Part shown: positions 1-41,963 of the stretch, piece by piece
Numbering within the stretch: the first letter of the stretch is position 1
How the letters are laid out: each line of letters opens with the position of its first letter
DNA from: a virus
Lineage: Duplodnaviria > Heunggongvirae > Uroviricota > Caudoviricetes
Reading direction: 5' to 3' (one strand)
Length of the DNA: 41,963 nucleotides
Virus record (IMG/VR): IMGVR_UViG_2548876958_000014
Notes under the pieces: generated by a model
The model's input: the letters and a program-made list of their open reading frames with translations, nothing else
Told to the model about the DNA's origin: nothing
The model's database searches: none
Program-made: the position numbers and the translations under genes

Positions 1-1719
1 ATGATTTTTAGGGATAGCTTGAGAGTATTACCTTATGGTCGAGTAGATAATGATTTCTTCCAGATAGAAGAAAGACGTTCATGGAATGCAGGGCGATATT
101 ATTGGTCTAATAGAAGGATTTTTGGTTATATTGGAATTACTCAATCCAGTAATAAAGAGCTGAAAGATAAGTCGGGGAGAGAGGGATTCATAAGAAACCA
201 GGCTGCAAGAGAACTGAAAACTATTATATCTAATTTGTTAACTGAACTTGCTGATAGATTTTTTGGTTCACGTTCTGATGACCGTAAAGAGCTTTTAGAA
301 CAAGTTAAGCGTGAAAAAGAGTTAAGAAAATCTGCTCAACAACAAGCTCGAAAATCAACACAAAAAAGTTTTTCAGAAGCTTTGAAGAATCAGACACCAG
401 TTCTTGATGCTTCCTTGGAGGCTGTTAAAAGGCTGAAAACTAAGCTTGATAAAACTGATGGTTCGTTAGATTTAAACTATCTTAAAATTATAGACAGTGA
501 TCTTACAAACTTAGATGCGTTGCGCAGTGAAATTAAAACGCCTATCAAACCTCCAAAACTTGGAATGTATGAAGAGAAATATAGAGACTACAGAGATAAA
601 TTTAATGAGTTCTCTGCGTATATTCTACAAATGAAGTTAGCAATTAATAAACTTGATTCTGAATTAAATAAACTTGAGCCTTCATTGTCAGCGAAAAATC
701 ACCTTGAAAAAAATCAAGGTATTATTAATTCTAAACTAACTAAGTTTAATAACACGATAGAGGAGAAGATACATTCTCTTTTAAAAAAATGGGCCGATGA
801 AATAAAGGTTGATCGAAGTGATTATTATGCTAAAACTATATCAGTTGTTGATTCAATAGATAATGATTCACAAATTGAAAATGTGTTTAATTTGCTCGAT
901 AGTTTATATGTTGAGTCAGTTGATACCCTAACTTTCAAATATCAATCAATAATAAAAGGTCTCGATAGATTATTTGAAGGTATAAACTTAGATTCAGCAT
1001 TCTCATTATCTGAAGAAGAACGCTCATATTTTGAAGAAAAAGCTAAAAGTTTAAACGCGCTTGCACAGTTAGGTATTAGTGTTGAGATAATATCTCATGA
1101 ACTTGAAGAAATGGATTCTATGGTAACCAGAGGACTAAACTCTCTTCCTACTTCTGTAAAAGAACACCCTGGTTTTTCATTGGCGTTAAATGCTCACAGA
1201 TCGCTTACTCAACAAATACGTTTCTTATCACCTTTGAAAATATCAGGTTATCAATCCAGGCAGAGAATAACTGGAAAAAATATCATGGATTATGTCCTGA
1301 AGTTCTTTGGGGAGCGTTTCGAACGGCAACGAATAACTATTGAATTTAGTGAAGAGTTTAAGCAAATCGCAATAACAGATATACCATCAAGGATCTATCC
1401 TGTTTTTACTAATATTATCAACAATGCAATGTATTGGGTCAGTCTGTCAAATAATAGGCTCATAAAGATTGGTTTTGTGAATTCTTTGGTTATCATAGCA
1501 AATTCTGGTCCGGCAATTGATACCGATGATATCCCGCGACTATTTGAACTATTTTATAGCAAAAGAGCAAATGGACATGGGGTAGGTCTGTATCTATGTC
1601 GAGAAAACCTTGCTGTTGCACATCATAAAATATGGTATTCAGAACCTGATGAAGGCGATAACTATTTAATAAAAGATGGCGCTAATTTTGTGATCCAGTT
1701 CAATGGAGTGGAGTTCTAA
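1..1719 (+). CDS. Histidine-kinase-like protein (DHp H-box plus HATPase_c/GHKL ATPase domain), 5' end truncated by window edge
   Basis: ORF open from base 1; H-box-like ISHELEEMDSM; C-terminal N-box-like NIINNAMYW, G1-like DTDDIP, G2-like GHGVGLYLCRE; coiled-coil-rich region before it; AT-rich codon usage. Confidence 0.55.
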   Translation: MIFRDSLRVLPYGRVDNDFFQIEERRSWNAGRYYWSNRRIFGYIGITQSSNKELKDKSGREGFIRNQAARELKTIISNLLTELADRFFGSRSDDRKELLEQVKREKELRKSAQQQARKSTQKSFSEALKNQTPVLDASLEAVKRLKTKLDKTDGSLDLNYLKIIDSDLTNLDALRSEIKTPIKPPKLGMYEEKYRDYRDKFNEFSAYILQMKLAINKLDSELNKLEPSLSAKNHLEKNQGIINSKLTKFNNTIEEKIHSLLKKWADEIKVDRSDYYAKTISVVDSIDNDSQIENVFNLLDSLYVESVDTLTFKYQSIIKGLDRLFEGINLDSAFSLSEEERSYFEEKAKSLNALAQLGISVEIISHELEEMDSMVTRGLNSLPTSVKEHPGFSLALNAHRSLTQQIRFLSPLKISGYQSRQRITGKNIMDYVLKFFGERFERQRITIEFSEEFKQIAITDIPSRIYPVFTNIINNAMYWVSLSNNRLIKIGFVNSLVIIANSGPAIDTDDIPRLFELFYSKRANGHGVGLYLCRENLAVAHHKIWYSEPDEGDNYLIKDGANFVIQFNGVEF

Positions 1720-1720
1720 T

Positions 1721-3469
1721 ATGACAGTGGCAAATTATAATTCTCTTGTCCAGAAAACTTTCTGCGAAAATGTAATTCGTTCCGTTGTCATGATTGATGA
1801 CGATTTTCTGACGTATTCTGAATCAATCAGGGCGTTGAATAACGAAGTTGATTTAGACTACAACAAAATTGACTCATCTAAACGAGCCGCTACTCTTGAG
1901 AGCTTTTTTCAATCTAAAAATATGATTTGTGATGTTGACAATGGTTCTGTTAATTTCGATGTGGATCGGATTAGAAAATCAGATCTTATTATTGTAGATT
2001 ATCATCTTGATAATAATGCACCTGATAAAACACTTAAACTATTACAAGATTTGAAAGACTCCGATCATTTAAATATGATTGTAATATATACTAGAGAGAA
2101 TTTAGAAACGGTTTGGATGCAGATATCATCGACTCTCAAAGGTGCTCTGGATATCAACAGCTTGATCATTGACTACGATAATGAAGATGTCCAAAGTTAT
2201 TGGGAAGACGTTGTATTACCGAACTTAAATGATAATGGTAATAAAGCTCTCACAAGAGATGAAACAATAGCCTATATTAAAGACAGTAAGCCTTGTAGAA
2301 GAATTAAAAGATTAATACATGATGATGCTGTGTTGGAGGATCAAAAGGATAAAAACTTCATTGCAAAAATGATTGCAGAATATGCTGTGTCTAGAAATGC
2401 AATTATTTCTAGCAACACATCTGGCAATGTCATTCGGGGTGATGAAAGCGGAGTAAAATGGATTCAATGTGGTAATATCTTTGTCTCCCTATTTCATAAG
2501 GTTCAAGATGATCATGAAAACGATGGAGATAGAATTTGGCAAACTCTCAATGATTCTCTCATTGAATGGAAACCATCTTATTATCAGTTAATAAAATCTG
2601 AAATTCAGAATGCAATCGAAGCTGAGGCTTTATCTTTTGTAAATCATTTGGCTAACGATCATTACGGTCAAGCTGCGTGGTTAAATGAGATATTAAAATC
2701 AGACTCGCCTGATATTAGATGTAGAAATATTGACTTTGTATTTGGTAATTTATCAGAAGAGCTTTATCAAAGACTTAAAAATAATAATACGCTGGATGAA
2801 TTTATCAAAAGTGTTTTTGATAGCTATTCAAATGAATACGCTAACAGCGGAGTTGCTGCATTGCTCCAATATTGCTCTTCAAAAATGGATCTGCCATCAA
2901 ATAATGATACTTATCACGAAATGTATCATGCTTTAAATATGAATTTGTCTTCAAAGAATTTTGAAGATGGTCATATTTCTACTGGCACTATTTTCTTTGA
3001 TACAGAGTCGAACAAATGGTATTTATGTGTATCTGCGGCATGTGATTTGGTTCCTACTCAGGGTAACGACCCTCACCATGTAAGATTAAGTCCGCACAGG
3101 CTCATTAAAGTTCTGGAGCTTTTTAACGCCAGTCAGAGTAAAGCATTGCCATTTGCTGAACATTCGAAATATATATATGTAATGCATAAAAATCAAAGAA
3201 AATATCTCTCTATTTTCGAAGGGGATAAAACGCTTCCTGTTGTTGATTATATGGTGGTGTTGAATCATGGAACAACAGTTGATGGCGAAGAAAAAAATAT
3301 TATTTCTGCCGTGTTTTTAAGTAATATGGATGGCAACGTGCAAAATGTTCCTGTCCGACTCAAACTTAAATCTCAACTGAGAACTGGTTATGCAGAAAGA
3401 TATCAGGCTATAGCGTCTCAGTATAGCTCAAGGATTGGTGTGGATTATGTATCAATGATGCTACCATAA
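1721..3469 (+). CDS. Receiver (REC)-like N-terminal domain protein with ~450-aa C-terminal domain of unknown function (possible effector)
   Basis: ATG at 1721 two bases after upstream stop (ORF track gives 1703); N-terminal VVMIDDD acidic pair, DLIIVDYHL candidate phospho-acceptor Asp, NMIVIYT beta4 Thr; rest unrecognised. Confidence 0.45.
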   Translation: MTVANYNSLVQKTFCENVIRSVVMIDDDFLTYSESIRALNNEVDLDYNKIDSSKRAATLESFFQSKNMICDVDNGSVNFDVDRIRKSDLIIVDYHLDNNAPDKTLKLLQDLKDSDHLNMIVIYTRENLETVWMQISSTLKGALDINSLIIDYDNEDVQSYWEDVVLPNLNDNGNKALTRDETIAYIKDSKPCRRIKRLIHDDAVLEDQKDKNFIAKMIAEYAVSRNAIISSNTSGNVIRGDESGVKWIQCGNIFVSLFHKVQDDHENDGDRIWQTLNDSLIEWKPSYYQLIKSEIQNAIEAEALSFVNHLANDHYGQAAWLNEILKSDSPDIRCRNIDFVFGNLSEELYQRLKNNNTLDEFIKSVFDSYSNEYANSGVAALLQYCSSKMDLPSNNDTYHEMYHALNMNLSSKNFEDGHISTGTIFFDTESNKWYLCVSAACDLVPTQGNDPHHVRLSPHRLIKVLELFNASQSKALPFAEHSKYIYVMHKNQRKYLSIFEGDKTLPVVDYMVVLNHGTTVDGEEKNIISAVFLSNMDGNVQNVPVRLKLKSQLRTGYAERYQAIASQYSSRIGVDYVSMMLP

Positions 3470-3540
3470 TTATTATATTTTAGGCGTGGTGATTTTTTTT
3501 TGCCATGCCTATTTTATATTTATCATCACAATGATGTTGT

Positions 3541-3957
3541 TTATTTTTGTTTAAGTCTTCTAAGCTTCATGCATTCTAATGAGAATAATAATAGAGTTGT
3601 GCTGTATATAAAGCCAGAGTTAGTTAATAACTTTAAATTTAATGCTTCAGGATTTTCACTGAGAAAGTGAAAGGCATAAACTAAGTATACAGCTAAAGTA
3701 GCCGTTCCAATTGTTGGTCCAATATCGCCTTGATCATGAGGTTCAAGGTTTACATTGAACTTGAAGATTAGCCATTCAAATCCCCAAGTAAAAAAAACAA
3801 CTAATATCATGGCTGCGAATAATTTCGCGATGTTATCTGCTGATGGATTCATCAGAACAGATTGTTTCTGAAAAAATTCACAAAGTGAGAGTCCGAAAAA
3901 AATAAAAAAAAGTGGTCTGGAACTAAATTTTTCAAAAACTTTGAATAGGGTTTCCAT
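3541..3957 (-). CDS. Small hydrophobic (probable inner-membrane) protein
   Basis: 138-aa ORF with several hydrophobic stretches (LFFIFFGLSLCEF, AAMILVVFFTWGFEWLIF, TATLAVYLVYAFHF); AT-rich; convergent with upstream gene. Confidence 0.4.
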   Translation of the reverse strand: METLFKVFEKFSSRPLFFIFFGLSLCEFFQKQSVLMNPSADNIAKLFAAMILVVFFTWGFEWLIFKFNVNLEPHDQGDIGPTIGTATLAVYLVYAFHFLSENPEALNLKLLTNSGFIYSTTLLLFSLECMKLRRLKQK

Positions 3958-3995
3958 TTTCTTTACCTTCAGGATTATATTAGCTATTCTGATAC

Positions 3996-5225
3996 TTAGG
4001 CTACCAGAGCATTTGATCTTTGAGCTTGAACGTAATCACTCCACCATTGCATCAAACTCTGTCGCTCTATCAGATATTCTGCACGATTGTATGCTGCGAT
4101 AATTTCATCTTTTTTCGAGTGGGCAAGCGCTGCCTCAAGAACTTCAGCTCTGAATTTACCAGACTCCTCTGCCGCTGTTCGTGCAATAGAACGCATACCG
4201 TGAGCTACAAGCTCGCCTCCGAACCCCATTCGGATGATAGCTGCGTTGGCTGTTTGTTCATGCATATGATTAAGAGGCGCTTTTATGCTGGGGAAAACCC
4301 ATTCTCTATGCCCACTTATTGATTTCATTAATTCAAGGATGCGCAAAGCTTCTTTACTCAAAGGAACTTTGTGAAGCTTTTTCATTTTCATGAAATCAGC
4401 AGGAATGTTCCAAATGCTGTTGGTTGTATCAATATCAGACCACCTTGCGCGAACGGCTTCACCCGGACGAACCCATGTCAACAATTGCCATTCAATTAGC
4501 ATACGTGTTTCCAACCGGATTGACGCATTCGTCAAAGATTCCATAAACCTTGGCAATTCGCTTGGGGGAAGGGCAGGCATATTTTGCTTTTTTGGTTTAC
4601 TGAATCTTTGACCAAGGTTGTCAGCCGGGTTGAACTCAATAAGTTCTTCAGTAGCTGCCCACCGGAAGATTTCATTCAGACGTGAAATGATACGGCGTAG
4701 AGTTTCCAATACGCCTCGTTGCTCAATAGGATCAAGGTGTTGTTTTAAGAGCTTAGGTCGGATCTCATTGATAGGGACATTACCCAGACCGGGAAAGACA
4801 TTTCTCTCTAAGCTGCGCCAGATGTCTGCTGCATGGTCTTGTGAGATACCTGATGTCTTTACCTTCTCATCTAACCATTTCCGCGCTACGGCTTGGAGAG
4901 TGTGCTCAGTAGCACTCTTTAATGCCTTCGCCTTATCGTTGTTATGGATTTGGGGATCAACACCATTTGCCAGAAAGGAGAGATATTCATCACGTAAGGC
5001 TCTGGCTCTTGCAAGGGTAAGGTGAGGATATGTCCCAAGGCTCATTTTGGTTCTTTTCTTGCTCACTGGTACTGCATACCTGAAATACCAATTTTTCTTG
5101 CCTCCTTTCGCCAAAGGAGCGATTCGTAGAATCAGACCATCACCGTCAAACAAGTTGATTTCTTTATCGGCTGGCTTGGTGCTTTTGATTTCAGTGTCAG
5201 TGAGCTTCTTAGCGATTTTTGCCAT
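3996..5225 (-). CDS. Tyrosine recombinase / integrase, P4-IntA type
   Basis: ORF 3996..5267; likely start MAKIAKKLTDTEIKS at 5225; N-terminal arm-binding region typical of P4/CP4-57 IntA-like integrases; C-terminal catalytic region with HxxR-like AHGMRSIARTAA and Tyr in AYNRAEY; 165 bp from ssrA 3' repeat. Confidence 0.85.
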   Translation of the reverse strand: MAKIAKKLTDTEIKSTKPADKEINLFDGDGLILRIAPLAKGGKKNWYFRYAVPVSKKRTKMSLGTYPHLTLARARALRDEYLSFLANGVDPQIHNNDKAKALKSATEHTLQAVARKWLDEKVKTSGISQDHAADIWRSLERNVFPGLGNVPINEIRPKLLKQHLDPIEQRGVLETLRRIISRLNEIFRWAATEELIEFNPADNLGQRFSKPKKQNMPALPPSELPRFMESLTNASIRLETRMLIEWQLLTWVRPGEAVRARWSDIDTTNSIWNIPADFMKMKKLHKVPLSKEALRILELMKSISGHREWVFPSIKAPLNHMHEQTANAAIIRMGFGGELVAHGMRSIARTAAEESGKFRAEVLEAALAHSKKDEIIAAYNRAEYLIERQSLMQWWSDYVQAQRSNALVA

Positions 5226-5388
5226 TTTGGGACCCTCGGTTTTTGGACCCTTCTGAGTGGGTCCCATTCAGGGTGCCATAACTCGTAGTTCTCAGCAATT
5301 CTCACTGGACGACAATAGACGTAAAAAAGCCCGCAGAGCTTGTGCTGTGTGGGCTTAGTAGACTTCATTGAACTTCAAACAACTAAAA

Positions 5389-5430
5389 AGTGGTGCTGGC
5401 GGGAGTTGAACCCGCGTCCGAAATTCCTAC
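5389..5430. repeat. Direct repeat of the ssrA 3' end (att core; junction between prophage and neighbouring island)
   Basis: 5394..5430 is identical to 40912..40948 (37 bp); preceding TGGTG also matches but the ssrA GAG is missing, so it is a non-functional 3' fragment of tmRNA. Confidence 0.85.
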
Positions 5431-5624
5431 ATACCATTTTTATTATGGTAAAAACAGTAGATTATGTTTGAAAACAATGTGTTAGTGTTATTTTGTATTT
5501 GCTCGTCTTACGCGTTTTTAATGCTCTGCCGCCAAAGTGCCGCCATTACATCAAGTATCTAGAATAAAATTAGTTAATAAATTACAATTAATATGTTAAT
5601 TGTTCTTGCATTCATAAGTGGGAC

Positions 5625-7361
5625 GTGATGAAAGAAAAAAAATTCGTTAGTGAGCTTTTCCTTGAAAATGGGCAGTTTATTTTAGTCGGTTTGACAGGTC
5701 GAACTGGTTCTGGTTGCACAACAACAGCTAATATTCTTGAAAACGAAAAAACAGTCTTCCCTGATGTAAGTAAATTACAGGGGTTTTACAAGGGATTGGA
5801 TGTCCATCGTTATAATATAGTTAAAAAATTCGCAGAAAATCACTGGGAAAATTTTTACTCAATTAAGGTGAGTGACCTAATCTCAGCGTATCTTCTGATG
5901 TTAACAGTTGAGGAAGCTTCTGAATTCATTCTATCATCTAATAAATCTATCAGTAAAGAGCATTTAGATATTGTATTAACTTTTGGTGTATTCTCAGATA
6001 ATCTCATTTTGACAAGATTTAAAAATGTAATTGAGAATTTGCTTGATCATAATAGTGAATTGAAGCTTGATGAAAAAACGATTAATAAATTTATATCAAT
6101 TTTGAAGTTAGTTAGAAAATTTACTAAAGAATTCAAAGCTGAACTAAATGAGATAAACTCAAATTTATATGTTTCAGCCTATCAGTTAGCAGGTAAGTCA
6201 ATTAGACGTCGTGGGCGTATTGAAGTCGATTTTGAAGATAAAGAGTTTATGCCTAAATCTGTTTTTCATTTGCCGGAAACTATTAATAGGGTTATTAAAT
6301 TAATAAGAAAAAGCAAAAGAGATAACGCATTAATTGTCATAGATGCTATTAGAAATCCATATGAGGCAAAATTTTTTAAGGATAGATATTCTGCATTTCA
6401 TTTAATGTCAATAAATGCCCCAGATGAACATCGAACAAACTATTTGCGGAAACTACATAAGTTTTCAGAAAAGCAGATAGAGGAAATAGATTCTGTAGAG
6501 TCAGGTAAAGGTGATAACTCTTACAAACATCTCACCAATCCAAATGTAACTAAATGTATTGAACTATCAGATATACACATTTTTAACCCAAAAAATGAAT
6601 TTGATAATGACAATATTTTAAAAGCACAATTAGCGTGGTACATCGCACTGATGAAGCATCCTGGTCTGATAACACCTACTGCAATGGAAAGGGTTATGCA
6701 AGTTGCGTATACGGTAAAATTAAACTCTGGCTGTATATCTAGACAGGTGGGAGCTGTAGTAACTGATGGTGATAATTCAATAAAATCAGTTGGTTGGAAT
6801 GATGTTGCCAACGGTCAGATTCCTTGCTCTATGAGATCTCTAGATGGCCTAATGAACGATTTTGATGAAAAAACGTACAGTCATTATGAGAGAAATAATA
6901 GTTCTTTCAGAATTAAAGCTAATGAGAAACTCTTAAATTTTAGGGCGATAGATAAAACTGGTGATATTTATAGAGGCAGGAACTTATCTTATTGTTTTAA
7001 AGATATACATAATGATCTTGATAAAGAGAAAAAAGGTAATCAAGTTCATACACGTGCATTACATGCTGAGGAAAACGCATTTTTGCAACTTGCAAAATAT
7101 GGTGGTATTGGCGTTCTGGGGGGGAAGTTGTATACAACTGCCAGTCCCTGTGAGTTGTGTGCGAAAAAAGCTTATCAGTTAGGTATATCTGAAATTGTAT
7201 TTATTGATCCCTACCCAGGTATAGCTCAAGACCATATTATTAATATAGGTAGTAAGCCACCAAAGTTAATACAATTTAGAGGCGCAATTGGGAAGTCATA
7301 TCACCGACTTTATGAGCAAATTATCCCGATAAAAGATGAGTTAGAATATCTCCTTGAGTAG
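5625..7361 (+). CDS. Fusion protein: N-terminal P-loop nucleotide-kinase-like domain + C-terminal cytidine/dCMP deaminase zinc-binding domain (resembles anti-phage dCTP deaminase architecture)
   Basis: N-terminal GLTGRTGSGCTTTANIL (CoaE/dNK-like P-loop with Cys where Lys is expected); C-terminal HAEENAF and SPCELCAKKA (H-A-E ... P-C-x-x-C deaminase zinc motifs); AT-rich; sits between att repeat and P2-type int. Confidence 0.6.
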   Translation: MMKEKKFVSELFLENGQFILVGLTGRTGSGCTTTANILENEKTVFPDVSKLQGFYKGLDVHRYNIVKKFAENHWENFYSIKVSDLISAYLLMLTVEEASEFILSSNKSISKEHLDIVLTFGVFSDNLILTRFKNVIENLLDHNSELKLDEKTINKFISILKLVRKFTKEFKAELNEINSNLYVSAYQLAGKSIRRRGRIEVDFEDKEFMPKSVFHLPETINRVIKLIRKSKRDNALIVIDAIRNPYEAKFFKDRYSAFHLMSINAPDEHRTNYLRKLHKFSEKQIEEIDSVESGKGDNSYKHLTNPNVTKCIELSDIHIFNPKNEFDNDNILKAQLAWYIALMKHPGLITPTAMERVMQVAYTVKLNSGCISRQVGAVVTDGDNSIKSVGWNDVANGQIPCSMRSLDGLMNDFDEKTYSHYERNNSSFRIKANEKLLNFRAIDKTGDIYRGRNLSYCFKDIHNDLDKEKKGNQVHTRALHAEENAFLQLAKYGGIGVLGGKLYTTASPCELCAKKAYQLGISEIVFIDPYPGIAQDHIINIGSKPPKLIQFRGAIGKSYHRLYEQIIPIKDELEYLLE

Positions 7362-7741
7362 AAATATTATACTCATCCTTCCTGAGGTAAGCTTCAAGAT
7401 GATCAATAAATATTGATCATCTTGAAAGTTAATTGCAGAGTCAAACTAGTAGTCAGACTGAAGCTTCGATAAAAAATGTTTTTGTTTTTTTCATTTTCTA
7501 ATGACTGTTTTTTATTGGTTTCTTTTTAATGTTGCAATGCTATGCTTTTCTACTATTTTTGAATGTGGCATCTTTGATGTTTTTATACAACAAAGATGAG
7601 GGCTTATAGGTTTTTTTGTGATGTAAAAATTATCTTATTCTATAAATAAAACCTAAACTCAGTCTGAAGAGTTAAATGAGAATGGATAACCTGCTGAATA
7701 TTATATTTGTAAATAGTTTGAGTTTGTTTTCATAAGTTACT

Positions 7742-8758
7742 CTATCTTAAGTTGCATAAAGGGTTTTTAGTTACCGCATCTTCAAGGTGATCGGGCGAAA
7801 AGTGGGCGTAAATCATCGTCATTTTTATATCGGCATGGCCCAGAATATCGCGCAGCACCAGTATGTTTCCGCCATTCATCATAAAATGGCTGGCGAATGT
7901 ATGACGTAGCACGTGAGTGCATTGGCCCTCTGGCAGCTCGATGCCAGCTCGCTTTACTGCTCGTTCAAAGGCTTTTCTGCACGGGGTGAATAGCTTCCCT
8001 CTGTTCTTGGGGAGTTCGTCATACAGATCTTGAGATATCGGCACGGTGCGGTTTTTCTTACCCTTCGTCTTGGTATAAGTGATGCGGTATTTAGATAACT
8101 GATGGCCCTGCAGGTTTTCAGCTTCACTCCAGCGTGCGCCGGTGGCCAGGCATATTTTTGCAATCAAAAGCAGACTGGGGTTTTGAGAATCAGCGCAGGC
8201 ATCTAGCAGACGTTTAATTTCTTCCGAGGTCAGGAACGCCAGTTCCCCCTCAGCGATTTTAAATGTTGGCAGCCCGGCGAGAGGATTTGGTGCTGACCAG
8301 TGGCCTAGTTTTTTCAATGTGCCGAAAACCGATGATAGGTTACGTTGCTCAAGATTCACCGTGCGTGGTTTTACTGGCGACATTAGTGTGCCGTCTTCGT
8401 TACGAACGTCACCTTTTAACCGTGCTTCGCGGTATTTCGTAAAGTCACCGGCTGTCAGTTCTGAGGCGATGGGGTCGCCTAGACCATTACAGATAATTCT
8501 AAGTTTCGCCATGAGGCGCTTGGGGTCTGCGAGTGTCTGACCATACAGGGAATACCAAAGCTCAATTAATTCTGATAGGCGTCGCCGATCATCCTTTTCA
8601 CCCAACCACGGTTTTTTATTCACTTCTTCCATTGTGAAGCTTTCAAAAGCAATGGCTTCGCCTTTCGTAGCAAATTGCTTACGCACGCGCTTACCATTGC
8701 GTCCATTGGGATAGCACTCACACAACCATTTTCCGTTCGGCTGTTTTCTGATGGTCAT
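7742..8758 (-). CDS. int: P2/186-type tyrosine integrase
   Basis: 338 aa, matching the ~337-aa P2/186 integrases; conserved stretches CLATGARWSEAE, KYRITYTKTKGKKNRTVPIS, VLRHTFASHFMMNGGNILVL, MTMIYAHF; followed by repressor gene in same orientation. Confidence 0.9.
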   Translation of the reverse strand: MTIRKQPNGKWLCECYPNGRNGKRVRKQFATKGEAIAFESFTMEEVNKKPWLGEKDDRRRLSELIELWYSLYGQTLADPKRLMAKLRIICNGLGDPIASELTAGDFTKYREARLKGDVRNEDGTLMSPVKPRTVNLEQRNLSSVFGTLKKLGHWSAPNPLAGLPTFKIAEGELAFLTSEEIKRLLDACADSQNPSLLLIAKICLATGARWSEAENLQGHQLSKYRITYTKTKGKKNRTVPISQDLYDELPKNRGKLFTPCRKAFERAVKRAGIELPEGQCTHVLRHTFASHFMMNGGNILVLRDILGHADIKMTMIYAHFSPDHLEDAVTKNPLCNLR

Positions 8759-8759
8759 A

Positions 8760-9392
8760 TCAAAGGCTCTTAATGATTTTCAGTGCGCGGCCTACTACCT
8801 CAATGTCATCTAGGCCACACTCAAACGATGAATCATCCTGATGCACTACTAATTTGTTTCCCGGAAGTCGAGTCAATTTAACAATGCTTTTTATCCCGTC
8901 AATATCGACTAACCACATACCATTTACTGGTGGTGTTTGGTTGCGATCTATTAAATAAGAATCACCAGAAGTAGTCACCAGCAGTAGGTTGCTTGAGTCT
9001 GAGGGGAGTATGCTGCTATCAATGATTGCTTTTCCAGCATCGACCAATAAACCACCTTTGAGAGTCGCCTTGTCAATTTCAGGAGATACTAGTTCAGAAA
9101 GAGGTACAACCTTGCTGGAGTTCACGGAGTTGATATTTTTTTTAGGTTCAATGTTTGGACCTGGCTCCCCCTGTCCGGTGGTTAGCCACAGTAAAGAAAC
9201 TCCTGTTTCCAAGGCGCACTGAATCACCCACTCTGCAGGAAAACTATCTCTTAAGTATCTGTTTGCCATGGTGCTTTTTGATGCGCCTAAGTGATCGCAA
9301 AGTTGCTGTCTGGACTTGAAATCATAGGCTGCCATTAGTCTATGGATAGCCTCTCTTCCCCCTGTATTCTCTCCAACCTTTATCTGTATCAT
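8760..9392 (-). CDS. cI: Phage CI-type immunity repressor (186-like)
   Basis: Sits between int and a divergent early operon; N-terminal HTH-like region (SRQQLCDHLGASKSTMANRYLR) and C-terminal domain as in 186 CI; start may be internal. Confidence 0.7.
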   Translation of the reverse strand: MIQIKVGENTGGREAIHRLMAAYDFKSRQQLCDHLGASKSTMANRYLRDSFPAEWVIQCALETGVSLLWLTTGQGEPGPNIEPKKNINSVNSSKVVPLSELVSPEIDKATLKGGLLVDAGKAIIDSSILPSDSSNLLLVTTSGDSYLIDRNQTPPVNGMWLVDIDGIKSIVKLTRLPGNKLVVHQDDSSFECGLDDIEVVGRALKIIKSL

Positions 9393-9404
9393 TTTTTAAT
9401 CCTG

Positions 9405-9456
9405 TTGACGTATCAAATATTGGATCGTAGTATCTCGATGTATCAAATATTGAATC
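9405..9456 (+). promoter_or_regulatory. Early lytic promoter (pR-like) overlapped by two direct copies of a candidate CI operator
   Basis: TTGACG (9405..9410), 17-bp spacer, TAGTAT (9428..9433); 17-bp repeat GTATCAAATATTG(G/A)ATC at 9410..9426 and 9440..9456, each an imperfect palindrome. Confidence 0.45.
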
Positions 9457-9511
9457 AAGTAAAACGAGATAAAACGACGTAAACCAAACCTTAATCGGGA
9501 GATACTGCACT

Positions 9512-9754
9512 ATGAGCACTGATATTTCAATTCGTGTACCAAAAGAGATGGCTACGCCTGCAGAGTTCGCGGAATGGGAAGGTATCTCCCGCGGCTCTGT
9601 GTATCAAAAAATTCATCATGGTCAGCTTGCTAAATACATGGTCAAGAAAGAAAAAAACAAAGGCCGCGTAAGCCTGCGTTATTTAATGTACAAAACCGAT
9701 CAGGTCCGTGAATCCCTCGGTCATTCCAACTTCCGCGTCATTGTTGGTAAGTAA
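9512..9754 (+). CDS. Apl/Cox-like excisionase and lytic-switch regulator
   Basis: 80-aa first gene of the operon divergent from cI; HTH-like AEFAEWEGISRGSVYQKIHHGQL; position as in 186 apl / P2 cox. Confidence 0.6.
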   Translation: MSTDISIRVPKEMATPAEFAEWEGISRGSVYQKIHHGQLAKYMVKKEKNKGRVSLRYLMYKTDQVRESLGHSNFRVIVGK

Positions 9755-9786
9755 GTTCAATTATGAGAACTTTCTAAGGGGGTAGC

Positions 9787-10296
9787 ATGTTTGATTATAA
9801 GATTTCCAAACACCCGCATTTTGATGAAGCCTGTAGAGCTTTTGCACTTCGTCACAATATGGCGAAGCTGGCAGAACGTTCAGGAATGAATGTCCAGACT
9901 CTGCGAAACAAACTCAACCCAGATCAACCGCATCAGCTCAATGCGCCAGATATCTGGCTACTTACCGATCTGACGGAAGATTCAACGCTGGTAGACGGTT
10001 TTCTGGCACAGATTCACTGCCTGCCATGTGTACCGATTAATGAGGTGGCAAAAGAGAAACTGCCACATTACGTCATGAGTGCAACCGCAGAGATCGGGCG
10101 TGTTGCTGCAGGTGCGGTATCTGGCGATGTAAAAACCAGTGCAGGTCGTCGTGATGCTATCAGCAGCATTAACTCTGTTACACGACTGATGGCGTTAGCT
10201 GCTGTTTCATTGCAGGCCCGTTTACAGGTTAATCCTGCGATGGCAAGTGCAGTTGATACTGTAACCGGCCTCGGTGCTTCATTCGGTTTGCTGTGA
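9787..10296 (+). CDS. cII: CII-like lysogeny establishment regulator (186 CII family)
   Basis: 169 aa, the length of 186 CII; remembered conserved stretches AFA.RHNMAKLAER.GMNVQTLRNKLNP and LVDGFLAQIHCLPCVP; position after apl. Confidence 0.65.
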   Translation: MFDYKISKHPHFDEACRAFALRHNMAKLAERSGMNVQTLRNKLNPDQPHQLNAPDIWLLTDLTEDSTLVDGFLAQIHCLPCVPINEVAKEKLPHYVMSATAEIGRVAAGAVSGDVKTSAGRRDAISSINSVTRLMALAAVSLQARLQVNPAMASAVDTVTGLGASFGLL

Positions 10297-10303
10297 GGTG
10301 CTT

Positions 10304-10504
10304 ATGCTGACGAAAGAACCATCATTTGCATCGCTGCTGGTAAAACAAAGTCCGGCAATGCACTACGGTCACGGCTGGATCATGGGTGAGGATGGTAAAC
10401 GCTGGCATCCGTGCCGTTCACAAGATGAATTGCTGGCAGAACTATCTACGAAAAAACGGGGGAACAAATGGCTATTGAAGGCGCTGCGGCGACTGTTCCA
10501 TTAA
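10304..10504 (+). CDS. Hypothetical early-region protein
   Basis: ATG 10304 with GAGGTG RBS just after cII stop; no recognisable motif. Confidence 0.4.
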   Translation: MLTKEPSFASLLVKQSPAMHYGHGWIMGEDGKRWHPCRSQDELLAELSTKKRGNKWLLKALRRLFH

Positions 10505-10809
10505 GCCCCGGTGAACGCCTGAATGGACTTAATCACATAGCGGAATTAAGGGCGAAAGTTTTTGGCCTGAATATTGAGTCAGAGCTTGAGCGGTTTATTA
10601 AAGATATGCGTGATCCACGGGATATCAATAACGAACAAAATAAACGAGCACTGGCAGCCATATTCTTTATGGCAAAAATTCCGGCTGAACGTCATAGCAT
10701 CAGCATCAATGAGCTGACCACTGACGAAAAGCGGGAGTTGATTAAAGCAATGAATCATTTTCGTGCAGTGGTGAGCTTATTTCCCAGACGGCTAACCATG
10801 CCGAATTAA
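10468..10809 (+). CDS. Hypothetical early-region phage protein
   Basis: 113-aa ORF in the early operon; start overlaps upstream gene; no recognisable catalytic motif. Confidence 0.45.
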   Translation: MAIEGAAATVPLSPGERLNGLNHIAELRAKVFGLNIESELERFIKDMRDPRDINNEQNKRALAAIFFMAKIPAERHSISINELTTDEKRELIKAMNHFRAVVSLFPRRLTMPN

Positions 10810-10876
10810 CCAACTAATGAAATTAATGGCGTAAACCCGCCGAGCATCCCTTTATCTAAATTCAGGAGAATTGATT

Positions 10877-11110
10877 ATGCGTAATATTGAAATCCTCACG
10901 ACTAAAACCGGACCGGATGATGCAGGGCTTAATATTTTACTGACAGAGGCTCGTCTGGAAGAACGCCGGGCAAGGGCTGAAGCAATGGCAGCTCGCCTTG
11001 ATAGCCTGGCGTGTCATATCTCATCCCGTCAGCTAAACCACGTGGAAGCGGCAGAACTGCTGCGTGTGACTGCTGAAGCAATCCAGAACGAAGCGCAGGA
11101 GATCCACTAA
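10877..11110 (+). CDS. Hypothetical early-region protein
   Basis: ATG 10877 preceded by AGGAG RBS; 78 aa, helical/charged. Confidence 0.45.
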   Translation: MRNIEILTTKTGPDDAGLNILLTEARLEERRARAEAMAARLDSLACHISSRQLNHVEAAELLRVTAEAIQNEAQEIH

Positions 11111-11337
11111 TGGCTGATGCAATGGATCTCGTACAGCAGCGCGTTGAAGAAGAACGCCAGCGCCATATCCGTGCTGCCCGTGCCAAAACACCGGGCGTGT
11201 CTCGCGTGCTTTGCATTGAGTGTGAAGCGCCAATTCCGCCAGCACGCCGCCGTGCCATTCCGGGTGTGCAGCTTTGCATTACCTGCCAGGAAATTGCAGA
11301 GCTGAAAGGCAAACATTACAACGGAGGTGCTGTATGA
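11110..11337 (+). CDS. TraR/DksA-family C4 zinc-finger protein
   Basis: 75 aa with C-x2-C ... C-x2-C (CIECEAPIP ... CITCQ); start overlaps upstream stop (ATGA). Confidence 0.6.
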   Translation: MADAMDLVQQRVEEERQRHIRAARAKTPGVSRVLCIECEAPIPPARRRAIPGVQLCITCQEIAELKGKHYNGGAV

Positions 11338-12191
11338 GCACCATCCTGAAATGGGCGGGAAATAAAACCGCCATTATGTCCGAACTGAAAAAACACCTTC
11401 CTGCTGGCCCGCGACTGGTTGAACCTTTCGCGGGTTCCTGTGCTGTGATGATGGAGACGGATTACCCCAGCTATCTTGTTGCGGATATTAATCCTGATTT
11501 AATCAACCTCTATAAAAAGGTTGCTGCTGATTGTGAGGCATTTATATCTCGTGCCAGAGCTTTATTTGAGGAAGCAAACAGGGAGGTGGCTTATTACAAC
11601 ATAAGGCAGGAGTTTAATTACTCCACTGAAATTACTGATTTCATGAAAGCGGTATATTTTCTGTATCTCAATCGTCATGGTTACCGTGGGTTATGTCGCT
11701 ATAACAAGAGCGGGTATTTCAACATTCCCTACGGTAATTATAAAAATCCGTATTTCCCTGAAAAAGAAATTCGCGCATTTGCAGAGAAAGCCCAGCGGGC
11801 AACGTTTATCTGCGCCAGCTTTGATGAAACGCTGGCGATGTTGAAGGCGGGGGATGTGGTGTATTGCGATCCGCCGTATGACGGCACGTTTTCCGGTTAT
11901 CACACTGACGGCTTCACTGAAGATGACCAGTATCACCTGGCATCCGTTCTTGAACATCGGTCATCAGAAGGACATCCGGTCATTGTTTCTAACAGTGACA
12001 CATCCCTGATCCGTTCGCTGTATCGCAATTTTACTCACCACTACATCAAGGCAAAACGCAGCATCGGCGTAGCAGCTGGTGAGAGTAAATCTGCAACAGA
12101 AATCATCGCTGTTTCTGGGGCGCGCTGCTGGGTGGGATTTGATCCTTCGCGTGGCGTGGATAGTTCTGCCGTGTACGGAGTGCGTGCATGA
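11334..12191 (+). CDS. DNA N6-adenine methyltransferase (Dam-like, orphan)
   Basis: ATG 11334; N-terminal KWAGNK and EPFAGS (SAM-binding) and catalytic DPPY motif; no cognate restriction gene seen. Confidence 0.75.
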
Positions 12192-14602
12192 GCCATGCTG
12201 ATATGAACAACTGCAGCGGCTTTAACGAGGCCGCCGCAGCATTCTCATGGAACAGCCCGAAAAAGGCTATTAACCCTTATCTGGACCCGGCGGAAGTTGC
12301 GCCGGTTTCTGCGCTTTCAAACCTGATCACTCTGTACGCTGCCGATAACGAGCAGGAACAACTGCGCCGTGAGGCACTGAGTGATCAGGTCTGGGAGCGT
12401 TATTTCTTTAATGAATCCCGTGATCCTGTCCAGCGCGAAATGGAGCAGGATAAGCTCATTAGCCGGGCAAAGCTGGCGCATGAGCAGCAGCGTTTTAATC
12501 CAGACATGGTCATTCTGGCAGACGTCAACGCCCAGCCTTCCCATATCAGCAAGCCGCTGATGCAACGTATTGAATACTTCAGCAGCCTGGGCAGGCCAAA
12601 GGCTTATTCCCGCTATTTGCGTGAGACGATTAAGCCATGTCTGGAACGACTGGAGCATGTACGCGAGAGTCAGCTATCCACTTCTTTTCGCTTTATGGCA
12701 AGCCATGAAGGGCTGGACGGCCTGCTGATCCTGCCTGAAATGAGTCAGGATCAGGTGAAACGCCTGTCCACCCTTGTTGCTGCGCATATGAGCATGTGTC
12801 TTGATGCAGCTTGTGGCGATTTGTATGCCACCGATGACGTTAAGCCAGAAGAAATCCGCAAAACATGGGAAAAGGTGGCAGCGGAAACCCTGCGTCTGGA
12901 TGTTATTCCGCCTGCGTTTGAGCAACTCCGTCGGAAAAGAAACCGCCGTAAACCCGTGCCCTATGAACTCATTCCGGGTTCGCTGGCGCGTATGTTGTGT
13001 GCCGACTGGTGGTATCGGAAATTATGGAAGATGCGTTGCGAATGGCGGGAAGAGCAGTTGCGTGCTGTCTGCCTGGTCAGCAAAAAAGCATCCCCCTATG
13101 TCAGCTATGAAGCCGTGATGCATAAACGTGAGCAGCGCCGTAAGTCGCTGGAGTTTTTTCGTTCTCATGAACTGGTGAACGAAGACGGCGACACGCTGGA
13201 TATGGAATATGTGGTAAACGCCAGCAGCAGCAACCCTGCGCATCGCCGCAATGAGATGATGGCCTGTGTTAAAGGTCTGGAGCTTATCGCGGAAATGCGC
13301 GGTGACTGCGCCGTTTTCTACACCATCACCTGTCCGTCACGTTTCCATTCCACGCTAAATAACGGCAGGCCCAACCCAACCTGGACAAATGCGACGGTAA
13401 GACAAAGCAGTGATTATCTGGTCGGCATGTTTGCTGCATTTCGTAAGGCGATGCACAAAGCCGGATTGCGGTGGTATGGCGTGCGGGTGGCTGAGCCGCA
13501 TCATGACGGTACAGTTCACTGGCACCTGTTGTGTTTTATGCGCAAAAAAGACCGCCGCGCCATCACTGCATTACTGCGTAAGTTTGCCATCCGTGAAGAC
13601 CGCGAGGAGCTGGGCAATAACACAGGGCCGCGCTTTAAGTCTGAGTTGATTAACCCGCGCAAAGGAACGCCGACAAGCTACATCGCGAAATACATTAGTA
13701 AGAACATTGACGGGCGTGGTCTGGCTGGCGAGATCAGCAAGGAAACGGGTAAATCCCTGCGTGATAACGCTGAATACGTTAATGCCTGGGCGTCTCTGCA
13801 TCGTGTTCAGCAATTCCGCTTCTTTGGCATTCCGGGGCGTCAGGCTTACCGTGAACTGCGATTGCTGGCTGGTCAGGCGGCAAGGCAACAGGGGGACAAA
13901 AAAGCAGGTGCGCCGGTACTGGATAACCCGCGCCTTGATGCAATCCTGGCTGCTGCTGATGCTGGTTGTTTTGCCACCTACATCATGAAGCAGGGCGGCG
14001 TACTGGTTCCCCGCAAATATCACCTGATCAGAACCGCTTATGAAATCAACGAAGAGCCGACCGCCTATGGCGATCACGGCATTCGTATTTATGGCATCTG
14101 GTCACCCATTGCAGAGGGCAAGATCTGCACTCATGCAGTGAAGTGGAAAATAGTTCGTAAGGCCGTTGACGTTCAGGAGGCGGCAGCCGACCAGGGCGCT
14201 TGCGCCCCTTGGACTCGTGGCAATAACTGTCCCCTTGCTGAAAATTTGAACCAACAAGGGAAAGACAAATTAGCTGATGGGGACTCCAGAACGGATATTA
14301 CCTGTATGAATGACAAGGAGTTGCACGATTACCTGCACAGTATGAGCAAAAAAGAGCGCCGGGAACTGGCTGCAAGGTTACGCCAGGTGAAACCGAAACG
14401 GCGTAAAGACTACAAACAGCGAATTACAGACCATCAGCGACTGCAGCTCGTGTATGAGCTGAGGTCCAGAGGATTTGATGGCAGCGAGAAAGAGGTCGAT
14501 TTACTCCTTCGCGGCGGCAGTATTCCGTCAGGAGCAGGCCTGCGTATCTTCTATCGGAACCAGCGTTTGCAGGAAGATGACAAGTGGCGGAACCTGTATT
14601 AA
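12188..14602 (+). CDS. A: Replication initiation protein gpA (rolling-circle HUH endonuclease)
   Basis: 804 aa; HUH-like [10 protein letters not shown] and Tyr-rich YIAKYISKN catalytic region; P2/186 gene A position. Confidence 0.85.
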
Positions 14603-14696
14603 TTACGCGGGTTAACAATTCGTGCTCTTAATAATACCAGGCATATCAGGCTGATGAACGTAAAAAAACGTTTTACATCAGTAAGATTATTATATA

Positions 14697-14712
14697 CTGT
14701 AAATATAAACAG
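14697..14712. promoter_or_regulatory. LexA (SOS) box
   Basis: CTGTAAATATAAACAG fits CTGT-N8-ACAG with AT-rich centre; ~45 bp upstream of small ORF and dinI-like gene; second ACAG half-site just downstream (TATACAGTG). Confidence 0.55.
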
Positions 14713-14755
14713 TGGTTATGTATACAGTGTTGCTTGTGGTGTCATAGGAGGAAAG

Positions 14756-14944
14756 ATGCAGGACTATTTTTTGGAGTCTTTGAAGCTCCAGCGCATTGAT
14801 TTTTTTCTTAAGCTTGTAGCGGCTAGTGAGTGTAGTGATGAAGATAAGGGGCTGGCTCTGCAGTGGGTTTCTGAATTGACTGATGAACTCATGGCAAAAA
14901 TCAGAACCCACGAATACAACCGCTCAATGGATGTCATCAGCTGA
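14756..14944 (+). CDS. Small SOS-controlled protein (possible Tum-like antirepressor; unverified)
   Basis: ATG 14756 preceded by AGGAGG RBS; 62 aa; immediately downstream of LexA box; function inferred from 186 organisation only. Confidence 0.35.
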   Translation: MQDYFLESLKLQRIDFFLKLVAASECSDEDKGLALQWVSELTDELMAKIRTHEYNRSMDVIS

Positions 14945-14954
14945 GGTGACTTTT

Positions 14955-15188
14955 ATGCGCATTGAAATAATGATCGATAAAGAGCAGAAGATTAGCCAGT
15001 CTACCCTGGACGCCCTTGAATCCGAGCTTTACCGCAATCTGCGCTCCCTGTATCCCAAAACGGTAATTCGTATCCGCAAAGGTAGCTCTAACGGTGTGGA
15101 ACTGACCGGACTGCAACAGGACGAAGAAAGAAAACAAGTGATGAAAATTATGCAGAAGGTGTGGGAAGACGACAGCTGGCTGCATTAA
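14955..15188 (+). CDS. dinI: DinI-family protein
   Basis: 78 aa starting MRIEIMIDK; ends WEDDSWLH, resembling the DinI C-terminus; co-transcribed from LexA-box promoter. Confidence 0.7.
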   Translation: MRIEIMIDKEQKISQSTLDALESELYRNLRSLYPKTVIRIRKGSSNGVELTGLQQDEERKQVMKIMQKVWEDDSWLH

Positions 15189-15322
15189 GAAACGTTGCTG
15201 GCGTCTGAACTTGCTTCTGGCGTCAGCAAGGTTGAACAACGAGCCCTTGCGAGGCATTAGCTCTGTAGTGCATGTCTATGCCGCATGAGATCGCATGATC
15301 GTTTGAGGATCGTTTTTGCTAA

Positions 15323-15347
15323 GGCCCGCCAGAACTGGCGGGCTTTT
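15323..15347 (+). terminator. Rho-independent terminator after dinI-like operon
   Basis: GGCCCGCCAG / CTGGCGGGC stem with AA loop followed by TTTT. Confidence 0.6.
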
Positions 15348-15392
15348 GCGTAGATCATGCAGGTGCATGAAAACCACTACATAAAGCGGGCA

Positions 15393-15411
15393 GGCGTGGC
15401 GGGGATACGAG
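15393..15411. other. Candidate cos (cohesive end) site
   Basis: GGCGTGGCGGGGATACGAG resembles my recollection of the 19-nt P2/186 cohesive ends (GGCG(A/T)GGCGGGGAAAGCA-); recollection and position both uncertain. Confidence 0.25.
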
Positions 15412-15497
15412 CGCGCGCTTAGCCATGAATCTGTGGACTTGATGGTGAAGCTAAGGTAATTTGTATCAAAAAAAGCAGTACAATAGGGATATATAGA

Positions 15498-16577
15498 GTG
15501 GCGTTATCAGATGCGTTAATTACAGTAAATCAAGCAGAACGGGGCGGTGAAAACGCGTTGAGAGGCTTTTCATATCAAGCCTCTTGGGGGATAAATTATT
15601 TACTTGAAAAACAAAAAGAAAAGGAGAAATATTTATTTCTATTTGAATATCATGACGATATTCTTGTATTGAATTCATCTGTTTCTCCGACTAGTGCTGA
15701 GTTTATCCAAGTTAAAACAAAAAAAGATGGTAAATGGACACTCGCAGCAATAGTGAACGCAACAAAAGCTAAACCTAAATCATTTGTTGCAAAACTATAT
15801 GACCATTTCTATCAATTCGTTGGTCACGAAATTTATATGGTTCTGTTATCGAATGCTGGATTCGATTTCTTAAATGATAATAACGAAAAAGGTAGTGATC
15901 TTAATAATGAGCATAAGGAAATTATAATTAGTAAGGTTCAAGAGCAGCTAAATACTAAAAAAGAAGTTCCTCTTGATAAAATAAAATTTAAAACATCTGA
16001 TCTTAGTTTGTTAGATCCTAACTCACATTTATACGGGAAAGTTGCAGTTTTTTTGAATTCTTACTTTGGGGATGATCATGGTATTAATTCAACAGCATTC
16101 ACTAAATTATTAATCAATAAGTGTAATGAGAAGGTTAGTGTTGCTTCTAGTGATATCAAAACTTTTGAAGATTTAGTACTAAAGAAAGGTATATCTTCAG
16201 AATTTGTAACTGATTTATTATCTGGACTCATTGCAAGCATAAAAATAACGCCAAAATGGGAACAGGTTTGTATGTTGCTTGGTACTTTCTCAGATCCTTA
16301 TGAGGGGATTAAATTACAATCAGTTTTTACACGCATATCAATAAAAGTGCTCAATGTCAATTCAATATACTATCTTTATTTTCTGGAATTTCAATCGGCT
16401 CTAAAGAGTATAGAGCATTATCGTGAGATACCTGTTCGAGACCTCTTCTTTACACTCGAAAAAACAATTGCAGCGGGGGACGGGGATTTCTCTTTATTAA
16501 ATCAAGAAGAGAAATTTATGATTGCTATATATGCAATTATAAAGTTGACTTTTGAGGATGTTTCTTATGAAGAATAA
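15498..16577 (+). CDS. Candidate defence effector: nuclease-like protein (possible PD-(D/E)xK / Cap4-like fold; LmuA-like)
   Basis: 359 aa, GTG start; N-terminal GFSYQ and acidic cluster EYHDDILV followed by EFIQVKTKK (D...(E/Q)xK-like); AT-rich; stop overlaps downstream start. Confidence 0.5.
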   Translation: MALSDALITVNQAERGGENALRGFSYQASWGINYLLEKQKEKEKYLFLFEYHDDILVLNSSVSPTSAEFIQVKTKKDGKWTLAAIVNATKAKPKSFVAKLYDHFYQFVGHEIYMVLLSNAGFDFLNDNNEKGSDLNNEHKEIIISKVQEQLNTKKEVPLDKIKFKTSDLSLLDPNSHLYGKVAVFLNSYFGDDHGINSTAFTKLLINKCNEKVSVASSDIKTFEDLVLKKGISSEFVTDLLSGLIASIKITPKWEQVCMLLGTFSDPYEGIKLQSVFTRISIKVLNVNSIYYLYFLEFQSALKSIEHYREIPVRDLFFTLEKTIAAGDGDFSLLNQEEKFMIAIYAIIKLTFEDVSYEE

Positions 16578-18225
16578 CGTTAAATTTAAAAATATAAAAA
16601 TACTCTCATTAAGAGACAGAAAAGCTTTTTCTTATGAGTTTTCAGAAGGGGTTAACTTCATATATGGTACAAATGATGTTGGTAAATCAAGCCTGATTAA
16701 AAGTCTTTATTACACATTAGGTGGAGATTTAAGGCTTGATGATGCTTGGAAATCAGATGATATAGTTACACTGGTGGAAATTAATAACGGGGAAAGTGAT
16801 TTTATTTTTTTGCGTTATAAAAAGATTATTGGTGTCTTTGATTTGAAGAATGATGATCTAGTCGTGTATAACACGATTTCATCATTAGCATCTCGTGTTT
16901 CAAATATATTTGGTTTTAAACTGGAATTACATAATAAATATACGGGTGCTACGACTCAGGCAAACCCTGCTTGTTTGTTTGCCCCATTCTTTATTGATCA
17001 GGATGAAGGATGGAAAGCGGTGATAAATTCTTTCGAAAACATGAGTATGTACTCAGAATGGCAAAAAAACATTCTTTACTATCACTCTGGAATTAAGCCA
17101 AAGGAATATTACACAGTTCAAGGGAAAATCAAAGAAGTTAAAGTTAAAATTTCAGAGTTAGATGGTTTTGTTAAGGTTCTAAAAAGAAGCAAAAGTAAGA
17201 TTGATGAATCTTTTGGTGTGGTTTTATTTGATGTTGATTTGGATTTTTATAAATCAAAGTTAGAACGTATATTAAATGAATATTCTAATTTGAATTTAGT
17301 TCAGACAGAATATAGATTGAATCTTTTGAGGTTATATTCTAGGAAGAATTTCCTTGAGAGTGAACTCAAAGAGATAACTGCGATTATTGATAATGAATTT
17401 GAGATTTCGAATTTTCGAGATGATAATGTTGCTTATTCAGTAAATGAATATAATTATATAAACCATAGAGATGAAATGCTCAAAAACATTGCTGTTCTTG
17501 CAGATGAGAAAAGCAAGATTGAGGAAAATATTCCTAAATTGAATCAAAAGCTAGAAGAGTCAAGGGCTGCTTCAGAGGCGTTGCAGGCGCTGATTTTAGA
17601 AACTCAATCGGAAATAACGCTTCATGATGTTATTAAATCTGCTGCATACCATGAAATTGAATCTACTTTTGTTTCACAGTTAGATGAGTTATTCGTTGAG
17701 ATTGGTCGAAAAGAAGGCGAGTTGACAGAATTACAAGAAGAATTAGAAGTATACAATGATAAGAAAAGAACTGTTAAAATAAATGACTGTTTCAAAGAGT
17801 ATTTCGCTAAAGCTCTTAAAGAGCTTGGTGTCGAAAATACAAAGGTAGGTGGCCTTAGTAGTTATAATAATATTACTAAGGGTAAGACTGGTAGTCGAGG
17901 TCCTCGAGGTATATTTGCATTTCACTACGCGCTACTTAGTGTTATGAAAAGCAACTCTTCAGTTGAGAATATGCCTATAGTAATAGACTCTCCAAAGCAA
18001 CAAGATTTGGATCCAGAGCATACGCATAAGCTTATAAAACTATGCTTGGATGGGTTTTCCCTTACAAATCAGATTATTATTGGCACTGTTGGTTATGAGA
18101 GTTTCATGGATGGTTTTAATAGCATCAAACTTGAAAATAAATATCATCTTTTAAATGATGAACATTATGATAATGTTTATTCTCAATTAATGCCATTGTT
18201 TGAACGGGTGATACTTTCAAGATGA
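16552..18225 (+). CDS. SMC/Rad50-like ABC ATPase with central coiled coil (LmuB-like)
   Basis: Walker A GTNDVGKSS; long heptad-rich middle; C-terminal PIVIDSPKQQDLD (Walker B / D-loop-like); possible starts 16552/16558/16567 overlap upstream gene. Confidence 0.55.
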   Translation: MRMFLMKNNVKFKNIKILSLRDRKAFSYEFSEGVNFIYGTNDVGKSSLIKSLYYTLGGDLRLDDAWKSDDIVTLVEINNGESDFIFLRYKKIIGVFDLKNDDLVVYNTISSLASRVSNIFGFKLELHNKYTGATTQANPACLFAPFFIDQDEGWKAVINSFENMSMYSEWQKNILYYHSGIKPKEYYTVQGKIKEVKVKISELDGFVKVLKRSKSKIDESFGVVLFDVDLDFYKSKLERILNEYSNLNLVQTEYRLNLLRLYSRKNFLESELKEITAIIDNEFEISNFRDDNVAYSVNEYNYINHRDEMLKNIAVLADEKSKIEENIPKLNQKLEESRAASEALQALILETQSEITLHDVIKSAAYHEIESTFVSQLDELFVEIGRKEGELTELQEELEVYNDKKRTVKINDCFKEYFAKALKELGVENTKVGGLSSYNNITKGKTGSRGPRGIFAFHYALLSVMKSNSSVENMPIVIDSPKQQDLDPEHTHKLIKLCLDGFSLTNQIIIGTVGYESFMDGFNSIKLENKYHLLNDEHYDNVYSQLMPLFERVILSR

Positions 18226-18231
18226 AAATAT

Positions 18232-18249
18232 GGCCTCAGAAATGAGGCC
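18232..18249. terminator. Hairpin between convergent genes (likely bidirectional terminator)
   Basis: GGCCTCA-GAAA-TGAGGCC perfect 7-bp stem with GNRA-like loop between ATPase gene stop (18225) and portal gene stop (18266). Confidence 0.5.
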
Positions 18250-18265
18250 GACTAAATTATCTTAA

Positions 18266-19300
18266 TTAAATTTTTAGTTCGTAGGTTGAAAAATTTATAA
18301 TTCTATCGTTTAACCAATTATTTATTTCTAGAAACATTTTTTGTAGAGGCAGTAGCTCATTTCGTACAAATACTGTGCTTGCCTTTTCGATATCCCCAAA
18401 CCCCCCGACATTATTAGGCATTATCCCCATCATTTGTGGCGGCACACGATGCGCCGCCATCATGTCGTCCCGGCTCACGTTCTTGATATTCAGGAACTCA
18501 TCCTTCGCCGCCACTTCTGACAACGGGATAATCTGAAGCCCGTCCTTTTTACCGTTAGGCGAGTACATAAACAGGTTACGGAAGTTACCAGGACCTTTGG
18601 CGCTTTTCATCGCATTGCGGAGGTTGTTCACATCCTCCTGGTTCTGCGCAGCATCGGTCATGTACATGATGAAGCCTGCATGACTGCCGTTAATGTAATA
18701 CTTGCGGCGGAACAGCGTGGCGGACTCGTTGAGCAGAGCTGACGGAATGGCAGAAAGATAACCGGGCAGGCCGTAGATCTCCTGGTTGATGTCCGGTTCC
18801 ATCAGATGAAAAATGCTGCCTTTCGTGAACTGATACGGCTGGGTTGTCATACCGTATTGCACAAACCAGTAGGTATCCAGGTCTAACCCGCGTCGGGTGT
18901 ATTTTGCCAGCGCAGGCTCAAGGGCGATAACTTCACCGAATCGGTTCGTGCGTTTCTCCAGGTAGGCGTTACCAAATACCAGATAGTCCTGCACAAAACG
19001 CGAAAAAGCCTGCTGGCTGAGCAGCGGATGAGGGATATAGGTACTGGTCAGAATGTTGCACTTTACTGCAATCGGGGAACTGTGATGCACGGCAGCGCGG
19101 AAGGTGCGCGCCAGTCCGTCAAAGCTGACGGGCGGCTCATACCAACGGTCCATCTGTACGCATTCCACATAGTCCAGCAGTTCTCGGCGATCCAGAACAG
19201 GAACGGGATCGCCGAAGCTGAATGCTTCGGCTGTAGTCTGGCTTTTAAGCTGGATCTGTTTCGTCGCCGCAGCGCGGTTCTTCTTACTCTTTCCCATCAA
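18266..19300 (-). CDS. Q: Portal protein gpQ
   Basis: 344 aa (the length of P2 Q); precedes terminase ATPase gene on same strand, as in P2. Confidence 0.85.
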   Translation of the reverse strand: MMGKSKKNRAAATKQIQLKSQTTAEAFSFGDPVPVLDRRELLDYVECVQMDRWYEPPVSFDGLARTFRAAVHHSSPIAVKCNILTSTYIPHPLLSQQAFSRFVQDYLVFGNAYLEKRTNRFGEVIALEPALAKYTRRGLDLDTYWFVQYGMTTQPYQFTKGSIFHLMEPDINQEIYGLPGYLSAIPSALLNESATLFRRKYYINGSHAGFIMYMTDAAQNQEDVNNLRNAMKSAKGPGNFRNLFMYSPNGKKDGLQIIPLSEVAAKDEFLNIKNVSRDDMMAAHRVPPQMMGIMPNNVGGFGDIEKASTVFVRNELLPLQKMFLEINNWLNDRIINFSTYELKI

Positions 19301-21063
19301 AAAATCTCCACAATATTGCTGGTATTGGCGGATTCGCCCTGCAGCGGTTCGTTAAACAGTGCGTGCATTGTTGCCCAGGCCAGATCGGCGTGGCTGGCTT
19401 CTTCGCTGCGGCTGGCTTCATAGGTCGGGCGGTTGCCGCTGGCGGTGGTTGCGCGACGGATTGCCATGAATGACTGCGCAATGTCGGTGTGCCCGGCGTC
19501 AAACTCCAGACGGCGGTGGCTGATAATGTCGTAGGCCTTGAGTACCAGGGCGTTTTTAACATTGGGGTTGTAGACAAACTCCCGGACGGCAGGAAAGAAC
19601 GCTTTCACGTTCTCATAAACCCCGTGACCAACGCCGGTTGAGTCGATACCGATATAGGTCACGTTGTACTGTTCGGTGAGTTTTTTGATGGCGTCAGCCT
19701 GGGCGCGGAAGTCCATCCCGCGCCACTGGTGACGCTCAAGAATGCGGAACTTACCACCCGGCACGGCTGGCGGAGCCACCACCACGCATCCGGCACTGTC
19801 GCCGTTCTGCGTACCTTTTGCCGGGTCATAACCGATCCACACTTCGCGCCAGCCAAACGGGCGCAGGGCCAGTGCATGAAAGTCGGTCCAGACTTCCCAG
19901 CTGTCCACCATGCACGCCTGCAGTTCGCTGAGCGGGAACACGGACGCGAGATCGTCCACGAACTCGCACATCAGCAGGTTCTGGTATTCGTCCGGGCTGT
20001 ACTCCAAGCGTAGCTGGTCGAGGTCGAACAGGTTACAGCCGCCGCGCACCGCATCTTCCACGGTGACTATCTGGCGGTATTGCCCGTCTGCGCACAGCAG
20101 GCCGGGGGCCAGATTGCTGTGGGACAGGTCGATGTCCACCTTGTCAGCTTTGTTGCGTCCACGGTTGAACAGCGCACCGGACCAGAACGGATAAGCACTG
20201 TGGGTCAGGCTGGATGGCGTGGAAAAATAGGTTTGTCGCCATTTTTTGTGAATAGCCATCCCGGAAGCCACTTTGCGCAGCTCCTGGAATTTCGGTATCC
20301 AGAAATATTCATCCAGATACAGGTTGCCGTGATAACTCTGGGCCGTGCGGGCATTGGTGCCGAGGAAGTAAAGCGTAGCTCCGTTAGGAAGCACCATCGG
20401 ATCGCCTTTTAGCTCCACCTCGACTTCTTTGGCGAAGTCGATGATGTATTGTTTAAAGACGTGGGCCTGAGCCTTACTGGCAGAAAGGAAAATCTGGTTA
20501 CGTCCGGTAAGCAGGGCGTCAATCAGGGCTTCACGGGCAAAATAGAAGGTCGCGCCGATCTGGCGTGACTTCAGCAGGTTGCGGATGCGGTTGGTTTTTC
20601 CGGCTTCCCACCAGTGGCGCTGGTAGTTGAACATGGAGGAATGGAAGATTTCTTCCAGCTTCTCAATCTGCTCATCGGTGAAAACATTCTTTTCCGGCTG
20701 ACGGCGTGGGCCTTTATTGCGGTTGGCGACGTTAGGGTTTAAGTCGGCTTCGTTGCCGCCATTGTTAAACTTGCCGATCCGCGCGTGGCGCTCAGACTGG
20801 CGCGCCAGCAGGTCAATCTCTTTGAAATCTTTCCCTTCTTTGTGCTCCTTCATAATGAGCTGGCAGTAGCGTGCGGCGGTGGTGAGCTGCATCTGATCCA
20901 GCGGCCCATAGTCACCCCACTTGTCGCGTTTTTTCCAGCTGTGAACGGTTGCAACTTTCTCGCCCAGCATTTCAGCAATGCGGGCTACGCGGTATCCCTG
21001 AAAGTACAGCAGCATGGCCTGCCGACGGGGATCGAGATCTGCGGGTGTCAGTGTGGTGTTCAT
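19297..21063 (-). CDS. P: Terminase large (ATPase) subunit gpP
   Basis: 588 aa; N-terminal HTH-like region, Walker-A-like RQIGATFYF context, nuclease C-terminal region; overlaps Q start by 4 bp. Confidence 0.9.
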   Translation of the reverse strand: MNTTLTPADLDPRRQAMLLYFQGYRVARIAEMLGEKVATVHSWKKRDKWGDYGPLDQMQLTTAARYCQLIMKEHKEGKDFKEIDLLARQSERHARIGKFNNGGNEADLNPNVANRNKGPRRQPEKNVFTDEQIEKLEEIFHSSMFNYQRHWWEAGKTNRIRNLLKSRQIGATFYFAREALIDALLTGRNQIFLSASKAQAHVFKQYIIDFAKEVEVELKGDPMVLPNGATLYFLGTNARTAQSYHGNLYLDEYFWIPKFQELRKVASGMAIHKKWRQTYFSTPSSLTHSAYPFWSGALFNRGRNKADKVDIDLSHSNLAPGLLCADGQYRQIVTVEDAVRGGCNLFDLDQLRLEYSPDEYQNLLMCEFVDDLASVFPLSELQACMVDSWEVWTDFHALALRPFGWREVWIGYDPAKGTQNGDSAGCVVVAPPAVPGGKFRILERHQWRGMDFRAQADAIKKLTEQYNVTYIGIDSTGVGHGVYENVKAFFPAVREFVYNPNVKNALVLKAYDIISHRRLEFDAGHTDIAQSFMAIRRATTASGNRPTYEASRSEEASHADLAWATMHALFNEPLQGESANTSNIVEIF

Positions 21064-21204
21064 GGCACAAACCTACAGCCTTGAATGACGGCTTTCCCCG
21101 CCTGCGGTTTGTGTGGTTGTCGGTACAAATACCGCGCATTGTTTCACTGCCCCATCACCGCAACCATAAGGCTCCAGTAAGTTTTTTCTAACGGAGCACG
21201 GCTC

Positions 21205-22038
21205 ATGACAGTGAAAGCAAAGCGTTTTCGCATCGGGGTGGAAGGTGCCACCACCGACGGACGCGAAATCCAGCGTGAATGGCTGGAACAGATGGCAGCC
21301 AGCTACAACCCGGCGGTGTATACCGCGCTGATTAACCTTGAGCACATCAAGTCTTATCTGCCGGACAGCACCTTTAACCGCTACGGCAAGGTGACGGCGC
21401 TGTTTGCTGAAGAAATCACGGAAGGTCCGCTGGCAGGCAAGATGGCGCTGTATGCCGACGTTGAGCCAACGGAGTCCCTGGTGGAGCTGGTGAAAAAAGG
21501 CCAGAAATTATTCACCTCTATGGAAGTCAGCCCGAAGTTCGCTGATACGGGCAAAGCCTACCTGGTCGGCCTGGCTGCCACTGATGACCCTGCCAGTCTG
21601 GGCACTGAAATGCTGACATTCAGCGCCAGTGCAGCCCATAACCCACTGGCAAACCGCAAGCAGAATCCTGCCAATCTCTTTACCGCTGCAGAGGAAACGG
21701 TGATCGAACTGGAAGAAATCCAGGACGACAAACCGTCCCTGTTTGCCCGTGTCACGGCGCTGTTTACCAAAAAAGATCAGTCCGATGACGCCCGGTTCTC
21801 TGATGTGCATAAGGCCGTGGAGCTGGTCGCCACTGAGCAGCAGAACCTGAGCGCACGCACCGAAAAATCCCTGTCTGAGCAGGAAGAACGCCTGTCTGAG
21901 CTGGAGACTGCCCTGCAGGCACAGCAAACCGCCTTTAACGAACTGGTGGACAAGCTGAGTCATGAAGACAGCCGCAAGGACTACCGCCAGCGTGCAACAG
22001 GCGGTAACGCCCCCGCTGACACTCTGACCAATTGCTGA
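21205..22038 (+). CDS. O: Capsid scaffolding protein gpO
   Basis: 277 aa; divergent from P; precedes major capsid gene. Confidence 0.8.
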   Translation: MTVKAKRFRIGVEGATTDGREIQREWLEQMAASYNPAVYTALINLEHIKSYLPDSTFNRYGKVTALFAEEITEGPLAGKMALYADVEPTESLVELVKKGQKLFTSMEVSPKFADTGKAYLVGLAATDDPASLGTEMLTFSASAAHNPLANRKQNPANLFTAAEETVIELEEIQDDKPSLFARVTALFTKKDQSDDARFSDVHKAVELVATEQQNLSARTEKSLSEQEERLSELETALQAQQTAFNELVDKLSHEDSRKDYRQRATGGNAPADTLTNC

Positions 22039-22054
22039 TGGAGCACAAAACCCG

Positions 22055-23113
22055 ATGAAGAAGAATACCCGCTTTGCTTTTAACGCTTACCTGCAGCAGC
22101 TGGCGCGTCTGAACGGTGTGGCAGTTGAAGAACTGTCCAGCAAGTTCACCGTGGAGCCGTCTGTGCAGCAGACGCTGGAAGACCAGATCCAGCAATCCGC
22201 CGCTTTCCTGACGCTGATTAACGTCACGCCAGTGACCGAGCAGTCTGGTCAGCTGCTGGGGTTGGGTGTTGGCAGCACCATTGCCGGAACCACTGATACC
22301 ACCGCAAAAGAGCGTGAGCCTGTCGATCCGACGCTGATGGTCGATGTGGAATACAAATGCGAGCAGACCAACTTTGACACGGTGCTGACCTACGCGAAGC
22401 TGGACCTGTGGGCGAAGTTTCAGGATTTCCAGGTGCGTATTCGTGACGCGATCGTGAAACGTCAGGCACTGGACCGCATCATGATCGGCTTTAACGGCGT
22501 GAAGCGTGCGAAAACCTCAAACCGTAGCGAAAACCCGCTGCTGCAGGATGTGAATAAAGGCTGGCTGCAGAAAATCCGTGAGGATGCACCGGATCACGTC
22601 ATGGGCAGCACCACCACGGGCGGTGAAACCACACCGAGTGCGGTGAAAGTCGGAAAAGGTGGCGAATATGCCAACCTGGACGCCGTGGTGATGGATGCCG
22701 TCAATGAGCTTATCGACGTGGTCTACCAGGACGATGACGATCTGGTGGTGATTTGCGGTCGTGAACTGTTGTCTGACAAGTATTTCCCGCTGGTCAACAA
22801 AGAGCAGGAGAACAGTGAAAAACTGGCTGCAGATATGATCATCAGCCAGAAACGCATGGGTGGCCTGCAGGCCGTGCGTGCGCCGTTCTTCCCGCCGAAT
22901 GCGCTGCTGATCACCCGTCTGGATAACCTGTCCATCTACTGGCAGGAGGATACCCGCCGCCGTTCAGTTATCGACAACCCGAAACGTGACCGGATTGAAA
23001 ACTTTGAATCCGTTAACGAAGCCTATGTGGTTGAGGACTACCGCTGCGCCGCACTGGTGGAAAACATCCAGATTGGCGACTTCAGCGCCGCCGCAGCAGA
23101 AACCGGAGCGTAA
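22055..23113 (+). CDS. N: Major capsid protein gpN
   Basis: 352 aa; N-terminus RFAFNAYLQQLARLNG ... KFTVEPSVQQTL resembles P2 gpN. Confidence 0.85.
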   Translation: MKKNTRFAFNAYLQQLARLNGVAVEELSSKFTVEPSVQQTLEDQIQQSAAFLTLINVTPVTEQSGQLLGLGVGSTIAGTTDTTAKEREPVDPTLMVDVEYKCEQTNFDTVLTYAKLDLWAKFQDFQVRIRDAIVKRQALDRIMIGFNGVKRAKTSNRSENPLLQDVNKGWLQKIREDAPDHVMGSTTTGGETTPSAVKVGKGGEYANLDAVVMDAVNELIDVVYQDDDDLVVICGRELLSDKYFPLVNKEQENSEKLAADMIISQKRMGGLQAVRAPFFPPNALLITRLDNLSIYWQEDTRRRSVIDNPKRDRIENFESVNEAYVVEDYRCAALVENIQIGDFSAAAAETGA

Positions 23114-23116
23114 TCC

Positions 23117-23767
23117 ATGAGCCTGAGTCCCGCACGGCAGCATCGCCTGCGCGTTCAGGCTGAACAGGCCGCCCGCGAGGGCGGCAGCGTTCGCCACGCG
23201 TCGGGCTATGACCTGATGCTGCTGCAACTGGCGGAAGACCGACGCCGTCTCAAGGGTGTTCAGTCCACGGTCAAAAAAGCGGAAATCAAAGTGGAGCTGC
23301 TGCCGAAGTACGCCGCCTGGGCGGAGGGTGTTCTGGCTGCCGGAGGCGCTCAACAGGATGACGTGCTGATGTACGTGATGCTGTGGCGTATTGATGCCGG
23401 AGATTATGCCGGGGCGCTGGAGATCGGGCGTCATGCCCTGCGTCATGGCTGGGTGATGCCGCTGGGTAACCGCAACGTGCAGACCGTGCTGGCAGAGGAA
23501 ATGGCAGACGCGGCACAGAGCGCAATGCTTGCCACTACCGGCTTTGATGCCGATCTGTTGCTGCAGACGCTGGAGCTGACAGACGGTCTGGATATGCCGG
23601 ACCAGTCACGGGCGCGTCTGCATAAAGCGATTGGCGCTGTCCTGAGTGAAAGTAATCCGGCTTCCGCCCTTAATCATCTCAACCATGCGTTACAGCTCGA
23701 TCCCCGCTGTGGCGTGAAAAAAGACAAACAGCAGCTGGAGCGCAGACTGCGCAATGACAGCCGCTGA
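23117..23767 (+). CDS. M: Terminase small (endonuclease) subunit gpM
   Basis: 216 aa immediately after N, as in P2. Confidence 0.8.
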   Translation: MSLSPARQHRLRVQAEQAAREGGSVRHASGYDLMLLQLAEDRRRLKGVQSTVKKAEIKVELLPKYAAWAEGVLAAGGAQQDDVLMYVMLWRIDAGDYAGALEIGRHALRHGWVMPLGNRNVQTVLAEEMADAAQSAMLATTGFDADLLLQTLELTDGLDMPDQSRARLHKAIGAVLSESNPASALNHLNHALQLDPRCGVKKDKQQLERRLRNDSR

Positions 23768-23862
23768 CAGAACGTGCCCCCGCGCACGGGCGGCACGGGG
23801 TGGCGAAAGGCACTGCCACATCAAAACCCCGTCCACCGCCCTTTATTTCAGGAGAAAGCAGC

Positions 23863-24327
23863 ATGAAGTTTGTTGCGCCAGAACAGGCACCGGAACAGGC
23901 GGAAATCATCAGAAATACGCCGTTCTGGCCTGATGTGGACCTGTCGGAGTTTCGCTGTGTCATGCGCACTGACGGCACGGTGACGCAGCCGCGTTTAAAG
24001 CAGGTTGCGCTGTCGGCAATTTCGGAGGTCAACGCAGAGCTGTATGAGTTTCGCAGACGTCAGCAGATGCTGGGATATGCCTCGCTGGCAGAGGTTCCGG
24101 CGGAACAGTTGGACGGCAAAAGTGAGCGCATTCATCACTATTTCAACGCGGTTTACTGCTGGGCACGCGCCATGCTCAACGAGCGTTATCAGGACTATGA
24201 CGCCACGGCATCCGGTGTGAAGCGGGGCGAGGAACTGGCGGAAGCAAGCGGTGATTTGTGGCGTGACGCCCGCTGGGCCATCAGCCGGGTGCAGGATGCG
24301 CCGCACTGCACAGTGGAGCTTATCTGA
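23863..24327 (+). CDS. L: Head completion/stabilisation protein gpL
   Basis: ATG 23863 with AGGAGA RBS (ORF track 23800); ~154 aa; position after M. Confidence 0.75.
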   Translation: MKFVAPEQAPEQAEIIRNTPFWPDVDLSEFRCVMRTDGTVTQPRLKQVALSAISEVNAELYEFRRRQQMLGYASLAEVPAEQLDGKSERIHHYFNAVYCWARAMLNERYQDYDATASGVKRGEELAEASGDLWRDARWAISRVQDAPHCTVELI

Positions 24328-24530
24328 TGAAAGTGCGTGCGCATCAGTATGACACGGTGGACGCGCTTTGCTGGCGTCATTACGGGCGCACGCAGGGTGT
24401 CACGGAGCAGGTACTGAAGGCAAATCCGGGGCTTGCCGAATACGGCCCCTTTTTACCTCACGGGCTGCAGGTGGAGCTGCCGGACATACCGACAACCACC
24501 ACCGTGCAGACCGTCCAGCTATGGGACTGA
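24327..24530 (+). CDS. X: Tail protein gpX
   Basis: 67 aa, the length and position of P2 gpX. Confidence 0.7.
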   Translation: MKVRAHQYDTVDALCWRHYGRTQGVTEQVLKANPGLAEYGPFLPHGLQVELPDIPTTTTVQTVQLWD

Positions 24531-24533
24531 ATT

Positions 24534-24749
24534 ATGACGCTTGAGCGAATCAGCGCCTTTATCACGTATTGCATCGCCGTCGTGCTGGCCTGGCTGGGCG
24601 ATTTGTCCATCAAGGATGCCTCAACGCTGGGCGGCCTGATGATTGGTGTGCTGATGCTGGCTATCAACTGGTACTACAAACACAAAGCCTACCAGCTTCT
24701 GCGCGACGGGCAGATCTCGCGGGAGGACTATGAATCCATCAATCGTTAA
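24534..24749 (+). CDS. Holin (gpY-like)
   Basis: 71 aa with two hydrophobic segments and charged C-terminus; first gene of lysis cassette. Confidence 0.6.
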   Translation: MTLERISAFITYCIAVVLAWLGDLSIKDASTLGGLMIGVLMLAINWYYKHKAYQLLRDGQISREDYESINR

Positions 24750-25242
24750 ACGCTGCCTTGTCGGGGCCGTGCTGGCTATTGCTGCCGCGCTACCGGGTTT
24801 TCAGCAGCTTCACACCTCCGTGGAGGGGCTGAAACTGATTGCCGATTACGAAGGCTGTCGTCTGCAGCCGTATCAGTGCAGCGCGGGTGTCTGGACCGAC
24901 GGCATTGGTAATACATCTGGCGTCATTCCAGGCAAAACCATTACGGAACGACAGGCCGCGGAAGGGCTGATCTCCAACGTGCTGCGTGTGGAGCGGGCAC
25001 TGGAAAGGTGTGTGAAGCAACAGCCACCGCAGAAAGTGTATGACGCGGTGGTGTCATTTGCCTTCAACGTGGGGACAGGCAATGCCTGCAGTTCCACGCT
25101 GGTGAAATTGCTCAATCAGCGGCGCTGGGCGGATGCGTGCCGACAGTTGCCGCGCTGGGTTTATGTAAAAGGTGTGTTTAATCAGGGGCTGGATAACCGC
25201 CGTGCGCGGGAGATGGCCTGGTGTTTACAGGGAGCAAACTGA
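24730..25242 (+). CDS. K: Endolysin (phage lysozyme, gpK-like)
   Basis: 170 aa; EGxRLxPY ... DGIGNT lysozyme catalytic motif (LIADYEGCRLQPYQCSAGVWTDGIGNT). Confidence 0.8.
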   Translation: MNPSIVKRCLVGAVLAIAAALPGFQQLHTSVEGLKLIADYEGCRLQPYQCSAGVWTDGIGNTSGVIPGKTITERQAAEGLISNVLRVERALERCVKQQPPQKVYDAVVSFAFNVGTGNACSSTLVKLLNQRRWADACRQLPRWVYVKGVFNQGLDNRRAREMAWCLQGAN

Positions 25243-25243
25243 A

Positions 25244-25621
25244 ATGAAAAAGAAATTAATCAGCGGACTGTTTCTGATGTTATGGATGGCGCTGTTAATC
25301 GCAGCAATGGTGTATCCGCAGGGGATTTTTCCGGTACTGGCAGCGTCCGGCGTTTGGGTAGCCTGTTTGCTGACATGGGCGGTAATTCCGGTAGCACTGG
25401 CTGCGTTAATTAAGAATGGCCCGCTCTGGCAGGAGTTAAGGGCATCTTTGCTGAAGACAATTACCCGAAAAGAAAACGTATTTATCAGTTGGGTGATGCG
25501 ATTGCTGATTATCGTAAGTCTCGCCTGGACGGGGTGGGCCATTACCCTGGTCTTTTATCTGCTGACCGTTATTGCCTTCTGGATCACCCGTAATCAGATG
25601 GCGCAACAGGTAGCAGCATGA
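25244..25621 (+). CDS. LysA-like membrane protein (lysis timing)
   Basis: ATG 25244; ~125 aa with multiple transmembrane stretches; position after endolysin. Confidence 0.55.
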   Translation: MKKKLISGLFLMLWMALLIAAMVYPQGIFPVLAASGVWVACLLTWAVIPVALAALIKNGPLWQELRASLLKTITRKENVFISWVMRLLIIVSLAWTGWAITLVFYLLTVIAFWITRNQMAQQVAA

Positions 25622-26046
25622 ACCGGTTGCTGCTGGTTGTGCTGGCGTTATTACTGGCGTCGCTGGGCTGGCAGACGTGGCGGCTGGCTGATGCCAGCCA
25701 GACCATCAGCACGCAGGCAGACGAGCTGCGGAGCAAAAGTCAGGCACTGGCAAAGAGCAACAGCCAGCTTACCAGCCTGTCCATTCTGACTGAAACCAAT
25801 AACCGGGAGCAGGCGCGGCTCTATGCCGAAGCAGAACAGACCAGCGCGCTGCTGAGACAACGACAACATCGGATTGAGGAACTGAAACGTGAGAACGAGG
25901 ATTTACGCCGCTGGGCTAATACTCCTTTGCCTGCTGACATTATCCGGCTGCGGGAACGTCCGGCACTCACCGGAGGTGCAGCTTACCGTCAGTGGTTGTC
26001 CGCGAGTGACGCCGTGTCAGCTGGATCAGGCAGCGCCACACAATAA
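25618..26046 (+). CDS. LysB (Rz-like inner-membrane spanin)
   Basis: 142 aa; N-terminal TM segment then coiled-coil; contains embedded +1 frame lipoprotein gene. Confidence 0.65.
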   Translation: MNRLLLVVLALLLASLGWQTWRLADASQTISTQADELRSKSQALAKSNSQLTSLSILTETNNREQARLYAEAEQTSALLRQRQHRIEELKRENEDLRRWANTPLPADIIRLRERPALTGGAAYRQWLSASDAVSAGSGSATQ

Positions 26047-26179
26047 CGGTGATCTGAACGCATTGCTGGATGAAACGGAGGCCGCCTGGGCGGTCTGTGC
26101 AGACAAAGTGGACATGATTATTGCGTGTCAGGAGCGAAACAGTGAACAAACCACAATCCCTGCGCCACGCCCTCAATAA
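25889..26179 (+). CDS. LysC (Rz1-like outer-membrane lipoprotein spanin), embedded in lysB in another frame
   Basis: 96 aa (the length of P2 LysC); lipobox LTLSGC after hydrophobic signal; starts inside lysB. Confidence 0.6.
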   Translation: MRTRIYAAGLILLCLLTLSGCGNVRHSPEVQLTVSGCPRVTPCQLDQAAPHNNGDLNALLDETEAAWAVCADKVDMIIACQERNSEQTTIPAPRPQ

Positions 26180-26573
26180 AGCAGTGCCTTATGTCCGTAA
26201 TAACCCGGACAAACTGCATCTGTTTGTGGATAACGGTTCGCTGGTTGCCACCGGGGCCAGCTCCATGTCATGGGAGTACCGCTACACCCTGAACGTGGTG
26301 ATTGAAGATTTCAGCGGCGACCAGAATCTGCTGATGGCCCCGGTTTTGCTGTGGCTGCGGGATAACCAGCCTGATGCCATCAATAACCCGACGTTACGGG
26401 AAAAGCTATTCACCTTTGAGGTGGATATTCTGCGCAACGATGTCTGTGATATCAGCCTTAACCTGCAGCTGACAGAGCGTGTGGTGGTCAGCACTGACGG
26501 CAGTGTGTCGAGCGTTGAAGCTGTAGCGGAACCCGATGAACCTGAAGAGATGTGGACGGTGAAACGTGGCTGA
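26121..26573 (+). CDS. R: Tail completion protein gpR
   Basis: 150 aa; position after lysis genes as in P2. Confidence 0.7.
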   Translation: MRVRSETVNKPQSLRHALNKAVPYVRNNPDKLHLFVDNGSLVATGASSMSWEYRYTLNVVIEDFSGDQNLLMAPVLLWLRDNQPDAINNPTLREKLFTFEVDILRNDVCDISLNLQLTERVVVSTDGSVSSVEAVAEPDEPEEMWTVKRG

Positions 26574-27012
26574 ACTGCAGAAGGTGGACGACTGGCTGAG
26601 TGCTTTGCTGGCGAATCTGGAACCAGCCGCAAGAAGCCGAATGATGCGCCAGCTGGCGCAGGAACTGCGCCGGACACAGCAGCAGAATATCAGGATGCAG
26701 CGCAATCCAGATGGCAGCAGTTATGAACCGCGCAGGGTCACAGCACGCAGCAAGAAGGGGCGCATCAAACGTCAGATGTTTACAAAGCTGCGCACCACAA
26801 AATACCTGAAAACTGCCGCCAGCGCCGACTCTGCCAGCGTGCAGTTTGAAGGCAAGGTACAGCGCATTGCCCGTGTTCATCACTACGGCTTACGTGATCG
26901 CGTCAGCCGCAAAGGACCGGAGGTCCGTTACGCAGAGCGTCGCCTGCTGGGTGTAAATGATGATGTTGAGGCAATGACCCGCGACATGATTCTGCAATGG
27001 CTGGCGGGGTGA
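26566..27012 (+). CDS. S: Tail completion protein gpS
   Basis: 148 aa; overlaps R stop. Confidence 0.7.
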   Translation: MAELQKVDDWLSALLANLEPAARSRMMRQLAQELRRTQQQNIRMQRNPDGSSYEPRRVTARSKKGRIKRQMFTKLRTTKYLKTAASADSASVQFEGKVQRIARVHHYGLRDRVSRKGPEVRYAERRLLGVNDDVEAMTRDMILQWLAG

Positions 27013-27080
27013 TTTTTGTATCAGCACTGATACAAGTTGCAGCACTGCCGCCTTTCTTCCCCTGATGGCAACCTTTCCCT

Positions 27081-27659
27081 ATGAACGCACAATTAACCGA
27101 AATCATGCGCCTTATCACCAACCTGATCCGCACTGGGGTAGTCACCGAAGTGGACAGGACAAACTGGCTTTGCCGGGTGAAAACGGGCGACCTTGAAACT
27201 AACTGGATTAACTGGCTGACGCTGCGCGCGGGTAATGCCCGCACATGGTGGAAACCATCAGAAGGTGAGCAGGTGGTGCTGCTGAGTCTGGGCGGCAATC
27301 TGGAGACTGCCTTTGCGCTGCCCGCTGTCTATTCGAATCAGTTCGCACCACCGTCGACGTCGGCGGACGCCTGCGTGACAGAACATCCTGACGGTGGCTG
27401 GTTTGAATACGAACCCGCCACCGGGCGCTGGTATGTCAGGGGCATCAAATCAATGGTCATTGAGGCCGCTGACAACATCACCATGAAAACCAGTGAGTTT
27501 GTACTGGAGGCTGACCGCACGCGCATTAACAGCGAAGTGGTGATCAATGGTGGCGTTACCCAGGGCGGCGGAGCGATGAGTTCTAACGGGATCGTGGTTG
27601 ATGCGCATCAGCATACTGGCGTCCTGAAAGGTGGCGATACAACCGGAGGCCCGGTATGA
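27081..27659 (+). CDS. V: Baseplate spike/assembly protein gpV
   Basis: 192 aa; first gene of baseplate operon V-W-J-I. Confidence 0.75.
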   Translation: MNAQLTEIMRLITNLIRTGVVTEVDRTNWLCRVKTGDLETNWINWLTLRAGNARTWWKPSEGEQVVLLSLGGNLETAFALPAVYSNQFAPPSTSADACVTEHPDGGWFEYEPATGRWYVRGIKSMVIEAADNITMKTSEFVLEADRTRINSEVVINGGVTQGGGAMSSNGIVVDAHQHTGVLKGGDTTGGPV

Positions 27660-28015
27660 CGCTTTATAGCGGGATGAACAATACCAGTGGCAAAGTCATT
27701 ACTGATATTGACCATCTGCGCCAGTCGGTGCGGGACATTCTGCTGACGCCGCAGGGTAGCCGCATTGCTCGCCGTGAATATGGTTCCCTGCTGTCGGCAC
27801 TGATAGACCAGCCACAAAATCCGGCGTTACGCCTGCAGGTCATGTCGGCAGTGTATGTGGCGCTGAGTCGCTGGGAGCCACGGCTGACGCTGGATTCCAT
27901 CACCATTAACAGCAATTTTGACGGTTCAATGGTGGTGGGACTGACCGGGCGGCGTAATAACGGTGTGCCTGTTTCCCTTTCCGTATCAACAGGAGCAGAG
28001 AATGGCAGTGATTGA
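27656..28015 (+). CDS. W: Baseplate wedge protein gpW
   Basis: 119 aa; start overlaps V stop. Confidence 0.75.
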   Translation: MTLYSGMNNTSGKVITDIDHLRQSVRDILLTPQGSRIARREYGSLLSALIDQPQNPALRLQVMSAVYVALSRWEPRLTLDSITINSNFDGSMVVGLTGRRNNGVPVSLSVSTGAENGSD

Positions 28016-28910
28016 CCTTTCGCAGTTGCCTGCGCCGCAGATTGTCGATGTGCCGGACTTTGAGACGTTGCTTGCCGAACGCAAGGCCGAATTTGTTGCG
28101 CTTCATCCGAAAGATGAGCAGGAAGCCGTGATCCGCACGCTGGAACTGGAATCTGAACCCGTCACCAAATTGCTGCAGGAGAACGCTTACCGTGAGTTGC
28201 TTCTGCGCCAGCGCATTAACGAAGCCGCGCAGGCGGTGATGGTGGCTTACGCGATGGGCGGCGATCTTGACCAGCTCGCTGCCAACTACAACGTGAAACG
28301 CCTGACGGTGACGCCTGCTGATAATGACGCTGTGCCACCCGTTGCGGCTGTGATGGAAAGCGATGAAGCGTTACGCCTGCGTGTGCCCGCAGCCTTTGAA
28401 GGGCTTTCTGTTGCGGGGCCAACTGCCGCTTATGAATTTCATGCCCGAAGTGCCGACGGTCGGGTGGCGGATGCCAGTGCAACCAGTCCGGCACCTGCAG
28501 AGGTGGTACTGACTGTCCTGAGCCGTGAAGGCGACGGAACAGCAGAAAAAGATTTGCTGGATGTGGTGGAGAAAGCCCTGAACAGTGAGAATGTCCGCCC
28601 GGTGGCTGACCGTCTGACGGTTCGCAGCGCAGAAATCATCCCGTACCGTGTGGAAGCCACCATTTTTCTTTATCCGGGACCGGAAGCAGAGCCGGTAATG
28701 GCAGCGGCAAAAGTCAGCCTGCAGAGGTACATCGCCAGTCAGACGCGGCTCGGTCGGGATATTCGCCGTAGTGCTATTTTTGCCGCGCTGCATGTTGAGG
28801 GTGTTCAACGTGTGGAACTGGCTTCTCCGCTGGCGGATGTGGTTCTGAACAAAACGCAGGCGGCATCATGTACGCAGTGGAGCGTGACCAACGGAGGAAC
28901 GGATGAATAG
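28002..28910 (+). CDS. J: Baseplate protein gpJ
   Basis: ATG 28002 (MAVIDLSQLPAP) with AGGAG RBS; 302 aa, the length of P2 J. Confidence 0.8.
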   Translation: MAVIDLSQLPAPQIVDVPDFETLLAERKAEFVALHPKDEQEAVIRTLELESEPVTKLLQENAYRELLLRQRINEAAQAVMVAYAMGGDLDQLAANYNVKRLTVTPADNDAVPPVAAVMESDEALRLRVPAAFEGLSVAGPTAAYEFHARSADGRVADASATSPAPAEVVLTVLSREGDGTAEKDLLDVVEKALNSENVRPVADRLTVRSAEIIPYRVEATIFLYPGPEAEPVMAAAKVSLQRYIASQTRLGRDIRRSAIFAALHVEGVQRVELASPLADVVLNKTQAASCTQWSVTNGGTDE

Positions 28911-29508
28911 TCTGCTGCCACCGGGTTCAACTTCACTGGAGCGCCGACTGGCGCAGACCTGTAGCGGGATTTCTGATCTGCAGGTGCCGCTGCGTGACTT
29001 GTGGAATCCGGCAACCTGTCCGATCAGTTTCCTGCCTTATCTCGCCTGGGCGTTCTCTGTGGATCGCTGGGACGAGGGCTGGACAGAAAGCGTCAAGCGC
29101 CAGGTGGTGAAGGATGCTTTTTATATTCATCAGCATAAAGGGACCACCAGTGCCGTGCGGCGGGTGGTGGAGCCGTTCGGCTTTCTGATCCGCATTATTG
29201 AGTGGTGGCAGACCGGAGAGGCACCGGGCACGTTTCGTCTGGATATCGGCGTGCAGGACCAGGGCATCACTGAAGATACCTATCTGGAACTTGAGCGACT
29301 GATAAGCGATGCCAAACCATGTAGCCGTCACATGATCGGCATGTCCATCAACCTGCAGACCAGCGGCCCGCATTGGGTGGGAGCCGCCAGCTATCTTGGC
29401 GAAGAAATCACGATCTATCCGTATATCAACGAAACAATTATTTCCGGCGGCACCGCGCATGAAGGCGGGGCGGTCCATGTTATTGACACAATGAGAGTGA
29501 ATCCATGA
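28903..29508 (+). CDS. I: Baseplate/tail protein gpI
   Basis: 201 aa; overlaps J stop and H start. Confidence 0.75.
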   Translation: MNSLLPPGSTSLERRLAQTCSGISDLQVPLRDLWNPATCPISFLPYLAWAFSVDRWDEGWTESVKRQVVKDAFYIHQHKGTTSAVRRVVEPFGFLIRIIEWWQTGEAPGTFRLDIGVQDQGITEDTYLELERLISDAKPCSRHMIGMSINLQTSGPHWVGAASYLGEEITIYPYINETIISGGTAHEGGAVHVIDTMRVNP

Positions 29509-31019
29509 GCACAAAATTTTATACCCTGCTGACGGATATTGGCGCGGCGAAACTTGCCAGCGCCGCCGCGCTCGGTGTGCCGCTAAAAATTACCCATATG
29601 GCGGTCGGCGATGGTGGCGGAGTATTGCCAACGCCAGACGCAAAGCAGACTGCACTGGTAAATGAGAAACGCCGGGCTGCGCTGAATATGCTCTATATCG
29701 ACCCGCAGAACAGCAGCCAGATTATTGCCGAACAGGTGATCCCTGAAAACGAGGGCGGTTGGTGGATTCGTGAAGTGGGCCTGTTTGATGAGTCCGGGGC
29801 ATTGATTGCCGTGGGCAACTGCCCGGAAAGCTATAAGCCGCAACTGGCTGAAGGCAGCGGGCGCACTCAGACCGTGCGCATGGTGCTGATTACCAGCAGC
29901 ACGGACAATATCACCCTGAAAATCGACCCTGCTGTAGTGCTGGCAACCCGCAAGTATGTGGATGACAAGGCACTGGAGCTGAAGGTGTACGCGGATGATC
30001 AGATGGCAAAACATCTTGCCGCACCGGACCCGCATTCACAGTATGCACCCAAAGAAAGTCCGACGTTTACCGGAACCCCCAAAGCGCCAACGCCAGCAGC
30101 AGGGAATAACACCACGCAGATTGCGACCACCGCGTTTGTTCAGGCGGCTCTGACGGCTCTTATTAATGGTGCGCCAGCCACGCTGGACACGCTGAAAGAA
30201 ATAGCCGCAGCCATTAACAATGATCCGAAATTCAGTACCACCATTAACAATGCACTGGCACTGAAAGCGCCGCTATCGAGTCCGGCACTCACCGGAACGC
30301 CAACAGCCCCCACGGCGGCGCAGTCGGTCAACAATACACAGATTGCCACTACGGCTTTTGTGAAATCGGCGATTGCGGCAATGGTGGGTTCTGCACCTGC
30401 GGCACTGGATACACTGAACGAACTGGCAGCGGCGCTGGGGAATGATCCGAACTTTGCCACGACAATGCTGAATGCGCTGGCAGGTAAACAACCGCTGGAC
30501 AATACGCTGACTAATTTGAGTGGAAAGGATGTAGCTGGTCTTCTCACATACCTTGGTTTGGGAGAAGGCTCTGCATTACCTGTTGGTGTGCCTGTTCCGT
30601 GGCCTTCAGTCACACCGCCAACAGGCTGGCTGAAATGCAACGGTGCGGCTTTTTCTGCTGAAGAATACCCGGAACTGGCAAAGGCTTACCCGACAAATAA
30701 ATTGCCTGATTTACGTGGTGAGTTTATGCGTGGCTGGGATGATGGAAGAGGCATTGATAGTGGTAGGGGGATTCTCACTGCGCAATCTCATGGTATGCCG
30801 TCTATTTCAGGAGTGTTTAATGGTCTTTTTGCTGTTAAACAAACAAATGGTTTAGGTGGTGTTTCTGTAGCAAAAAGTACAAATGCTGAAACTTTATCTA
30901 CTTCATCTGGATCGGGTTCCGTGTTTGATTACACGTTTAATGTCAGCGGTTCGACTCCGGTATCACCAGAACTTCGTCCGCGTAATATTGCATTTAACTA
31001 TATCGTGAGGGCCGCATAA
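29505..31019 (+). CDS. H: Tail fibre protein gpH (constant N-terminus, invertible C-terminus)
   Basis: 504 aa; internal ~70-aa tandem repeats (TGTP...NNTQIATTAFV...LDTL...NDP.F); inversion crossover site at codons ~346-354. Confidence 0.8.
   Translation: MSTKFYTLLTDIGAAKLASAAALGVPLKITHMAVGDGGGVLPTPDAKQTALVNEKRRAALNMLYIDPQNSSQIIAEQVIPENEGGWWIREVGLFDESGALIAVGNCPESYKPQLAEGSGRTQTVRMVLITSSTDNITLKIDPAVVLATRKYVDDKALELKVYADDQMAKHLAAPDPHSQYAPKESPTFTGTPKAPTPAAGNNTTQIATTAFVQAALTALINGAPATLDTLKEIAAAINNDPKFSTTINNALALKAPLSSPALTGTPTAPTAAQSVNNTQIATTAFVKSAIAAMVGSAPAALDTLNELAAALGNDPNFATTMLNALAGKQPLDNTLTNLSGKDVAGLLTYLGLGEGSALPVGVPVPWPSVTPPTGWLKCNGAAFSAEEYPELAKAYPTNKLPDLRGEFMRGWDDGRGIDSGRGILTAQSHGMPSISGVFNGLFAVKQTNGLGGVSVAKSTNAETLSTSSGSGSVFDYTFNVSGSTPVSPELRPRNIAFNYIVRAA
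30541..30566. repeat. Left inversion crossover site (hix/gix-like) inside gpH
   Basis: TTCTCACATACCTTGGTTTGGGAGAA; near-perfect inverted repeat of 32357..32382; resembles Hin/Gin sites (TT-TC-AAACC-TGGTTT-GA-AA). Confidence 0.65.
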
Positions 31020-31621
31020 TGGATAACGCTGCATTAAATAGCGAGTTTATTGCTACAAAGGCGGGAAATATTACCGTCTATAACTATGATGGCGAAACAC
31101 GGGAATATATTTCCACATCAAATGAATATATCGCTGTCGGCGTCGGTATCCCGGCAAGTTCCTGTTTAGATGCTCCTGGCTCATATAAAGCTGGTTATGC
31201 AATTTGCCGTTCTGCAGATTTTAACTCATGGGAATATGTGCCAGACCATCGCGGTGAAACGGTCTATAGCACTGAAACAGGAGAATCAAAAGAAATCACA
31301 GCTCCGGGTGATTACCCTAAAAATACAACCACTATCGCCCCATTAACGCCATACGATAAATGGGATGGTGAGAAATGGGTGACGGATACCGAGGCACAGC
31401 ATAGCGCCGCAGTAGATGCAGCAGAAGCACAGCGCCAGTCGCTGATTGATACTGCAATGGCTTCCATCAGTCTGATTCAACTGAAATTGCAGGCCGGACG
31501 TAAACTGACGCAGGCAGAAACAACCCGGCTTAACGCTGTGCTGGATTACATTGACGCGGTGACGGCAACAGATACCAGCACCGCGCCGGATGTCATCTGG
31601 CCTGAACTGCCGGAGGCGTAG
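31019..31621 (+). CDS. G: Tail fibre assembly protein (gpG/Tfa), active orientation
   Basis: 200 aa; C-terminal DVIWPELPEA typical of Tfa proteins; follows H. Confidence 0.7.
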   Translation: MDNAALNSEFIATKAGNITVYNYDGETREYISTSNEYIAVGVGIPASSCLDAPGSYKAGYAICRSADFNSWEYVPDHRGETVYSTETGESKEITAPGDYPKNTTTIAPLTPYDKWDGEKWVTDTEAQHSAAVDAAEAQRQSLIDTAMASISLIQLKLQAGRKLTQAETTRLNAVLDYIDAVTATDTSTAPDVIWPELPEA

Positions 31622-32036
31622 GCCATTCAATATCTGGCGCACCGGAAGTATCGACCAGTTCCAGTGCGTCCAGATAATCCAGCCACAAATTATATTGCGC
31701 CAGTTCCTCACCTTTCAGACGACCAATTGATGCTTTACCTGGCCATTGTTTACTGTTGATGTATTCGTTGGCCTGATTAATCAATTGCTGCTTTTTAGTT
31801 TCGGCTGATGCAATTTGCTCTTCACGTGTTGGTGGAGGAATATCTGCCCATGCAGGCAGTCCATCTTCTCCGACACATCTGTATTTTCCTTCTGGTGGTG
31901 TGTCATAGAAATATTCCCTGAAAATTACTTCGTCTATATCAACACCTTTTTCTTCAGGCCATTCACCTTTTTCAACATAAAGAGACTGAAGTTCGTAAGG
32001 ATATGCCAGGTTGTTTACGTACAGATATTTCATCAT
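31593..32036 (-). CDS. Alternative tail fibre assembly protein (Tfa'), inverted orientation
   Basis: 147 aa on opposite strand; C-terminus DIEWPTPP parallels gpG; inside invertible segment. Confidence 0.65.
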   Translation of the reverse strand: MMKYLYVNNLAYPYELQSLYVEKGEWPEEKGVDIDEVIFREYFYDTPPEGKYRCVGEDGLPAWADIPPPTREEQIASAETKKQQLINQANEYINSKQWPGKASIGRLKGEELAQYNLWLDYLDALELVDTSGAPDIEWPTPPAVQAR

Positions 32037-32410
32037 TACCAGCCCTTAGCGAAAAACGCACCACCTTCAAGACCATAATTGCAGTGAGCTATGAAGCCGG
32101 TAGTGCTCCAGTTGGTCGCCCCCCACATATTCCCGCCCCCGAAACCACCATCGCACACAATTACAATGCCCGGTGTCTGTGTAAATGGAATCGGGAATGA
32201 AACATTGGCGGATACAGGCCCGTGTTCACCAGGAAAACTAATTCGTCCCCACTGTTCAATTGAACCATCTGGCATTTTTCGCCAGCCTGAACCTGATGCA
32301 TATGATGACATATCAGGTATCTGATTTTCCCCTGTTCCCACATTCCGTTTTGCCGCTTCTCCCAAACCAACGTTTATGAAAATGCAGAGATAACGGCTAA
32401 CTGGCATCAT
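32036..32410 (-). CDS. Alternative tail fibre C-terminal cassette (promoterless; expressed only after inversion)
   Basis: 124-aa ORF whose N-terminal part (VGLGEAA) spans the right crossover site, mirroring LGLGEG in gpH. Confidence 0.6.
32357..32382. repeat. Right inversion crossover site
   Basis: TTCTCCCAAACCAACGTTTATGAAAA; reverse complement matches 30541..30566 at ~21 of 26 positions; 50 bp upstream of invertase gene. Confidence 0.65.
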
Positions 32411-32431
32411 CCCCGGTTTTTATTCAGGGGA

Positions 32432-33004
32432 TTGATCATGCTTATTGGCTATGTACGCGTGTCAACAAATGACCAGAACACCGATTTGCAACGTAATGCA
32501 CTGAACTGCGCGGGATGTGAGCGGATTTTTGAGGACAAAATCAGTGGCACTAAGTCCGACAGACCGGGACTGAAAAAACTGCTCAGGACATTATCGGCAG
32601 GTGACACTCTGGTTGTCTGGAAGCTGGACAGGTTGGGGCGCAGTATGCGGCATCTCGTTACGCTGATAGAAGAGCTGCGCCAGCGTGGCGTGAATTTCCG
32701 AAGCCTGACTGACAGTATTGATACCAGTACCCCAATGGGCCGTTTCTTTTTTCATGTCATGGGGGCCCTGGCTGAAATGGAGCGCGAACTGATAGTTGAA
32801 CGTACCAGGGCGGGGCTTGCTGCAGCTCGCGCCAAAGGCAGAGTAGGTGGACGCCGTCCTAAGTTGACCACCGAACAGTGGGCACAGATTGGACGTTTAC
32901 TCGAGGCCGGAGAATCAAGACAGCGTATTGCACTGATTTTTGATGTAGGTGTTTCCACAATTTATAGAAAATTTCCGGCGAATGAGAGCAATGAATCGCC
33001 CTGA
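32432..33004 (+). CDS. Serine recombinase DNA invertase (Hin/Gin/Pin/Cin family)
   Basis: 190 aa; N-terminus MLIGYVRVSTNDQ with catalytic Ser; C-terminal HTH; close resemblance to Hin/Gin. Confidence 0.9.
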   Translation: MIMLIGYVRVSTNDQNTDLQRNALNCAGCERIFEDKISGTKSDRPGLKKLLRTLSAGDTLVVWKLDRLGRSMRHLVTLIEELRQRGVNFRSLTDSIDTSTPMGRFFFHVMGALAEMERELIVERTRAGLAAARAKGRVGGRRPKLTTEQWAQIGRLLEAGESRQRIALIFDVGVSTIYRKFPANESNESP

Positions 33005-33146
33005 ATCAGCATTATTTTGATTTTTCCTGCAAGCGGACAAATACCGTTATTTTGTGTGAATAACGGTACAACTGCGCTTAGCTGTTTGTCAGGCACAATC
33101 ACTTCAACATAGGGCGAAGCCTAATCCAATCAGGAGGTTCGCCACT

Positions 33147-34319
33147 ATGGCTCAGGATTACCACCACGGGGTGCGCGTTGTTGAAGTCAACGAAGGCACC
33201 CGATCCATTACCACGGTGAGCACCGCCATCGTGGGTATGGTCTGCACGGGCGATGATGCCGATGCAAAAATGTTTCCTCTTAATAAACCCGTGCTGATCA
33301 CTGATGTGCTGACTGCCAGCGGTAAAGCGGGTGAGTCCGGCACGCTGGCACGTTCGCTGGATGCCATCGCTGACCAGGCAAAACCCGTGACCGTTGTTGT
33401 GCGTGTGCCGCAGGGTGAAACGGAAGAAGAAACCACGACCAATATCATCGGCGCAGTGACTGCTGAAGGTAAAAAAACAGGCATGAAAGCCCTGTTATCT
33501 GCCCAGACACAGCTCGGCGTTAAACCGCGCATTCTCGGCGTGCCAGGTCACGATAACAAAGCCGTTGCTACTGAGTTGCTGAGTGTGGCGCAAAGCCTGC
33601 GTGGGTTTGCTTACCTGTCAGCGTATGGCTGCAAGACGGTGCAGGAGGCGATCACTTACCGTGAAAACTTCAGCCAGCGCGAAGGAATGCTGATCTGGCC
33701 CGACTTTACTGGCTGGGACACGGTGCTGAATGCCGAAGCAACGGCATATGCCACCGCCCGTGCGCTTGGTCTGCGTGCCAAAATTGATGAGCAGACCGGA
33801 TGGCACAAAAGCCTGTCCAACGTGGGCGTGAACGGTGTCACCGGAATTTCTGCAGATGTGTTCTGGGATCTGCAGGACCCGGCAACCGATGCAGGTCTGC
33901 TGAACCAGAACGACGTCACCACGCTTGTGCGTAAAGACGGTTTCCGCTTCTGGGGTTCCCGCTGCCTGAGTGATGACCCGCTCTTTGCCTTCGAAAACTA
34001 CACCCGCACGGCGCAGGTGCTGACGGACACAATGGCAGAAGCGCACATGTGGGCAGTGGACAAACCGCTGAACCCGTCGCTGGCCCGCGACATTATCGAA
34101 GGTATCCGCGCCAAAATGCGCAGCCTGGTCAGTCAGGGGTATCTCATTGGTGGTGATTGCTGGCTGGATGAGTCGGTGAACGATAAAGACACGCTGAAAG
34201 CCGGGAAGCTCACCATTGACTACGACTACACGCCAGTGCCGCCACTTGAAAACCTGATGCTGCGTCAGCGCATCACCGATCAGTACCTGGTGAATTTTGC
34301 CAGCCAGGGCAGCGCGTAA
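33147..34319 (+). CDS. FI: Tail sheath protein gpFI
   Basis: 390 aa; position and length as P2 FI. Confidence 0.85.
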
Positions 34320-34328
34320 GGGGACAAC

Positions 34329-34844
34329 ATGGCTTTACCACGCAAATTAAAACATCTGAACCTGTTTAACGACGGGAACAACTGGCAGGGGATCGTTGAG
34401 TCGCTGACACTGCCGAAATTCACCCGCAAATATGAGAAGTATCGCGGCGGCGGAATGCCGGGTGCAGTGGATGTGGATCTGGGACTTGATGACAGTGCTC
34501 TGGACACAGAATTTTCCATTGGTGGTACTGAACTGCTGCTGTTTAAGCAGATGGGCAAAGCCACTGTGGATGGCATCCAGTTGCGCTTTACCGGCTCTAT
34601 CCAGCGTGACGATACCGGAGAAGTGCAGGCCGTAGAGCTTGTAGTGCGTGGGCGTCACAAAGAAGTGGATTCCGGTGAGTGGAAGACGGGCGAAAGCAAC
34701 ACCACCAAAGTGACCAGCACTAACAGCTACGCGAAGCTGACAATCAATGGTGAGGTGCTCTATGAAGTGGACCTCATCAACATGGTGGAAATCGTGGACG
34801 GTGTGGACCTGATGGAAGCACACCGTAACGCCCTCGGCCTCTGA
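34329..34844 (+). CDS. FII: Tail tube protein gpFII
   Basis: 171 aa immediately after sheath. Confidence 0.85.
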   Translation: MALPRKLKHLNLFNDGNNWQGIVESLTLPKFTRKYEKYRGGGMPGAVDVDLGLDDSALDTEFSIGGTELLLFKQMGKATVDGIQLRFTGSIQRDDTGEVQAVELVVRGRHKEVDSGEWKTGESNTTKVTSTNSYAKLTINGEVLYEVDLINMVEIVDGVDLMEAHRNALGL

Positions 34845-34898
34845 TGTATCTGAACGGCGCGGAATACCGCGCCAGAACCTAATTTACAGGACAGCAAA

Positions 34899-35201
34899 AT
34901 GAGCGATAAGCAGACTGAAAAGACCATTCAACTGGATACCCCTATCAAGCGTGGTAAAACAGAAATCACCGAAATTGTGCTGCGCAAACCGCATTCCGGT
35001 GCGCTGCGCGGTACACGCCTGCAGGCGATTATGGATATGGATGTGAACGCGATGATGACCGTGATCCCCCGCATCTCCAGCCCGGCACTGACTGCACAGG
35101 AAATTGCAGAGATGGACCCGGCAGATCTCACTGCCATGTCGGTTGAGGTTGTCACTTTTTTGTTGAAGAAGTCGGTGCTTGCCGGTTTACCGACAGCCTG
35201 A
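34899..35201 (+). CDS. E: Tail assembly chaperone gpE
   Basis: 100 aa ending shortly after a TTTTTTG slippery heptamer. Confidence 0.75.
   Translation: MSDKQTEKTIQLDTPIKRGKTEITEIVLRKPHSGALRGTRLQAIMDMDVNAMMTVIPRISSPALTAQEIAEMDPADLTAMSVEVVTFLLKKSVLAGLPTA
35156..35162 (+). other. Programmed -1 ribosomal frameshift site producing gpE+E' (extended product ends ~35331)
   Basis: T TTT TTG with TTT/TTG in the E frame; -1 frame reads VEEVGACRFTDSLTVDDLVADIATIFHWPP...RSGANDE and stops at the TGA overlapping the tape-measure ATG (35328). Confidence 0.65.
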
Positions 35202-35327
35202 CGGTTGACGATCTGGTGGCAGATATCGCCACCATTTTTCACTGGCCGCCATCCGTTACTGACGTTATGCCGCTGACCGAAGTGCTGGAATGGCGGTATA
35301 AAGCGATTCAGAGAAGCGGGGCCAACG

Positions 35328-38300
35328 ATGAGTGATAACAACCTGCGTCTGCAGGTCATTCTTAATGCGGTTGACAAGCTCACCCGCCCATTTCGATCTG
35401 CGCAGGCCAGTTCAAGAGAACTGGCTGCTGTTGTCAAAAAATCCCGCGATGCAATAAAGCAGCTTGATCAGGCCGGGAGCAGTCTGGACAGCTTCCGAAA
35501 GCTGCAGGCAGAAAATCAGAAATTAGGCGACAGGCTGAACTATGCCCGCCAGCGTGCAAATTTGCTCAGTCAGGAACTGGGAGCGATGGGGCCGCCTTCG
35601 CAACGTCAGGTTGTTGCTCTGGGCCGTCAACGGCTGGCTGTTCAGCGCCTGGAAGAACGCCAGAAAAAGCTGCAGCAGCAGACGGCGCTTGTGCGTGCTG
35701 AACTGTACCGGGCGGGAATTTCTGCGAAAGACGATGCGGGAGCAACTGCCCGTTTAGCCCGTGAAACATCACGTTATAACCAGGAACTGTCGAAACAGGA
35801 GGCGCGGCTGAAGCGACTGGGGGAAGCTCAGCGCAGGATGAATGCAGCGCGTGCCAGTTATGCCCGTTCGCTGGAGGTGCGCGATCGCATCGCAGGAGCC
35901 GGAGCCACCACCACGGCTGCAGGGCTGGCAATGGGGACGCCAGTGATGGCGGCAGTAAAAAGCTATACCAGCATGGAAGATGCCATGAAAGGTGTGGCAA
36001 AGCAGGTCAATGGTCTGCGTGACGATAATGGCAACCGCACTGCACGTTTTTATGAAATGCAGGATGCCATCAAAGCTGCCAGCGAACAGTTGCCGATGGA
36101 AAACGGTGCGGTGGACTTCGCTGCACTGGTTGAAGGTGGTGCGCGCATGAACGTCGCAAATCCTGACGACAGCTGGGAAGACCAGAAACGTGACCTGCTG
36201 GCCTTCGCCAGTACGGCGGCGAAGGCGGCAACAGCCTTTGAGCTGCCAGCGGATGAACTGTCAGAAAGTCTGGGGAAAATCGCCCAGCTCTACAAAATAC
36301 CTACCCGCAATATTGAACAGCTCGGTGATGCGCTGAACTATCTGGATGATAACGCAATGTCGAAAGGGGCAGACATCATCGATGTGATGCAACGTCTGGG
36401 CGGTGTGGCTGACCGTCTCGATTATCGTAAAGCGGCGGCGCTGGGTTCCACCTTCCTGACTCTGGGTGCTGCGCCGGAGGTTGCAGCCAGTGCAGCAAAC
36501 GCGATGGTGCGTGAATTGTCCATTGCCACCATGCAAAGCAAGAGTTTCTTTGAAGGGATGAATCTGCTGAAACTCAATCCTGAAGTGATTGAAAAGCAGA
36601 TGACGAAGGATGCGATGGGAACTATCCAGCGTGTGCTGGAGAAGGTGAAGGCGCTGCCGCAGGACAAGCGTCTGTCTGCCATGACCATGTTGTTTGGCAA
36701 AGAGTTTGGCGATGACGCGGCGAAACTGGCAAACAACCTGCCGGAACTGCAGCGCCAGCTAAAACTGACAGCGGGCAATGATGCGCTCGGTTCCATGCAG
36801 AAAGAATCCGACATCAACAAAGACTCACTTTCTGCTCAGTGGTTGCTGGTCAAAACCGGAACGCAGAACACCTTCAGTAGCCTGGGCGAAACGCTGCGCC
36901 AGCCGCTGATGGATATTCTGTACACGGTGAAAAGTGTTACGGGAGCGTTGCGTCGCTGGGTGGAAGCTAACCCGGAACTGACGGGCACACTGATGAAAGT
37001 AGCCGCTATTGTGGCTGCGGTTACCGTAGGCCTCGGCACCTTAGCGGTGGCGCTGGCTGCAGTGCTGGGGCCGCTGGCAGTCATCCGTCTGGGATTCTCT
37101 GTGCTGGGTATCAAAACGTTATCTTCCGTTACGGCAGCAGTAACACGAACCAGCAGCGCGTTGTCCTGGTTAGCTGGCGCTCCACTGGCACTGCTGCGAC
37201 GCGGGCTTGCTTCATCGGGCAACGCAGCGGGTTTACTTACTGCGCCGTTGTCGTCTTTGCGCCGCACGGCATCACTGACGGGGAATGTCCTGAAAACTGT
37301 AGCAGTTGTGCCGGTTGCACTGTTGCGGTCTGGATTATCCGGTTTACGTGCTGTTGCTGTGATGTTTATGAATCCACTGGCAGCACTACGCGGTGGACTG
37401 GCTGCCGCAGGCTCGGTGCTGCGAGTACTGGCATCCGGTCCGCTGGCGATGCTGCGCGTTGCCCTGTATGCCATATCTGGTCTGTTAGGTGCTCTGCTCA
37501 GTCCGATAGGTCTTGTGGTTACTGCACTGGCGGGCGTGGCGCTGGTTGTCTGGAAATACTGGCAACCCATCACCGCATTTCTCGCTGGTGTGGTGGAAGG
37601 ATTCAAAGCGGCGGCAGGTCCCATCAGTGCAGCATTCGAACCACTTAAGCCTGTGTTTCAGTGGATTGGCGACAAAGTGCAGGCGTTGTGGGGCTGGTTT
37701 ACTGATCTGCTGACGCCCGTTAAGTCGACCTCTGCCGAACTGCAGAGCGCAGCGGCAATGGGGCGACGATTCGGGGAGGCACTGGCGGAAGGGCTGAATA
37801 TGGTCATGCATCCGCTGGACTCCCTGAAATCCAGCGTTTCCTGGTTGCTGGAAAAACTCGGCATTGTCAGTAAAGAGGCTGCAAAGGCGAAACTGCCGGA
37901 AAGAGTGACGCGTCAGCAACCTGCGACGGTGAATGCAGACGGTAAAGTGATGATGCCATCGGGTGGTTTTCCGTCATGGGGATATGGCTTTGCGGGGATG
38001 TATGACAGCGGCGGCTATATCCCGCGCGGGCAGTTTGGCATCGTCGGTGAAAACGGGCCGGAAATTGTTAACGGCCCGGCAAATGTGACCAGCCGGAGAA
38101 ATACAGCTGCACTGGCTGCCGTTGTTGCCGGAATGATGGGCGTTGCTGCCGCGCCTGCAGAGCTTCCACCGTTGCATCCTTTGGCACTTCCCGCGAAAGG
38201 CGGCGAAGCGATGGTGAGTCGTGCAGCCACTGTGCCGCCCGTTCACCGGATTGAGGCACCGACGCAGATCATCATTCAGACGCAGCCAGGACAAAGTGCG

Positions 38301-38405
38301 CAGGATATTGCGCGGGAGGTAGCACGCCAGCTTGATGAACGTGAACGCAGGCTGAAGGCAAAAGCCAGGAGTAACTACAGCGATCAGGGGGGATACGACG
38401 CATGA
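35328..38405 (+). CDS. T: Tail tape measure protein gpT
   Basis: 1025 aa; N-terminal coiled coil, Ala/Gly/Leu-rich hydrophobic repeats in the middle; position after E/E'. Confidence 0.85.
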   Translation: MSDNNLRLQVILNAVDKLTRPFRSAQASSRELAAVVKKSRDAIKQLDQAGSSLDSFRKLQAENQKLGDRLNYARQRANLLSQELGAMGPPSQRQVVALGRQRLAVQRLEERQKKLQQQTALVRAELYRAGISAKDDAGATARLARETSRYNQELSKQEARLKRLGEAQRRMNAARASYARSLEVRDRIAGAGATTTAAGLAMGTPVMAAVKSYTSMEDAMKGVAKQVNGLRDDNGNRTARFYEMQDAIKAASEQLPMENGAVDFAALVEGGARMNVANPDDSWEDQKRDLLAFASTAAKAATAFELPADELSESLGKIAQLYKIPTRNIEQLGDALNYLDDNAMSKGADIIDVMQRLGGVADRLDYRKAAALGSTFLTLGAAPEVAASAANAMVRELSIATMQSKSFFEGMNLLKLNPEVIEKQMTKDAMGTIQRVLEKVKALPQDKRLSAMTMLFGKEFGDDAAKLANNLPELQRQLKLTAGNDALGSMQKESDINKDSLSAQWLLVKTGTQNTFSSLGETLRQPLMDILYTVKSVTGALRRWVEANPELTGTLMKVAAIVAAVTVGLGTLAVALAAVLGPLAVIRLGFSVLGIKTLSSVTAAVTRTSSALSWLAGAPLALLRRGLASSGNAAGLLTAPLSSLRRTASLTGNVLKTVAVVPVALLRSGLSGLRAVAVMFMNPLAALRGGLAAAGSVLRVLASGPLAMLRVALYAISGLLGALLSPIGLVVTALAGVALVVWKYWQPITAFLAGVVEGFKAAAGPISAAFEPLKPVFQWIGDKVQALWGWFTDLLTPVKSTSAELQSAAAMGRRFGEALAEGLNMVMHPLDSLKSSVSWLLEKLGIVSKEAAKAKLPERVTRQQPATVNADGKVMMPSGGFPSWGYGFAGMYDSGGYIPRGQFGIVGENGPEIVNGPANVTSRRNTAALAAVVAGMMGVAAAPAELPPLHPLALPAKGGEAMVSRAATVPPVHRIEAPTQIIIQTQPGQSAQDIAREVARQLDERERRLKAKARSNYSDQGGYDA

Positions 38406-38887
38406 TGATGGTGCTGGGATTGTACGTGTTTATGCTGAGCACCGTTCCGTATCAGGAACTGCAGTATCAACGCAACTGGCGACATGCGGCAAACAGCCGG
38501 GTAAACCGTCGTCCGTCCACGCAGTTTCTGGGACCGGACAACGACATGCTGACGCTTTCTGGTGTTCTTATGCCGGAGATAACGGGCGGCAGGCTGTCGT
38601 TGCTGGCTCTGGAGCAGATGGCAGAACAGGGAAAAGCATGGCCCCTGATTGAAGGCAGCGGCACGATTTACGGCATGTATGTGATTGAGGGACTGAATCA
38701 GACTAAAACGGAGTTTTTCCGCGATGGTATGCCGCGCCGGATTGAGTTTACCCTGTCGCTCAAACGTGTGGATGAATCCCTGTCCGATATGTTCGGTGAT
38801 CTCAGTGCGCAGCTGAATAATTTGCAGGATACGGCAACGTCTGCCTTAAGCGATATCAGTAAAACGGTGGGAGGGCTACTGTCGTGA
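38402..38887 (+). CDS. U: Tail protein gpU
   Basis: 161 aa; overlaps T stop and D start as in P2. Confidence 0.8.
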   Translation: MMMVLGLYVFMLSTVPYQELQYQRNWRHAANSRVNRRPSTQFLGPDNDMLTLSGVLMPEITGGRLSLLALEQMAEQGKAWPLIEGSGTIYGMYVIEGLNQTKTEFFRDGMPRRIEFTLSLKRVDESLSDMFGDLSAQLNNLQDTATSALSDISKTVGGLLS

Positions 38888-39984
38888 ATTTCAGCTCTGA
38901 ACTGCTTAACAAAGGCAACAAAACTCCCGCATTCAGCATCAGTATTGAGGGGAAGGATATCACCACTGTGCTGGATAACCGCCTGATGAGTCTGACGTTG
39001 ACGGACAATCGGGGCTTTGAAGCAGACCAGCTTGATCTGGAGCTGGACGACGCCGACGGAAAAATCGTGCTGCCGCGCCGTGGTGCGGTCATCACGCTGG
39101 CGCTGGGCTGGAAGGGGCAGCCGCTTTTCCCGAAAGGGGCATTCACGGTGGACGAGATTGAACACACTGGCGCACCGGATCGCCTGACTATCCGGGCGCG
39201 AAGTGCTGATTTTAGGGAAACGCTGAATACCCGCCGTGAAAAATCGTGGCACAAGACCACCGTCGGGGAAGTGGTGAAGGAAATAGCCGCGCGGCACAAG
39301 CTGAAGATGGCACTGGGTAAAGACCTGTCGGATAAGCCCGTGGAACATATAGACCAGACCAATGAGAGTGACGGCAGTTTTCTGATGCGGCTGGCGCGCC
39401 AGTACGGTGCTATTGCGTCGGTGAAAAATGGCAATCTGTTATTCATCCGGCAGGGACAGGGCAAAAGCGCCAGCGGTAAACCTCTGCCGGTGATCACTAT
39501 CACACGCAAGGACGGCGACAGTCACCGCTTTACCCTGGCAGATCGCGGAGCCTATACGGGCGTAATTGCCAGTTGGTTGCATACCCGCGAACCCGCGAAG
39601 AAAGAAAGCACCGCGGTGAAGCGTAAGCGCAGGACTAAGAAGCAGAAGAAAGAGCCGGAAGCGAAGCAGGGCGATTACCTGGTGGGTACGGATGAAAACG
39701 TGCTGGTACTTAATCGCACCTATGCTAATCGGAGTAACGCCGAACGGGCAGCGAAAATGCAGTGGGAACGCCTGCAACGCGGCGTTGCGTCATTCTCGCT
39801 ACAACTGGCGGAAGGTCGGGCAGATCTCTACACGGAAATGCCAGTGAAAGTCAGTGGCTTTAAACAGCCGATAGATGATGCGGAATGGACCATTACGACT
39901 CTGACACATACCGTCAGCCCGGATAACGGTTTTACAACCAGTATTGAACTCGAAGTGAAGATTGATGATCTTGAAATGGAATAA
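38884..39984 (+). CDS. D: Tail protein gpD (late control gene D)
   Basis: 366 aa; N-terminus typical of P2 gpD; lysine-rich internal segment. Confidence 0.85.
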   Translation: MNFSSELLNKGNKTPAFSISIEGKDITTVLDNRLMSLTLTDNRGFEADQLDLELDDADGKIVLPRRGAVITLALGWKGQPLFPKGAFTVDEIEHTGAPDRLTIRARSADFRETLNTRREKSWHKTTVGEVVKEIAARHKLKMALGKDLSDKPVEHIDQTNESDGSFLMRLARQYGAIASVKNGNLLFIRQGQGKSASGKPLPVITITRKDGDSHRFTLADRGAYTGVIASWLHTREPAKKESTAVKRKRRTKKQKKEPEAKQGDYLVGTDENVLVLNRTYANRSNAERAAKMQWERLQRGVASFSLQLAEGRADLYTEMPVKVSGFKQPIDDAEWTITTLTHTVSPDNGFTTSIELEVKIDDLEME

Positions 39985-40052
39985 TGTGTTCTCAATATTG
40001 ATATTTTATGTATCATTACAATGATTCTGATAGCAAAGGTAGGGATCTGGAT

Positions 40053-40271
40053 ATGATGAATTGTCCGAAGTGTGGTCATGCGGCGCACACAAGGAGCAGT
40101 TTTCAAGTAACAGAAAGCACCAAAGAGCGTTACTGCCAGTGCCAAAATATTAACTGCGGGAGCACTTTTGTTACCCATGAAACAGTGGTCCGGTTTATTG
40201 TGACACCTGCATTGATTGCTACAGCCCCTCCACATCCATTGCCAGGTGGTCAGGGGCATATGAATTTTTGA
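40053..40271 (+). CDS. ogr: Ogr/Delta-family zinc-finger late-gene activator
   Basis: 72 aa from MMNCPKCGHAAHTRSS; C-x2-C ... C-x4-C (CPKC ... CQCQNINC); matches P2 Ogr in length and motif spacing. Confidence 0.85.
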   Translation: MMNCPKCGHAAHTRSSFQVTESTKERYCQCQNINCGSTFVTHETVVRFIVTPALIATAPPHPLPGGQGHMNF

Positions 40272-40297
40272 GAAAGAGAACCTGCTACGGCAGGTTT

Positions 40298-40780
40298 TTA
40301 TTCATCTGGGATCTCACCCGTTTCAAGAAAATGTATAAAGCCAGGCTCATCTATGATGATTGTGCCTTTCATCCTGGCTGCCGATACTTTTGATGGGCCT
40401 GCATTGTAACCGCAACAGAGCATCTGAAGGCTTTGGGTTACAGAGGTTCTTACCGTTAATCCTTGTTCATTCGCCTTATCAACCAATCTTTCTTTATCTG
40501 CTTTCTTAAATCCGGTGAAGCACACATCGAATGTATTTTTTTTCGGACCAGACTGCTTAGTGAGATGTGAGTAGTTTTCGGGGAGGAATGACGCGCATTC
40601 CTGAATGGCTTGTTCTGGTGAATCGTACTGTTTAAGAATGCGGTCTTTTCGGAAGGTTTTTATTCGATCGGTGTTCTTACAAATGCCCTGTATATGATTT
40701 TCGCTATAACTGATGCTCTGTATTGAGTGAACACCGATACGACCATTTGCATTGATGTAAACAAAGTGAAGTTCTTCCAT
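40298..40780 (-). CDS. Small two-domain protein: N-terminal WYL-like domain + C-terminal BRCT-like domain (prophage cargo)
   Basis: 160 aa; TFRKDRI matches the WYL hallmark (R-x-F-R-x-D-R-I); C-terminal FDVCFTGF ... GTIIIDEPGFIHFLE resembles a BRCT fold; lies between ogr and attR, where P2 has no gene. Confidence 0.45.
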   Translation of the reverse strand: MEELHFVYINANGRIGVHSIQSISYSENHIQGICKNTDRIKTFRKDRILKQYDSPEQAIQECASFLPENYSHLTKQSGPKKNTFDVCFTGFKKADKERLVDKANEQGLTVRTSVTQSLQMLCCGYNAGPSKVSAARMKGTIIIDEPGFIHFLETGEIPDE

Positions 40781-40860
40781 GTGAAACCTCTTTGCATGAT
40801 TTCAAGATGGCGACAGGCAAGATGGACGCAAAAGTCTGTCGCCATTTTGCCGCCACTACC

Positions 40861-40893
40861 AAAGAAAAAGGGGCTACGCTTTCACGTAACCCC
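40861..40893 (-). terminator. Rho-independent terminator downstream of ssrA
   Basis: On minus strand: GGGGTTACG-TGAAAG-CGTAGCCCC stem-loop followed by TTTTTCTTT, starting ~10 nt after the tmRNA 3' end. Confidence 0.5.
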
Positions 40894-40903
40894 TTGATTT
40901 ATT

Positions 40904-41266
40904 TGGTGGAGCTGGCGGGAGTTGAACCCGCGTCCGAAATTCCTACATCCTCGGTACTACATGCTTAGTCAGTCTTTACATTCGCTTGCCAGCTGCGGAC
41001 GGACACGCCACTAACAAACTAGCCTGATTAAGTTTTAACGCTTCAACCCCAGGCAGGGCTTCCACGCGATCTCTTTTGGGTTTGACCTCTCTTGATCCCC
41101 GTCCTAAGAGCGGAGGCTAGGGAGAGAGGGCTCTAAGCAGGTTATTAAGCTGCTAAAGCGTAGTTTTCGTCGTTTGCGACTATTTTTTGCGGCTTTTTAC
41201 GAGGCCAACCGCCCCTCGGCATGCACCTTGGGTTTCGCAAATCCCGTCGAATCCAGAATCAGCCCC
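40904..41266 (-). ncRNA. ssrA: tmRNA (SsrA), complete
   Basis: Reverse complement begins GGGGCTGATTCTGGATTCGACGGG and ends ...GGTTCAACTCCCGCCAGCTCCACCA; contains tag ORF GCAAACGACGAAAACTACGCTTTAGCAGCTTAA (ANDENYALAA); 363 nt. Confidence 0.95.
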
Positions 41267-41480
41267 AATGTGTAAAGGTAAGTATACCAGATTTATGAGC
41301 GCCATGACCAGCCTCAATGGCGTTATCGTTAAAGATTTAGCACCCATGTAGCCTGATTTTTATTCGATTAAGCAATGGGATGGCAACATTTGTGTCGGAT
41401 GTGATAGCCAATAAGATGTTCATTCGCGCCGCCGGAGAGGGAGGCGCGGTGAGGAACTGGTCAATAATTGGAGTGCAGGT

Positions 41481-41963
41481 TTAACGGTGGGCGTTTTTCA
41501 TGATACGTGCTTTATCCACCTGCCATTCGCGTTCTTTGATATCTGAACGTTTATCGTGCTGTTTTTTACCTTTGGCGACGCCGATTTTCACTTTGCACCA
41601 GGCATTTTTCCAGTACAGGGAGAGCGCCACTACGGTATAGCCTTCTCGATTGACGCGACCGTACAATGAGTCCAGTTCGCGCTGGTTGAGAAGTAACTTG
41701 CGGGTACGGGTAGGATCGCACACCACATGCGTGGAGGCCACGGCCATTGGCGTGATGTTAGCGCCAAACAGAAATGCCTCTCCGTCACGCAGAAGGACGT
41801 AGCTGTCGCTGATATTGGCTTTTCCTGCGCGCAGGGATTTAACCTCCCAGCCTTGCAGGGCAAGTCCCGCTTCGAACTCTTCTTCGATAAAGTATTCGTG
41901 ACGGGCGCGCTTGTTAAGCGCGATGGTCGCTGAACCAGGTTTATGTGCTTTTTTCTTCGTCAT
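41481..41963 (-). CDS. smpB: SsrA-binding protein SmpB
   Basis: 160 aa ([28 protein letters not shown]...) matching enterobacterial SmpB; start codon is the last three bases of the window; upstream of ssrA in the same orientation. Confidence 0.95.

Follow-up and report, generated by a model that had tools for sequence, protein, structure and literature searches.

[quoted passage not shown] The family goes with C5 methylase, Vsr and HNH_2 genes, its association with restriction-modification is backed by published statistics, and E. coli members were already in the data set (PMC8011034). Most members have the 'group 1' architecture and a minority 'group 2' lacks the N-terminal HATPase_c_3 domain; a regulatory role was suggested, and the C-terminal module of the receiver protein was not analysed. 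No experiment on any family member was found in the searchable literature. Two other groups of systems bear on the comparison. The described paraMORC1-5 families (Iyer, Abhiman & Aravind, 2008; PMC2292703) have helicase partners, or nuclease or TIR-like C-termini. Detocs (DtcA/DtcB/DtcC; Rousset et al., 2023, bioRxiv 10.1101/2023.01.24.525353) consists of a TPR-sensor kinase (DtcA), a stand-alone receiver 'buffer' (DtcB) and a receiver-effector (DtcC), the effector being mostly a PNP (ATP nucleosidase), with alternatives listed.

The window, by which we mean the whole analysed stretch of 41,963 nucleotides, opens with two genes on the plus strand. Both lie where a preliminary description of this DNA had placed them, and the elements it had named in gene 1, a DHp H-box (SHELEE) and a full set of HATPase_c boxes, were confirmed by Pfam. 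Gene 1 (1–1719; 572 amino acids; 'ATP-binding protein' WP_000577254 in RefSeq) contains a HEF_HK (DHp) domain at residues 356–414 (1066–1242; PF19191, E 1.2e-5, 26.1 bits against a cutoff of 24.1) and a HATPase_c (CA) domain at residues 462–553 (1384–1659; PF02518, E 1.8e-11, 44.9 bits against a cutoff of 26.4). The H-box, ISHELEE, holds His366-Glu367 at 1096–1101 (His366 at 1096–1098), and the CA domain carries the N (N471, N474, N475), G1 (G503, P504, D507), F (F515, F518) and G2 (G525, G527, G529) boxes. The canonical marks of a two-component kinase, an H-box His with its acidic residue and the four boxes, are all present, and H366, E367, E369 and the boxes are unvaried across 23 family sequences. 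Gene 1 is predicted to encode a soluble histidine-kinase-like protein. The Thr or Asn at H+4 that is linked to the phosphatase activity of histidine kinases is missing (E370 stands there), as is also noted for PF19191, and this fits a one-way trigger.

Gene 2 (1721–3469; 582 amino acids; WP_000214990-type) is translationally coupled to gene 1: a single nucleotide separates the TAA at 1717–1719 from the ATG at 1721, with GGAG 7 nt ahead of that ATG. RefSeq uses the same start; an ATG at 1703, proposed by the program that listed the open reading frames, was rejected because the N-termini of homologues give it no support. Residues 19–283 (1775–2569) form a Response_reg_2 receiver fold (PF19192, 108.7 bits against a cutoff of 27, E 4.8e-31), and the AF2 model of the protein has a pLDDT of 85. 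The motifs VVMIDDD, IIVDYHL and NMIVIYT supply Asp26/Asp27 (1796–1801), the phospho-acceptor Asp93 (1997–1999) and Thr124 (2090–2092), which vary little or not at all among 146 diverse members; D88 and K260 are also unvaried in family alignments. A helical insertion of ∼ 105 residues (141–246) splits the receiver between α4 and β5, and Lys260 (2498–2500), which comes after it, completes the quintet of acidic pair, phospho-Asp, Thr/Ser and Lys on the (βα)5 fold. The preliminary description had read the acidic pair, the phospho-Asp and the Thr correctly and overlooked the Lys; its ∼ 450 residues without a motif are really ∼ 300 plus the insertion inside the receiver.

The C-terminal module of gene 2 (residues 284–582, ∼ 300 amino acids; 2570–3466) is helical at 287–410 and β-rich at 411–565, followed by a conserved tail that reads SRIGVD(F/Y) across the family. 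Asn406, Gly422, Cys441 (3041–3043) and Arg571 (3431–3433) are unvaried, and Cys436, Gly573 and Asp575 nearly so. The HMM and structure searches that the preliminary description had recommended for this part returned no known domain: residues 284–582 gave no Pfam, NCBIfam or PADLOC match and no significant Foldseek match, fold searches gave no PNP fold, and Pfam on 74 family members together with fold searches gave no standard output or DNA-binding domain (HTH, winged helix, LytTR etc.). The outcomes named beforehand as contrary to a defence reading, a periplasmic sensor, a DNA-binding response regulator or a standard output domain, were looked for and not found. A likeness to the MazF/Kid/CcdB fold is a lead only, with 5–12% sequence identity and the catalytic Arg/Thr pattern of MazF not identified; hhalign against a 27-sequence MazF profile gave a probability of 0.08%, and the 74 members gave no PemK or CcdB Pfam match. 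A terminator-like hairpin on the plus strand (3481–3511; 12 pairs followed by a T-run), also present at 15481–15511 of the matching E. coli genome L001, closes the two-gene unit. Both Pfam models score higher than their thresholds, the genes lie side by side in one orientation and the kinase is soluble, so the pair belongs to the HEF_HK/Response_reg_2 family; it is not new, and what had been taken for an unrecognised module was already defined in Pfam and published (PMC8011034).

Gene 1 corresponds to residues 417–988 of a 988-residue paraMORC/histidine-kinase-like protein, its first codon being the internal Met417. It is 99% identical to residues 417–988 of the Salmonella protein P0149, and BLASTP aligns its residues 1–572 with 420–991 of a 991-residue relative (locus L002) at 88% identity. 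Part of a transducer-like segment (residues 1–66, the best-conserved stretch), the coiled-coil linker, the DHp domain and the CA domain are kept, whereas the N-terminal GHKL ATPase head (HATPase_c_3), which Pfam detects in the relatives of 988 to 991 residues, is absent. When the 988-residue Salmonella protein was searched by tblastn against L001, only residues 376–988 were covered, from the end of an IS3 element onward. In matching E. coli genomes the IS3, annotated by RefSeq immediately upstream, abuts codon ∼ 376 of the kinase-like gene; upstream lie IS3 and ygaQ', and everything to the left of the IS3, namely the C5 DNA methylase gene, the ATPase head and the remaining island, is lost. The junction lies outside the window and was deduced from genomes 99.85% identical to it over 1–5432 and from strain 600468, whose layout is the same. 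Gene 1 had been described as 5′ truncated, which it is, by IS3 in the genome itself and not by the edge of the window. Looking leftward, as had been advised, identified the lost partner gene, a methylase in intact alleles, and found IS3 in place of a full kinase gene.

Of 5426 complete E. coli genomes, 483 have the identical IS3 junction and 560 (∼ 10%) carry both remnant ORFs without interruption, at an identity of 99% or more; an intact close allele was found in none of the 5426. Positions 1–5432 contain no methylase gene and are 98.9% identical to the intact island of two Salmonella loci (L009 and L010). Gene 1 differs from the intact Salmonella allele by only 8 nt (5 nonsynonymous, 3 synonymous) and gene 2 by 11 nt (8 synonymous, 3 nonsynonymous), so the remnant is young. 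Sequence comparison thus identifies 1–3469 as the 3′ two-thirds of a three-gene cassette, an internal-start ORF from Met417 plus an intact receiver gene. The window copy has the 'group 2' architecture of PMC8011034, and here that shape is the result of the IS3 truncation, which took the methylase too. At least one other 'group 2' call, that for Salmonella locus L011, is an annotation artefact, a 572-residue internal-start ORF having been called where a ∼ 996-residue ORF is intact. Because the sensor head and the methylase are gone, the E. coli copy, a decayed leftover, most likely has no defence activity any more, and a phage-resistance test of this strain's cassette would probably give nothing.

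The intact cassette consists of a Dcm-type C5 DNA methyltransferase gene, a gene for a soluble protein of ∼ 990 residues (paraMORC GHKL head, transducer segment, coiled coil, HEF_HK DHp and HATPase_c) and a gene for a protein of ∼ 580 residues with a complete receiver and the family-specific C-terminal module. In L009 and L010 the order is methylase, 988-residue kinase-like protein, 582-residue receiver, 138-residue ORF and integrase, and the three cassette genes are neighbours in L002, L003, L004, L005-7, L008 and L009-13. The GTDB loci of other species in which the kinase gene is full-length number 31 and span Gamma-, Alpha- and Betaproteobacteria, Planctomycetota and Fimbriimonadales; in all 31 a C5 methylase gene adjoins the kinase gene and the receiver gene is adjacent too, which makes three genes the real unit, in a restriction-modification-like layout. 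Only two types of locus have no methylase, the E. coli type and a Gemmatimonadetes locus (L039, with a DDE transposase upstream), and both have a kinase gene without its 5′ end; the association of methylase loss with head loss comprises these two events only. The motifs of the GHKL head, which occupies the sensor position, are unvaried in full-length members, and Pfam on both window proteins and 74 relatives found no membrane or PAS/GAF-type sensor. In all, the three-gene unit extends over at least 1134 sequence clusters in several phyla, and an SE15-type cassette is intact in 212 complete E. coli genomes.

The window pair is part of a horizontally acquired, mobilizable island that integrates at ssrA. 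As had been proposed, the genes are AT-rich (GC 33.6% for gene 1 and 34.2% for gene 2, against 48.2% for the window) and sit on an integrase-bearing island next to ssrA, in no housekeeping context. Downstream, on the minus strand, follow a 138-residue, hydrophobic-looking hypothetical ORF (3541–3957) with no Pfam or PADLOC match and a P4-type tyrosine integrase (3996–5267; an ORF call), whose homologues in L002 and L009 carry Arm-DNA-bind_3, Phage_int_M and Phage_integrase. The 138-residue ORF is kept beside the cassette in this island lineage and is absent from more distant loci, which makes it island cargo and not a core part of the cassette. A 43-bp direct repeat (5390–5432) of the ssrA 3′ end (40906–40948) marks the former attachment junction, and identity with L001 and L009 ends at 5432. 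The intact ssrA (40904–41266) now lies 35 kb from the island end because a P2-like prophage inserted later between them. The island is common to Salmonella, Klebsiella and Serratia at 99% identity. Relatives are found as cargo of Tn7-like transposons (in Acinetobacter loci, where the methylase gene has an HTH gene as neighbour), on relaxase-bearing islands and in ICE-like elements, with HNH, SBD-HNH and Vsr genes nearby. This mobile, restriction-gene context makes a role in defence plausible for the family; the preliminary idea of a defence module may hold for the relatives, while the present copy is probably inert.

We infer that the intact cassette is a restriction-modification-like system read out by His-Asp phosphotransfer. 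In such a system the methylase would mark host DNA, and the MORC-like ATPase clamp would sense DNA without the mark, or another infection cue. ATP-driven dimerization of the heads could then turn on autophosphorylation of His366, from which the phosphate would move to Asp93 of the receiver. Phosphorylation of Asp93 would free the C-terminal effector, which may stop the invader or the infected cell. Taken as a whole, an IS3-truncated remnant in the window and a restriction-modification-like His-Asp defence system in its intact relatives is the account we favour, with some confidence. That the cassette represents a new class of innate immunity, in which a MORC-clamp-kinase reads methylation, turns the detection of unmarked DNA into a diffusible His-Asp phosphoryl signal and so activates an undescribed effector, combining restriction-modification-type discrimination with an abortive or toxic response, we offer more tentatively, as a possibility with somewhat less than an even chance.

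[quoted passage not shown] Its composition differs. Pfam found no TPR domain in gene 1, gene 2 or the full-length relatives, there is no stand-alone receiver gene in this or any relative's locus, and neither PNP, a listed alternative effector nor a detectable sequence relationship was found. PADLOC-DB v2.0.0 gave no match for the full-length 988-residue protein, noise only (E ≥ 0.0025) for genes 1 and 2, and for the methylase of the intact allele only generic type II, DruM and DrmMII methylase models. The absence of an Hpt gene between the two had been noted; the lost partner is the C5 DNA methyltransferase together with the paraMORC head of the kinase, and the third part of Detocs is the receiver 'buffer'. 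Detocs has no methylase, whereas the intact system has an epigenetic self-marking component. Full-length relatives resemble paraMORC/MORC proteins in their GHKL head with intact ATP-binding motifs, their conserved transducer and their tie to Dcm-type methylases, Vsr and HNH genes, but no paraMORC1-5 family was described with a DHp and CA module or a receiver partner, and the word 'receiver' occurs nowhere in PMC2292703. The layout of a methylase with an ATPase on mobile islands also recalls other systems, built from completely different proteins. BREX, DISARM, Druantia III and others couple a methyltransferase to ATPase partners on mobile islands with no classical restriction endonuclease; to our knowledge, none of them uses His-Asp phosphotransfer.

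The two-gene remnant might still work, a headless kinase core made from the internal start, possibly by read-out from IS3, fixing the phosphorylation state of the receiver-effector as a toxin/antidote-like or sensor-less defence pair. The conservation of both ORFs in ∼ 10% of E. coli genomes would agree with this, but the youth of the remnant explains intact ORFs without selection. AGGA lies 3 nt ahead of the gene 1 ATG at window position 1 in the E. coli genome sequence, in addition to the GGAG before gene 2, but no promoter signal above chance was found. Three independent disruptions, the E. coli IS3, the Gemmatimonadetes insertion and a frameshift at residue ∼ 304 in K. pneumoniae, all fall in the 5′ half and leave the DHp-CA core and gene 2 untouched, although three are too few to establish a bias. 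The changes in gene 2 are mostly synonymous, whereas the 5:3 ratio of nonsynonymous to synonymous changes in gene 1, against 69:194 in comparison with L002, hints at relaxed constraint. We consider a working pair unlikely, and a decayed remnant remains our reading of the window copy.

For the family as a whole, the authors of PMC8011034 themselves proposed regulation: the kinase would sense nucleotide or DNA status and the receiver would control the expression or activity of neighbouring methylase or restriction genes. The up-regulation in Pectobacterium during tuber infection (PMC8011034) and the HTH gene in the Acinetobacter loci are in keeping with this. The lack of a DNA-binding domain in Pfam searches of 74 members and in fold searches, however, speaks against it, as does the missing H+4 phosphatase residue, which is unexpected in a reversible regulator. 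Moreover, the unvaried Cys, Asn, Arg and Asp of the C-terminal module are commoner in an active site or interaction motif, and in most loci the methylase is the sole neighbour left to regulate, a classical restriction enzyme usually being missing. We judge a regulatory system improbable. That the genes are an ordinary E. coli housekeeping two-component system that happens to lie near ssrA is effectively refuted by distribution and domain content. Weak, partial NCBIfam matches to AtoS, DcuS and PhoR involve the ATP-binding domain only and fall far under their cutoffs (e.g. 36 bits against 646); the genes have neither a membrane sensor nor a DNA-binding output, and are confined to ∼ 10% of E. 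coli genomes, where they lie, with a GC of ∼ 34%, on an integrase-bounded island shared with other genera.

The window locus itself matters little, being a decayed copy from a family for which Pfam models and a descriptive paper exist. In practice it is useful chiefly as a caution: the 572-residue 'ATP-binding protein' annotated in ∼ 10% of E. coli genomes is a headless form. Where the published picture was of pairs often found near methylases, the family now presents itself as an obligate three-gene unit, comprising methylase, MORC-kinase and receiver-effector, with an effector domain that matches nothing known. If the cassette is an immune system as proposed, the remnants seen in E. coli and Gemmatimonadetes would amount to a natural genetic experiment, showing that loss of the methylase is tolerated only with loss of the ATPase head. 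Such a system would join MORC ATPases that read DNA methylation with two-component signalling, and would be directly testable in E. coli through the SE15-type cassette.

The two genes at the left end of the window encode a kinase-like and a receiver-like protein, as the preliminary description had recognized. Gene 1 (1-1719, plus strand; 572 aa, stop codon TAA at 1717-1719) carries a HEF_HK DHp domain (PF19191, aa 356-414; Pfam, E = 1.2e-5) and a HATPase_c domain (PF02518, aa 462-553; Pfam, E = 1.8e-11). Aligning 23 family members showed no variation in His366-Glu367 of the H-box or in the N, G1, F and G2 boxes. The NCBIfam matches of its ATP-binding domain to ordinary sensor kinases were all sub-threshold. 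Gene 2 (1721-3469, plus strand; 582 aa) begins with ATG at 1721, preceded 7 nt upstream by GGAG, and encodes a Response_reg_2 receiver (PF19192; Pfam, E = 4.8e-31) in which Asp26, Asp88, Asp93, Thr124 and Lys260 are invariant or nearly so across 146 diverse homologs (median identity 24%). The conserved lysine had been overlooked because an insertion of ∼ 105 residues precedes β5. All residues that phosphotransfer needs are kept in the kinase core and the receiver. HEF_HK lacks the Thr/Asn at H+4 that is tied to phosphatase activity, which makes it a better fit to a trigger than to a reversible regulator. GC content is ∼ 34% in both genes compared with 48% in the window, and a strong terminator-like hairpin (3481-3511) follows gene 2. 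Promoter scans gave matches at chance level only.

The module belongs to a family that has already been described (PMC8011034, 2021). In that study the two genes were linked in 91.6% of cases across 644 regions, with an excess of restriction-modification genes nearby, above all C5 methylases, Vsr and HNH_2. The dominant kinase architecture (174/222 sequences) was HATPase_c_3 + HEF_HK + HATPase_c, and a minority 'group 2' had no N-terminal HATPase_c_3; the data set included E. coli sequences. In the authors' proposal the system is cytoplasmic and two-component-like, descends from paraMORC ATPases and may regulate restriction-modification. We found no later paper in which the HEF_HK/Response_reg_2 family was tested experimentally, and PADLOC-DB 2023 contains no model matching either protein, the full-length kinase included. 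The window pair is a member of this family with a truncated architecture. The earlier suggestion of a phosphorelay-type defence module pointed to the right general area, but the family had been described already and the copy in the window is a remnant.

Gene 1 had been thought to be cut by the edge of the window; comparison with related loci places the truncation in the genome itself. Bases 1-5432 match E. coli 2014C-3307 with 99.85% identity; there the 572-aa ORF is annotated directly after an IS3. At the same ssrA site, another enterobacterial assembly (L002) encodes a 991-aa homolog whose residues 420-991 cover all of gene 1 with 88% identity. Salmonella, Klebsiella and Serratia have 988-aa proteins whose residues 417-988 match gene 1 with 99% identity. 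A Salmonella island (L009), 98.9% identical to window 1-5432, has the gene order two recombinases, relaxase, small ORFs, C5 methylase, 988-aa kinase-like protein, 582-aa receiver, 138-aa ORF and P4-type integrase. A tblastn search of the 2014C-3307 locus with the Salmonella 988-aa protein recovered only residues 376-988, starting at the IS3 terminal repeat. Taken together, these alignments, the tblastn start and the Salmonella gene order indicate that E. coli lost everything to the left of codon ∼ 376. The IS3 bridges the remnant to the ygaQ pseudogene. Among 5426 complete E. coli genomes, 483 have the identical junction, 560 contain the two-gene remnant and none carries an intact close allele. 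The junction lies 122 nt upstream of the first base of the window, so that for the source strain we infer it, although strongly. The overall layout of the window, with dCTP deaminase gene and P2-like prophage, recurs in strain 600468, where the IS3 lies upstream.

With sensor and methylase gone, the window copy is not expected to have a defence function. It is possible that the headless kinase and its receiver keep a residual role; both ORFs are intact, with 8 nt differences (5 nonsynonymous) in gene 1 and 11 (3 nonsynonymous) in gene 2 relative to the intact Salmonella allele. The remnant is too young for this intactness to be informative about selection.

Entries of 572 aa annotated as 'ATP-binding protein/histidine kinase' and starting at the same internal Met occur in several species (protein entries P0163, P0169-P0175 and P0179-P0182, and locus L011). 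Recurrent pseudogenization to the 572-aa form would account for them, and the K. pneumoniae locus L013 does have a genuine frameshift. In Salmonella Bareilly (L011, 3993-6983), however, the ORF is uninterrupted over all 996 aa. This short call is therefore an annotation artefact, and recurrent pseudogenization is only part of the explanation. The abundant truncated E. coli protein may be the source from which the L011 call was propagated, and the published 'group 2' architectures may in part be unreal for the same reason. A 5.6 kb contig labelled as a Bacteroidales MAG (DAIPZW010000118.1, L014) has a gene 2 whose product matches that of the window with 100% identity, and the kinase ORF 5′ of it is truncated at profile position ∼ 374; this is almost certainly mis-binned E. 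coli DNA. Gene 2 sequences of the P0008 type, which are common, comprise 453 aa (residues 1-453), and NCBI labels them 'partial'. We presume that they are assembly fragments and not a second truncation.

Where the pair is intact it forms part of a three-gene unit. A C5 DNA methylase gene adjoins it in L002, in Pantoea (L003), in E. coli SE15 (L004), in Acinetobacter (L005-7, carried as Tn7-like cargo together with an HTH gene), in L008 and in L009-13. The methylase gene either precedes the kinase gene directly and overlaps it, or lies convergent just past the receiver gene. We scanned the ORFs of 38 loci from one-genome-per-species contigs with HMMs built from our own alignments. Wherever the kinase ORF was full-length (31 loci), the methylase was present. 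Two loci had none: L014, of the E. coli type, and L039, from a Gemmatimonadetes MAG. At L039 (2869-4576) a DDE_5 transposase stands in place of the methylase gene and ∼ 75 N-terminal residues of the kinase-like protein, ATP-binding motif I included, a second, independent IS-associated loss. Accessory neighbours differ: Vsr in L035 and L045, HNH in L031 and L050, and SBD-HNH_2 in L004 and L011. Mobile elements carry the methylase, kinase-like and receiver genes, which are inherited as a set.

The C-terminal part of gene 2 had been reported to carry no recognizable motif, and the searches described below identified no known domain in it. Searching 1.84 billion cluster representatives with a gene 2 profile identified 1134 relatives at E up to 1e-3; almost all of the best 150 are 560-680 aa long and matched over their full length, so that receiver and C-terminal module form a fixed unit. 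A separate predicted model of the module (last ∼ 300 residues; pLDDT 86) contains a helical part, a beta-rich part and a terminal helix. Across the wide family Asn406, Gly422, Cys441 and Arg571 are invariant and Cys436, Gly573 and Asp575 nearly so, and the motifs 'HALN', 'TTGT', 'W.CV.PACD.VP', 'QLR..YA.R' and, at the extreme C-terminus, 'SRIGVD(F/Y)' are discernible. The last of these (aa 571-576, window 3431-3448) includes Arg571, Gly573 and Asp575 and sits past the last helix in a low-confidence tail of the model, where catalytic residues would be unusual; a role as docking or autoinhibitory peptide is possible. Foldseek against the PDB found no significant match to the module, and Pfam found no consistent match to it in 74 members. 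A profile search of PDB sequences returned a single, spurious match (E = 0.3). Since no PD-(D/E)xK, HNH or HEPN motif is conserved among the invariant residues, a nuclease of these types was rejected. The hhalign probability against the MazF profile was 0.08%, and resemblance to a toxin fold is a lead only.

The proposed Detocs-like composition did not hold. Detocs combines a TPR kinase, a stand-alone receiver that acts as a buffer and, mostly, a PNP effector, and has no methylase; stand-alone receiver, TPR and PNP are all absent here, and PADLOC gave no match. The likeness is one of logic only. DefensePredictor (PMC13092281, Fig. 6F) lists a predicted HATPase/REC system, which we do not count as evidence because the text indicates a purine-phosphorylase (Detocs-like) system. 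paraMORC restriction-modification operons are alike in head domain and neighbours, but none has been described with a kinase-receiver read-out.

Elsewhere in the window, a 43-bp ssrA 3′ repeat (5390-5432) marks the old island junction. Next comes an anti-phage dCTP deaminase gene (5625-7361, plus strand; PADLOC dCTPase, E = 1e-145; NCBIfam NF041025, 425 bits against a cutoff of 400), which, lying between this att remnant and the prophage integrase, is probably prophage-end cargo. The P2-like prophage (7742-40800) is inserted in ssrA and has displaced the older island. It encodes an integrase (7742-8758), a CI-like repressor (8760-9392) and a replication endonuclease-sized ORF (12188-14602), after which the structural genes come next. 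Within the prophage, a Lamassu pair (15498-18225, plus strand) occupies the tin/old-type cargo position just before the capsid/portal genes and consists of LmuA (15498-16577; PADLOC, 4e-143; Pfam Cap4_nuclease) and LmuB (16552-18225; PADLOC, 6e-253). Beside ssrA, a 160-aa ORF (40298-40780, minus strand) gives weak matches to BRCT (Pfam, E = 0.0011) and to the PADLOC candidate PDC-S48 (E = 1.8e-7).

We propose that in the intact unit the methylase would mark self DNA and the MORC-like head, in the sensor position of the kinase, would report unmarked DNA or another infection cue. His366 would then be phosphorylated and pass the phosphate to Asp93, releasing the C-terminal module to act. The MORC-like head is a DNA-clamping ATPase in characterized relatives (PMC2292703), and the head motifs of the GHKL type are kept in the full-length relatives. 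Both loci without a methylase are also without the ATPase head (n = 2), a pattern to be expected if the sensor is activated by a genome left unprotected. Since the effector, once phosphorylated, is free to diffuse from the triggering DNA, a global (abortive or toxic) output may be somewhat more natural than site-specific cleavage. The intact three-gene family is an attractive candidate immune system. E. coli SE15 (NC_013654, 4542611-4548686) carries it intact, as methylase, 989-aa kinase-like protein and 607-aa receiver. After the cassette, on an ICE-like element, comes an SBD-HNH 'phosphorothioated DNA-binding restriction endonuclease'. This SE15 allele is distant (34% identity) and present in 212 complete E. 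coli genomes, and the cassette offers a ready-made native test system.

Follow-up and report, generated by a model that had tools for sequence, protein, structure and literature searches.

Two mobile elements at ssrA

The window, meaning the whole 41,963-nt stretch analyzed (IMGVR_UViG_2548876958_000014), very likely represents two elements integrated in tandem at the ssrA site of an E. coli chromosome, with its GC troughs corresponding to their accessory ('moron') cassettes. One element is a P2/Fels-2-like prophage (Peduoviridae, Felsduovirus-like) of 35.5 kb (5433-40905). It is flanked by duplicated att cores, a 43-nt direct repeat of the ssrA 3' end (5390-5432 and 40906-40948) that is identical at 42 of 43 positions, and the same ssrA repeat occupies the same place in five relatives. 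In the ORF map and in RefSeq's annotation of the VG888-46E9 prophage, the P2 core set (int, CI, cox-like, gpA, Q-P-O-N-M-L, tail genes, D, ogr) appears in P2 order. Identity to VG888-46E9 was 99.85% over 5390-30758 and 98% over 30978-41963, and identity to Peduoviridae records was 92-96%. The main features outside the AT-rich regions are as follows.

5390-5432: apparently displaced ssrA 3' end, which serves as the prophage's left att core and was formerly the junction of the older island (43-nt repeat)
5433-5547: conserved phage att arm (homology to four relatives with different cargo runs to 5545-5553)
7742-8758, minus strand: prophage integrase, P2/Fels-2 type (Pfam Int_N and Phage_integrase; annotated as integrase in a near-identical prophage)
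12188-15188, plus strand: left side of the main hotspot, comprising the replication endonuclease gpA, one small ORF and a DinI-like gene (annotation of the near-identical prophage; NCBIfam DinI)
18266-19300, minus strand: portal gpQ, right flank of the hotspot (annotation; homology resumes at 18291 or 18357)
30541-33004: invertible segment of the tail fibre, with inverted repeats at 30541-30567 and 32356-32382, and serine invertase (32432-33004), GC 0.47
40298-40780, minus strand: putative BRCT-domain ORF inside the prophage, with ogr on one side and the right att site on the other (GC 0.416; Pfam BRCT 1.1e-3)
40904-41266, minus strand: ssrA (tmRNA), with its 3' end (40906-40948) as the right att core (ARAGORN; repeat)
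41481-41963, minus strand: smpB, chromosomal flank (GC 0.516)

The last 8-30 codons of gpQ lie within the exchanged segment of the hotspot. Note that the BRCT call is under the curated Pfam cut-off; in relatives this ORF, which occurs in 170 genomes, is annotated as BRCT protein.

The second element would be an older integrase island (1 to ~5389) bearing an AT-rich operon remnant. The order of the integrations at ssrA is inferred: the P2/Fels-2-like prophage would have entered the ssrA 3' end later, moving the island, together with its former ssrA end (5390-5432), away from the gene.

GC profile of the window

Sliding-window GC and an unsupervised optimal partition of the whole window placed breakpoints at 4000, 5420, 7760, 15440 and 18380, delimiting three troughs of 32-34% GC against ~56% in the phage late genes. 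The partition gave the following segments.

1-4000: GC 0.336
4001-5420: GC 0.456
5421-7760: GC 0.318
7761-15440: GC 0.489
15441-18380: GC 0.318
18381-30440: GC 0.563
30441-33160: GC 0.474
33161-39820: GC 0.559
39821-41960: GC 0.469

An earlier sequence-only reading had placed AT-rich islands by eye at 1-3960, 5430-7740 and 15420-18260. Distinct troughs were indeed present there in both analyses, with segmentation edges within 20-120 bp; troughs 1 and 2 are parted by an integrase gene (3996-5267, GC 0.45). Codon usage agreed, with a GC3 of 0.24-0.28 in cargo genes, 0.57-0.69 in late genes and 0.57 in smpB, and a negative RSCU correlation between cargo and backbone genes. A chance fluctuation or by-eye artefact has practically no likelihood, as nothing was found in its favour and it is rejected by the partition, the cargo-backbone GC3 gap of 0.3-0.4 and the log-likelihood gain of the best single split (404, versus at most 7.5 in 200 shuffles). 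The same reading had described the phage backbone and smpB-ssrA as GC-balanced. Non-trough DNA is, however, heterogeneous, with 0.42-0.53 in the early region and ~0.47 in the tail-fibre/invertase module as well as at the ogr-ssrA end.

A dCTP deaminase between att and int

The second trough contains a single gene.

5548-7741, plus strand: att-int cargo cassette with one gene (5625-7361, 578 aa, predicted anti-phage dCTP deaminase), GC 0.32 (PADLOC, NCBIfam, homology breakpoints)

The family assignment was made by PADLOC (dCTPase, 1.1e-145) and by the NCBIfam equivalog NF041025 (425.4 bits; cut-off 400). The protein carries the zinc-deaminase motifs HAE (residue 480) and PCELC (residue 508; Pfam dCMP_cyt_deam_1, 1.6e-14), and residues 25-32 (GRTGSGCT) are P-loop-like, with Cys in place of the canonical Lys (G....GK[ST]). 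The gene shares with the NF041025 family its equivalog score, zinc motifs and single-gene organization, its function being predicted from sequence. Judging by its homologs, the enzyme would deplete dCTP upon infection. Anti-phage dCTP deaminases were reportedly described by Tal and colleagues in 2022. The allele here has only ~75% DNA identity to the gene annotated as anti-phage dCTP deaminase in E. coli AW1.7. In the phage collection, a close homolog was not found in any isolated phage genome (best match 27-31% identical).

The homology breakpoints against relatives with other cargo fall at 5545-5553 on the left and 7747-7757 on the right. Cargo between the att core and the int 3' end, inside an att-bounded element, is also the arrangement of the minor int-att hotspot of P2-like prophages, in which 3% of the P2 defence systems reside (PMC13586616). 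Felsduovirus prophages at E. coli hotspot #29, which carry defence systems at dedicated positions (PMC10121019), and RE-2010 / Fels-2 share both this cargo position and integration at ssrA; in Salmonella phage RE-2010, att (1-84) is followed by a 401-aa ORF and then int, whereas the occupant here is the dCTP deaminase. The att boundaries suggest that the cassette is packaged in virions, as do phage records that are possibly prophage-derived (one is marked 'UNVERIFIED').

A type I Lamassu between gpA and the portal gene

The third trough lies in the 'TO' region (P2 tin/old) and encodes two overlapping genes.

15419-18290, plus strand: gpA-portal cargo cassette, two-gene type I Lamassu, GC 0.32-0.34 (PADLOC, Pfam, homology breakpoints)
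15498-16577, plus strand: LmuA, Cap4 nuclease (Pfam Cap4_nuclease PF14130 (DUF4297), 1.4e-33; PADLOC LmuA, 4e-143)
16567-18225, plus strand: LmuB, SMC-like ATPase (PADLOC LmuB, 6.1e-253, full length)

The LmuA match spans positions 1-356 of the 361-position PADLOC profile, and LmuB has a Walker A motif (GTNDVGKS) at residue 34. No LmuC was found, lmuA and lmuB being the only ORFs of at least 80 aa in 15189-18265. The overlapping Cap4-nuclease LmuA and SMC-like LmuB without LmuC are shared with type I Lamassu (Doron 2018; bioRxiv 10.1101/2025.06.23.660979). By homology to this type, whose mechanism has been described (bioRxiv 10.1101/2025.06.23.660979), an SMC-like LmuB dimer would keep the LmuA nuclease off until DNA ends are sensed. 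The studied type I system is from Bacillus, whereas the copy here is enterobacterial, phage-borne and known from its sequence.

Homology to relatives with other cargo breaks at 15186 or 15417 on the left and at 18291 or 18357 on the right. This is the site of the P2 'TO' region, the gpA-gpQ hotspot where P2 and P2-like phages hold defence systems (Rousset et al. 2022, PMC9122126; NAR 2026, PMC13586616), with a replication gene and DinI-like gene on one side, the portal gene on the other and unrelated cassettes exchanged in conserved flanks. The present member carries a two-gene Cap4-nuclease Lamassu and does not differ in kind. Occupants seen in this slot include Lamassu, AbiU, PD-T7-1, a DUF262+HEPN pair and others. 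GC content is unmentioned in both hotspot papers (PMC13586616, PMC9122126).

A probably truncated kinase and receiver pair on the older island

The first trough lies outside the prophage.

1-1719, plus strand: histidine kinase (HK)-like ORF (HEF_HK and HATPase_c), 572 aa, GC 0.336 (Pfam)
1721-3469, plus strand: receiver-like protein, Response_reg_2 and then ~400 aa without a recognized fold, GC 0.342
3541-3957, minus strand: hydrophobic hypothetical protein, 138 aa, within the AT-rich island, GC 0.321 (ORF kept in an intact island)
3996-5267, minus strand: tyrosine integrase belonging to the older island at ssrA, with Arm-DNA-bind_3, Phage_int_M and Phage_integrase domains, GC 0.451 (Pfam; adjoins ssrA in the intact island)

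The HK-like ORF corresponds to residues 417-988 of a 988-aa paraMORC-kinase. Full-length homologs (99% identity) have an N-terminal HATPase_c_3 domain, and this MORC-type module is missing from the ORF in the window. The ORF is very probably a 5'-truncated paraMORC-kinase gene. Note that the first letters of the window are the start codon (ATG) of this 572-aa ORF, so that the truncation in this particular genome is judged from E. coli relatives of 99.9-100% identity, in which alone the junction is visible: there, an IS3 end abuts kinase codon 377. The C5 methylase found directly upstream of the kinase in the intact island is absent from two E. coli relatives, and among the E. coli relatives both the 5' part of the kinase and the methylase were lost at the IS3 junction. 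The island would hold what is left of a C5-methylase / paraMORC-histidine-kinase / receiver-protein operon, namely its final two genes.

In domains and gene adjacency, the HEF_HK and HATPase_c gene with its neighboring Response_reg_2 gene resembles the HEF_HK/Response_reg_2 pairs that Bellieny-Rabelo et al. (2021, PMC8011034) link to R-M systems, C5 methylases and paraMORC ATPases. The intact relative, with its upstream C5 cytosine methylase and N-terminal HATPase_c_3, matches this type (PMC8011034), whereas the window copy is without the MORC-type ATPase module and, judging by its relatives, has probably lost the methylase. The kinase gene appears truncated, and the locus is therefore likely inactive or, at minimum, incomplete. 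The kinase/receiver pair is kept at ≥99.7% identity in ~10% of E. coli genomes, and such wide conservation could mean residual function instead of decay.

PADLOC returned no defence-model match for the HK-like, receiver-like and 138-aa ORFs or for the full-length kinase homolog; the 138-aa ORF also had no family match in Pfam or NCBIfam, and no published defence phenotype was found in the literature for the HEF_HK/Response_reg_2 family. The proposal that the troughs map onto three candidate defence loci must be narrowed. Accessory cassettes lie at all three and recognized defence systems at two, the dCTP deaminase and Lamassu; the first locus is not phage cargo, as it sits on the separate, older ssrA island as a very probably 5'-truncated remnant.

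Mosaicism among relatives

Between conserved flanks, relatives of the prophage carried eight distinct cargos in the gpA-portal slot and six in the att-int slot. The combinations are as follows.

VG888-46E9: dCTP deaminase and Lamassu, identical cassettes; left island absent, different left context
WGI31CT: carries the island; both slots filled by other cargo, PD-T7-1 among it
CV839-06: dCTP deaminase; different gpA-portal cargo
GF47: Lamassu; different att-int cargo
600468: divergent dCTP deaminase allele
Salmonella phage RE-2010: 401-aa ORF at att-int; AbiU

The two systems also occur together in 01G17CRGN001. Among 5426 complete E. coli genomes, the island locus was found in 560, the dCTP deaminase allele in 20, Lamassu in the gpA-portal slot in 11 and the slot flanks in 1310; no record in the complete-genome collection covered ≥80% of 1-8800. 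Homology to relatives with other cargo stopped at the same places as the GC breakpoints. The Lamassu cassette was 99.3-99.4% identical between backbones whose flanks were 95-97% identical (Fisher p = 6e-19 and 3e-16), showing that it is younger than its backbone. Because relatives hold the loci in different combinations and Lamassu identity exceeds backbone identity, comparative mosaicism demonstrates that the loci are exchanged independently; composition does not. For this chromosome, both phage-borne systems most likely arrived together on one phage, since both are present as identical copies in the VG888-46E9 prophage, whose left context differs.

What the GC troughs indicate

The three islands are compositionally indistinguishable from each other. 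Karlin delta* was 44-69 between islands and 66-102 between halves of one island, and RSCU correlations between islands were 0.64-0.87. All 14 of the 14 different cargos in both slots of relatives were also of low GC (0.315-0.42). Since the islands are inseparable by composition and alternative cargos are AT-rich as well, GC indicates 'accessory' and not 'independent'.

The sequence-only reading had taken the troughs as support for independent acquisition of each locus. The exchange itself stands, through mosaicism, but composition does not show it and the two phage cassettes probably co-arrived. In its strong form, in which every island was brought in separately from a low-GC donor and the troughs themselves are evidence of three independent acquisitions, we consider this account improbable. 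It fits the sharpness of the troughs, their coincidence with cassette edges and the differing population frequencies (560, 20 and 11 genomes). However, with islands inseparable by dinucleotide signature or codon usage, one source or a common pool fits equally. Cassette GC is unchanged in Klebsiella, Salmonella and Serratia-type hosts, and both cassettes are 100% identical in the different chromosomal context of VG888-46E9. With the dCTP deaminase and Lamassu lying inside one att-bounded prophage and co-occurring elsewhere, a single acquisition event is indicated for this host.

In conclusion, the drops in GC are genuine and coincide with accessory cassettes that can be swapped: two phage-borne anti-phage systems and, on an older island, a two-component-like remnant that is very probably truncated. 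Composition, element boundaries, family assignments and mosaicism were observed directly in the window and its relatives; the biochemical mechanisms of the dCTP deaminase and Lamassu are presumed from homologs. The low GC of P2 morons is described in the older P2 literature. Both slots are published defence hotspots, and the pattern is ordinary, already-described biology. Low GC is very probably a generic property of whatever fills these slots. It would mark the cargo as belonging to a common accessory gene pool that is AT-rich, moves quickly and is exchanged by recombination in the conserved flanks, and would give no separate donor signature per locus.

A further explanation, which we regard as unlikely but somewhat better placed than separate imports, is that low GC is selected, not inherited. 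The xenogeneic silencer H-NS prefers AT-rich horizontally acquired DNA; its binding to the cargo would keep potentially toxic abortive-infection systems quiet in the lysogen, perhaps releasing them when an infecting phage disturbs H-NS. The uniform GC of ~0.32-0.37, which holds for unrelated gene families, for both slots, for two types of element and in at least three genera of host, is consistent with such selection, as are the sharp borders to the backbone. However, AT-rich accessory genes are general on mobile elements and have neutral explanations (AT-biased mutation, weak codon selection), one cargo at GC 0.42 makes the rule loose, and promoter-like sites were not enriched over shuffles. 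That the near-uniform 32-37% cassette GC in E. coli, Klebsiella, Salmonella and Serratia-type hosts is specifically a regulatory feature and no donor footprint, with H-NS silencing and de-repression when an incoming phage perturbs the nucleoid, seems to us slightly less likely still. If true, composition itself would be part of the control of prophage-borne abortive-infection systems.

Three AT-rich troughs and their boundaries

Positions 1-3960, 5430-7740 and 15420-18260 (loci 1, 2 and 3) had been read by eye as AT-rich islands in a GC-balanced phage backbone. Three deep troughs were visible in the GC profile of the window, and an unsupervised optimal partition (Bernoulli likelihood, 20-bp resolution) placed the boundaries where the by-eye reading had, to within 20-120 bp. 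Splitting the window once, at the best point, gave a log-likelihood gain of 404, compared to at most 7.5 across 200 shuffles.

Segments of the optimal partition and their GC content
1-4000, 0.336
4001-5420, 0.456
5421-7760, 0.318
7761-15440, 0.489
15441-18380, 0.318
18381-30440, 0.563
30441-33160, 0.474
33161-39820, 0.559
39821-41960, 0.469

Codon usage also set cargo apart from backbone. The five large cargo genes all had a GC3 of 0.24-0.28, compared with 0.57-0.69 for the late phage genes and 0.57 for smpB; relative synonymous codon usage (RSCU) correlated among cargo genes (r = 0.64-0.87) and negatively with backbone genes. The contrast between troughs and backbone thus held, but the backbone is not uniform: GC is intermediate (0.42-0.49) in the early/immunity region, in the tail-fibre/invertase module and at the ogr-ssrA end.

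Two elements in tandem at ssrA

The window comprises two elements in tandem at ssrA, rather than one phage with three inserts, because a displaced copy of the ssrA 3' end (42/43 identical) lies far to the left of ssrA and a separate integrase with AT-rich ORFs lies to the left of that copy.

Features of the two elements
1-1719, histidine kinase (HK)-like ORF, 572 aa
1721-3469, response regulator (RR)-like receiver protein
3541-3957 (-), 138-aa ORF
3996-5267, tyrosine integrase of the left island
5390-5432, 43-nt copy of the ssrA 3' end
5433-40905, P2-like prophage, 35.5 kb
5625-7361, predicted dCTP deaminase
7742-8758, int
8758-9499, immunity region (CI, cox-like gene)
11274-12191, Dam (DNA adenine) methylase
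15419-18265, predicted Lamassu cassette
30541-33004, invertible host-range segment of the tail fibre
40298-40780 (-), 160-aa ORF
40904-41266 (-), ssrA (ARAGORN), adjoining smpB

Between the two repeat copies lies the prophage, with int, CI, cox-like, Dam methylase, gpA, DinI-like, portal, terminase, capsid, lysis, baseplate, tail fibre, sheath/tube, tape measure, D and ogr genes. These were assigned from the ORF map and by RefSeq annotation of the E. coli VG888-46E9 prophage, 99.85% identical to this one. The nearest phage-collection records were Peduoviridae of the Fels-2/RE-2010 type. The island integrase differs from int, abuts the displaced ssrA end and has three AT-rich ORFs further left.

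The immunity region (GC 0.42-0.44) and a spot in the Fil-like region (10435-10468) are further mosaic breakpoints between relatives; the Dam methylase gene, directly upstream of gpA, was kept in all relatives examined. The tail-fibre segment forms a separate GC dip (0.474). Its 27-nt, gix/cix-like inverted repeats (30541-30567 and 32356-32382; 85% complementary) flank an alternative C-terminus for the fibre (32036-32410, -) and a gene for tail-fibre assembly (31593-32036, -), and a serine invertase (32432-33004) adjoins. The fibre tip (30759-30977) was the sole part without a match to the VG888-46E9 prophage. Between ogr and the right att, the 160-aa ORF (GC 0.416) gave weak matches to a BRCT domain and to PDC-S48 (C-terminal). 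The segment holding it (39985-40905) was at least 80% covered in 170 of 5426 E. coli genomes and may represent a fourth accessory slot.

A probably truncated operon on the left island

Locus 1, taken in the sequence-only reading as a candidate defence locus, is outside the prophage, on the separate ssrA island left of the repeat. Its two large ORFs matched HEF_HK plus HATPase_c and Response_reg_2 (Pfam), domains that Bellieny-Rabelo et al. (PMC8011034) described as a two-component-like pair associated with R-M systems, C5 methylases and paraMORC ATPases. The HK-like ORF corresponds to residues 417-988 of a 988-aa paraMORC-kinase (the 3' 58% of the gene), which has an N-terminal MORC-type HATPase_c_3 module and occurs at 99% identity in Klebsiella, Serratia and Salmonella. 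The island has an intact copy (L004; 98.9% identical across window 1-5431) in which the operon (L004 6812-12717) encodes, in order, a C5 methylase, the 988-aa kinase and the receiver protein; next come the 138-aa ORF, the integrase and ssrA-smpB, and this island also has a relaxase. The intact three-gene operon occurs on relaxase-bearing ssrA islands in other Enterobacterales.

E. coli relatives that match the window at 99.9-100% identity have lost the C5 methylase, and in them codon 377 of the kinase gene adjoins an IS3 end. This junction is one and the same among the E. coli copies (2842-3001 in strain 600468), and about 10% of complete E. coli genomes nevertheless retain the remnant at ≥99.7% identity. 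The window starts exactly at an internal ATG of the kinase gene, and truncation was read from the relatives' upstream DNA. We therefore strongly infer that the kinase gene is 5'-truncated here and that locus 1 is a remnant of an uncharacterised methylase/paraMORC-kinase/receiver operon.

The HK-like, RR-like and 138-aa ORFs matched no defence model in PADLOC or NCBIfam, a literature search found no published defence phenotype for the HEF_HK/Response_reg_2 pair, and the RR-like protein had no sequence match in the PDB. Residues D26, D27 and D93 are conserved in this receiver protein. PDB matches of HK-like residues 77-131 to colicin E9 DNase were weak (E 0.14-0.9) and were taken as chance. Detocs, a defensive two-component system, was set aside for the pair: PADLOC was silent, and the methylase, MORC-kinase and receiver architecture of the intact operon is unlike that of Detocs.

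A predicted dCTP deaminase between att and int

Locus 2 extends from the att core to the int 3' end inside the prophage and contains one gene, predicted to encode an anti-phage dCTP deaminase (PADLOC, 1.1e-145; NCBIfam equivalog NF041025, 425 bits against a cut-off of 400), with both zinc-site motifs, HAE and PCELC, intact. An N-terminal P-loop-like motif (GRTGSGCT; residues 25-32, within 5625-5720) has Cys in place of the Walker A Lys. The position is exactly the int-att interval described as a minor defence hotspot of P2-like prophages, with 3% of P2 systems (2026 survey of 3574 P2-like prophages, PMC13586616). Relatives that share the att arm and int have in this slot a divergent dCTP deaminase allele, a 327-aa, 506-aa or 401-aa ORF, or a 300+403-aa pair, with homology breakpoints at 5545-5553 and 7747-7757. 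When 50,697 phage records were searched by tblastn, no isolated phage had a close homologue; packaging of the cassette is therefore suggested by the att boundaries only. Compared with E. coli CV839-06, the cassette was 96.7% identical and the flanks 97-98%, with no excess of cassette over flank.

A predicted Lamassu between gpA and portal

Locus 3 lies between the portal gene and the DinI-like gene downstream of gpA; this is the classical tin/old region of P2 and the main hotspot for P2 defence systems (PMC9122126, PMC13586616). Its two genes make up a predicted type I Lamassu, with a Cap4 nuclease domain in LmuA (Pfam, 1.4e-33; PADLOC, 4e-143) and a full-length SMC-like ATPase with Walker A present as LmuB (PADLOC, 6.1e-253); the ORF map contained no LmuC. 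Structures of type I Lamassu indicate that an LmuB dimer keeps monomeric LmuA inactive and that, once DNA ends are sensed, LmuA is freed and assembles into an active nuclease tetramer (bioRxiv 10.1101/2025.06.23.660979). By homology, the prophage system would use the same LmuB-restrained, DNA-end-triggered tetramerisation of LmuA.

In relatives the slot carries AbiU/AIPR, PD-T7-1, a DUF262+HEPN pair, a P-loop NTPase (PDC-S49), a helicase-like pair, a TIGR04255+XRE trio or three unknown ORFs. The homology breakpoints are 15186 or 15417 on the left and 18291 or 18357 on the right; the portal gene's last codons therefore move with the cassette. Scanned for promoters and terminators, neither phage cassette had more promoter-like sites than shuffles or any convincing 'moron' pairing of promoter and terminator; the scans picked up just a hairpin, between lmuB and the portal gene.

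The strongest single result for cassette independence is that the Lamassu cassette shares 99.3-99.4% identity with its copies in Klebsiella phage Kp4845-2 (from a P2-like prophage of Klebsiella pneumoniae) and E. coli GF47, whereas identity falls to 95-97% in the adjoining gpA, DinI-like and portal genes (Fisher p = 6e-19 and 3e-16). The cassette has therefore moved between diverged backbones more recently than their split, which indicates recent exchange across genera.

Mosaicism, not composition, separates the cassettes

Comparison with P2-like relatives bore out independent exchange: the same slots hold other cargo, and the loci occur in different combinations.

Cargo combinations in E. coli relatives
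VG888-46E9: left island absent; att-int, dCTP deaminase; gpA-portal, Lamassu
CV839-06: left island absent; att-int, dCTP deaminase; gpA-portal, other cargo
GF47: left island absent; att-int, other cargo; gpA-portal, Lamassu
WGI31CT: left island present; att-int, other cargo; gpA-portal, other cargo
600468: left island present; att-int, divergent dCTP deaminase allele

Among 5426 complete E. coli genomes, locus 1 was found in 560, locus 2 in 20, locus 3 in 11 and the hotspot flanks in 1310; none of the complete genomes had 80% or more of window 1-8800 covered. This comparison shows the cassettes to be independent. For this chromosome, however, the two phage cassettes most probably arrived together, as passengers of one phage: in VG888-46E9 a near-identical prophage (99.85% over 5390-30758, both cassettes 100% identical) adjoins ypjA, not the island. 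Strain 01G17CRGN001 also carries both, about 6 kb apart.

Composition, offered earlier as support for independent acquisition of each locus, separates cargo from backbone, not cargo from cargo. Karlin dinucleotide distances were 44-69 between the three islands and 66-102 between halves of a single island, and RSCU correlations between genes of different islands equalled those within one. Six different att-int cargos had GC 0.315-0.345 and eight gpA-portal cargos 0.338-0.422, between flanks of 0.45-0.53; the island operon has GC 0.35 in a host whose smpB and recN have 0.54-0.58. Low GC of slot cargo is generic, and the cargo is compositionally alike; the troughs therefore signal an accessory pool, not three donors. 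Literature searches found no explicit statement on the GC of P2 hotspot cargo in the two hotspot papers (PMC9122126, PMC13586616). A GC trough flags accessory DNA, and acquisition events are not countable from it because hotspot cargo forms a single compositional class.

Origin of the AT-richness and implications

The AT-richness may reflect foreign low-GC ancestry or a fast-moving accessory pool whose genes drift towards AT under weak codon selection; selection for H-NS-mediated silencing we consider unlikely. The findings do not discriminate among the three.

Equating the troughs with three defence loci holds for loci 2 and 3 (dCTP deaminase, Lamassu) and fails for locus 1: the loci comprise two validated system types and one probably truncated, uncharacterised remnant. 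AT-rich cassettes in P2/Fels-2-like defence/moron hotspots and in the ssrA island are already-described biology. The result is thus of little general importance but useful for annotation, as it fixes the element boundaries and places two defence systems in published P2-like hotspots. Defence-system discovery could reasonably target the intact island operon (L004) and the C-terminal domain of the receiver protein, a fold orphan.

Follow-up and report, generated by a model that had tools for sequence, protein, structure and literature searches.

A P2-like prophage between ssrA and its displaced 3′ end, next to an integrase island remnant in Escherichia coli

Among tDNA integration targets the tmRNA gene is the most strongly enriched, and Islander, which deals with tandem arrays as a matter of routine, lists 125 of them; in a tandem array of the Islander type each member has an integrase and a tDNA fragment of its own (PMC4383910). 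In E. coli the tmRNA locus counts as defence hotspot #9; its occupants are prophages of several groups, P4-like satellites, integrative mobilisable elements and transposons (PMC10121019). P2-family prophages that integrate into ssrA (Fels-2, SopE-phi and SpaX), and tandem ssrA islands, were catalogued by Williams 2003, as cited in Table 1 of PMC10107115 and in PMC10121019; according to the table in PMC10107115, P2-type prophages at ssrA normally leave an intact fragment. The island CP4-57 of K-12, whose P4-type integrase lies directly downstream of ssrA, is 22 kb long and excisable, with a distal 14-nt repeat (psaA) and the excision activator AlpA.

The window analysed here, by which we mean the whole stretch of 41,963 nt (IMG/VR record IMGVR_UViG_2548876958_000014), presents a related arrangement. 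It is E. coli chromosome: smpB and ssrA were matched in 5,426 of 5,426 complete E. coli genomes. Tandem elements at ssrA are textbook knowledge, and a phage beside an island at this gene is already known and common, with dozens of public genomes showing it; only a deletion of 3 nt in the displaced end of ssrA is out of the ordinary.

We propose, with a probability of roughly 0.9 for the account as a whole, that the repeat found in the window is the displaced end of ssrA, left by the later insertion of an Elveevirus beside an older island remnant. The phage tyrosine integrase would have recombined a 45-bp attP segment, equal to the last 45 nt of ssrA, with ssrA itself, and the phage copy of these 45 nt together with a phage-borne terminator would now complete the gene. 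The original ssrA end would thereby have been displaced by 35.5 kb, at a time when an older island, bearing a P4/CP4-57-type integrase, already adjoined it, and about 5.4 kb of this island would survive (the integrase, one ORF of unknown function, and a histidine-kinase-like/receiver-like pair). Both junctions, the attP match and three population states are observed directly.

The prophage and its ends at ssrA

The intact ssrA gene lies at 40904..41266 on the minus strand and encodes the tag ANDENYALAA; the ARAGORN call and the Rfam match (RF00023, 295.8 bits, full length) agree with the first-pass annotation that the tmRNA gene is complete. The chromosomal flank on this side contains smpB (41481..41963, minus strand). 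The displaced ssrA 3′ end, oriented as the gene is, occupies 5391..5432 (minus strand). Compared with alignments of relatives, it is the 45-nt ssrA 3′ end (TGGTGGAGC...ACAT) without 3 nt, reading CGCCAG---CACCA, which leaves 42 bp. It includes an exact repeat of 38 bp (5395-5432 equal to 40911-40948), with a match in none of 100 shuffles. An ungapped alignment of the repeat covers 43 bp (5390-5432) with one mismatch; the T-to-A substitution that this alignment suggests is ruled out by the relatives, which show a 3-nt deletion instead. The repeat had earlier been placed at 5389..5430, and while its length of 42 bp stands, the true site is 2 nt further to the right.

The segment 5391..5432 is both the integrase-side junction of the prophage and the old junction of ssrA with the island. 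The Ogr-side junction is the 45-nt core inside ssrA (40904..40948, minus strand), as given by the attP of phage Cartapus (OV696611; Peduoviridae, Elveevirus) and by the junctions of relatives. The attP of this free phage matches both prophage junctions: it reads ...GGGGCTACGCTTTCACGTAACCCCTTGATTTATT, then 45 bp identical to the ssrA 3′ end, then ACCATTTTTA..., with the core at Cartapus 23420-23463, the left arm corresponding to window positions 40870-40903 and the right arm to 5433-5550. With core and both arms matching, the earlier claim that ssrA and the copy of its 3′ end bracket a P2-like prophage is borne out. The right arm is a conserved arm of the phage attP (5433..5550, about 118 bp) that aligns with three other prophage junctions as well; beyond it lies variable cargo, and matches in relatives stop at 5546-5554.

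In the working ssrA, the 45-nt core is of phage origin in its 3′ portion at least. The intrinsic terminator for ssrA is likewise phage-borne (40868..40895, minus strand; a 12-bp stem followed by a T run; -19.8 kcal/mol, z -4.75), the same sequence being found in the Cartapus attP. Downstream of the displaced ssrA end, a terminator scan found a terminator-like hairpin borne by the island (5327..5341, minus strand), which folds weakly (z -0.88).

Unique phage DNA runs from 5433 to 40903 (35,471 bp), and the prophage ends are 5432 and 40904. Both ends of the att-to-att prophage record OK490403 (35,561 bp) coincide exactly with these boundaries. The interval between the two ssrA copies is a complete 35.5-kb prophage of the genus Elveevirus (P2-like, Peduoviridae).

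Two observations concern ssrA ends in other strains. In WP3-S18-ESBL-09 (NZ_AP022036.1, L001 11391-11567), the RefSeq/PGAP annotation places a partial ‘ssrA tmRNA’ of 177 nt on the displaced fragment; we reject this extent, the ssrA-derived part being 45 nt only and the remainder phage att arm. In the island-only strain CAU16175 (L005 7489-7510) and further O111/O26-type strains, the working ssrA is 3 nt shorter at its very end, with ...CTCCA before CTTTTT as against the usual ...CTCCACCA, so that the CCA terminus is incompletely encoded and post-transcriptional addition would be needed.

The early region of the prophage begins with an integrase of the P2 family (7742..8758, minus strand, 338 aa; Int_N and Phage_integrase domains), 93% identical at full length to the Cartapus integrase and about 40% identical to the integrases of other P2-like phages (pro483 and HQ103). 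Next to it are a CI-type repressor of 210 aa (8760..9392, minus strand), whose identity to Cartapus CI of 52% suggests that the prophage is probably heteroimmune to Cartapus, and a Cox/Apl-like excisionase-repressor of 80 aa (9512..9754, plus strand; phrog_6912 and phrog_575), identical to the Cartapus protein. Further early genes are those for CII, Dam and the replication protein gpA. The cos site (15361..15419) is a 98% match to the annotated Cartapus cos, bases 1-59. Morphogenesis and lysis genes of P2 type, starting with portal Q and ending with Ogr, form a module at 18266..40271 that is collinear with Cartapus and comprises the Q-P-O-N-M-L head genes, lysis, baseplate and tail genes, then D and Ogr. 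This gene order (int-CI-cox...A, cos, Q-P-O-N-M-L...D-ogr) and the high nucleotide identity to Cartapus are those of an Elveevirus of the Peduoviridae. Between ogr and attP there is one more phage ORF, of 160 aa (40298..40780, minus strand), 99% identical to CARTA_32 of Cartapus; it matches phrog_2561 (‘DNA ligase’), its C-terminus is weakly BRCT/NAD-ligase-like, and PADLOC gives PDC-S48 at 1.8e-07.

The morphogenesis module includes an invertible tail-fibre segment (30541-33004). Its inverted repeats, 30541-30567 and 32356-32382 (27 nt, 85% complementary), enclose alternative fibre C-termini and assembly genes, and a Gin-like serine invertase at 32432-33004 is 99% identical to its Cartapus counterpart.

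Two slots of the prophage hold defence cargo; earlier work already lists both, the unusual att-int slot among them, as P2 defence hotspots (PMC13586616, PMC9122126). The att-int slot carries an anti-phage dCTP deaminase of 578 aa (5625..7361, plus strand), detected by PADLOC (dCTPase, 1.1e-145) and by the NCBIfam equivalog NF041025 at 425 bits, above the cutoff of 400; its activity is a prediction. A dCTP deaminase in the same slot was found in 20 complete genomes. The hotspot between gpA and gpQ carries Lamassu in adjacent genes (15498..18225, plus strand), the Cap4-type nuclease LmuA (Pfam Cap4_nuclease) and the SMC-like ATPase LmuB, with PADLOC values of 4e-143 and 6.1e-253. The content of the att-int slot (window 5433-7741) varies: where this prophage has the deaminase, Cartapus has a RES-domain gene (L004 23583-24788), and WP3-S18-ESBL-09 (L001 11552-12583) and C2 (L002 11548-13923) have unrelated hypothetical proteins. 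That Cartapus carries its RES-domain gene there suggests that the slot travels with the phage genome.

The island remnant and the order of arrival

Left of the displaced copy is a remnant, about 5.4 kb long, of a P4/CP4-57-type integrase island. Its tyrosine integrase (3996..5267, minus strand) has the domains Arm-DNA-bind_3, Phage_int_M and Phage_integrase, and its start is likely the ATG at 5225 (409 aa, within an ORF of 423 aa). The ORF starts about 165 bp past the displaced ssrA end; the ssrA-intA spacing in K-12 is 203 bp. The NCBIfam model PRK09692 assigns the protein to the IntA family (440.4 bits, cutoff 434), and an alignment with K-12 IntA that begins at ORF residue 15 shows 48% identity at full length. 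The first-pass annotation had described an IntA-type integrase just beyond the repeat, oriented as in ssrA-intA; position and orientation are correct, but ‘IntA-type’ applies at the family level only, as 48% identity does not make it an orthologue of IntA.

Besides the integrase, the island retains an ORF of 138 aa (3541..3957, minus strand) that has no Pfam match and hits phrog_6556, of unknown function, at 1e-70. The island's only cargo is a pair of genes (window 1-3469): a histidine-kinase-like ATPase of 572 aa (1..1719, plus strand; HEF_HK and HATPase_c, Pfam PF19191 and PF02518), annotated ‘ATP-binding protein’ in relatives, and a Response_reg_2 protein of 588 aa, or 582 aa from the PGAP start (1703..3469, plus strand). 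The C-terminal 400 aa of the latter are conserved, with invariant residues that include W253, N412, G428 and C447. A distant homologue lies beside a C5 DNA methylase (L010-L012). PADLOC gave no match to the histidine-kinase-like gene and has no model for the family. The HEF_HK and Response_reg_2 families come from a computational paper only, Bellieny-Rabelo 2021 (PMC8011034); Kaur et al. 2020 as their origin is a wrong attribution. A defence function of the island pair is a computational prediction only, and the earlier statement that the array concentrates defence cargo holds for the phage, through the PADLOC and NCBIfam matches to dCTP deaminase and Lamassu, and for the island as that prediction.

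Apart from ssrA and the displaced copy, we found nothing in the window, positions 1-5390 included, that resembles the ssrA 3′ end (blastn-short, word size 7), and in four relatives (L001, L002, L005 and L006) no ssrA fragment lies within 6 kb to the left of the island; both searches gave chance matches of 8-13 nt only. These four relatives are 99.3-99.6% identical across the island; the left flank of the study strain itself lies beyond the window. A third ssrA repeat further left, which had been suggested as a check, is therefore not found in these regions, and its absence had been named as grounds for a single contiguous element; that there are two elements is nevertheless supported by the population evidence given below. 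In the Islander sense this is no tandem array: two integrases are present, and the outer island has no ssrA fragment of its own in the window (1-5390) or in the four relatives.

Left of the island the four relatives have a truncated alpha-amylase pseudogene (ygaQ'), usually with IS3 at the junction, and then glaH-lhgO-gabD. The same interval in K-12 and in VG888-46E9, a strain with the phage alone, contains ypjA, pinH', ypjB/C, ileY and a full-length ygaQ. On the simplest reading, one deletion would have taken the distal end of the island together with the interval from ypjA to ygaQ. IS3 is found exactly at the ygaQ'/island junction in most relatives (L006 716/1981, L001 4615/5880) and is missing from it in CAU16175 (L005 1979/1980), so IS3 may have inserted in an event separate from the deletion that stranded the island.

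A search for the att core of the island in the variant island of TUM9812 (L008; junction 91% identical) found it broken by IS too, with no distal repeat. Pfam recognises no excisionase-like gene among the surviving island genes. The features of an excisable island like CP4-57 are thus not seen, as there is no distal repeat and the other small ORF (3541-3957) has no Pfam match. The island would accordingly seem to be a stranded remnant, presumably unable to excise. A full att pair with Int and Cox belongs to the phage only, not to the island, and from its gene content the phage should still be able to excise by means of Int and Cox. It had been supposed that such an array can be mobilised or lost as a unit; with a full att pair, Int and Cox on the phage only, and no distal repeat for the island in the window or the four relatives, site-specific recombination would not move or remove the array as a whole.

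The elements were found apart as well as together. A query made of the synthetic junction of island and intact ssrA (coverage ≥80%) identified the island-only state in 969 of the 5,426 complete E. coli genomes; in L006 island sequence begins straight after the complete ssrA end, with CCACCA adjoining CTTTTTAGTTG. The phage-only state is represented by VG888-46E9, where the same phage (99.98% over 11.4 kb, with both the deaminase and the Lamassu nuclease gene) is flanked by ssrA on one side and by a displaced 45-bp copy on the other; this copy abuts native DNA beside ypjA, the same DNA that in K-12 flanks the distal repeat of CP4-57. The tandem state, recognised by the junction of island, fragment and phage arm, occurs in at least 63 genomes, whose prophages differ in cargo. 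The wild-type junction of island and ssrA end is present in 1,416 of 5,426 genomes (~26%).

Genomes lacking one of the elements, a comparison that the first-pass annotation had recommended, thus do exist, and because island-only, phage-only and tandem genomes are all found, we take phage and island to be two independent integrative elements at ssrA. Their adjacency in the tandem genomes would also fit one contiguous composite element with two integrases, in which the internal repeat is incidental, but this idea is already refuted by the existence of both single states, and the cos-ended Cartapus genome corresponds to the phage part only, with its attP exactly at the repeat; we give it next to no credence. 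The two integrations at ssrA that had been claimed, with the phage between ssrA and an older island, are supported by the three population states and the Cartapus attP, the order of events being our reading of the comparisons that follow.

Between strains the island is 99.2-99.6% identical, a divergence like that of the core genome, and the phage is 99.98% identical between its two contexts. These values, together with the island junction in 1,416 genomes, make it parsimonious to infer an old, fixed island followed by recent arrivals of phages. The reversed order, with the phage first into ssrA and the island later into the displaced fragment as a secondary attB, would give the same final arrangement, and the displaced copy does keep the extreme 3′ end used by CP4-57-type integrases (the K-12 repeat is the last 14 nt). 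This order is nonetheless quite improbable: the island sits directly on intact ssrA in the 969 island-only genomes, with an identical junction, and has diverged as the core genome has; it is decayed, fused to the truncated ygaQ, with no distal repeat found; and the neighbouring prophages differ in cargo from strain to strain, the same phage also being found without the island. The decay of the island, the varied prophage cargo and the phage without an island point instead to repeated recent arrivals of phages beside a fixed island, the order that we prefer.

The three-nucleotide deletion in the displaced copy

The 3 nt missing from the displaced copy are U357 and two adjacent nucleotides in the 3′ strand of the acceptor stem. 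The junction in its deleted version was found in 0 of the 5,426 complete E. coli genomes; as the control query with the wild-type junction matched its 1,416 genomes, this negative result is not a filter artefact. As the deletion is confined to the study strain, the simplest explanation is a neutral change in a fragment without function, or a sequencing error.

Onodera et al. (PMC10107115) showed that the loss of this one nucleotide, U357, is enough to stop trans-translation and to shift rescue to ArfA. Judged by the sequence, precise excision of the prophage would restore an ssrA with a defective 3′ end, or else the heterology between the two copies would hinder excision. A prophage that is locked in, or addictive, can be imagined on this basis: the deletion would either block excision or leave cured cells deficient in tmRNA, and would favour keeping the phage with its defence genes. 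The phage copy is at present the only intact ssrA 3′ end, and the nucleotides lost include the very one whose deletion inactivates tmRNA. Such a role is possible, though we lean against it: the deletion is private, the crossover may lie anywhere within the 45 bp, and E. coli with arfA tolerates the loss of ssrA. Slightly less probable is the broader proposition that an intact, probably inducible P2-like prophage acts as sole source of the functional tmRNA 3′ end, each precise excision switching the cell from trans-translation to ArfA unless the heterology blocks excision. If it were true, a phenomenon of P4-type cryptic islands, the ‘rescue switching’ of CP4-57, would reach a live P2-type phage too, and a tmRNA end supplied by a prophage would be a retention device for defence cargo.

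The private deletion offers a cheap experimental way to ask if tmRNA can be inactivated when a P2-type prophage is lost. The main value of the analysis is in annotation: the prophage ends at 5432 and 40904, the dCTP deaminase beside att is a phage gene, and the integrase past the repeat is part of a dead island rather than of a second mobile element. Since public genomes offer empty, single and double states, the locus illustrates repeated traffic at ssrA cleanly. No general principle is at stake.

Comparison with known systems

The prophage is like Cartapus in gene order, in the 45-bp attP core and in both att arms, and about 27 kb of the 33.4 kb of Cartapus align in HSPs of 95-97% nucleotide identity. 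The backbone genes, Int through Ogr, have their full length and follow the order of the cos-ended Cartapus record, most proteins being 85-100% identical. The two phages differ in the tail-fibre C-terminus and assembly proteins, which are divergent here (28-58%), in the Cartapus ORF hyp14, which is missing from the prophage, and in CI, which shows only 52% identity where Int has 93% and Cox 100%. They differ also in both cargo slots: the att-int slot has dCTP deaminase here and a RES-domain protein in Cartapus, and the gpA-gpQ slot has Lamassu here and DUF4145 with hypothetical proteins in Cartapus.

Like Fels-2, SopE-phi and SpaX, the prophage has a P2-type integrase and an attP with the ssrA 3′ end, has rebuilt an intact ssrA, and has a displaced fragment at its far end; here as there, several types of element use the ssrA locus. 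The displaced fragment in those prophages is intact (CGCCAGCTCCACCA), whereas here it lacks the 3 nt, and the neighbour here is a remnant island, not a second complete element. The prophage also fits the Islander/TIGER definition of an element integrated in a tDNA (PMC4383910), which calls for a tDNA and a co-oriented 3′ fragment with the integrase within the interval: ssrA at 40904-41266 and the fragment at 5391-5432 are both on the minus strand, and Int (7742-8758) lies between them.

The island, for its part, resembles CP4-57 of K-12 in having a P4-type integrase directly downstream of ssrA, in the same orientation and with the same domain architecture, at 48% identity. It differs from the 22-kb excisable island of K-12 in size, at about 5.4 kb, and in carrying other cargo. 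The CP4-57 repeat in K-12 is the last 14 nt of ssrA, whereas the phage in the window uses 45 nt; by this analogy, the integrase types of phage and island probably cross over at different sublocations of ssrA.

What the first reader, a model, noticed from the sequence alone, without database searches (positions are those of the whole stretch)
5625..7361. Kinase-like/cytidine-deaminase fusion gene at the att-int junction: candidate nucleotide-depletion (dCTP deaminase-type) defence gene
A single 578-aa AT-rich ORF combines an N-terminal P-loop nucleotide-kinase-like domain (GLTGRTGSGCTTTANIL) with a C-terminal CMP/dCMP deaminase zinc-binding domain (HAEENAF ... SPCELC). This is the architecture reported for anti-phage dCTP deaminases that deplete dCTP on infection. 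It lies between the ssrA-derived att repeat and the 3' end of int, a position normally empty in P2, so it looks like a moron.
Basis: partly seen in the sequence, partly recalled or inferred. Interest (0 to 1): 0.7.

Follow-up and report, generated by a model that had tools for sequence, protein, structure and literature searches.

The report
Known anti-phage dCTP deaminase in prophage
This gene is a real kinase-like/deaminase fusion that starves invading phages of dCTP, but it is ordinary: the same allele, from the same prophage slot in E. coli U09, was tested experimentally in 2021-22 and RefSeq already names it.

Summary
An intact ORF at 5625..7361 (+) carries both quoted motifs. The likely start is the ATG at 5628, giving 577 aa.

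It is a full member of the anti-phage dCTP deaminase family. It scores E=1e-145 on the PADLOC dCTPase model and 425 bits (cut-off 400) on the NCBIfam NF041025 equivalog. It is 72% identical end to end to the validated E. coli AW1.7 enzyme.

The construct Tal et al. synthesised for their second validated gene (E. coli U09, 577 aa) has an upstream region 99% identical to window 5390..5624. The window gene is therefore almost certainly the U09 allele.

An exact 38-bp ssrA repeat at 5395..5432 and 40911..40948 bounds a 186/Fels-2-like P2-family prophage. The gene lies inside it, in a cargo slot (5548..7741) between the att arm and the int stop codon. Related prophages have this slot empty or filled with other genes. 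A 2026 preprint already lists the int-att slot as a minor P2 defence hotspot.

Side observations:
- a decayed 208-aa membrane-protein gene downstream of the deaminase;
- a Lamassu pair elsewhere in the same prophage;
- uncharacterised alternative cargo in the same slot of sister phages.

The parts
5395..5432 (+). att core: the distal copy of the last 38 bp of ssrA. It marks the int-side end of the P2-family prophage and also the proximal att of the neighbouring island on the left.
   Evidence: Exact repeat of 40911..40948, with 0 expected in shuffles. Matches in other genomes start at window 5390/5395 when the left flank differs. Phage record OK490403 starts at the base equivalent to 5433.
5433..5547 (+). 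attP arm, kept in all relatives whether or not they carry cargo. It contains two GCCGCCA repeats 11 bp apart (5528, 5539), which are probably Int arm-type sites (inference).
   Evidence: 82-87% identical to the stretch that directly abuts the int stop codon in the empty-slot prophages L012/L013 and in L010, L011 and L014. A matching GCCGCCA lies at 40849 on the other arm.
5548..5627 (+). Allele-specific leader of the cargo module. It presumably holds the promoter/5'UTR of the deaminase.
   Evidence: Homology to empty-slot prophages stops at about 5547. The leader is 100% identical in L001 and 75-76% in the Citrobacter/Siccibacter alleles, against 65-68% at third codon positions. It is included in the 'native promoter' construct of Tal et al.. 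The consensus scan found no sigma-70 match here.
5628..7361 (+). Anti-phage dCTP deaminase gene (577 aa). It has an N-terminal P-loop kinase-like domain with a non-canonical Walker A (GRTGSGCT, Cys in place of Lys) and a C-terminal zinc CDA-fold deaminase (H479-A-E481 ... P507-C-E-L-C511, numbered from the ATG).
7388..7431 (.). 21-nt inverted repeat 27 bp after the stop codon. It may act as a transcription stop or protein-binding site, but it has no T-run and is not a canonical intrinsic terminator.
   Evidence: Arms 7388-7408 and 7411-7431, 90% complementary. The terminator scan found nothing here.
7555..7731 (-). Decayed remnant of the first ~60 codons of a 208-aa predicted membrane protein gene. 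It has two in-frame stops. In the closest alleles from other genera the gene is intact between the deaminase and int.
   Evidence: tblastn gives 42% identity, E=3e-8, with stops in the alignment. The gene is intact in L015-L018. No ORF of 50 aa or more lies in 7362..7741.
7742..8758 (-). P2-family tyrosine integrase, convergent with the deaminase. Its stop codon is the right boundary of the cargo slot.
   Evidence: Pfam Int_N plus Phage_integrase. RefSeq names it 'site-specific integrase' next to CI in every carrier.
40911..40948 (+). att core inside the intact ssrA (tmRNA gene 40904..41266, minus strand). This is the other end of the prophage.

Best explanation
The ORF encodes a single-gene anti-phage nucleotide-depletion enzyme of the Tal/DcdV family. 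It is carried as a lysogenic-conversion cargo gene (moron) by a 186/Fels-2-like P2-family prophage integrated in ssrA.

Shown here: the gene is intact; it has both domains with every residue that was mutated in the validated homologue; it is an equivalog-level family member; and it lies in a sharply bounded variable slot between the attP arm and the int stop codon.

Taken from the literature on homologues: when an infecting lytic phage interferes with host transcription, the enzyme becomes active and deaminates dCTP (and dCMP) to deoxyuridine nucleotides. The dCTP pool collapses and phage DNA replication stalls. Both the kinase-like and the deaminase domain are required. In DcdV homologues the enzyme is held inactive after translation by a labile small RNA (DifV) encoded just upstream.

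Inferred: the lysogen, and hence the prophage, gains protection from competing phages.
For: - Family: PADLOC dCTPase E=1.1e-145, 485 bits. NCBIfam NF041025 'anti-phage dCTP deaminase' equivalog, 425.4 bits against cut-off 400. Pfam dCMP_cyt_deam_1 E=1.6e-14.
- Validated homologue: 72% identity and 85% similarity over the full length to the AW1.7 protein, which defends against T7 and depletes dCTP.
- Mutated residues: AW1.7 G29/C30 and C370/C401, whose mutation abolished defence, are conserved and invariant in 28 homologues.
- Catalytic motif: the H-to-C spacing of HAE...PCxxC equals that of V. cholerae DcdV (29 residues).
- U09 link: the visible 399 nt of the U09 construct match window 5390..5624 at 99.1%, up to the base before the start codon. 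They match L001 at 99.5%, and the L001 CDS is 100% identical to the window's. Table S1 lists U09 as 577 aa, 1734 nt, 'Validated experimentally'.
- Fold: the AF2 model (pLDDT 75.7) matches T4, S-TIM5, S. mutans and human dCMP deaminases and the PBCV-1 dCMP/dCTP deaminase in its C-terminal half, and dephospho-CoA, adenylate and T4 dNMP kinases in its N-terminal half.
- Context: exact att repeats. All 20 E. coli genomes with this allele have it next to the same int, with different left flanks. The cargo boundaries are mapped. The prophage has a full set of P2-type genes. RefSeq annotates the gene as 'anti-phage dCTP deaminase'.
- Activation model.
Against: - No experiment was done on this window's own copy.
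- The held text of the U09 construct is cut before the coding part, so CDS identity to U09 is inferred from the upstream identity, the shared locus and the equal length.
- No DifV-like element could be shown. The 195-nt upstream stretch folds no better than shuffles (z=+1.17). Rfam finds nothing. Most of the stretch is attP arm that is conserved even in prophages without the gene.
- No consensus promoter was found upstream.
- The deaminase part of the AF2 model has several low-confidence loops.
Confidence: 0.93

Rival explanations
1. A phage auxiliary metabolic gene. On this reading it is a dCMP deaminase like T4 Cd that feeds dUMP into dTTP synthesis for the prophage's own replication, not a defence gene.
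For: The deaminase domain's nearest solved relatives are phage and cellular dCMP deaminases, with T4 1vq2 as the best hit. tblastn finds T-even cd genes at ~30% identity over the C-terminal 30% of the protein. DcdV also deaminates dCMP.
Against: - T4-type Cd enzymes have 140-190 residues and no kinase-like domain. Here the N-terminal 350 residues are conserved and were required for defence in AW1.7.
- The protein passes an equivalog model built for the defence family.
- The gene sits in a dispensable, variable slot that is empty in sister prophages. A replication function would not be expected there.
- The U09 allele conferred defence when cloned alone.
Confidence: 0.03
2. Mainly a toxin-antitoxin-like addiction module (DcdV-DifV type) that stabilises the prophage, with phage defence as a side effect.
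For: DcdV homologues are toxic when expressed without their cognate upstream RNA, and the authors compare the pair with TA systems. The gene lies at the very edge of the element, next to att.
Against: No DifV-like element was detected here. Defence was directly shown for the U09 and AW1.7 genes under native promoters without reported toxicity. The two roles do not exclude each other.
Confidence: 0.03
3. A polynucleotide-editing deaminase (APOBEC/TadA-like) that mutates phage DNA or RNA rather than depleting free nucleotides.
For: There are weak Pfam hits to APOBEC_N, MafB19-deam and Bd3614-deam, all below their cut-offs. TadA structures appear further down the Foldseek list.
Against: All these hits are sub-threshold and overlap the generic CDA core. 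[quoted passage not shown] The best structural matches are mononucleotide deaminases.
Confidence: 0.01

Closest known systems
E. coli U09 dCTP deaminase (IMG 2677870675; Tal et al., bioRxiv 10.1101/2021.04.26.441389, published Nat Microbiol 2022)
   Same: The locus is the same: an ssrA att repeat followed by the same arm and leader, 99.1% identical over 235 nt up to the start codon. The length is the same (577 aa, 1734 nt). It was validated experimentally as a single-gene defence with its native upstream region.
   Different: Nothing demonstrable. The coding part of the U09 construct is not visible in the held text. In U09 the left flank is the ypjA side (as in L001), whereas the window has a P4-type integrase island there.
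E. coli AW1.7 dCTP deaminase (WP_045268677.1), the mechanistically characterised family member
   Same: 72% identity across the whole length (577 vs 576 aa). The Walker-A-like GSGC, the HAEEN and SPCELC motifs, and C370/C401 are identical.
   Different: AW1.7 carries it in a tRNA-Phe island next to two integrases, not in a P2-family prophage. The upstream regions are unrelated. AW1.7 gave a wider phage range than U09.
DcdV-DifV of Vibrio cholerae VSP-1 and its homologues (Severin/Hsueh et al., bioRxiv 10.1101/2021.03.31.437871)
   Same: The architecture is the same two domains, PLK plus DCD. The Walker A lacks the lysine. The H-to-C spacing in HAE...PCxxC is the same. Both fall under the same NCBIfam family name.
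   Different: DcdV has 532 aa and sits in a chromosomal island next to CBASS. It has an experimentally defined 152-174-nt inhibitory RNA just upstream, and no counterpart could be shown here. I did not have the DcdV or H10407 sequences, so I could not measure identity.
int-att defence hotspot of P2-like phages (bioRxiv 10.64898/2026.02.27.708500)
   Same: [quoted passage not shown] The preprint puts 3% of P2 defence systems there.
   Different: The text I searched in that preprint does not mention dCTP deaminase (0 occurrences). Here the slot boundaries are mapped to the base: the arm ends at about 5547 and the other boundary is the int stop at 7742.

Membership tests
Anti-phage dCTP deaminase (Tal et al. 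2022; NCBIfam NF041025; PADLOC dCTPase) | C-terminal zinc-dependent CDA-fold deaminase with HAE ... PCxxC | tested here: met
   Pfam PF00383 E=1.6e-14. H479/E481/C508/C511 are invariant in 28 homologues. Foldseek matches dCMP deaminases with probability 1.0.
Anti-phage dCTP deaminase (Tal et al. 2022; NCBIfam NF041025; PADLOC dCTPase) | N-terminal P-loop kinase-like domain whose nucleotide-binding motif (G29, C30 in AW1.7) is needed for defence | tested here: met
   GRTGSGCTT is identical to AW1.7 and invariant in 28 homologues. The N-terminal half of the model matches dephospho-CoA, adenylate and dNMP kinases. There is a weak Pfam AAA_18 hit and a weak TIGR00152 hit at aa 20-42.
Anti-phage dCTP deaminase (Tal et al. 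2022; NCBIfam NF041025; PADLOC dCTPase) | Whole-protein score above the curated equivalog cut-off; length over 350 aa | tested here: met
   425.4 bits against a cut-off of 400, covering model positions 1-437/437. PADLOC gives 485 bits. The protein has 577 aa.
Anti-phage dCTP deaminase (Tal et al. 2022; NCBIfam NF041025; PADLOC dCTPase) | Confers phage resistance and depletes dCTP on infection | not testable with these tools
   Defence was shown by others for the U09 gene, which has the same locus and a 99% identical upstream region. Depletion was shown for AW1.7. Neither was measured for this copy.
Anti-phage dCTP deaminase (Tal et al. 2022; NCBIfam NF041025; PADLOC dCTPase) | Located among defence genes or on mobile elements | tested here: met
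   The gene lies inside a prophage that also carries Lamassu LmuA/LmuB, in a slot reported as a P2 defence hotspot. Tal's Table S1 scores the U09 gene 'Next to known defense systems? FALSE'.
DcdV-DifV two-part system (Hsueh/Severin et al.) | Cognate inhibitory small RNA (about 150-175 nt) encoded immediately 5' of the deaminase on the same strand | tested here: inconclusive
   Only 195 nt lie between the att core and the start codon, and 115 of them are attP arm conserved in prophages without the gene. RNA fold z=+1.17. There is no Rfam hit. A 32-aa ORF at 5464..5562 exists. DifVs share no sequence similarity, so absence cannot be shown by sequence.
P2-family (Peduoviridae, 186/Fels-2-like) prophage | Direct att repeats, integrase, CI/CII/Fil control region, gpA replication nickase, and portal, terminase, capsid, sheath, tape-measure, gpD and Ogr genes in P2 order | tested here: met
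   plus the RefSeq annotation of identical prophages. The region 7742-25000 is 95.9% identical over 17 kb to Peduoviridae record OK490403.

The most novel reading that the evidence does not exclude
The inhibitory (DifV-like) RNA or the promoter of this allele may overlap the attP arm and core (5395..5627). Because site-specific recombination changes the sequence upstream of the core, expression or restraint of the deaminase would then depend on whether the phage is integrated or excised. That would let the phage switch off, or unleash, nucleotide depletion during its own lytic cycle. A weaker variant: the decayed 208-aa membrane protein gene (7555..7731) was once a functional partner, and this lineage runs a stripped-down system.
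Probability: 0.08. Interest if true: 0.45.

Novelty: already known. Interest (0 to 1): 0.12.

Why it matters
It matters little as a discovery. The gene family, its mechanism, this allele's defence activity and even this type of insertion slot are all published, and RefSeq names the gene correctly.

The case does show that the first-stage reader can recognise a defence gene and its moron status from raw sequence. The base-level mapping of the att-int cargo slot gives a simple anchor (att arm on one side, int stop on the other) for harvesting other cargo from sister prophages. Some of that cargo has no known domains: a 506-aa protein, and a 154 + 182 aa pair.

Tried and rejected
- **Gene belongs to the island on the left** (P4-type integrase 3996..5267). 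Rejected. The ssrA repeat at 5395..5432 separates them. The left island sits directly next to ssrA in 560 genomes without the prophage. The deaminase travels with the P2-type int next to different left flanks.
- **DifV-like RNA.** Rfam at gathering threshold found only tmRNA. The fold of 5433..5627 gave z=+1.17. An alignment of upstream regions across alleles shows only att/arm conservation plus an 80-nt allele-specific leader. The result is inconclusive, not negative.
- **Promoter/terminator scan** of 5268..7800. There is no plus-strand promoter match upstream of the gene and no terminator after it. Counts are no higher than in shuffles.
- **ETEC H10407 homologue** studied by Hsueh et al. It did not appear among the 44 blastn hits, so it is either more than ~35% divergent in DNA or absent from the collection. 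No comparison was made.
- **Published Hsueh paper** (PMC9830645). It is not held, so I used the preprint and a 2025 review.
- **Solved structure of a full-length family member.** None was found by sequence; only dCMP deaminase domains matched.
- **Isolated phages carrying the gene.** tblastn against 50,697 phage records gave no hit above 60% identity or 80% coverage. PHROGs nevertheless holds the family as phrog_8118 'unknown function'.
- **AW1.7's downstream 152-aa ORF** as a relative of the 208-aa protein. There is no similarity.

Full report
**Observation.** One search lists a single intact ORF at 5625..7361 on the plus strand, 578 aa from a GTG. The next codon is an ATG at 5628. Three lines of evidence favour it as the start:
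- RefSeq CDSs for identical genes are 1734 nt.
- The validated AW1.7 protein aligns from that methionine.
- Tal et al. list the U09 gene as 577 aa.

The gene is AT-rich, with GC 0.29-0.35 against 0.44-0.54 for the neighbouring phage genes.

**What the protein is.**
- Pfam finds the CMP/dCMP deaminase zinc-binding domain at aa 354-526 (E=1.6e-14).
- The PADLOC 'dCTPase' model matches at E=1.1e-145.
- The NCBIfam equivalog NF041025 'anti-phage dCTP deaminase' scores 425.4 bits against a curated cut-off of 400, covering the whole model.
- BLASTP against the E. coli AW1.7 protein (L004 6995..8725) gives 72% identity and 85% similarity over the full length, with three gaps. Tal et al. characterised this enzyme.
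- Tal et al. abolished defence and dCTP depletion by mutating G29/C30 in the kinase-like nucleotide-binding motif and C370/C401 in the deaminase domain. All four residues are conserved here, and they are invariant in an alignment of 28 homologues down to 59% identity. So are H479, E481, C508 and C511.
- The Walker-A-like motif reads GRTGSGCT, with Cys where a canonical P-loop has Lys. V. cholerae DcdV also departs from the canonical motif at this position.
- The H-to-C spacing of the catalytic motif (29 residues) equals that of DcdV.
- An AlphaFold2 model built on the 28-sequence alignment has mean pLDDT 75.7. By Foldseek its C-terminal half matches the dCMP deaminases of T4, cyanophage S-TIM5, S. 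mutans and human, and the PBCV-1 dCMP/dCTP deaminase. Its N-terminal half matches dephospho-CoA kinase, adenylate kinase and T4 dNMP kinase.

**It has already been tested.** Table S5 of Tal et al. (bioRxiv 10.1101/2021.04.26.441389) gives the DNA synthesised for their second validated gene, from E. coli U09.
- The visible 399 nt contain the ssrA att repeat, the arm and the leader.
- They match window 5390..5624 at 99.1% (one mismatch, one gap), ending at the base before GTGATG.
- They match strain VG888-46E9 (L001) at 99.5% over 398 nt, and the L001 deaminase CDS is 100% identical to the window's.
- Table S1 lists the U09 gene as 577 aa, 1734 nt, 'Validated experimentally'.

The coding part is cut off in the held text, so CDS identity is an inference, but a strong one. 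RefSeq/PGAP already names the gene 'anti-phage dCTP deaminase' in all the E. coli genomes that carry it.

**Whose gene is it.** The last 38 bp of ssrA occur twice as exact copies, at 40911..40948 inside the intact tmRNA gene and at 5395..5432. Between them lies a complete P2-family prophage, with the following genes (and the RefSeq annotation of identical prophages):
- int at 7742..8758;
- CI at 8760..9392;
- CII and Fil;
- Dam methylase;
- gpA nickase at 12188..14602;
- a DinI/Tum-like gene;
- portal, terminase, capsid, sheath and tape-measure genes;
- gpD and Ogr.

It is 95.9% identical over 17 kb to a Peduoviridae record.

The DNA left of 5395 is a separate island with its own P4-type integrase (3996..5267). 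In 560 E. coli genomes that island sits directly against ssrA. The prophage therefore inserted between ssrA and the older island. The deaminase lies inside the prophage.

All 20 complete E. coli genomes with this allele (at least 95% nt identity; 20 of 5,426) have it beside the same int, while the left flank varies between ypjA and a ParB/recombinase island.

**The slot.** In sister prophages with nothing between att and int (T28R, 702/18), the stretch equivalent to window 5390..5547 runs straight into the int stop codon. The cargo module is therefore 5548..7741. Other relatives fill the same slot in different ways:
- divergent dCTP deaminase alleles at 72-75% nt identity (TW10598, JX21CE8);
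- a 506-aa protein of unknown function (strain 873.10 and 'Klebsiella phage Kp4849-2');
- two small unknown proteins (strain 58-3).

None of these alternative proteins hits Pfam or PADLOC. A 2026 preprint already reports the integrase-att interval as a minor defence hotspot of P2-like phages, holding 3% of their systems. Rousset et al. 2022 described only the main hotspot next to cos. Elsewhere in E. coli, homologues sit in a tRNA-Phe island (AW1.7), next to serine recombinases (LR-29-1) and inside an ICE (LF82). About 38 of 5,426 genomes carry some homologue.

**How it most likely works.** This comes from the literature on homologues and was not tested here. The enzyme is made but kept inactive. 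Infection by a phage that tampers with host RNA polymerase releases it. T7 escape mutants map to gp5.7 and gp0.7. The enzyme then deaminates dCTP, and dCMP in the case of DcdV, which empties the dCTP pool and blocks phage DNA synthesis. No editing of DNA or RNA was seen. For DcdV and three homologues the restraint is a small RNA, DifV, encoded just upstream and acting after translation. A 2025 review merges the two papers into one model: transcription shut-off, decay of the RNA, active deaminase.

**Search for a DifV-like partner.** I looked for such a partner here and could not show one.
- Only 195 nt separate the att core from the start codon, and 115 of them are attP arm conserved without the gene.
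- The 80-nt leader is only slightly better conserved than third codon positions: 75-76% against 65-68%.
- The region folds no better than shuffles (z=+1.17).
- Rfam is silent.

Because DifVs share no sequence similarity, this is inconclusive rather than negative.

**Downstream of the gene.** A 21-nt inverted repeat lies at 7388..7431. It is followed by an AT-rich 380-bp spacer that the TW10598 and JX21CE8 alleles lack. The spacer holds a decayed fragment (7555..7731, minus strand, two in-frame stops) of a 208-aa predicted membrane protein gene. That gene is intact between the deaminase and int in the closest alleles (89% aa identity), from Citrobacter portucalensis and Siccibacter colletis prophages. 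It is absent from the AW1.7, TW10598 and JX21CE8 loci, so it is not a required partner.

**Verdict.** The gene is a member of a known, experimentally characterised family and almost certainly the very allele tested as 'E. coli U09'. The novelty class is 'already known' and interest is low.

Noticed in passing
window 15498..18225 (+): This is a Lamassu pair. LmuA (359 aa; PADLOC PDLC00243 E=4e-143; Pfam Cap4_nuclease) overlaps LmuB (557 aa; PDLC00255 E=6e-253). The pair sits in the classical P2 hotspot between gpA/DinI-like and the portal gene, so this 35.5-kb prophage carries two known defence systems.
   Followed up: partly
window 7555..7731 (-); intact copies at L016 2108..2734, L018 6874..7500, L015 6875..7498: This is a pseudogene remnant of a 208-aa protein with three hydrophobic segments and no Pfam hit. 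The gene is intact between the deaminase and int in Citrobacter/Siccibacter prophages that carry the 89%-identical deaminase. Its function is unknown.
   Followed up: partly
L014 133..1653 (-) = OK490403.1; L011 2959..4479 (-); L010 3495..4479 (-): These are alternative cargo in the same att-int slot of sister prophages: a 506-aa protein (WP_000615103.1), and a 154 + 182 aa pair. None hits Pfam or PADLOC. They are candidate uncharacterised defence or lysogenic-conversion genes.
   Followed up: partly
window 1..3469 (+): This AT-rich gene pair lies in the neighbouring ssrA island. It comprises a HATPase_c + HEF_HK histidine-kinase-like protein (its ORF starts at the window edge) and a 588-aa Response_reg_2 (PF19192) protein. 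There is no PADLOC hit. The pair is present at 99.9% identity next to ssrA in hundreds of E. coli genomes. It looks like a two-component-type conflict system of unknown role.
   Followed up: partly
window 5528..5545 and 40838..40855: GCCGCCA occurs twice, 11 bp apart, about 100 bp from the att core on the int side, and once (plus a partial GCCA) about 60 bp from the core on the ogr side. All copies have the same orientation. They are probably arm-type Int binding sites. The 7-mer alone is not significantly enriched in the window (13 matches against 7.3 expected).
   Followed up: partly
window 40298..40780 (-): This 160-aa ORF lies between ogr and the ssrA-side att. It matches phrog_2561 ('DNA ligase', E=2e-77) and has a weak BRCT hit and a weak PADLOC PDC-S48 hit. 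It may be a second cargo gene at the other end of the prophage.
   Followed up: no
window 7388..7431: A 21-nt inverted repeat (90% complementary, 2-nt gap) lies 27 bp after the deaminase stop. It has no T-run on either strand, and its role is unknown.
   Followed up: no

Follow-up and report, generated by a model that had tools for sequence, protein, structure and literature searches.

A near-universal cysteine at the Walker A lysine position in the kinase-fold domain of an anti-phage dCTP deaminase

Anti-phage dCTP deaminases act after phage infection by converting dCTP (and dCMP) to deoxyuridine nucleotides, which starves phage DNA synthesis of dCTP, as described in the literature on relatives of the protein studied here. 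Tal et al. defined the family by an N-terminal kinase-like domain joined to a C-terminal zinc-dependent cytidine/dCMP deaminase domain in a protein of >350 amino acids (10.1101/2021.04.26.441389), and reported that the enzyme of E. coli AW1.7 depletes dCTP during infection (10.1101/2021.04.26.441389; later Nat Microbiol 2022). The AvcD/DcdV protein of Vibrio cholerae VSP-I has the same architecture of a P-loop kinase-like domain and a dCMP deaminase domain; both domains are required, and an anti-phage role has been described (Hsueh et al., 10.1101/2021.03.31.437871; PMC10511110). DcdV/AvcD deaminates dCTP as well as dCMP and is inhibited post-translationally by the sRNA AvcI/DifV, encoded 5' of its gene, and mutations that escape this sRNA lie partly in the kinase-like domain, which was termed "of unknown function" (10.1101/2021.03.31.437871). 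Activation of AvcID follows the decay of the labile antitoxin RNA after transcription shut-off (PMC10511110). The point of interest in the present locus is the job of this kinase-fold domain, and why the family has fixed a cysteine at the position of the catalytic lysine.

The window, i.e., the whole stretch of DNA analyzed here (41,963 nucleotides of the Caudoviricetes record IMGVR_UViG_2548876958_000014), contains a gene for a protein of 577 amino acids that matched the PADLOC dCTPase model (1.6e-145) and the NCBIfam equivalog NF041025, "anti-phage dCTP deaminase", with 425.4 bits (cutoff 400) and over profile positions 1 to 437 of 437 (Table 1). Pfam recognized only the C-terminal dCMP_cyt_deam_1 domain and, below threshold, AAA_18 at the P-loop. 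The start codon is the one annotated by RefSeq in an E. coli copy with 100% identity. The protein shows the two-domain organization described by Tal et al., with a kinase-like N-terminal and a deaminase C-terminal part and more than 350 residues, and the family P-loop GxTGxGC[ST] and the deaminase motifs H-A-E and P-C-x-x-C are all intact. The gene is also located on a mobile element, which is delimited by ssrA att copies and carries a Lamassu system, and it lies beside a P2-type integrase. The 577-aa protein thus belongs, as an ordinary member, to the anti-phage dCTP deaminases of Tal et al., as does AvcD/DcdV of V. cholerae. Its homologues number in the thousands, many of them carrying the name "anti-phage dCTP deaminase". 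Among 5426 complete E. coli genomes, the allele itself occurred in only 20, with 97.5 to 100% identity, and all 20 copies are annotated as dCTP or deoxycytidylate deaminase.

Table 1. Positions of the deaminase gene, its motifs and its neighbors in the window.
Feature	Position	Strand	Remarks
HATPase_c+HEF_HK gene	1-1719		Gene pair of the older island
Response_reg_2 gene	1703-3469		Gene pair of the older island
P4-type integrase	3996-5267	-	ssrA terminator copy precedes at 5327-5341 (-)
Copy of the ssrA 3' end (att repeat), 38 bp	5395-5432	.	Exact repeat of 40911-40948
Upstream intergenic region, 195 nt, AT-rich	5433-5627	+	Expected place of the promoter and of a candidate AvcI/DifV-type antitoxin RNA, by analogy with V. 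cholerae difV/avcI
Anti-phage dCTP deaminase gene	5628-7361	+	577 aa; ATG at 5628; stop codon counted in the end coordinate
N-terminal P-loop kinase-fold domain (residues 1-345)	5628-6662	+	Helical insert of ~150 aa between beta2 and beta3
Non-canonical Walker A/P-loop, G24-R-T-G-S-G-C30-T-T	5697-5723	+	C30 codon TGC at 5715-5717
R193 of the helical insert, consensus NIRxxG	6204-6206	+	Invariant in the 110-sequence alignment; 100% of 105 distant representatives
Walker-B-like strand and motif, hhhhD239-A-I-R242-N243-P-Y-E246	6330-6365	+	Aligns with VVFDGVRSLAEVE of SSO1041
C-terminal zinc-dependent dCMP-deaminase-type domain	6663-7358	+	G389-W-N391, H479-A-E481, P507-C508-E-L-C511; invariant C369/C400/C456
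C369	6732-6734		
C400	6825-6827		
C456	6993-6995		
P2-type integrase	7742-8758	-	
Replication gene (gene A)	12188-14602		
Lamassu LmuA	15498-16577	+	4e-143
Lamassu LmuB	16552-18225	+	6e-253
Portal/terminase genes	18266-21063	-	
tmRNA gene, intact	40904-41266	-	Overlaps the att repeat 40911-40948

Among the characterized systems, the AW1.7 enzyme (WP_045268677.1) is closely similar, with 72% identity over the full length. It shares the domain order and the Cys clusters of the 577-aa protein, and the stretch FILVGLTGRTGSGCTTTANILE is identical in both, down to the residue numbers (G29, C30). Both genes lie in mobile-element or defence contexts adjoining a tyrosine recombinase. They differ, however, in allele group (577 aa in the window, 576 aa in AW1.7) and in location, the gene of the window being flanked by an ssrA att repeat and a P2-type integrase and that of AW1.7 lying in a tRNA-Phe island, and their upstream regions are unrelated. 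AvcD/DcdV represents a more distant branch of 532 amino acids, in which about 110 residues separate Walker A from Walker B, compared with 209 in the protein of the window. Such a spacing occurred in 0 of 270 retrieved homologues, and V. cholerae AvcD was absent from the best 120 or 150 homologues and from 80 genome loci. Among distant family members outside the window (P0199, P0210, P0215), some have an N-terminal TIR or caspase-like Peptidase_C14 domain placed ahead of the Cys-P-loop kinase-deaminase module, and others of ~770 to 860 aa have an unannotated C-terminal extension of ~200 aa.

The two halves of the protein can also be compared with proteins that contain only one of them. The archaeal kinase SSO1041 (UPF0200/AdkA-like; 3lw7, 3h0k) and the dephospho-CoA kinases (CoaE; 1uf9, 2grj, 8dv0, 2if2) are without the helical insert of ~150 aa and without the deaminase fusion, share only 11 to 18% identity with the protein of the window and, unlike it, have a canonical Walker A Lys. 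The dCMP deaminases of T4 (Cd, 1vq2), S. mutans (2hvv) and cyanophage S-TIM5 (4p9c) and the bifunctional dCMP/dCTP deaminase of PBCV-1 (7fh4) are stand-alone enzymes of 140 to 190 aa that serve dTTP synthesis and have no kinase-like domain. A search of the INPHARED phage genomes gave no close relative, only distant deaminase-domain matches with at most 31% identity. One phage protein, a cytidine deaminase of the Burkholderia phage phiE094 (B. thailandensis; NC_055911.1, 32378-33223), shows 27% identity to residues 237 to 529, a match that spans the Walker B part through the deaminase domain and leaves the P-loop outside.

The P-loop region (5697-5735) reads GGT CGA ACT GGT TCT GGT TGC ACA ACA ACA GCT AAT ATT on the plus strand and is translated, in frame with the open reading frame 5628-7361, to G24 R25 T26 G27 S28 G29 C30 T31 T32 T33 A34 N35 I36. 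The motif G-R-T-G-S-G-C-T-T, as first given by a reading of the sequence alone (here, the sequence-only reading), is therefore literally correct. That reading had also placed the cysteine at the position of the Walker A lysine in a kinase-like domain fused to a deaminase, and profile alignments of the N-terminal domain bear this out. The profile segment viGLTGRTGSGCtt was aligned to ITGMPGSGKSE of SSO1041 (3lw7/3h0k), to GITGNIGSGKST of Thermus thermophilus CoaE (1uf9) and to GVTGKIGTGKST of Thermotoga maritima CoaE (2grj), in each case with C30 on the Lys. The rest of the 577-aa protein showed no further Walker A, so that the possibility of a true Walker A at another site, raised together with the original observation, did not materialize. 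A canonical Walker A (GxxxxGK[ST] with its invariant Lys) is absent from this protein and from essentially the whole family; the P-loop kinase fold, with a Walker B Asp after a hydrophobic strand, is present. An AlphaFold2 model calculated from a 110-sequence alignment was very confident (pLDDT 93.1, pTM 0.92) and showed the expected arrangement of a strand (residues 17 to 23), a loop and a helix (residues 30 to 38).

We then looked at how widely the cysteine is shared. The pattern GRTGSGC[TS][TS] was found in 115 of 115 full-length close homologues. Cys also occupies position 30 in 124 of ~132 cluster representatives with a recognizable loop (50%-identity clusters, down to ~35% identity) and in 98 of the 102 aligned distant representatives; overall, about 94% of the representatives have it. 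Among 75 loci of named species from Proteobacteria, Cyanobacteria, Firmicutes, Bacteroidota and Desulfobacterota, 74 have Cys and one has Ser. Both Cys codons are in use at this position (TGT 44, TGC 31; AGT 1), which indicates that residue 30 is held at the protein level. Neither Lys nor Arg was found there in the family sequences examined, and the rare variants (V, Y, T, S, L or A) are all singleton clusters of one or two contigs in which the remaining site is kept. Judged from these alignments, C30 is an ancient, selected signature of the family. The concern that the Cys might be a strain-specific substitution is thereby removed (115 of 115 close homologues; 74 of 75 loci), and the same motif in 20 independent complete E. 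coli genomes with 97.5 to 100% identity excludes a sequencing error. Taken together, a sequencing error, a strain-specific degeneracy or a random occurrence of the motif outside a kinase domain has a negligible probability, being contradicted by the 20 E. coli genomes, hundreds of homologues and the evidence for the fold.

A residue conserved to this degree might be a reactive thiol, i.e., a redox or metal switch or a residue that forms a covalent intermediate (S-phospho or S-nucleotidyl), and might in this way control activation on infection, maybe together with the second conserved cysteine of the N-terminal domain, C310. The near-universal presence of C30 (93% of the distant representatives) and of C310 (97%) speaks for this explanation, as does the observation that the lysine has been replaced by Cys in particular rather than by just any small residue. 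Nevertheless, we regard it as very unlikely, since the sporadic V/Y/T/S/L/A variants, though all singletons, keep the remaining site, a CX5R context of the PTP type is missing, and the known trigger of AvcID is the decay of its antitoxin RNA (PMC10511110).

The remainder of the kinase-fold domain is strongly conserved. In alignments of close and distant representatives, T23, G24, G29 and R193 are invariant, and we infer a role of R193 in phosphate binding. Among the distant representatives, position 31 is S or T, the usual Mg ligand, in 100%, and a basic residue (R or K) stands at position 25 in 89%. The Walker B region is likewise maintained in these representatives (D239 96%, R242 85%, N243 91%, E246 98%), and so are R269 (91%), E291 (99%), C310 (97%) and D315 (97%). 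This pattern is unlike that of a decaying pseudo-domain and resembles a nucleotide or phosphate site that is still maintained except for one specific residue. The domain does not appear to be a dead relic, because S/T31, D239, R193, R242, E246 and R269 are kept and because mutation of the loop abolishes defence in the AW1.7 enzyme.

This mutation, G29A+C30A in the E. coli AW1.7 enzyme, abolished both defence and dCTP depletion (Tal et al., 10.1101/2021.04.26.441389). The P-loop is thus required for both activities, as shown in the 72%-identical AW1.7 enzyme only. The sequence-only reading had proposed to mutate the Cys and to assay defence; in essence, this had already been done in AW1.7, with loss of activity, albeit only as a double mutant. 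G29A+C30A is the only reported mutation of the Cys and, being a double mutant, could simply wreck the loop. In DcdV/AvcD of V. cholerae, the Walker A exchange S52K and the Walker B double exchange D162A+Q163A abolished activity at normal protein levels (10.1101/2021.03.31.437871). No report of kinase activity or phosphotransfer for the family, and no measurement of nucleotide binding or ATPase activity for the N-terminal domain, was found in the literature searched. Sequence and profile searches of the PDB gave no structure of a family member, and papers on the structure or biochemistry of the N-terminal domain were likewise not found.

The lysine of a Walker A motif normally neutralizes the beta- and gamma-phosphates and the transition state. 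Ordinary phosphotransfer is argued against in this family because the Walker A Lys is universally absent. The C30 loop is the true P-loop in the N-terminal domain of a bona fide dCTP deaminase, and, as the most economical model, we think that this domain is probably a binding, licensing or assembly module and not a classical phosphotransferase. The kinase-fold domain would still bind nucleotide or phosphate, since the other ligands are retained, and the bound molecule could be the dCTP substrate or an NTP/dNTP effector. Without a Lys to stabilize the transferred gamma-phosphate, the N-terminal domain would then serve the binding of ligand, the licensing or the assembly of the fused deaminase. 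The proposal of a nucleotide-binding or sensor module, made at the outset from the loss of the lysine, is consistent with the lack of Lys in any member and the lack of reported kinase activity; full retention of the Mg-ligand, Walker B and Arg residues would also be expected of an active enzyme.

Indeed, the N-terminal domain might be an active kinase or NTPase in which another basic residue, R/K25, R193 or R269, replaces the missing Lys. Position 25 is the place of the "signature" Lys in deviant Walker A ATPases, and a relocated catalytic lysine is known from the WNK protein kinases, to which such an enzyme can be likened. All other kinase-site residues are conserved, R or K stands at position 25 in 89% of the distant representatives, compared with M, N, K or G in SSO1041 and the CoaE proteins, and both the loop (in AW1.7) and Walker B (in DcdV/AvcD) are essential. 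However, R25 is not invariant, as A, Q, W, L and others occur beside an intact C30, no kinase or NTPase activity has been reported, and the observed products, deoxyuridine nucleotides and loss of dCTP, need deamination only. An active kinase or NTPase is therefore rather unlikely in our view.

A related idea is that the exchange of Lys for Cys, far from being a mere inactivation, created an unusual P-loop chemistry with a catalytic part in dCTP deamination, either a thiol-dependent step or a kinase/NTPase with a relocated basic residue (R25, R193 or R269). We consider this distinctly unlikely. If true, the thiol-dependent step would be a covalent or metal-bridged contact to the dCTP triphosphate or else a redox gate, and the kinase-fold domain would help to turn a dCMP-type deaminase into a dCTP deaminase. 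In any case, the cysteine P-loop is already known as the normal signature of an annotated defence enzyme and does not define a new kind of system, and an answer on C30 would add detail to how a known system works rather than uncover a new one.

Outside the P-loop domain, the cysteines of the deaminase part deserve a remark. C369, C400 and C456 are invariant and stand apart from the catalytic zinc ligands H479, C508 and C511. A structural metal site besides the catalytic one is known from the dCMP deaminase of T4. C369 and C400 correspond to C370 and C401 of the AW1.7 enzyme, and the exchanges C370A/C401A were described by Tal et al. as disrupting zinc binding (10.1101/2021.04.26.441389). By analogy, this suggests a second, structural metal site at C369/C400/C456 of the 577-aa protein.

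Since DcdV/AvcD is controlled by an RNA encoded 5' of its gene, the intergenic region upstream of the deaminase gene was analyzed as well. In the AvcID type III toxin-antitoxin system, the antitoxin RNA is encoded directly 5' of the deaminase gene and co-transcribed with it. The intergenic region of the window is identical in the E. coli copy with 100% identity. A comparison with Rfam yielded no match within it, only the flanking ssrA att copy, and neither a sigma-70-like promoter nor a terminator was found there. Folding gave a z-score of +1.17, with an energy not better than that of shuffled sequences, and the region could not be aligned to the sequences upstream of the gene in the 72%-identity and other allele groups. 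AvcI sequences are reported as not conserved (10.1101/2021.03.31.437871). The upstream region bears on a further explanation, in which the main task of the P-loop is to hold a phosphate of an antitoxin RNA of the AvcI/DifV type; the domain would then offer a surface for binding the regulator instead of a nucleotide site. This appears highly improbable, as P-loop mutants lose activity rather than turning constitutively toxic and no AvcI-like RNA could be shown upstream of this deaminase gene.

Two direct repeats, the 38-bp copy of the ssrA 3' end upstream of the gene and its counterpart at the intact tmRNA gene, bracket ~35.5 kb that comprise the deaminase gene and a P2-like prophage with integrase, CI/Cox-type regulators, replication gene A and structural genes. 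Flanked by the att copy on one side and the P2-type integrase on the other, the deaminase gene has the appearance of prophage cargo located at the att-int junction. The same prophage contains the Lamassu pair LmuA and LmuB between the replication gene and the portal/terminase genes, the classical P2 tin/old cargo hotspot. With the Lamassu pair on the same prophage as the deaminase, two defence loci are carried. The deaminase gene adds a further example to the known enzymes that defend by nucleotide depletion, here as cargo of a Lamassu-bearing P2-like prophage.

To the left of the prophage element, positions 1 to 5390 of the window form a second, older ssrA-type island with its own P4-type integrase. 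This island contains a gene pair encoding a HATPase_c+HEF_HK protein and a Response_reg_2 protein. PADLOC gave no match for the HEF_HK/Response_reg_2 pair, which may represent a Kaur/Aravind-type conflict system.

Follow-up and report, generated by a model that had tools for sequence, protein, structure and literature searches.

A predicted LexA-controlled operon of the split-Tum form in a P2/186-family prophage

In the record of phage 186, tum is described as a LexA-repressed gene whose product inhibits DNA binding by CI, and 186 Tum is said to act on CI, a point for which Shearwin 1998 is cited. In Salmonella, a lexA null mutation is reportedly lethal because of Fels-2, going by the title of Bunny et al. 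2002. In Fels-2 and PSP3, tum is split into an antirepressor gene and a dinI homologue, the upstream gene of PSP3 being the antirepressor (Lemire et al. 2011, PMC3121763). Comparable small, LexA-repressed antirepressors, GfoA/GftA of the Gifsy phages and AntC of N15, bind a non-cleavable phage repressor (PMC3121763). In the Phollow study a gene named tum was deleted in DuoHS, a P2-like prophage of E. coli HS, and in that study Δtum and lexA(Ind-) each abolish MMC-induced lysis and viral foci (PMC12055606). An operator of two SOS boxes has been described for colicins, with two LexA dimers, very tight repression and late induction (PMC2994835).

The DNA analysed here is a stretch of 41,963 nucleotides (the window) and represents a P2/186-family (Peduoviridae) prophage; a comparison of 901 of its bases with E. 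coli VG888-46E9 showed 100% identity. The gene order runs from the replicase gene gpA through the SOS module and two cargo genes to the structural-gene block; in order, strands and sizes the ORFs beyond the cargo correspond to the HS prophage genes for portal, terminase, capsid and tail. The prophage genes upstream of the SOS module are the following.

7742-8758, minus strand: integrase
8760-9392, minus strand: 186-type CI immunity repressor (PF07022 and PF16452), the presumed target of Tum
after CI: an 80-aa ORF with no Pfam match
after the 80-aa ORF: CII
after CII: ORF for a Dam-like methylase, identified by its synteny with 813R9 and HS
12188-14602: gpA replicase, 804 aa, upstream of the SOS module

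The gene that we call tum starts at 14756, directly downstream of gpA, and the order of gene A followed by tum is common to 186, PSP3, Fels-2, HS, ENT90, ESSI-2 and the Yersinia phages. The original prediction, made from the letters of the window, had proposed an SOS box upstream of a 62-aa ORF with a strong ribosome-binding site, a DinI-family gene next to it, and a 186-type CI in the same phage. All of these elements were recovered, and those of the SOS module are arranged as follows.

14662-14668, plus strand: A-tract, a block conserved among the 27 aligned upstream regions
14672-14677, plus strand: candidate -35 hexamer TTTACA, a conserved block placed by analogy with 186 p95
14695-14714, plus strand: SOS box 1, the 20-mer TACTGTAAATATAAACAGTG, matching the LexA consensus TACTGTATATATATACAGTA at 17/20 positions
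14695-14700, plus strand: presumed -10 element TACTGT, the first six bases of box 1
14712-14727, plus strand: SOS box 2, GTGGTTATGTATACAG, sharing one base (G14712) with box 1
14746-14751, plus strand: Shine-Dalgarno sequence AGGAGG, 4 nt 5' of the ATG, from sequence
14756-14944, plus strand: tum, 62 aa, phrog_698 match (E 6e-38)
14933-14950, plus strand: small hairpin over the tum stop codon (14942-14944) and the dinI ribosome-binding site GAGG (14943-14946)
14955-15188, plus strand: dinI-like gene, 77 aa, PF06183 match (E 4.7e-23)
15195-15229, plus strand: stem-loop directly after the dinI stop, from RNA folding, without a U tract
15321-15350, plus strand: Rho-independent terminator GGCCCGCCAG-AA-CTGGCGGGCTTTTG, from RNA folding

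We are confident that these elements make up the SOS operon of a Fels-2/PSP3-type P2/186 (Peduoviridae) phage in its split-Tum form, and that this operon couples DNA damage to prophage induction. In the lysogen, LexA would sit on the double overlapping operator (14695-14729), where it would cover the -10 element and the start region and keep the two small genes silent. Upon DNA damage RecA would become active, LexA would cleave itself, the operon would be transcribed and the 62-aa Tum (TumA) would build up. Tum would then bind the 186-type CI and keep it off its operators, so that the early lytic promoter would fire and the prophage be induced. The co-transcribed DinI-like TumB would be an optional accessory, which most likely acts on RecA filaments and would tune the strength or the duration of the SOS signal. 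For the SOS module, what this work observed directly is its elements in the sequence together with their homologies, conservation and purifying selection; the requirement for tum and for a cleavable LexA comes from the literature and concerns a 97%-identical orthologue.

The 62-aa ORF is a genuine gene, since the start and length of its family are conserved across the Enterobacterales and its median dN/dS against the window is 0.08 over 38 genomic loci. It matches 481 database proteins, the best 120 of which are 79-98% identical to it, and among the listed matches of 58-72 aa start and length are constant in Escherichia, Salmonella, Klebsiella, Citrobacter, Enterobacter, Pectobacterium, Kosakonia and others. 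An exhaustive HMMER search with a narrow family profile gave 89 representatives; nearly all are stand-alone proteins of 55-75 aa, and no fused Tum is found among them. The protein is 96.8% identical to STM2728 of Fels-2, and the published DuoHS primers NHR24 and NHR28 have exact matches at 14736-14758 and 14942-14964, that is, at the start and the stop of the ORF, while primer NHR23 matches exactly inside gpA. An AF2 model of the protein is a two-helix hairpin (helices 2-23 and 28-61, pLDDT 89). Pfam and NCBIfam scans gave no match for the ORF, a sequence search of the PDB gave no informative match, and Foldseek of the model against the PDB returned generic helical hairpins alone, at E > 1, and no informative structural analogue.

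Other readings of the same stretch were rejected. A 96-aa version would begin, with the ATG at 14654, ahead of both the -35 element and the promoter, and its first 34 residues are not conserved. Two minus-strand antisense ORFs (14690-14911 and 14764-14937) were discarded because purifying selection operates in the plus-strand frame. As to the annotation of tumA-type genes, PHROGs 698, 8554, 1993 and 37919 carry 'unknown function', the RefSeq name is 'hypothetical protein' in every listed match, some records call the antirepressor 'levan regulatory protein', and many gene calls take a wrong upstream start that yields versions of 84-123 aa.

A comparison of the 62-aa protein with 186 Tum had been put forward as a check on its role. 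Pairwise BLASTP of the ORF against 186 Tum gave no alignment; an HMM of the ORF family matches residues 6-43 of 186 Tum (34.3 bits, E 3.7e-12 with 4 targets) and, at 29-54 bits, the Tum-like proteins of Yersinia phages and ENT90. In the reverse profile search the 186 Tum N-terminus leads back to phrog_698 (E 6e-6), and it also matches phrog_8554 and phrog_1993, both of which are matched by the window ORF too. With tblastn the family forms a graded series from the window and Fels-2 through the ESSI-2 types, the Yersinia 'tum protein' and ENT90 to 186. Homology of the ORF to the N-terminal half of Tum thus emerges from profiles and not from pairwise comparison. The 77-aa DinI-like protein aligns to residues 71-145 of 186 Tum with 43% identity. 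Since the ORF resembles the N-terminal and the DinI-like protein the C-terminal half, the two genes of the window are the halves of 186 Tum, separately encoded, and judged by sequence the module is a 'split Tum' (tumA/tumB) arrangement as annotated in PSP3. Position, profile homology and the published DuoHS genetics all support the idea that the small ORF is the functional counterpart of 186 Tum.

The presumed target of Tum, a CI of 210 aa, carries both the HTH and the C-terminal domains of 186 CI and is 33% identical to it, which justifies its designation as 186-type. No Pfam match to the peptidase S24 (autocleavage) domain was reported for it at E ≤ 0.01, so that a direct inactivation of CI by RecA is not to be expected. 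The window CI is 42% identical to DuoHS CI; Tum, DinI and gpA of the two prophages are about 97% identical. The action of Tum on this CI is therefore extrapolated from DuoHS, and by analogy Tum would be expected to bind this CI variant directly. Co-evolution of Tum and CI was considered and rejected, since their identities show no positive correlation across 31 loci (Spearman -0.05 for the CI N-terminal domain (NTD) and -0.19 for the C-terminal domain (CTD)); Tum pairs that are at least 90% identical occur with CI NTDs that are 37-100% and CTDs that are 24-99% identical. It follows from this lack of correlation that the tum module and the immunity region reassort. The same reassortment, and the modest identity to the CI of DuoHS, where tum was deleted, would fit an operon that is SOS-regulated but mismatched: Tum would be blind to this CI, the operon would be an SOS accessory through the action of DinI on host RecA, and the prophage would not be SOS-inducible through it. 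We regard such a mismatch as unlikely, however, because CIs 92-96% identical to that of the window are paired with the same Tum family at two related loci (L019 and L022), because Tum is under strong purifying selection whatever its CI partner, and because the positions at which 90% or more of the CIs agree are concentrated in the NTD, where they would offer a common target.

On the reading that we prefer, in which Tum inactivates the resident CI, Tum presumably recognises a conserved feature of CI, which suggests that it could cross-induce heteroimmune P2-like prophages. A single genome may hold as many as 4 copies of the module, and the chromosome NZ_CP128581, a 100% match to the window, has 3 places that match it. 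Tentatively, and giving the idea somewhat less than even weight, we propose that the Fels-2-type TumA is a 'generic' antirepressor directed at a surface shared by heteroimmune 186-type CIs, probably in the NTD. Several P2-like prophages of different immunity in one cell could then be induced in trans by one and the same SOS-induced Tum, and the double operator would set a high damage threshold for a collective decision.

The PF06183 match of the downstream gene product scores 81.7 bits against a cut-off of 24.2 and spans profile positions 1-63 of 63, and the protein aligns with residues 1-77 of E. coli DinI (PDB 1GHH; E 1e-6). It falls below the cut-off of the NCBIfam equivalog for chromosomal DinI (NF007893; 44.9 vs 111 bits), and PSP3 TumB is about 78% identical to it, as judged by eye. 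These comparisons mark it as a phage DinI-like paralogue of the TumB type and not as the host DinI. Its place in the DinI family and the phrase 'modulates SOS induction' in the 186 record suggest that it may bind RecA filaments and modulate their co-protease activity. Ten bases separate the tum stop from the dinI start. The gene lies directly 3' of tum in 18 of the 40 related loci and is absent from ENT90, ESSI-2 and the Yersinia phages, so DinI is an optional accessory, a detail that the original prediction did not have.

The hairpin at 14933-14950, found in a terminator-like scan, has a 6-bp stem followed by TTTT and, speculatively, may couple the translation of tum and dinI. Such coupling would be compatible with a different division of labour, in which the DinI-like protein, or the pair together, is the inducer, the 62-aa protein is a helper and the Δtum phenotype arises from the loss of coupled dinI expression. 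The accessible text of the DuoHS study mentions no complementation of Δtum (PMC12055606), and to that extent a polar effect on dinI is formally possible. We consider this alternative very improbable, given that 22 of the 40 loci, like the three phage types just named, keep the LexA box and tum without dinI, and that the antirepressor activity of PSP3 was reported in the upstream gene (PMC3121763).

The core of box 1 is the 16-mer CTGTAAATATAAACAG (CTG-N10-CAG, 14697-14712), and the 20-mer is the sole site with three or fewer mismatches from the LexA consensus in the 42-kb window. The looser pattern CTGT-N8-ACAG occurs twice in the window against 0.55 expected; the second match, at 6731, lies inside the deaminase-type defence gene 5625-7361 and is probably due to chance. 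Of 40 genome loci from about 20 genera, 38 have a box with 15-19 of 20 consensus positions in front of tum, and all 9 diverged phage homologues as well as PSP3 have a LexA box (17-18/20) located 18-41 nt 5' of the start codon. The sequence around these conserved boxes has diverged. The second box, which overlaps the first, is a detail absent from the original prediction. Its exact double-box pattern, CTG-N10-CAGTG-N10-CAG, recurs in 23 of 50 tum loci, while 186, PSP3, ENT90, ESSI-2, the Yersinia phages and the Pantoea/Erwinia types have a single box only. Boxes 1 and 2 together have the layout of a colicin-type double overlapping SOS operator, and both would be expected to be occupied by LexA dimers.

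A sigma-70 consensus scan called no promoter for the SOS module, and its position was derived from the analogy with p95 together with phylogenetic footprinting. In the alignment of 27 diverged upstream regions the order of conserved blocks is the A-tract with TTTACA, a variable 17-nt spacer, TACTGT...CAGTG, ...ATACAGT, which corresponds to box 2, and the ribosome-binding site, whose AGGAGG is nearly invariant. The SOS promoter would therefore be TTTACA-17-TACTGT, a putative equivalent of 186 p95 (TTCACA-18-TACTGT), and because the TACTGT element falls within box 1 LexA would occlude it. That the box arose by chance within AT-rich intergenic DNA and that the operon is expressed constitutively or from a phage promoter, to which the silent consensus scan and the recurrence of the looser pattern at 6731 might point, is scarcely credible, since none of 100 shuffles contained a site within three mismatches of the 20-mer consensus, the position of the box is conserved over about 50 diverged loci while its degenerate positions vary, and lexA(Ind-) blocks induction of the near-identical prophage (PMC12055606).

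The operon had been described as ending at a clean terminator. A terminator does exist, with an 11-bp GC-rich stem followed by UUUUG, and it is the probable end of the SOS transcript; it lies at 15321-15350, outside the stretch 14697-15188, and not at the DinI stop. The 175-nt segment that bears it has an RNA fold z-score of -4.1. It belongs, together with the U-less hairpin, to a structured non-coding stretch of 240 nt (15189-15430) that is common to 813R9 and L011; in HS and Fels-2 the sequence departs from it right at the dinI stop codon. The stem-loop at 15195-15229 is likewise common to 813R9 and L011 and is not found in HS and Fels-2. No match above noise came from a scan of 14550-15550 against Rfam.

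A Lamassu anti-phage system forms the cargo that separates the SOS operon from the portal gene, and relatives carry other cargo at this spot. To the left of the prophage integrase there is a second element (3996-7361), and the 572-aa and 588-aa ORFs adjoin this integrase/deaminase island. The corresponding features are listed below.

15498-16577: LmuA, with a Cap4-nuclease/DUF4297 domain (PDLC00243, E 4e-143; PF14130)
16552-18225: LmuB, SMC-like ATPase (PDLC00255, E 6e-253)
3996-5267, minus strand: tyrosine integrase of the second element
5625-7361: dCTP-deaminase-type defence protein, 578 aa (PADLOC dCTPase, E 1e-145; Pfam dCMP_cyt_deam_1)
within 1-3469: 572-aa ORF, from the first base of the window and possibly cut at its 5' end
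within 1-3469: 588-aa ORF with a response-receiver-like domain (PF19192)
40904-41266, minus strand: tmRNA gene ssrA (tag ANDENYALAA), at the right end of the window

No PADLOC match was obtained for the 572-aa or the 588-aa ORF. The prophage and the neighbouring island may occupy an ssrA integration hotspot, at which Fels-2 integrates as well.

The module is present in 1281 of 5426 complete E. coli genomes. It explains how a non-cleavable repressor of the 186 type is coupled to DNA damage, and would thereby make the prophage inducible by antibiotics and genotoxins. The prediction of an SOS-controlled tum and dinI is correct and already known: it is not new because the same gene has been deleted in a near-identical E. 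coli prophage, with loss of induction. The system is thus verified genetically in that prophage, annotated in PSP3 and textbook knowledge for 186. Its practical value lies in annotation, as TumA falls into a domain gap despite its wide occurrence. Modest interest remains in the double operator of the colicin type, in the promiscuity that Tum apparently shows toward heteroimmune CIs and in this annotation gap.

Among the known systems, the Gifsy phages and N15 resemble the locus, by their published description, in having a dinI homologue in the same operon as the antirepressor. They are lambdoid phages, whereas the present locus belongs to the P2/186 family, and in Gifsy the order is reversed, with dinI first. 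The operators of colicins R, E1 and K share the design of two 16-bp boxes that overlap by one base, the second starting with GTG. The cra (colicin R) promoter of pColR is 85.7% identical to the double box of the window over 42 nt, and its CTGTACATAAAACCAG and GTGGTTATGTGTACAG overlap in the same way as CTGTAAATATAAACAG and GTGGTTATGTATACAG. The colicin operator, however, governs a bacteriocin/lysis operon on small plasmids and not a prophage antirepressor.

Phage 186 has its p95 SOS operon at the same position after gene A, with a TACTGT -10 element inside the LexA box and a 186-type CI as the target. It differs in encoding both domains as a fusion protein of 146 aa that has internal starts, in its single SOS box and in a downstream orf97 that lies behind a partial terminator. 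PSP3 has gene A, a LexA box, a small antirepressor gene and a separate dinI homologue in the same order as the window, and its record describes tumA as 'similar to 5' end of 186 tum; UV induction of prophage' and tumB as 'similar to dinI and 3' end of 186 tum'. The PSP3 TumA is far diverged (3 bits with the window family HMM) and is linked through phrog_1993, and its only SOS box lies 22 nt from the start codon.

The closest counterparts are tum of DuoHS and STM2728/STM2726.1 of the Salmonella phage Fels-2, with which the window shares a near-identical promoter and double operator, the same ribosome-binding site and the same gene order. DuoHS agrees with the window in 60/62 residues of Tum and 75/77 of DinI and is 97.5% identical in gpA; it has another CI immunity type (42% identity). 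From the dinI stop onward DuoHS and Fels-2 are unlike the window in sequence, and it is there that the window carries a Lamassu system as its cargo.

What the first reader, a model, noticed from the sequence alone, without database searches (positions are those of the whole stretch)
15498..18225. AT-rich two-gene cassette (nuclease-like + SMC-like ATPase) inserted between the dinI terminator and the portal gene: candidate Lamassu-type defence system
Two overlapping genes with clearly lower GC than the phage backbone sit at the DNA-replication/packaging junction, the position occupied by tin/old in P2 and known as a variable defence locus. Gene 1 (359 aa) has GFSYQ and an acidic cluster followed by EFIQVK, a possible PD-(D/E)xK or Cap4-like nuclease core. 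Gene 2 (557 aa) has Walker A GTNDVGKSS, a long coiled coil and a C-terminal IVIDSP Walker-B-like motif, i.e. an SMC/Rad50-like head-coil-head ATPase. Order and sizes match the LmuA + LmuB layout, but the effector N-terminal domain is not confidently placed in any family from sequence alone, so it may be a divergent or undescribed variant.
Basis: partly seen in the sequence, partly recalled or inferred. Interest (0 to 1): 0.8.

Follow-up and report, generated by a model that had tools for sequence, protein, structure and literature searches.

The report
Type I Lamassu defence cassette, P2-like prophage
This is an ordinary, already catalogued two-gene Lamassu anti-phage system (a Cap4-type nuclease, LmuA, plus an SMC/Rad50-like ATPase, LmuB) carried as a self-contained low-GC cassette in the known defence hotspot next to the cos site of a P2-like E. 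coli prophage.

Summary
Two overlapping + strand genes (lmuA 15498-16577; lmuB 16567-18225) at 32% GC sit between DinI and the portal gene of a 51-56% GC P2-like prophage.

Both proteins match dedicated PADLOC Lamassu models end to end (LmuA 4e-143, LmuB 6e-253). LmuA residues 15-212 are a Pfam Cap4_nuclease domain (1.4e-33). Both AlphaFold models have the solved type I LmuAB complex (PDB 9ux7) as best fold match.

There is no LmuC gene here or in relatives from Vibrio to Elizabethkingia, so this is type I Lamassu.

- lmuB starts at ATG 16567, giving 552 aa and Walker A K40.
- The conserved nuclease residues are E50, D54, Q71 and K73; E68 is not conserved.
- The cassette lies between cos (15393-15411) and Q, on the opposite side of cos from P2 tin/old.

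One mild peculiarity: this LmuB belongs to a small subclade (5 of 150 family representatives) that lost the CxxC zinc hook through a deletion at the coiled-coil apex.

The module carries its own upstream block and terminator. It also occurs in lambdoid prophages and an integrase island, and it is under purifying selection. The same arrangement is listed, unnamed, in Rousset et al. 2022 Table S5A. Already known; low interest.

The parts
15321..15347 (+). Rho-independent terminator downstream of the DinI-like gene. It belongs to the phage backbone, not the cassette.
   Evidence: 11-bp GC-rich stem plus U-run, dG -24.6 kcal/mol, z -5.35. It lies in the left flank shared with sibling prophages.
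15393..15411 (.). cos cohesive-end sequence of the P2-like phage (GGCGTGGCGGGGATACGAG).
   Evidence: Aligns to P2 cosL/cosR GGCGAGGCGGGGAAAGCAC, including the flanks. The identical sequence is annotated as the cos site at the start of the phage Cartapus record.
15427..18377 (.). Variable module relative to a sibling prophage that carries retron Ec78 in this slot. It includes the last ~37 codons of portal gene Q.
   Evidence: blastn homology to L002 ends at 15426 and resumes at 18378. The portal C-termini diverge while the rest is 93-95% identical. The portal tail 18266-18377 is 26% GC.
15434..15461 (+). Conserved upstream block that travels with the module (TGGACT ... GC-AA-GTAAT-T). It is a candidate sigma-70 promoter and is unverified.
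   Evidence: Invariant in E. coli, Salmonella, Providencia and Cronobacter copies despite different surrounding elements. The consensus promoter scan did not flag it.
15484..15489 (+). Shine-Dalgarno (TAGGGA) for lmuA.
   Evidence: Conserved in all four contexts, 8 nt before the conserved GTG start.
15498..16577 (+). lmuA, 359 aa: N-terminal Cap4-type PD-(D/E)xK nuclease (aa 15-212, nt 15540-16133) plus an all-helical C-terminal domain (aa 213-359). Predicted active-site residues are E50, D54, Q71, K73 (K73 codon 15714-15716).
   Evidence: PADLOC LmuA PDLC00243 4e-143, full length. Pfam PF14130 1.4e-33. Invariant residues. AF2 model pLDDT 86. Best Foldseek match is 9ux7_C, the type I LmuA. dN/dS 0.12-0.19.
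16567..18225 (+). lmuB, 552 aa: SMC/Rad50-like ABC ATPase. N-head aa 1-175, kinked antiparallel coiled coil aa 179-419 with a hook-less apex at ~277-287, C-head aa 420-552. Walker A GTNDVGKS is at 16666-16689 (K40). The deviant Walker B PIVIDS is at 17974-17991 (D474-S475).
   Evidence: PADLOC LmuB PDLC00255 6e-253. The family profile matches PDB 9ux7_A at 4e-42, full length. AF2 model pLDDT 84. Foldseek 9ux7_A 2.3e-23. Invariant motifs. No CxxC. dN/dS 0.07-0.12.
18232..18249 (.). GC-rich hairpin (GGCCUCA-gaaa-UGAGGCC) between the convergent lmuB and Q genes. It is a likely terminator, with the better U-tract on the - strand.
   Evidence: Found by the terminator scan. dG -13.7 and -13.1 kcal/mol, z -4.7 and -4.2. 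Conserved with the module, with one compensatory C-G to U-A pair change in Providencia and a different hairpin in Cronobacter.

Best explanation
The cassette is a type I (LmuC-less) Lamassu anti-phage system with a Cap4-type nuclease effector. It is carried as a self-contained moron (own upstream block, two translationally coupled genes, own terminator) in the cos-proximal defence hotspot of a P2-like prophage. The mechanism is inferred by homology to the solved Bacillus type I LmuAB complex. Two LmuB protomers pair through their coiled coils and hold one LmuA monomer, inactive, by its helical C-terminal domain near the coiled-coil apex. An LmuB ATPase head binds dsDNA ends or replication intermediates made by an infecting phage, and ATP binding and hydrolysis (Walker A K40) tune this step. 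LmuA is then released and tetramerises through its C-terminal domain. Two Cap4 nuclease domains form an active site (D54, Q71, K73) that degrades DNA without sequence specificity, which kills or arrests the infected cell. What is shown here: family membership, domain architecture, motif conservation, absence of LmuC, mobility, and purifying selection. What is inferred: stoichiometry, DNA-end sensing, tetramer activation, and abortive infection. This LmuB lacks the zinc hook seen in the Bacillus protein, so how its two protomers are held together at the apex is unknown.
For: Full-length PADLOC LmuA (4e-143) and LmuB (6e-253) matches. Pfam Cap4_nuclease 1.4e-33. The LmuB family profile hits the type I LmuB 9ux7_A at 4e-42 over residues 8-540. 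Foldseek top hits are 9ux7_C for LmuA (7.9e-7) and 9ux7_A for LmuB (2.3e-23), ahead of type II LmuA/LmuB, Cap4, HamA, Rad50 and SMC. The AF2 LmuB topology is head, kinked coiled coil, head, with kinks at 217-224 and 346-352; the kinks reported for BcLmuB are at 210-225 and 351-357. Invariant Walker A, a Walker B of the form hhhhDS as reported for short Lamassu, and the invariant nuclease residues D54, Q71, K73. No ORF above 60 aa besides the two genes. The two-gene layout is conserved in V. cholerae, a mine-drainage MAG, Elizabethkingia, Salmonella, Cronobacter and Providencia. dN/dS is 0.07-0.19. Hotspot behaviour: the cassette is in 11 of 5426 E. coli genomes, its flanks are in 1277, and a sibling carries retron Ec78 in the same slot. 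The mechanism is taken from 10.1101/2025.06.23.660979 and PMC12663957.
Against: No experiment exists on this cassette or, as far as my literature searches went, on any member of the hook-less two-gene subclade. Sequence identity to the solved type I proteins is low: ~20% for LmuB and ~15% for LmuA, and LmuA was not detectable in the PDB by sequence profile. The zinc hook that joins the BcLmuB protomers is deleted here, so the apex architecture, and with it how LmuA is sequestered, may differ. The promoter is only a conserved block, not a consensus match.
Confidence: 0.87

Rival explanations
1. It is a type II (LmuACB/DdmABC-like) Lamassu whose LmuC is unrecognised, fused, or encoded elsewhere in the prophage.
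For: Type II is the dominant Lamassu architecture. The hook-less state resembles VcLmuB, which works with LmuC.
Against: lmuA and lmuB overlap by 11 nt, and no other ORF above 60 aa exists in 15189-18265. The same two genes move alone between P2-like prophages, a lambdoid prophage, an integrase island and chromosomal contexts. The nearest solved relative of both proteins is the type I complex, not a type II one. Protein lengths match type I, so there is no room for a fused LmuC.
Confidence: 0.03
2. It is a Rad50/SbcC-like recombination or repair module, or a prophage-addiction or anti-plasmid module, that serves the phage itself rather than defending against other phages.
For: The LmuB head resembles Rad50/SbcC. 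Lamassu is proposed to derive from SbcCD. The related DdmABC also acts against plasmids. A sequestered nuclease could in principle stabilise the element that carries it.
Against: The partner is a Cap4-type effector nuclease with the Lamassu C-terminal domain, not an Mre11/SbcD phosphoesterase. The cassette is absent from more than 99% of related prophages, so it is not core phage biology. It occupies a slot filled by other defence systems in siblings.
Confidence: 0.06
3. It is an inactive, decaying remnant of a Lamassu system.
For: One E. coli strain (L73) carries a frameshifted lmuA. The zinc hook is lost.
Against: Both frames are intact here. All catalytic and ATPase motifs are invariant. 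dN/dS is 0.07-0.19 against copies with dS up to ~2.7. The hook-less clade spans many genera with conserved length, so the deletion is old and tolerated.
Confidence: 0.04

Closest known systems
Type I Lamassu LmuAB of Bacillus cellulasensis NIO-1130 (PDB 9ux7/9ux8; Doron 2018 system; clade S of Haudiquet et al.)
   Same: Two-gene lmuA-lmuB operon without LmuC. Cap4/DUF4297 nuclease plus a helical C-terminal domain. Short LmuB (552 vs 562 aa) with a kinked coiled coil and a deviant Walker B. It is the best sequence-profile match for LmuB and the best fold match for both proteins.
   Different: Only ~15-20% identity. The BcLmuB zinc hook (CQYC 285-288) is absent here because of a ~15-20 aa deletion at the apex. 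The host is a Gram-negative and the carrier is a prophage.
Type II Lamassu: V. cholerae DdmABC/LmuACB and Salmonella enterica LmuACB (PDB 9nxx, 9nyg, 9uxh, 9hqu, 9hqx)
   Same: Cap4-type LmuA, short hook-less LmuB (Vc), and the published logic of DNA-end sensing followed by LmuA tetramer activation. These are the second tier of fold matches.
   Different: They require LmuC, which is absent here. Their LmuB is ~630-660 aa. By sequence profile only the Walker A region matches (9hqu, E 0.004).
Rad50-Mre11 / SbcCD
   Same: ABC ATPase head split by an antiparallel coiled coil, and DNA-end recognition. The N-terminal head is detectable by sequence.
   Different: Much shorter coiled coil, no zinc hook here, and no Mre11/SbcD partner. 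The nuclease is an unrelated PD-(D/E)xK Cap4-type effector.
CBASS Cap4 and Hachiman HamA nuclease domains
   Same: The same nuclease fold and the same E...DD...QxK-type motif.
   Different: Cap4 is switched on by a SAVED domain that binds cyclic oligonucleotides, and HamA works with the HamB helicase. Here the nuclease is controlled by an SMC-like partner through the LmuA C-terminal domain.
P2 old/tin and other cargo of the P2 gpA-gpQ cos-proximal hotspot (Rousset et al. 2022)
   Same: The same hotspot interval and the same role as variable anti-phage cargo. The arrangement 'DinI + DUF4297 + hypothetical (WP_024244550)' is listed in their Table S5A.
   Different: old/tin sit between orf91 and cosR, at the right end of virion DNA, and are transcribed leftward. 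This cassette sits between cos and Q, at the left end, and is transcribed rightward. The proteins are unrelated.

Membership tests
Lamassu (any type) | LmuB: SMC/Rad50-like ABC ATPase with head, antiparallel coiled coil, head | tested here: met
   PADLOC LmuB 6e-253, full length. AF2 topology. Foldseek to LmuB structures, then Rad50/SMC.
Lamassu (any type) | Walker A Gx4GK[ST] and the short-Lamassu deviant Walker B hhhhD[Q/S/T/E] | tested here: met
   GTNDVGKS (K40) and PIVIDS (D474-S475), invariant across 38 homologues. The motif definitions come from PMC12663957.
Lamassu (any type) | LmuA: N-terminal effector domain plus the conserved helical C-terminal domain that docks on LmuB | tested here: met
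   Cap4_nuclease at aa 15-212. The PADLOC LmuA model covers 1-356. The helical C-terminal domain is in the AF2 model. The Foldseek alignment to 9ux7_C spans 352 columns. Physical docking was not tested.
Lamassu (any type) | lmuA and lmuB adjacent and co-oriented in one operon | tested here: met
   11-nt overlap here, and identical in the Salmonella, Providencia and Cronobacter copies.
Lamassu (any type) | Confers anti-phage (abortive infection) protection | not testable with these tools
   Needs plaque assays. No published test of this subclade was found.
Type I Lamassu (LmuAB, clade S) | No LmuC gene | tested here: met
   No ORF above 60 aa other than lmuA and lmuB in 15189-18265. The same holds in six relatives' loci.
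Type I Lamassu (LmuAB, clade S) | LmuB and LmuA closest to the validated type I proteins rather than to type II | tested here: met
   9ux7_A at 4e-42 by profile, against 0.004 for type II 9hqu. 9ux7 chains rank first in both fold searches.
Type I Lamassu (LmuAB, clade S) | CxxC zinc hook at the coiled-coil apex, as in BcLmuB. This is a feature of the solved exemplar and not a stated requirement of the family. | tested here: not met
   There is no CxxC anywhere in the protein. The apex is deleted relative to hook-bearing relatives. 145 of 150 family representatives have the hook and 5 lack it.
Type I Lamassu (LmuAB, clade S) | LmuB2:LmuA1 resting complex, DNA-end binding, LmuA tetramer on activation | not testable with these tools
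   Known for BcLmuAB only.
Type II Lamassu (LmuACB / DdmABC) | LmuC subunit encoded in the operon | tested here: not met
Hachiman (HamAB) | HamA nuclease paired with the HamB helicase | tested here: not met
   There is only a weak HamA-model hit on the nuclease core (1e-8 to 5e-11). The partner is an SMC-like ATPase, not a helicase.
Gabija / PARIS / OLD-type ABC ATPase systems | AAA_15/21 ATPase with a TOPRIM domain or partner | tested here: not met
   The GajA and AriA similarities are confined to the Walker A region. No TOPRIM is present.

The most novel reading that the evidence does not exclude
The cassette represents a 'minimal' Lamassu that has neither LmuC nor a zinc hook, the two elements that hold the LmuB pair together in the solved type II and type I complexes. 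If so, LmuB dimerisation and LmuA sequestration at the apex must use a different architecture, for example the LmuA C-terminal domain itself bridging the two coiled-coil tips. A second open point is that a DNA-end sensor is carried right next to the cos end of a cos phage. This may work only because P2-type rolling-circle replication and packaging from circles expose few free ends.
Probability: 0.2. Interest if true: 0.4.

Novelty: already known. Interest (0 to 1): 0.18.

Why it matters
It matters little beyond correct annotation. RefSeq calls these genes 'dsDNA nuclease domain-containing protein' and 'hypothetical protein/AAA family ATPase', and they should be labelled LmuA and LmuB (type I Lamassu). 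The locus illustrates how a complete defence module (upstream block, two genes, terminator) is swapped at the cos-Q junction of P2-like phages and is shared with lambdoid prophages and integrative islands across Enterobacterales. The hook-less, LmuC-less subclade could be a compact subject for asking which elements of the Lamassu scaffold are really required.

Tried and rejected
- Single-sequence phmmer against the PDB found nothing for LmuA and only Rad50 N-termini for LmuB. A family profile was needed to reach 9ux7.
- Even as a profile, LmuA reached only the Hachiman AbpA/HamA nuclease motif. Its link to type I LmuA rests on the fold search.
- NCBIfam gave no useful family.
- The consensus promoter scan found no site upstream of lmuA. 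The candidate promoter rests only on cross-context conservation.
- Supplementary tables of the PNAS Lamassu paper are not held, so I could not check whether its clade S listing includes this system or records its hook status.
- Two literature calls failed because 'P2' is under the three-character minimum for a term.
- I considered and rejected type II Lamassu, Hachiman, Gabija/PARIS/OLD, a Rad50-type phage repair module and a decayed remnant. The reasons are under the rival explanations and the membership test.
- The idea that the cassette alone was recently exchanged between E. coli and Klebsiella is only weakly supported. The whole Klebsiella phage is 95-98% identical to this prophage and the module region 99-100%, so spread of the whole phage is equally plausible.
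Full report
**1. Observation**

The window is 100% identical over the queried segment (15200-18300) to E. coli VG888-46E9 (NZ_CP128581), and its annotation shows a P2-like prophage. Its gene order is integrase, CI, early genes, Dam-like methylase, replication endonuclease gpA (12188-14602), a 62-aa ORF and a DinI-like gene. The two genes of the finding follow, and then the convergent portal (Q) and terminase (P) genes.

The two + strand ORFs are present as described: 15498-16577 (GTG, 359 aa) and 16552-18225 (TTG, 557 aa). The cassette (15427-18265) is 32% GC, against 51% on the left flank and 56% on the right. The 'dinI terminator' is real: an 11-bp GC stem plus U-run at 15321-15347, dG -24.6 kcal/mol, z -5.35.

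One correction applies. lmuB almost certainly starts at ATG 16567, giving 552 aa. This start has a GAGGA Shine-Dalgarno 7 nt upstream, is the RefSeq start, is the invariant M1 of 38 aligned homologues, and is where the PADLOC profile begins. The overlap with lmuA is therefore 11 nt, and the Walker A lysine is K40.

**2. What the proteins are**

ORF1 matches PADLOC LmuA model PDLC00243 over its whole length (E 4e-143). Its residues 15-212 match Pfam PF14130 Cap4_nuclease (1.4e-33). ORF2 matches PADLOC LmuB model PDLC00255 over its whole length (E 6e-253). That model is 550 positions long, which is the size of this subfamily.

An alignment of 38 LmuB homologues (25-89% identity to the window protein) has these invariant features:
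- Walker A: G34, N36, G39, K40, S41.
- A DQD motif at 144-146.
- A GS...PR block at 442-447.
- Walker B: P-x-V-I-D474-S475-P. This is the hhhhD[Q/S/T/E] form reported for short Lamassu.

The LmuA alignment has E14, G17, Q27, H52, D54, Q71, V72, K73 and T74 invariant, and E50 and D53 nearly so. The nuclease core is therefore E50/D54...Q71-x-K73.

**3. Relation to solved Lamassu complexes**

Single-sequence searches of the PDB were uninformative. The LmuB family profile, however, matches 'Lamassu protein LmuB' 9ux7_A/9ux8 (562 aa), the LmuB chain of the 'LmuAB-DNA complex' entry, at E 4e-42 over residues 8-540. Its match to a type II LmuB (9hqu) is confined to Walker A at E 0.004.

The AlphaFold2 models are confident: LmuA pLDDT 86 and LmuB pLDDT 84.
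- Foldseek ranks 9ux7_C (LmuA of the type I complex) first for LmuA (E 7.9e-7, TM 0.51/0.59, 352 columns). Hachiman HamA, VcLmuA, Cap4 and SeLmuA follow.
- Foldseek ranks 9ux7_A first for LmuB (2.3e-23). Type II LmuBs, B. subtilis YydD, Rad50/SbcC and SMC heads follow.
- The LmuB model has heads at 1-175 and 420-552 and a coiled coil with kinks at 217-224 and 346-352. The kinks described for BcLmuB are at 210-225 and 351-357.

**4. No LmuC, so type I**

Between the DinI stop and the portal stop there is no other ORF above 60 aa. In every relative I examined, a ~360-380 aa Cap4_nuclease gene directly precedes lmuB and no LmuC-sized gene sits between them. The relatives were V. cholerae (43% identity), a mine-drainage MAG (29%), Elizabethkingia (25-26%), Salmonella (89%), Providencia (86%) and Cronobacter (72%). 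This is the architecture called type I Lamassu, or clade S.

**5. A small peculiarity: the zinc hook is lost**

BcLmuB joins its two protomers through a CQYC zinc hook at the coiled-coil tip. The window LmuB has three cysteines and no CxxC. Relatives at 29% identity or less carry CPTC at about residue 294, and all relatives at 36% identity or more lack it. The alignment shows a deletion of about 15-20 residues exactly at the apex.

In an exhaustive profile search of 1.84 billion representative proteins, the family has 813 members at E<=1e-30. Of the best 150 representatives, 145 have the central CxxC and 5 do not; three of those five are hook-less relatives already in the alignment. Hook-less short LmuBs are already known; VcLmuB is one, and short LmuB carries zero to two hooks. 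In Vibrio, however, LmuC sits between the coiled coils. A system with neither element is the one respect in which this cassette departs from both solved exemplars. PADLOC already has a length-matched model for it, so it is not unrecognised.

**6. Locus anatomy and mobility**

*cos position.* The 19-nt cos cohesive end lies at 15393-15411. It aligns to P2 cosL/cosR, and the identical sequence is annotated as cos at the start of the phage Cartapus record. In P2 itself, tin and old lie between orf91 and cosR, and only a terminator separates cosL from Q. Here the cargo lies between cos and Q. It is therefore inside the published gpA-gpQ 'cos-proximal' hotspot but on the other side of cos from tin/old. 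Cartapus has a DUF4145 gene, weakly similar to PD-T7-4, in the same cos-Q slot.

*Boundaries.* Against a sibling prophage that carries retron Ec78 (RT, PtuA and PtuB) in this slot, homology ends at 15426 and resumes at 18378. The swapped segment therefore includes the last ~37 portal codons, which are 26% GC and divergent among siblings.

*Distribution.* The cassette occurs in 11 of 5426 complete E. coli genomes, while its flanks occur in 1277. It also occurs at 99.4% identity in 12 near-identical Klebsiella phage records.

*Other carriers.* Closely related copies of the module sit in a Salmonella P2-like prophage in the same slot, in a Cronobacter lambdoid prophage between the lambda-P-like replication gene and the Q antiterminator, and in a Providencia AlpA/integrase island. 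They share the same gene lengths, the GTG start and the 11-nt overlap.

*Signals carried with the module.* About 65-80 nt upstream of the start are conserved across these contexts: TGGACT, GC-AA-GTAAT-T and the TAGGGA Shine-Dalgarno. So is the downstream hairpin at 18232-18249, which has one compensatory pair change in Providencia. The module is therefore a self-contained moron.

*Selection.* Both genes are under purifying selection, with dN/dS 0.07-0.19 at dS 0.4-2.7.

**7. Mechanism**

The mechanism is inferred from the type I and type II structural work. An LmuB dimer sequesters one inactive LmuA monomer through the LmuA C-terminal domain near the coiled-coil tip. An LmuB head binds dsDNA ends, or transient structures at phage replication origins in vivo. 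ATP binding and hydrolysis modulate this step. LmuA is then released and tetramerises, two Cap4 domains form the active site, and DNA is degraded non-specifically, which aborts the infection.

For this cassette, the components and all catalytic motifs are shown. The stoichiometry, the trigger and the outcome are inferred. How the hook-less apex dimerises is open.

**8. Prior knowledge and verdict**

The hotspot is published (Rousset et al. 2022, PMC9122126). Their Table S5A lists 'hypothetical + DinI + DUF4297 + hypothetical' ending in WP_024244550, which is the LmuB accession of this window's source genome; the entry is unnamed there. PADLOC has dedicated models, and type I Lamassu has solved structures and a published mechanism.

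Its only mildly unusual aspects are the lost zinc hook in an LmuC-less system and the exact cos-Q placement. Interest is low.

Noticed in passing
window 5628-7361 (+): An AT-rich 577-aa gene between the ypjA autotransporter gene and the prophage integrase is a dCTP deaminase defence gene (PADLOC dCTPase PDLC02373, E 1.6e-145; RefSeq 'anti-phage dCTP deaminase'). It is a second defence gene, at the integrase end of the prophage. I did not determine whether it lies inside or outside attL.
   Followed up: partly
window 30541-30567 / 32356-32382, recombinase 32470-33036: 27-nt inverted repeats (TTCTCCCAAACC..., like Gin/Cin crossover sites) bracket the tail-fibre C-terminus and tail-fibre assembly genes, next to a serine recombinase. 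This is an invertible host-range segment at the position of P2 Z/fun.
   Followed up: partly
window 15393-15411: The phage cos cohesive-end sequence (GGCGTGGCGGGGATACGAG) lies between DinI and the cassette. In virion DNA the Lamassu module would therefore be the first ~2.8 kb at the left end, with the lmuA start 87 nt from the last base of the 19-nt cohesive-end sequence.
   Followed up: yes
window 18266-18377 (-): The last ~37 codons of portal gene Q are AT-rich (26% GC) and diverge between sibling prophages with different cargo. The recombination boundary of the hotspot therefore lies inside Q, not after it.
   Followed up: yes
L003 (E. coli L73, NZ_CP033378) 2612-4700: This strain carries the same cassette with an extra 239-aa HNH endonuclease gene inserted upstream (no PADLOC family) and a frameshift that splits lmuA into two ORFs. 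It is a decaying copy.
   Followed up: partly
L013 (Salmonella) 2988-3665: The Salmonella P2-like prophage has an additional 225-aa gene with no Pfam or PADLOC family between DinI and lmuA. Its function is unknown and it may be further cargo.
   Followed up: partly
L014 (Cronobacter turicensis) 3929-6659; L015 (Providencia alcalifaciens) 3932-6659: The same lmuAB module is carried in the replication-to-Q-antiterminator region of a lambdoid prophage and in an AlpA/integrase/Fic island. One defence moron is thus shared among unrelated mobile elements.
   Followed up: partly
L002 (E. coli N10) 6420-9690: A sibling P2-like prophage carries a retron Ec78-type system (RT, AAA ATPase PtuA, HNH PtuB) in the identical cos-Q slot.
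   Followed up: no
PDB 9a6c_A (fold search for LmuB): The B. subtilis YydD-YydB integrative model ranks third among structural matches to this LmuB, ahead of several type II LmuB chains. This suggests YydD is a Lamassu-like SMC ATPase.
   Followed up: no
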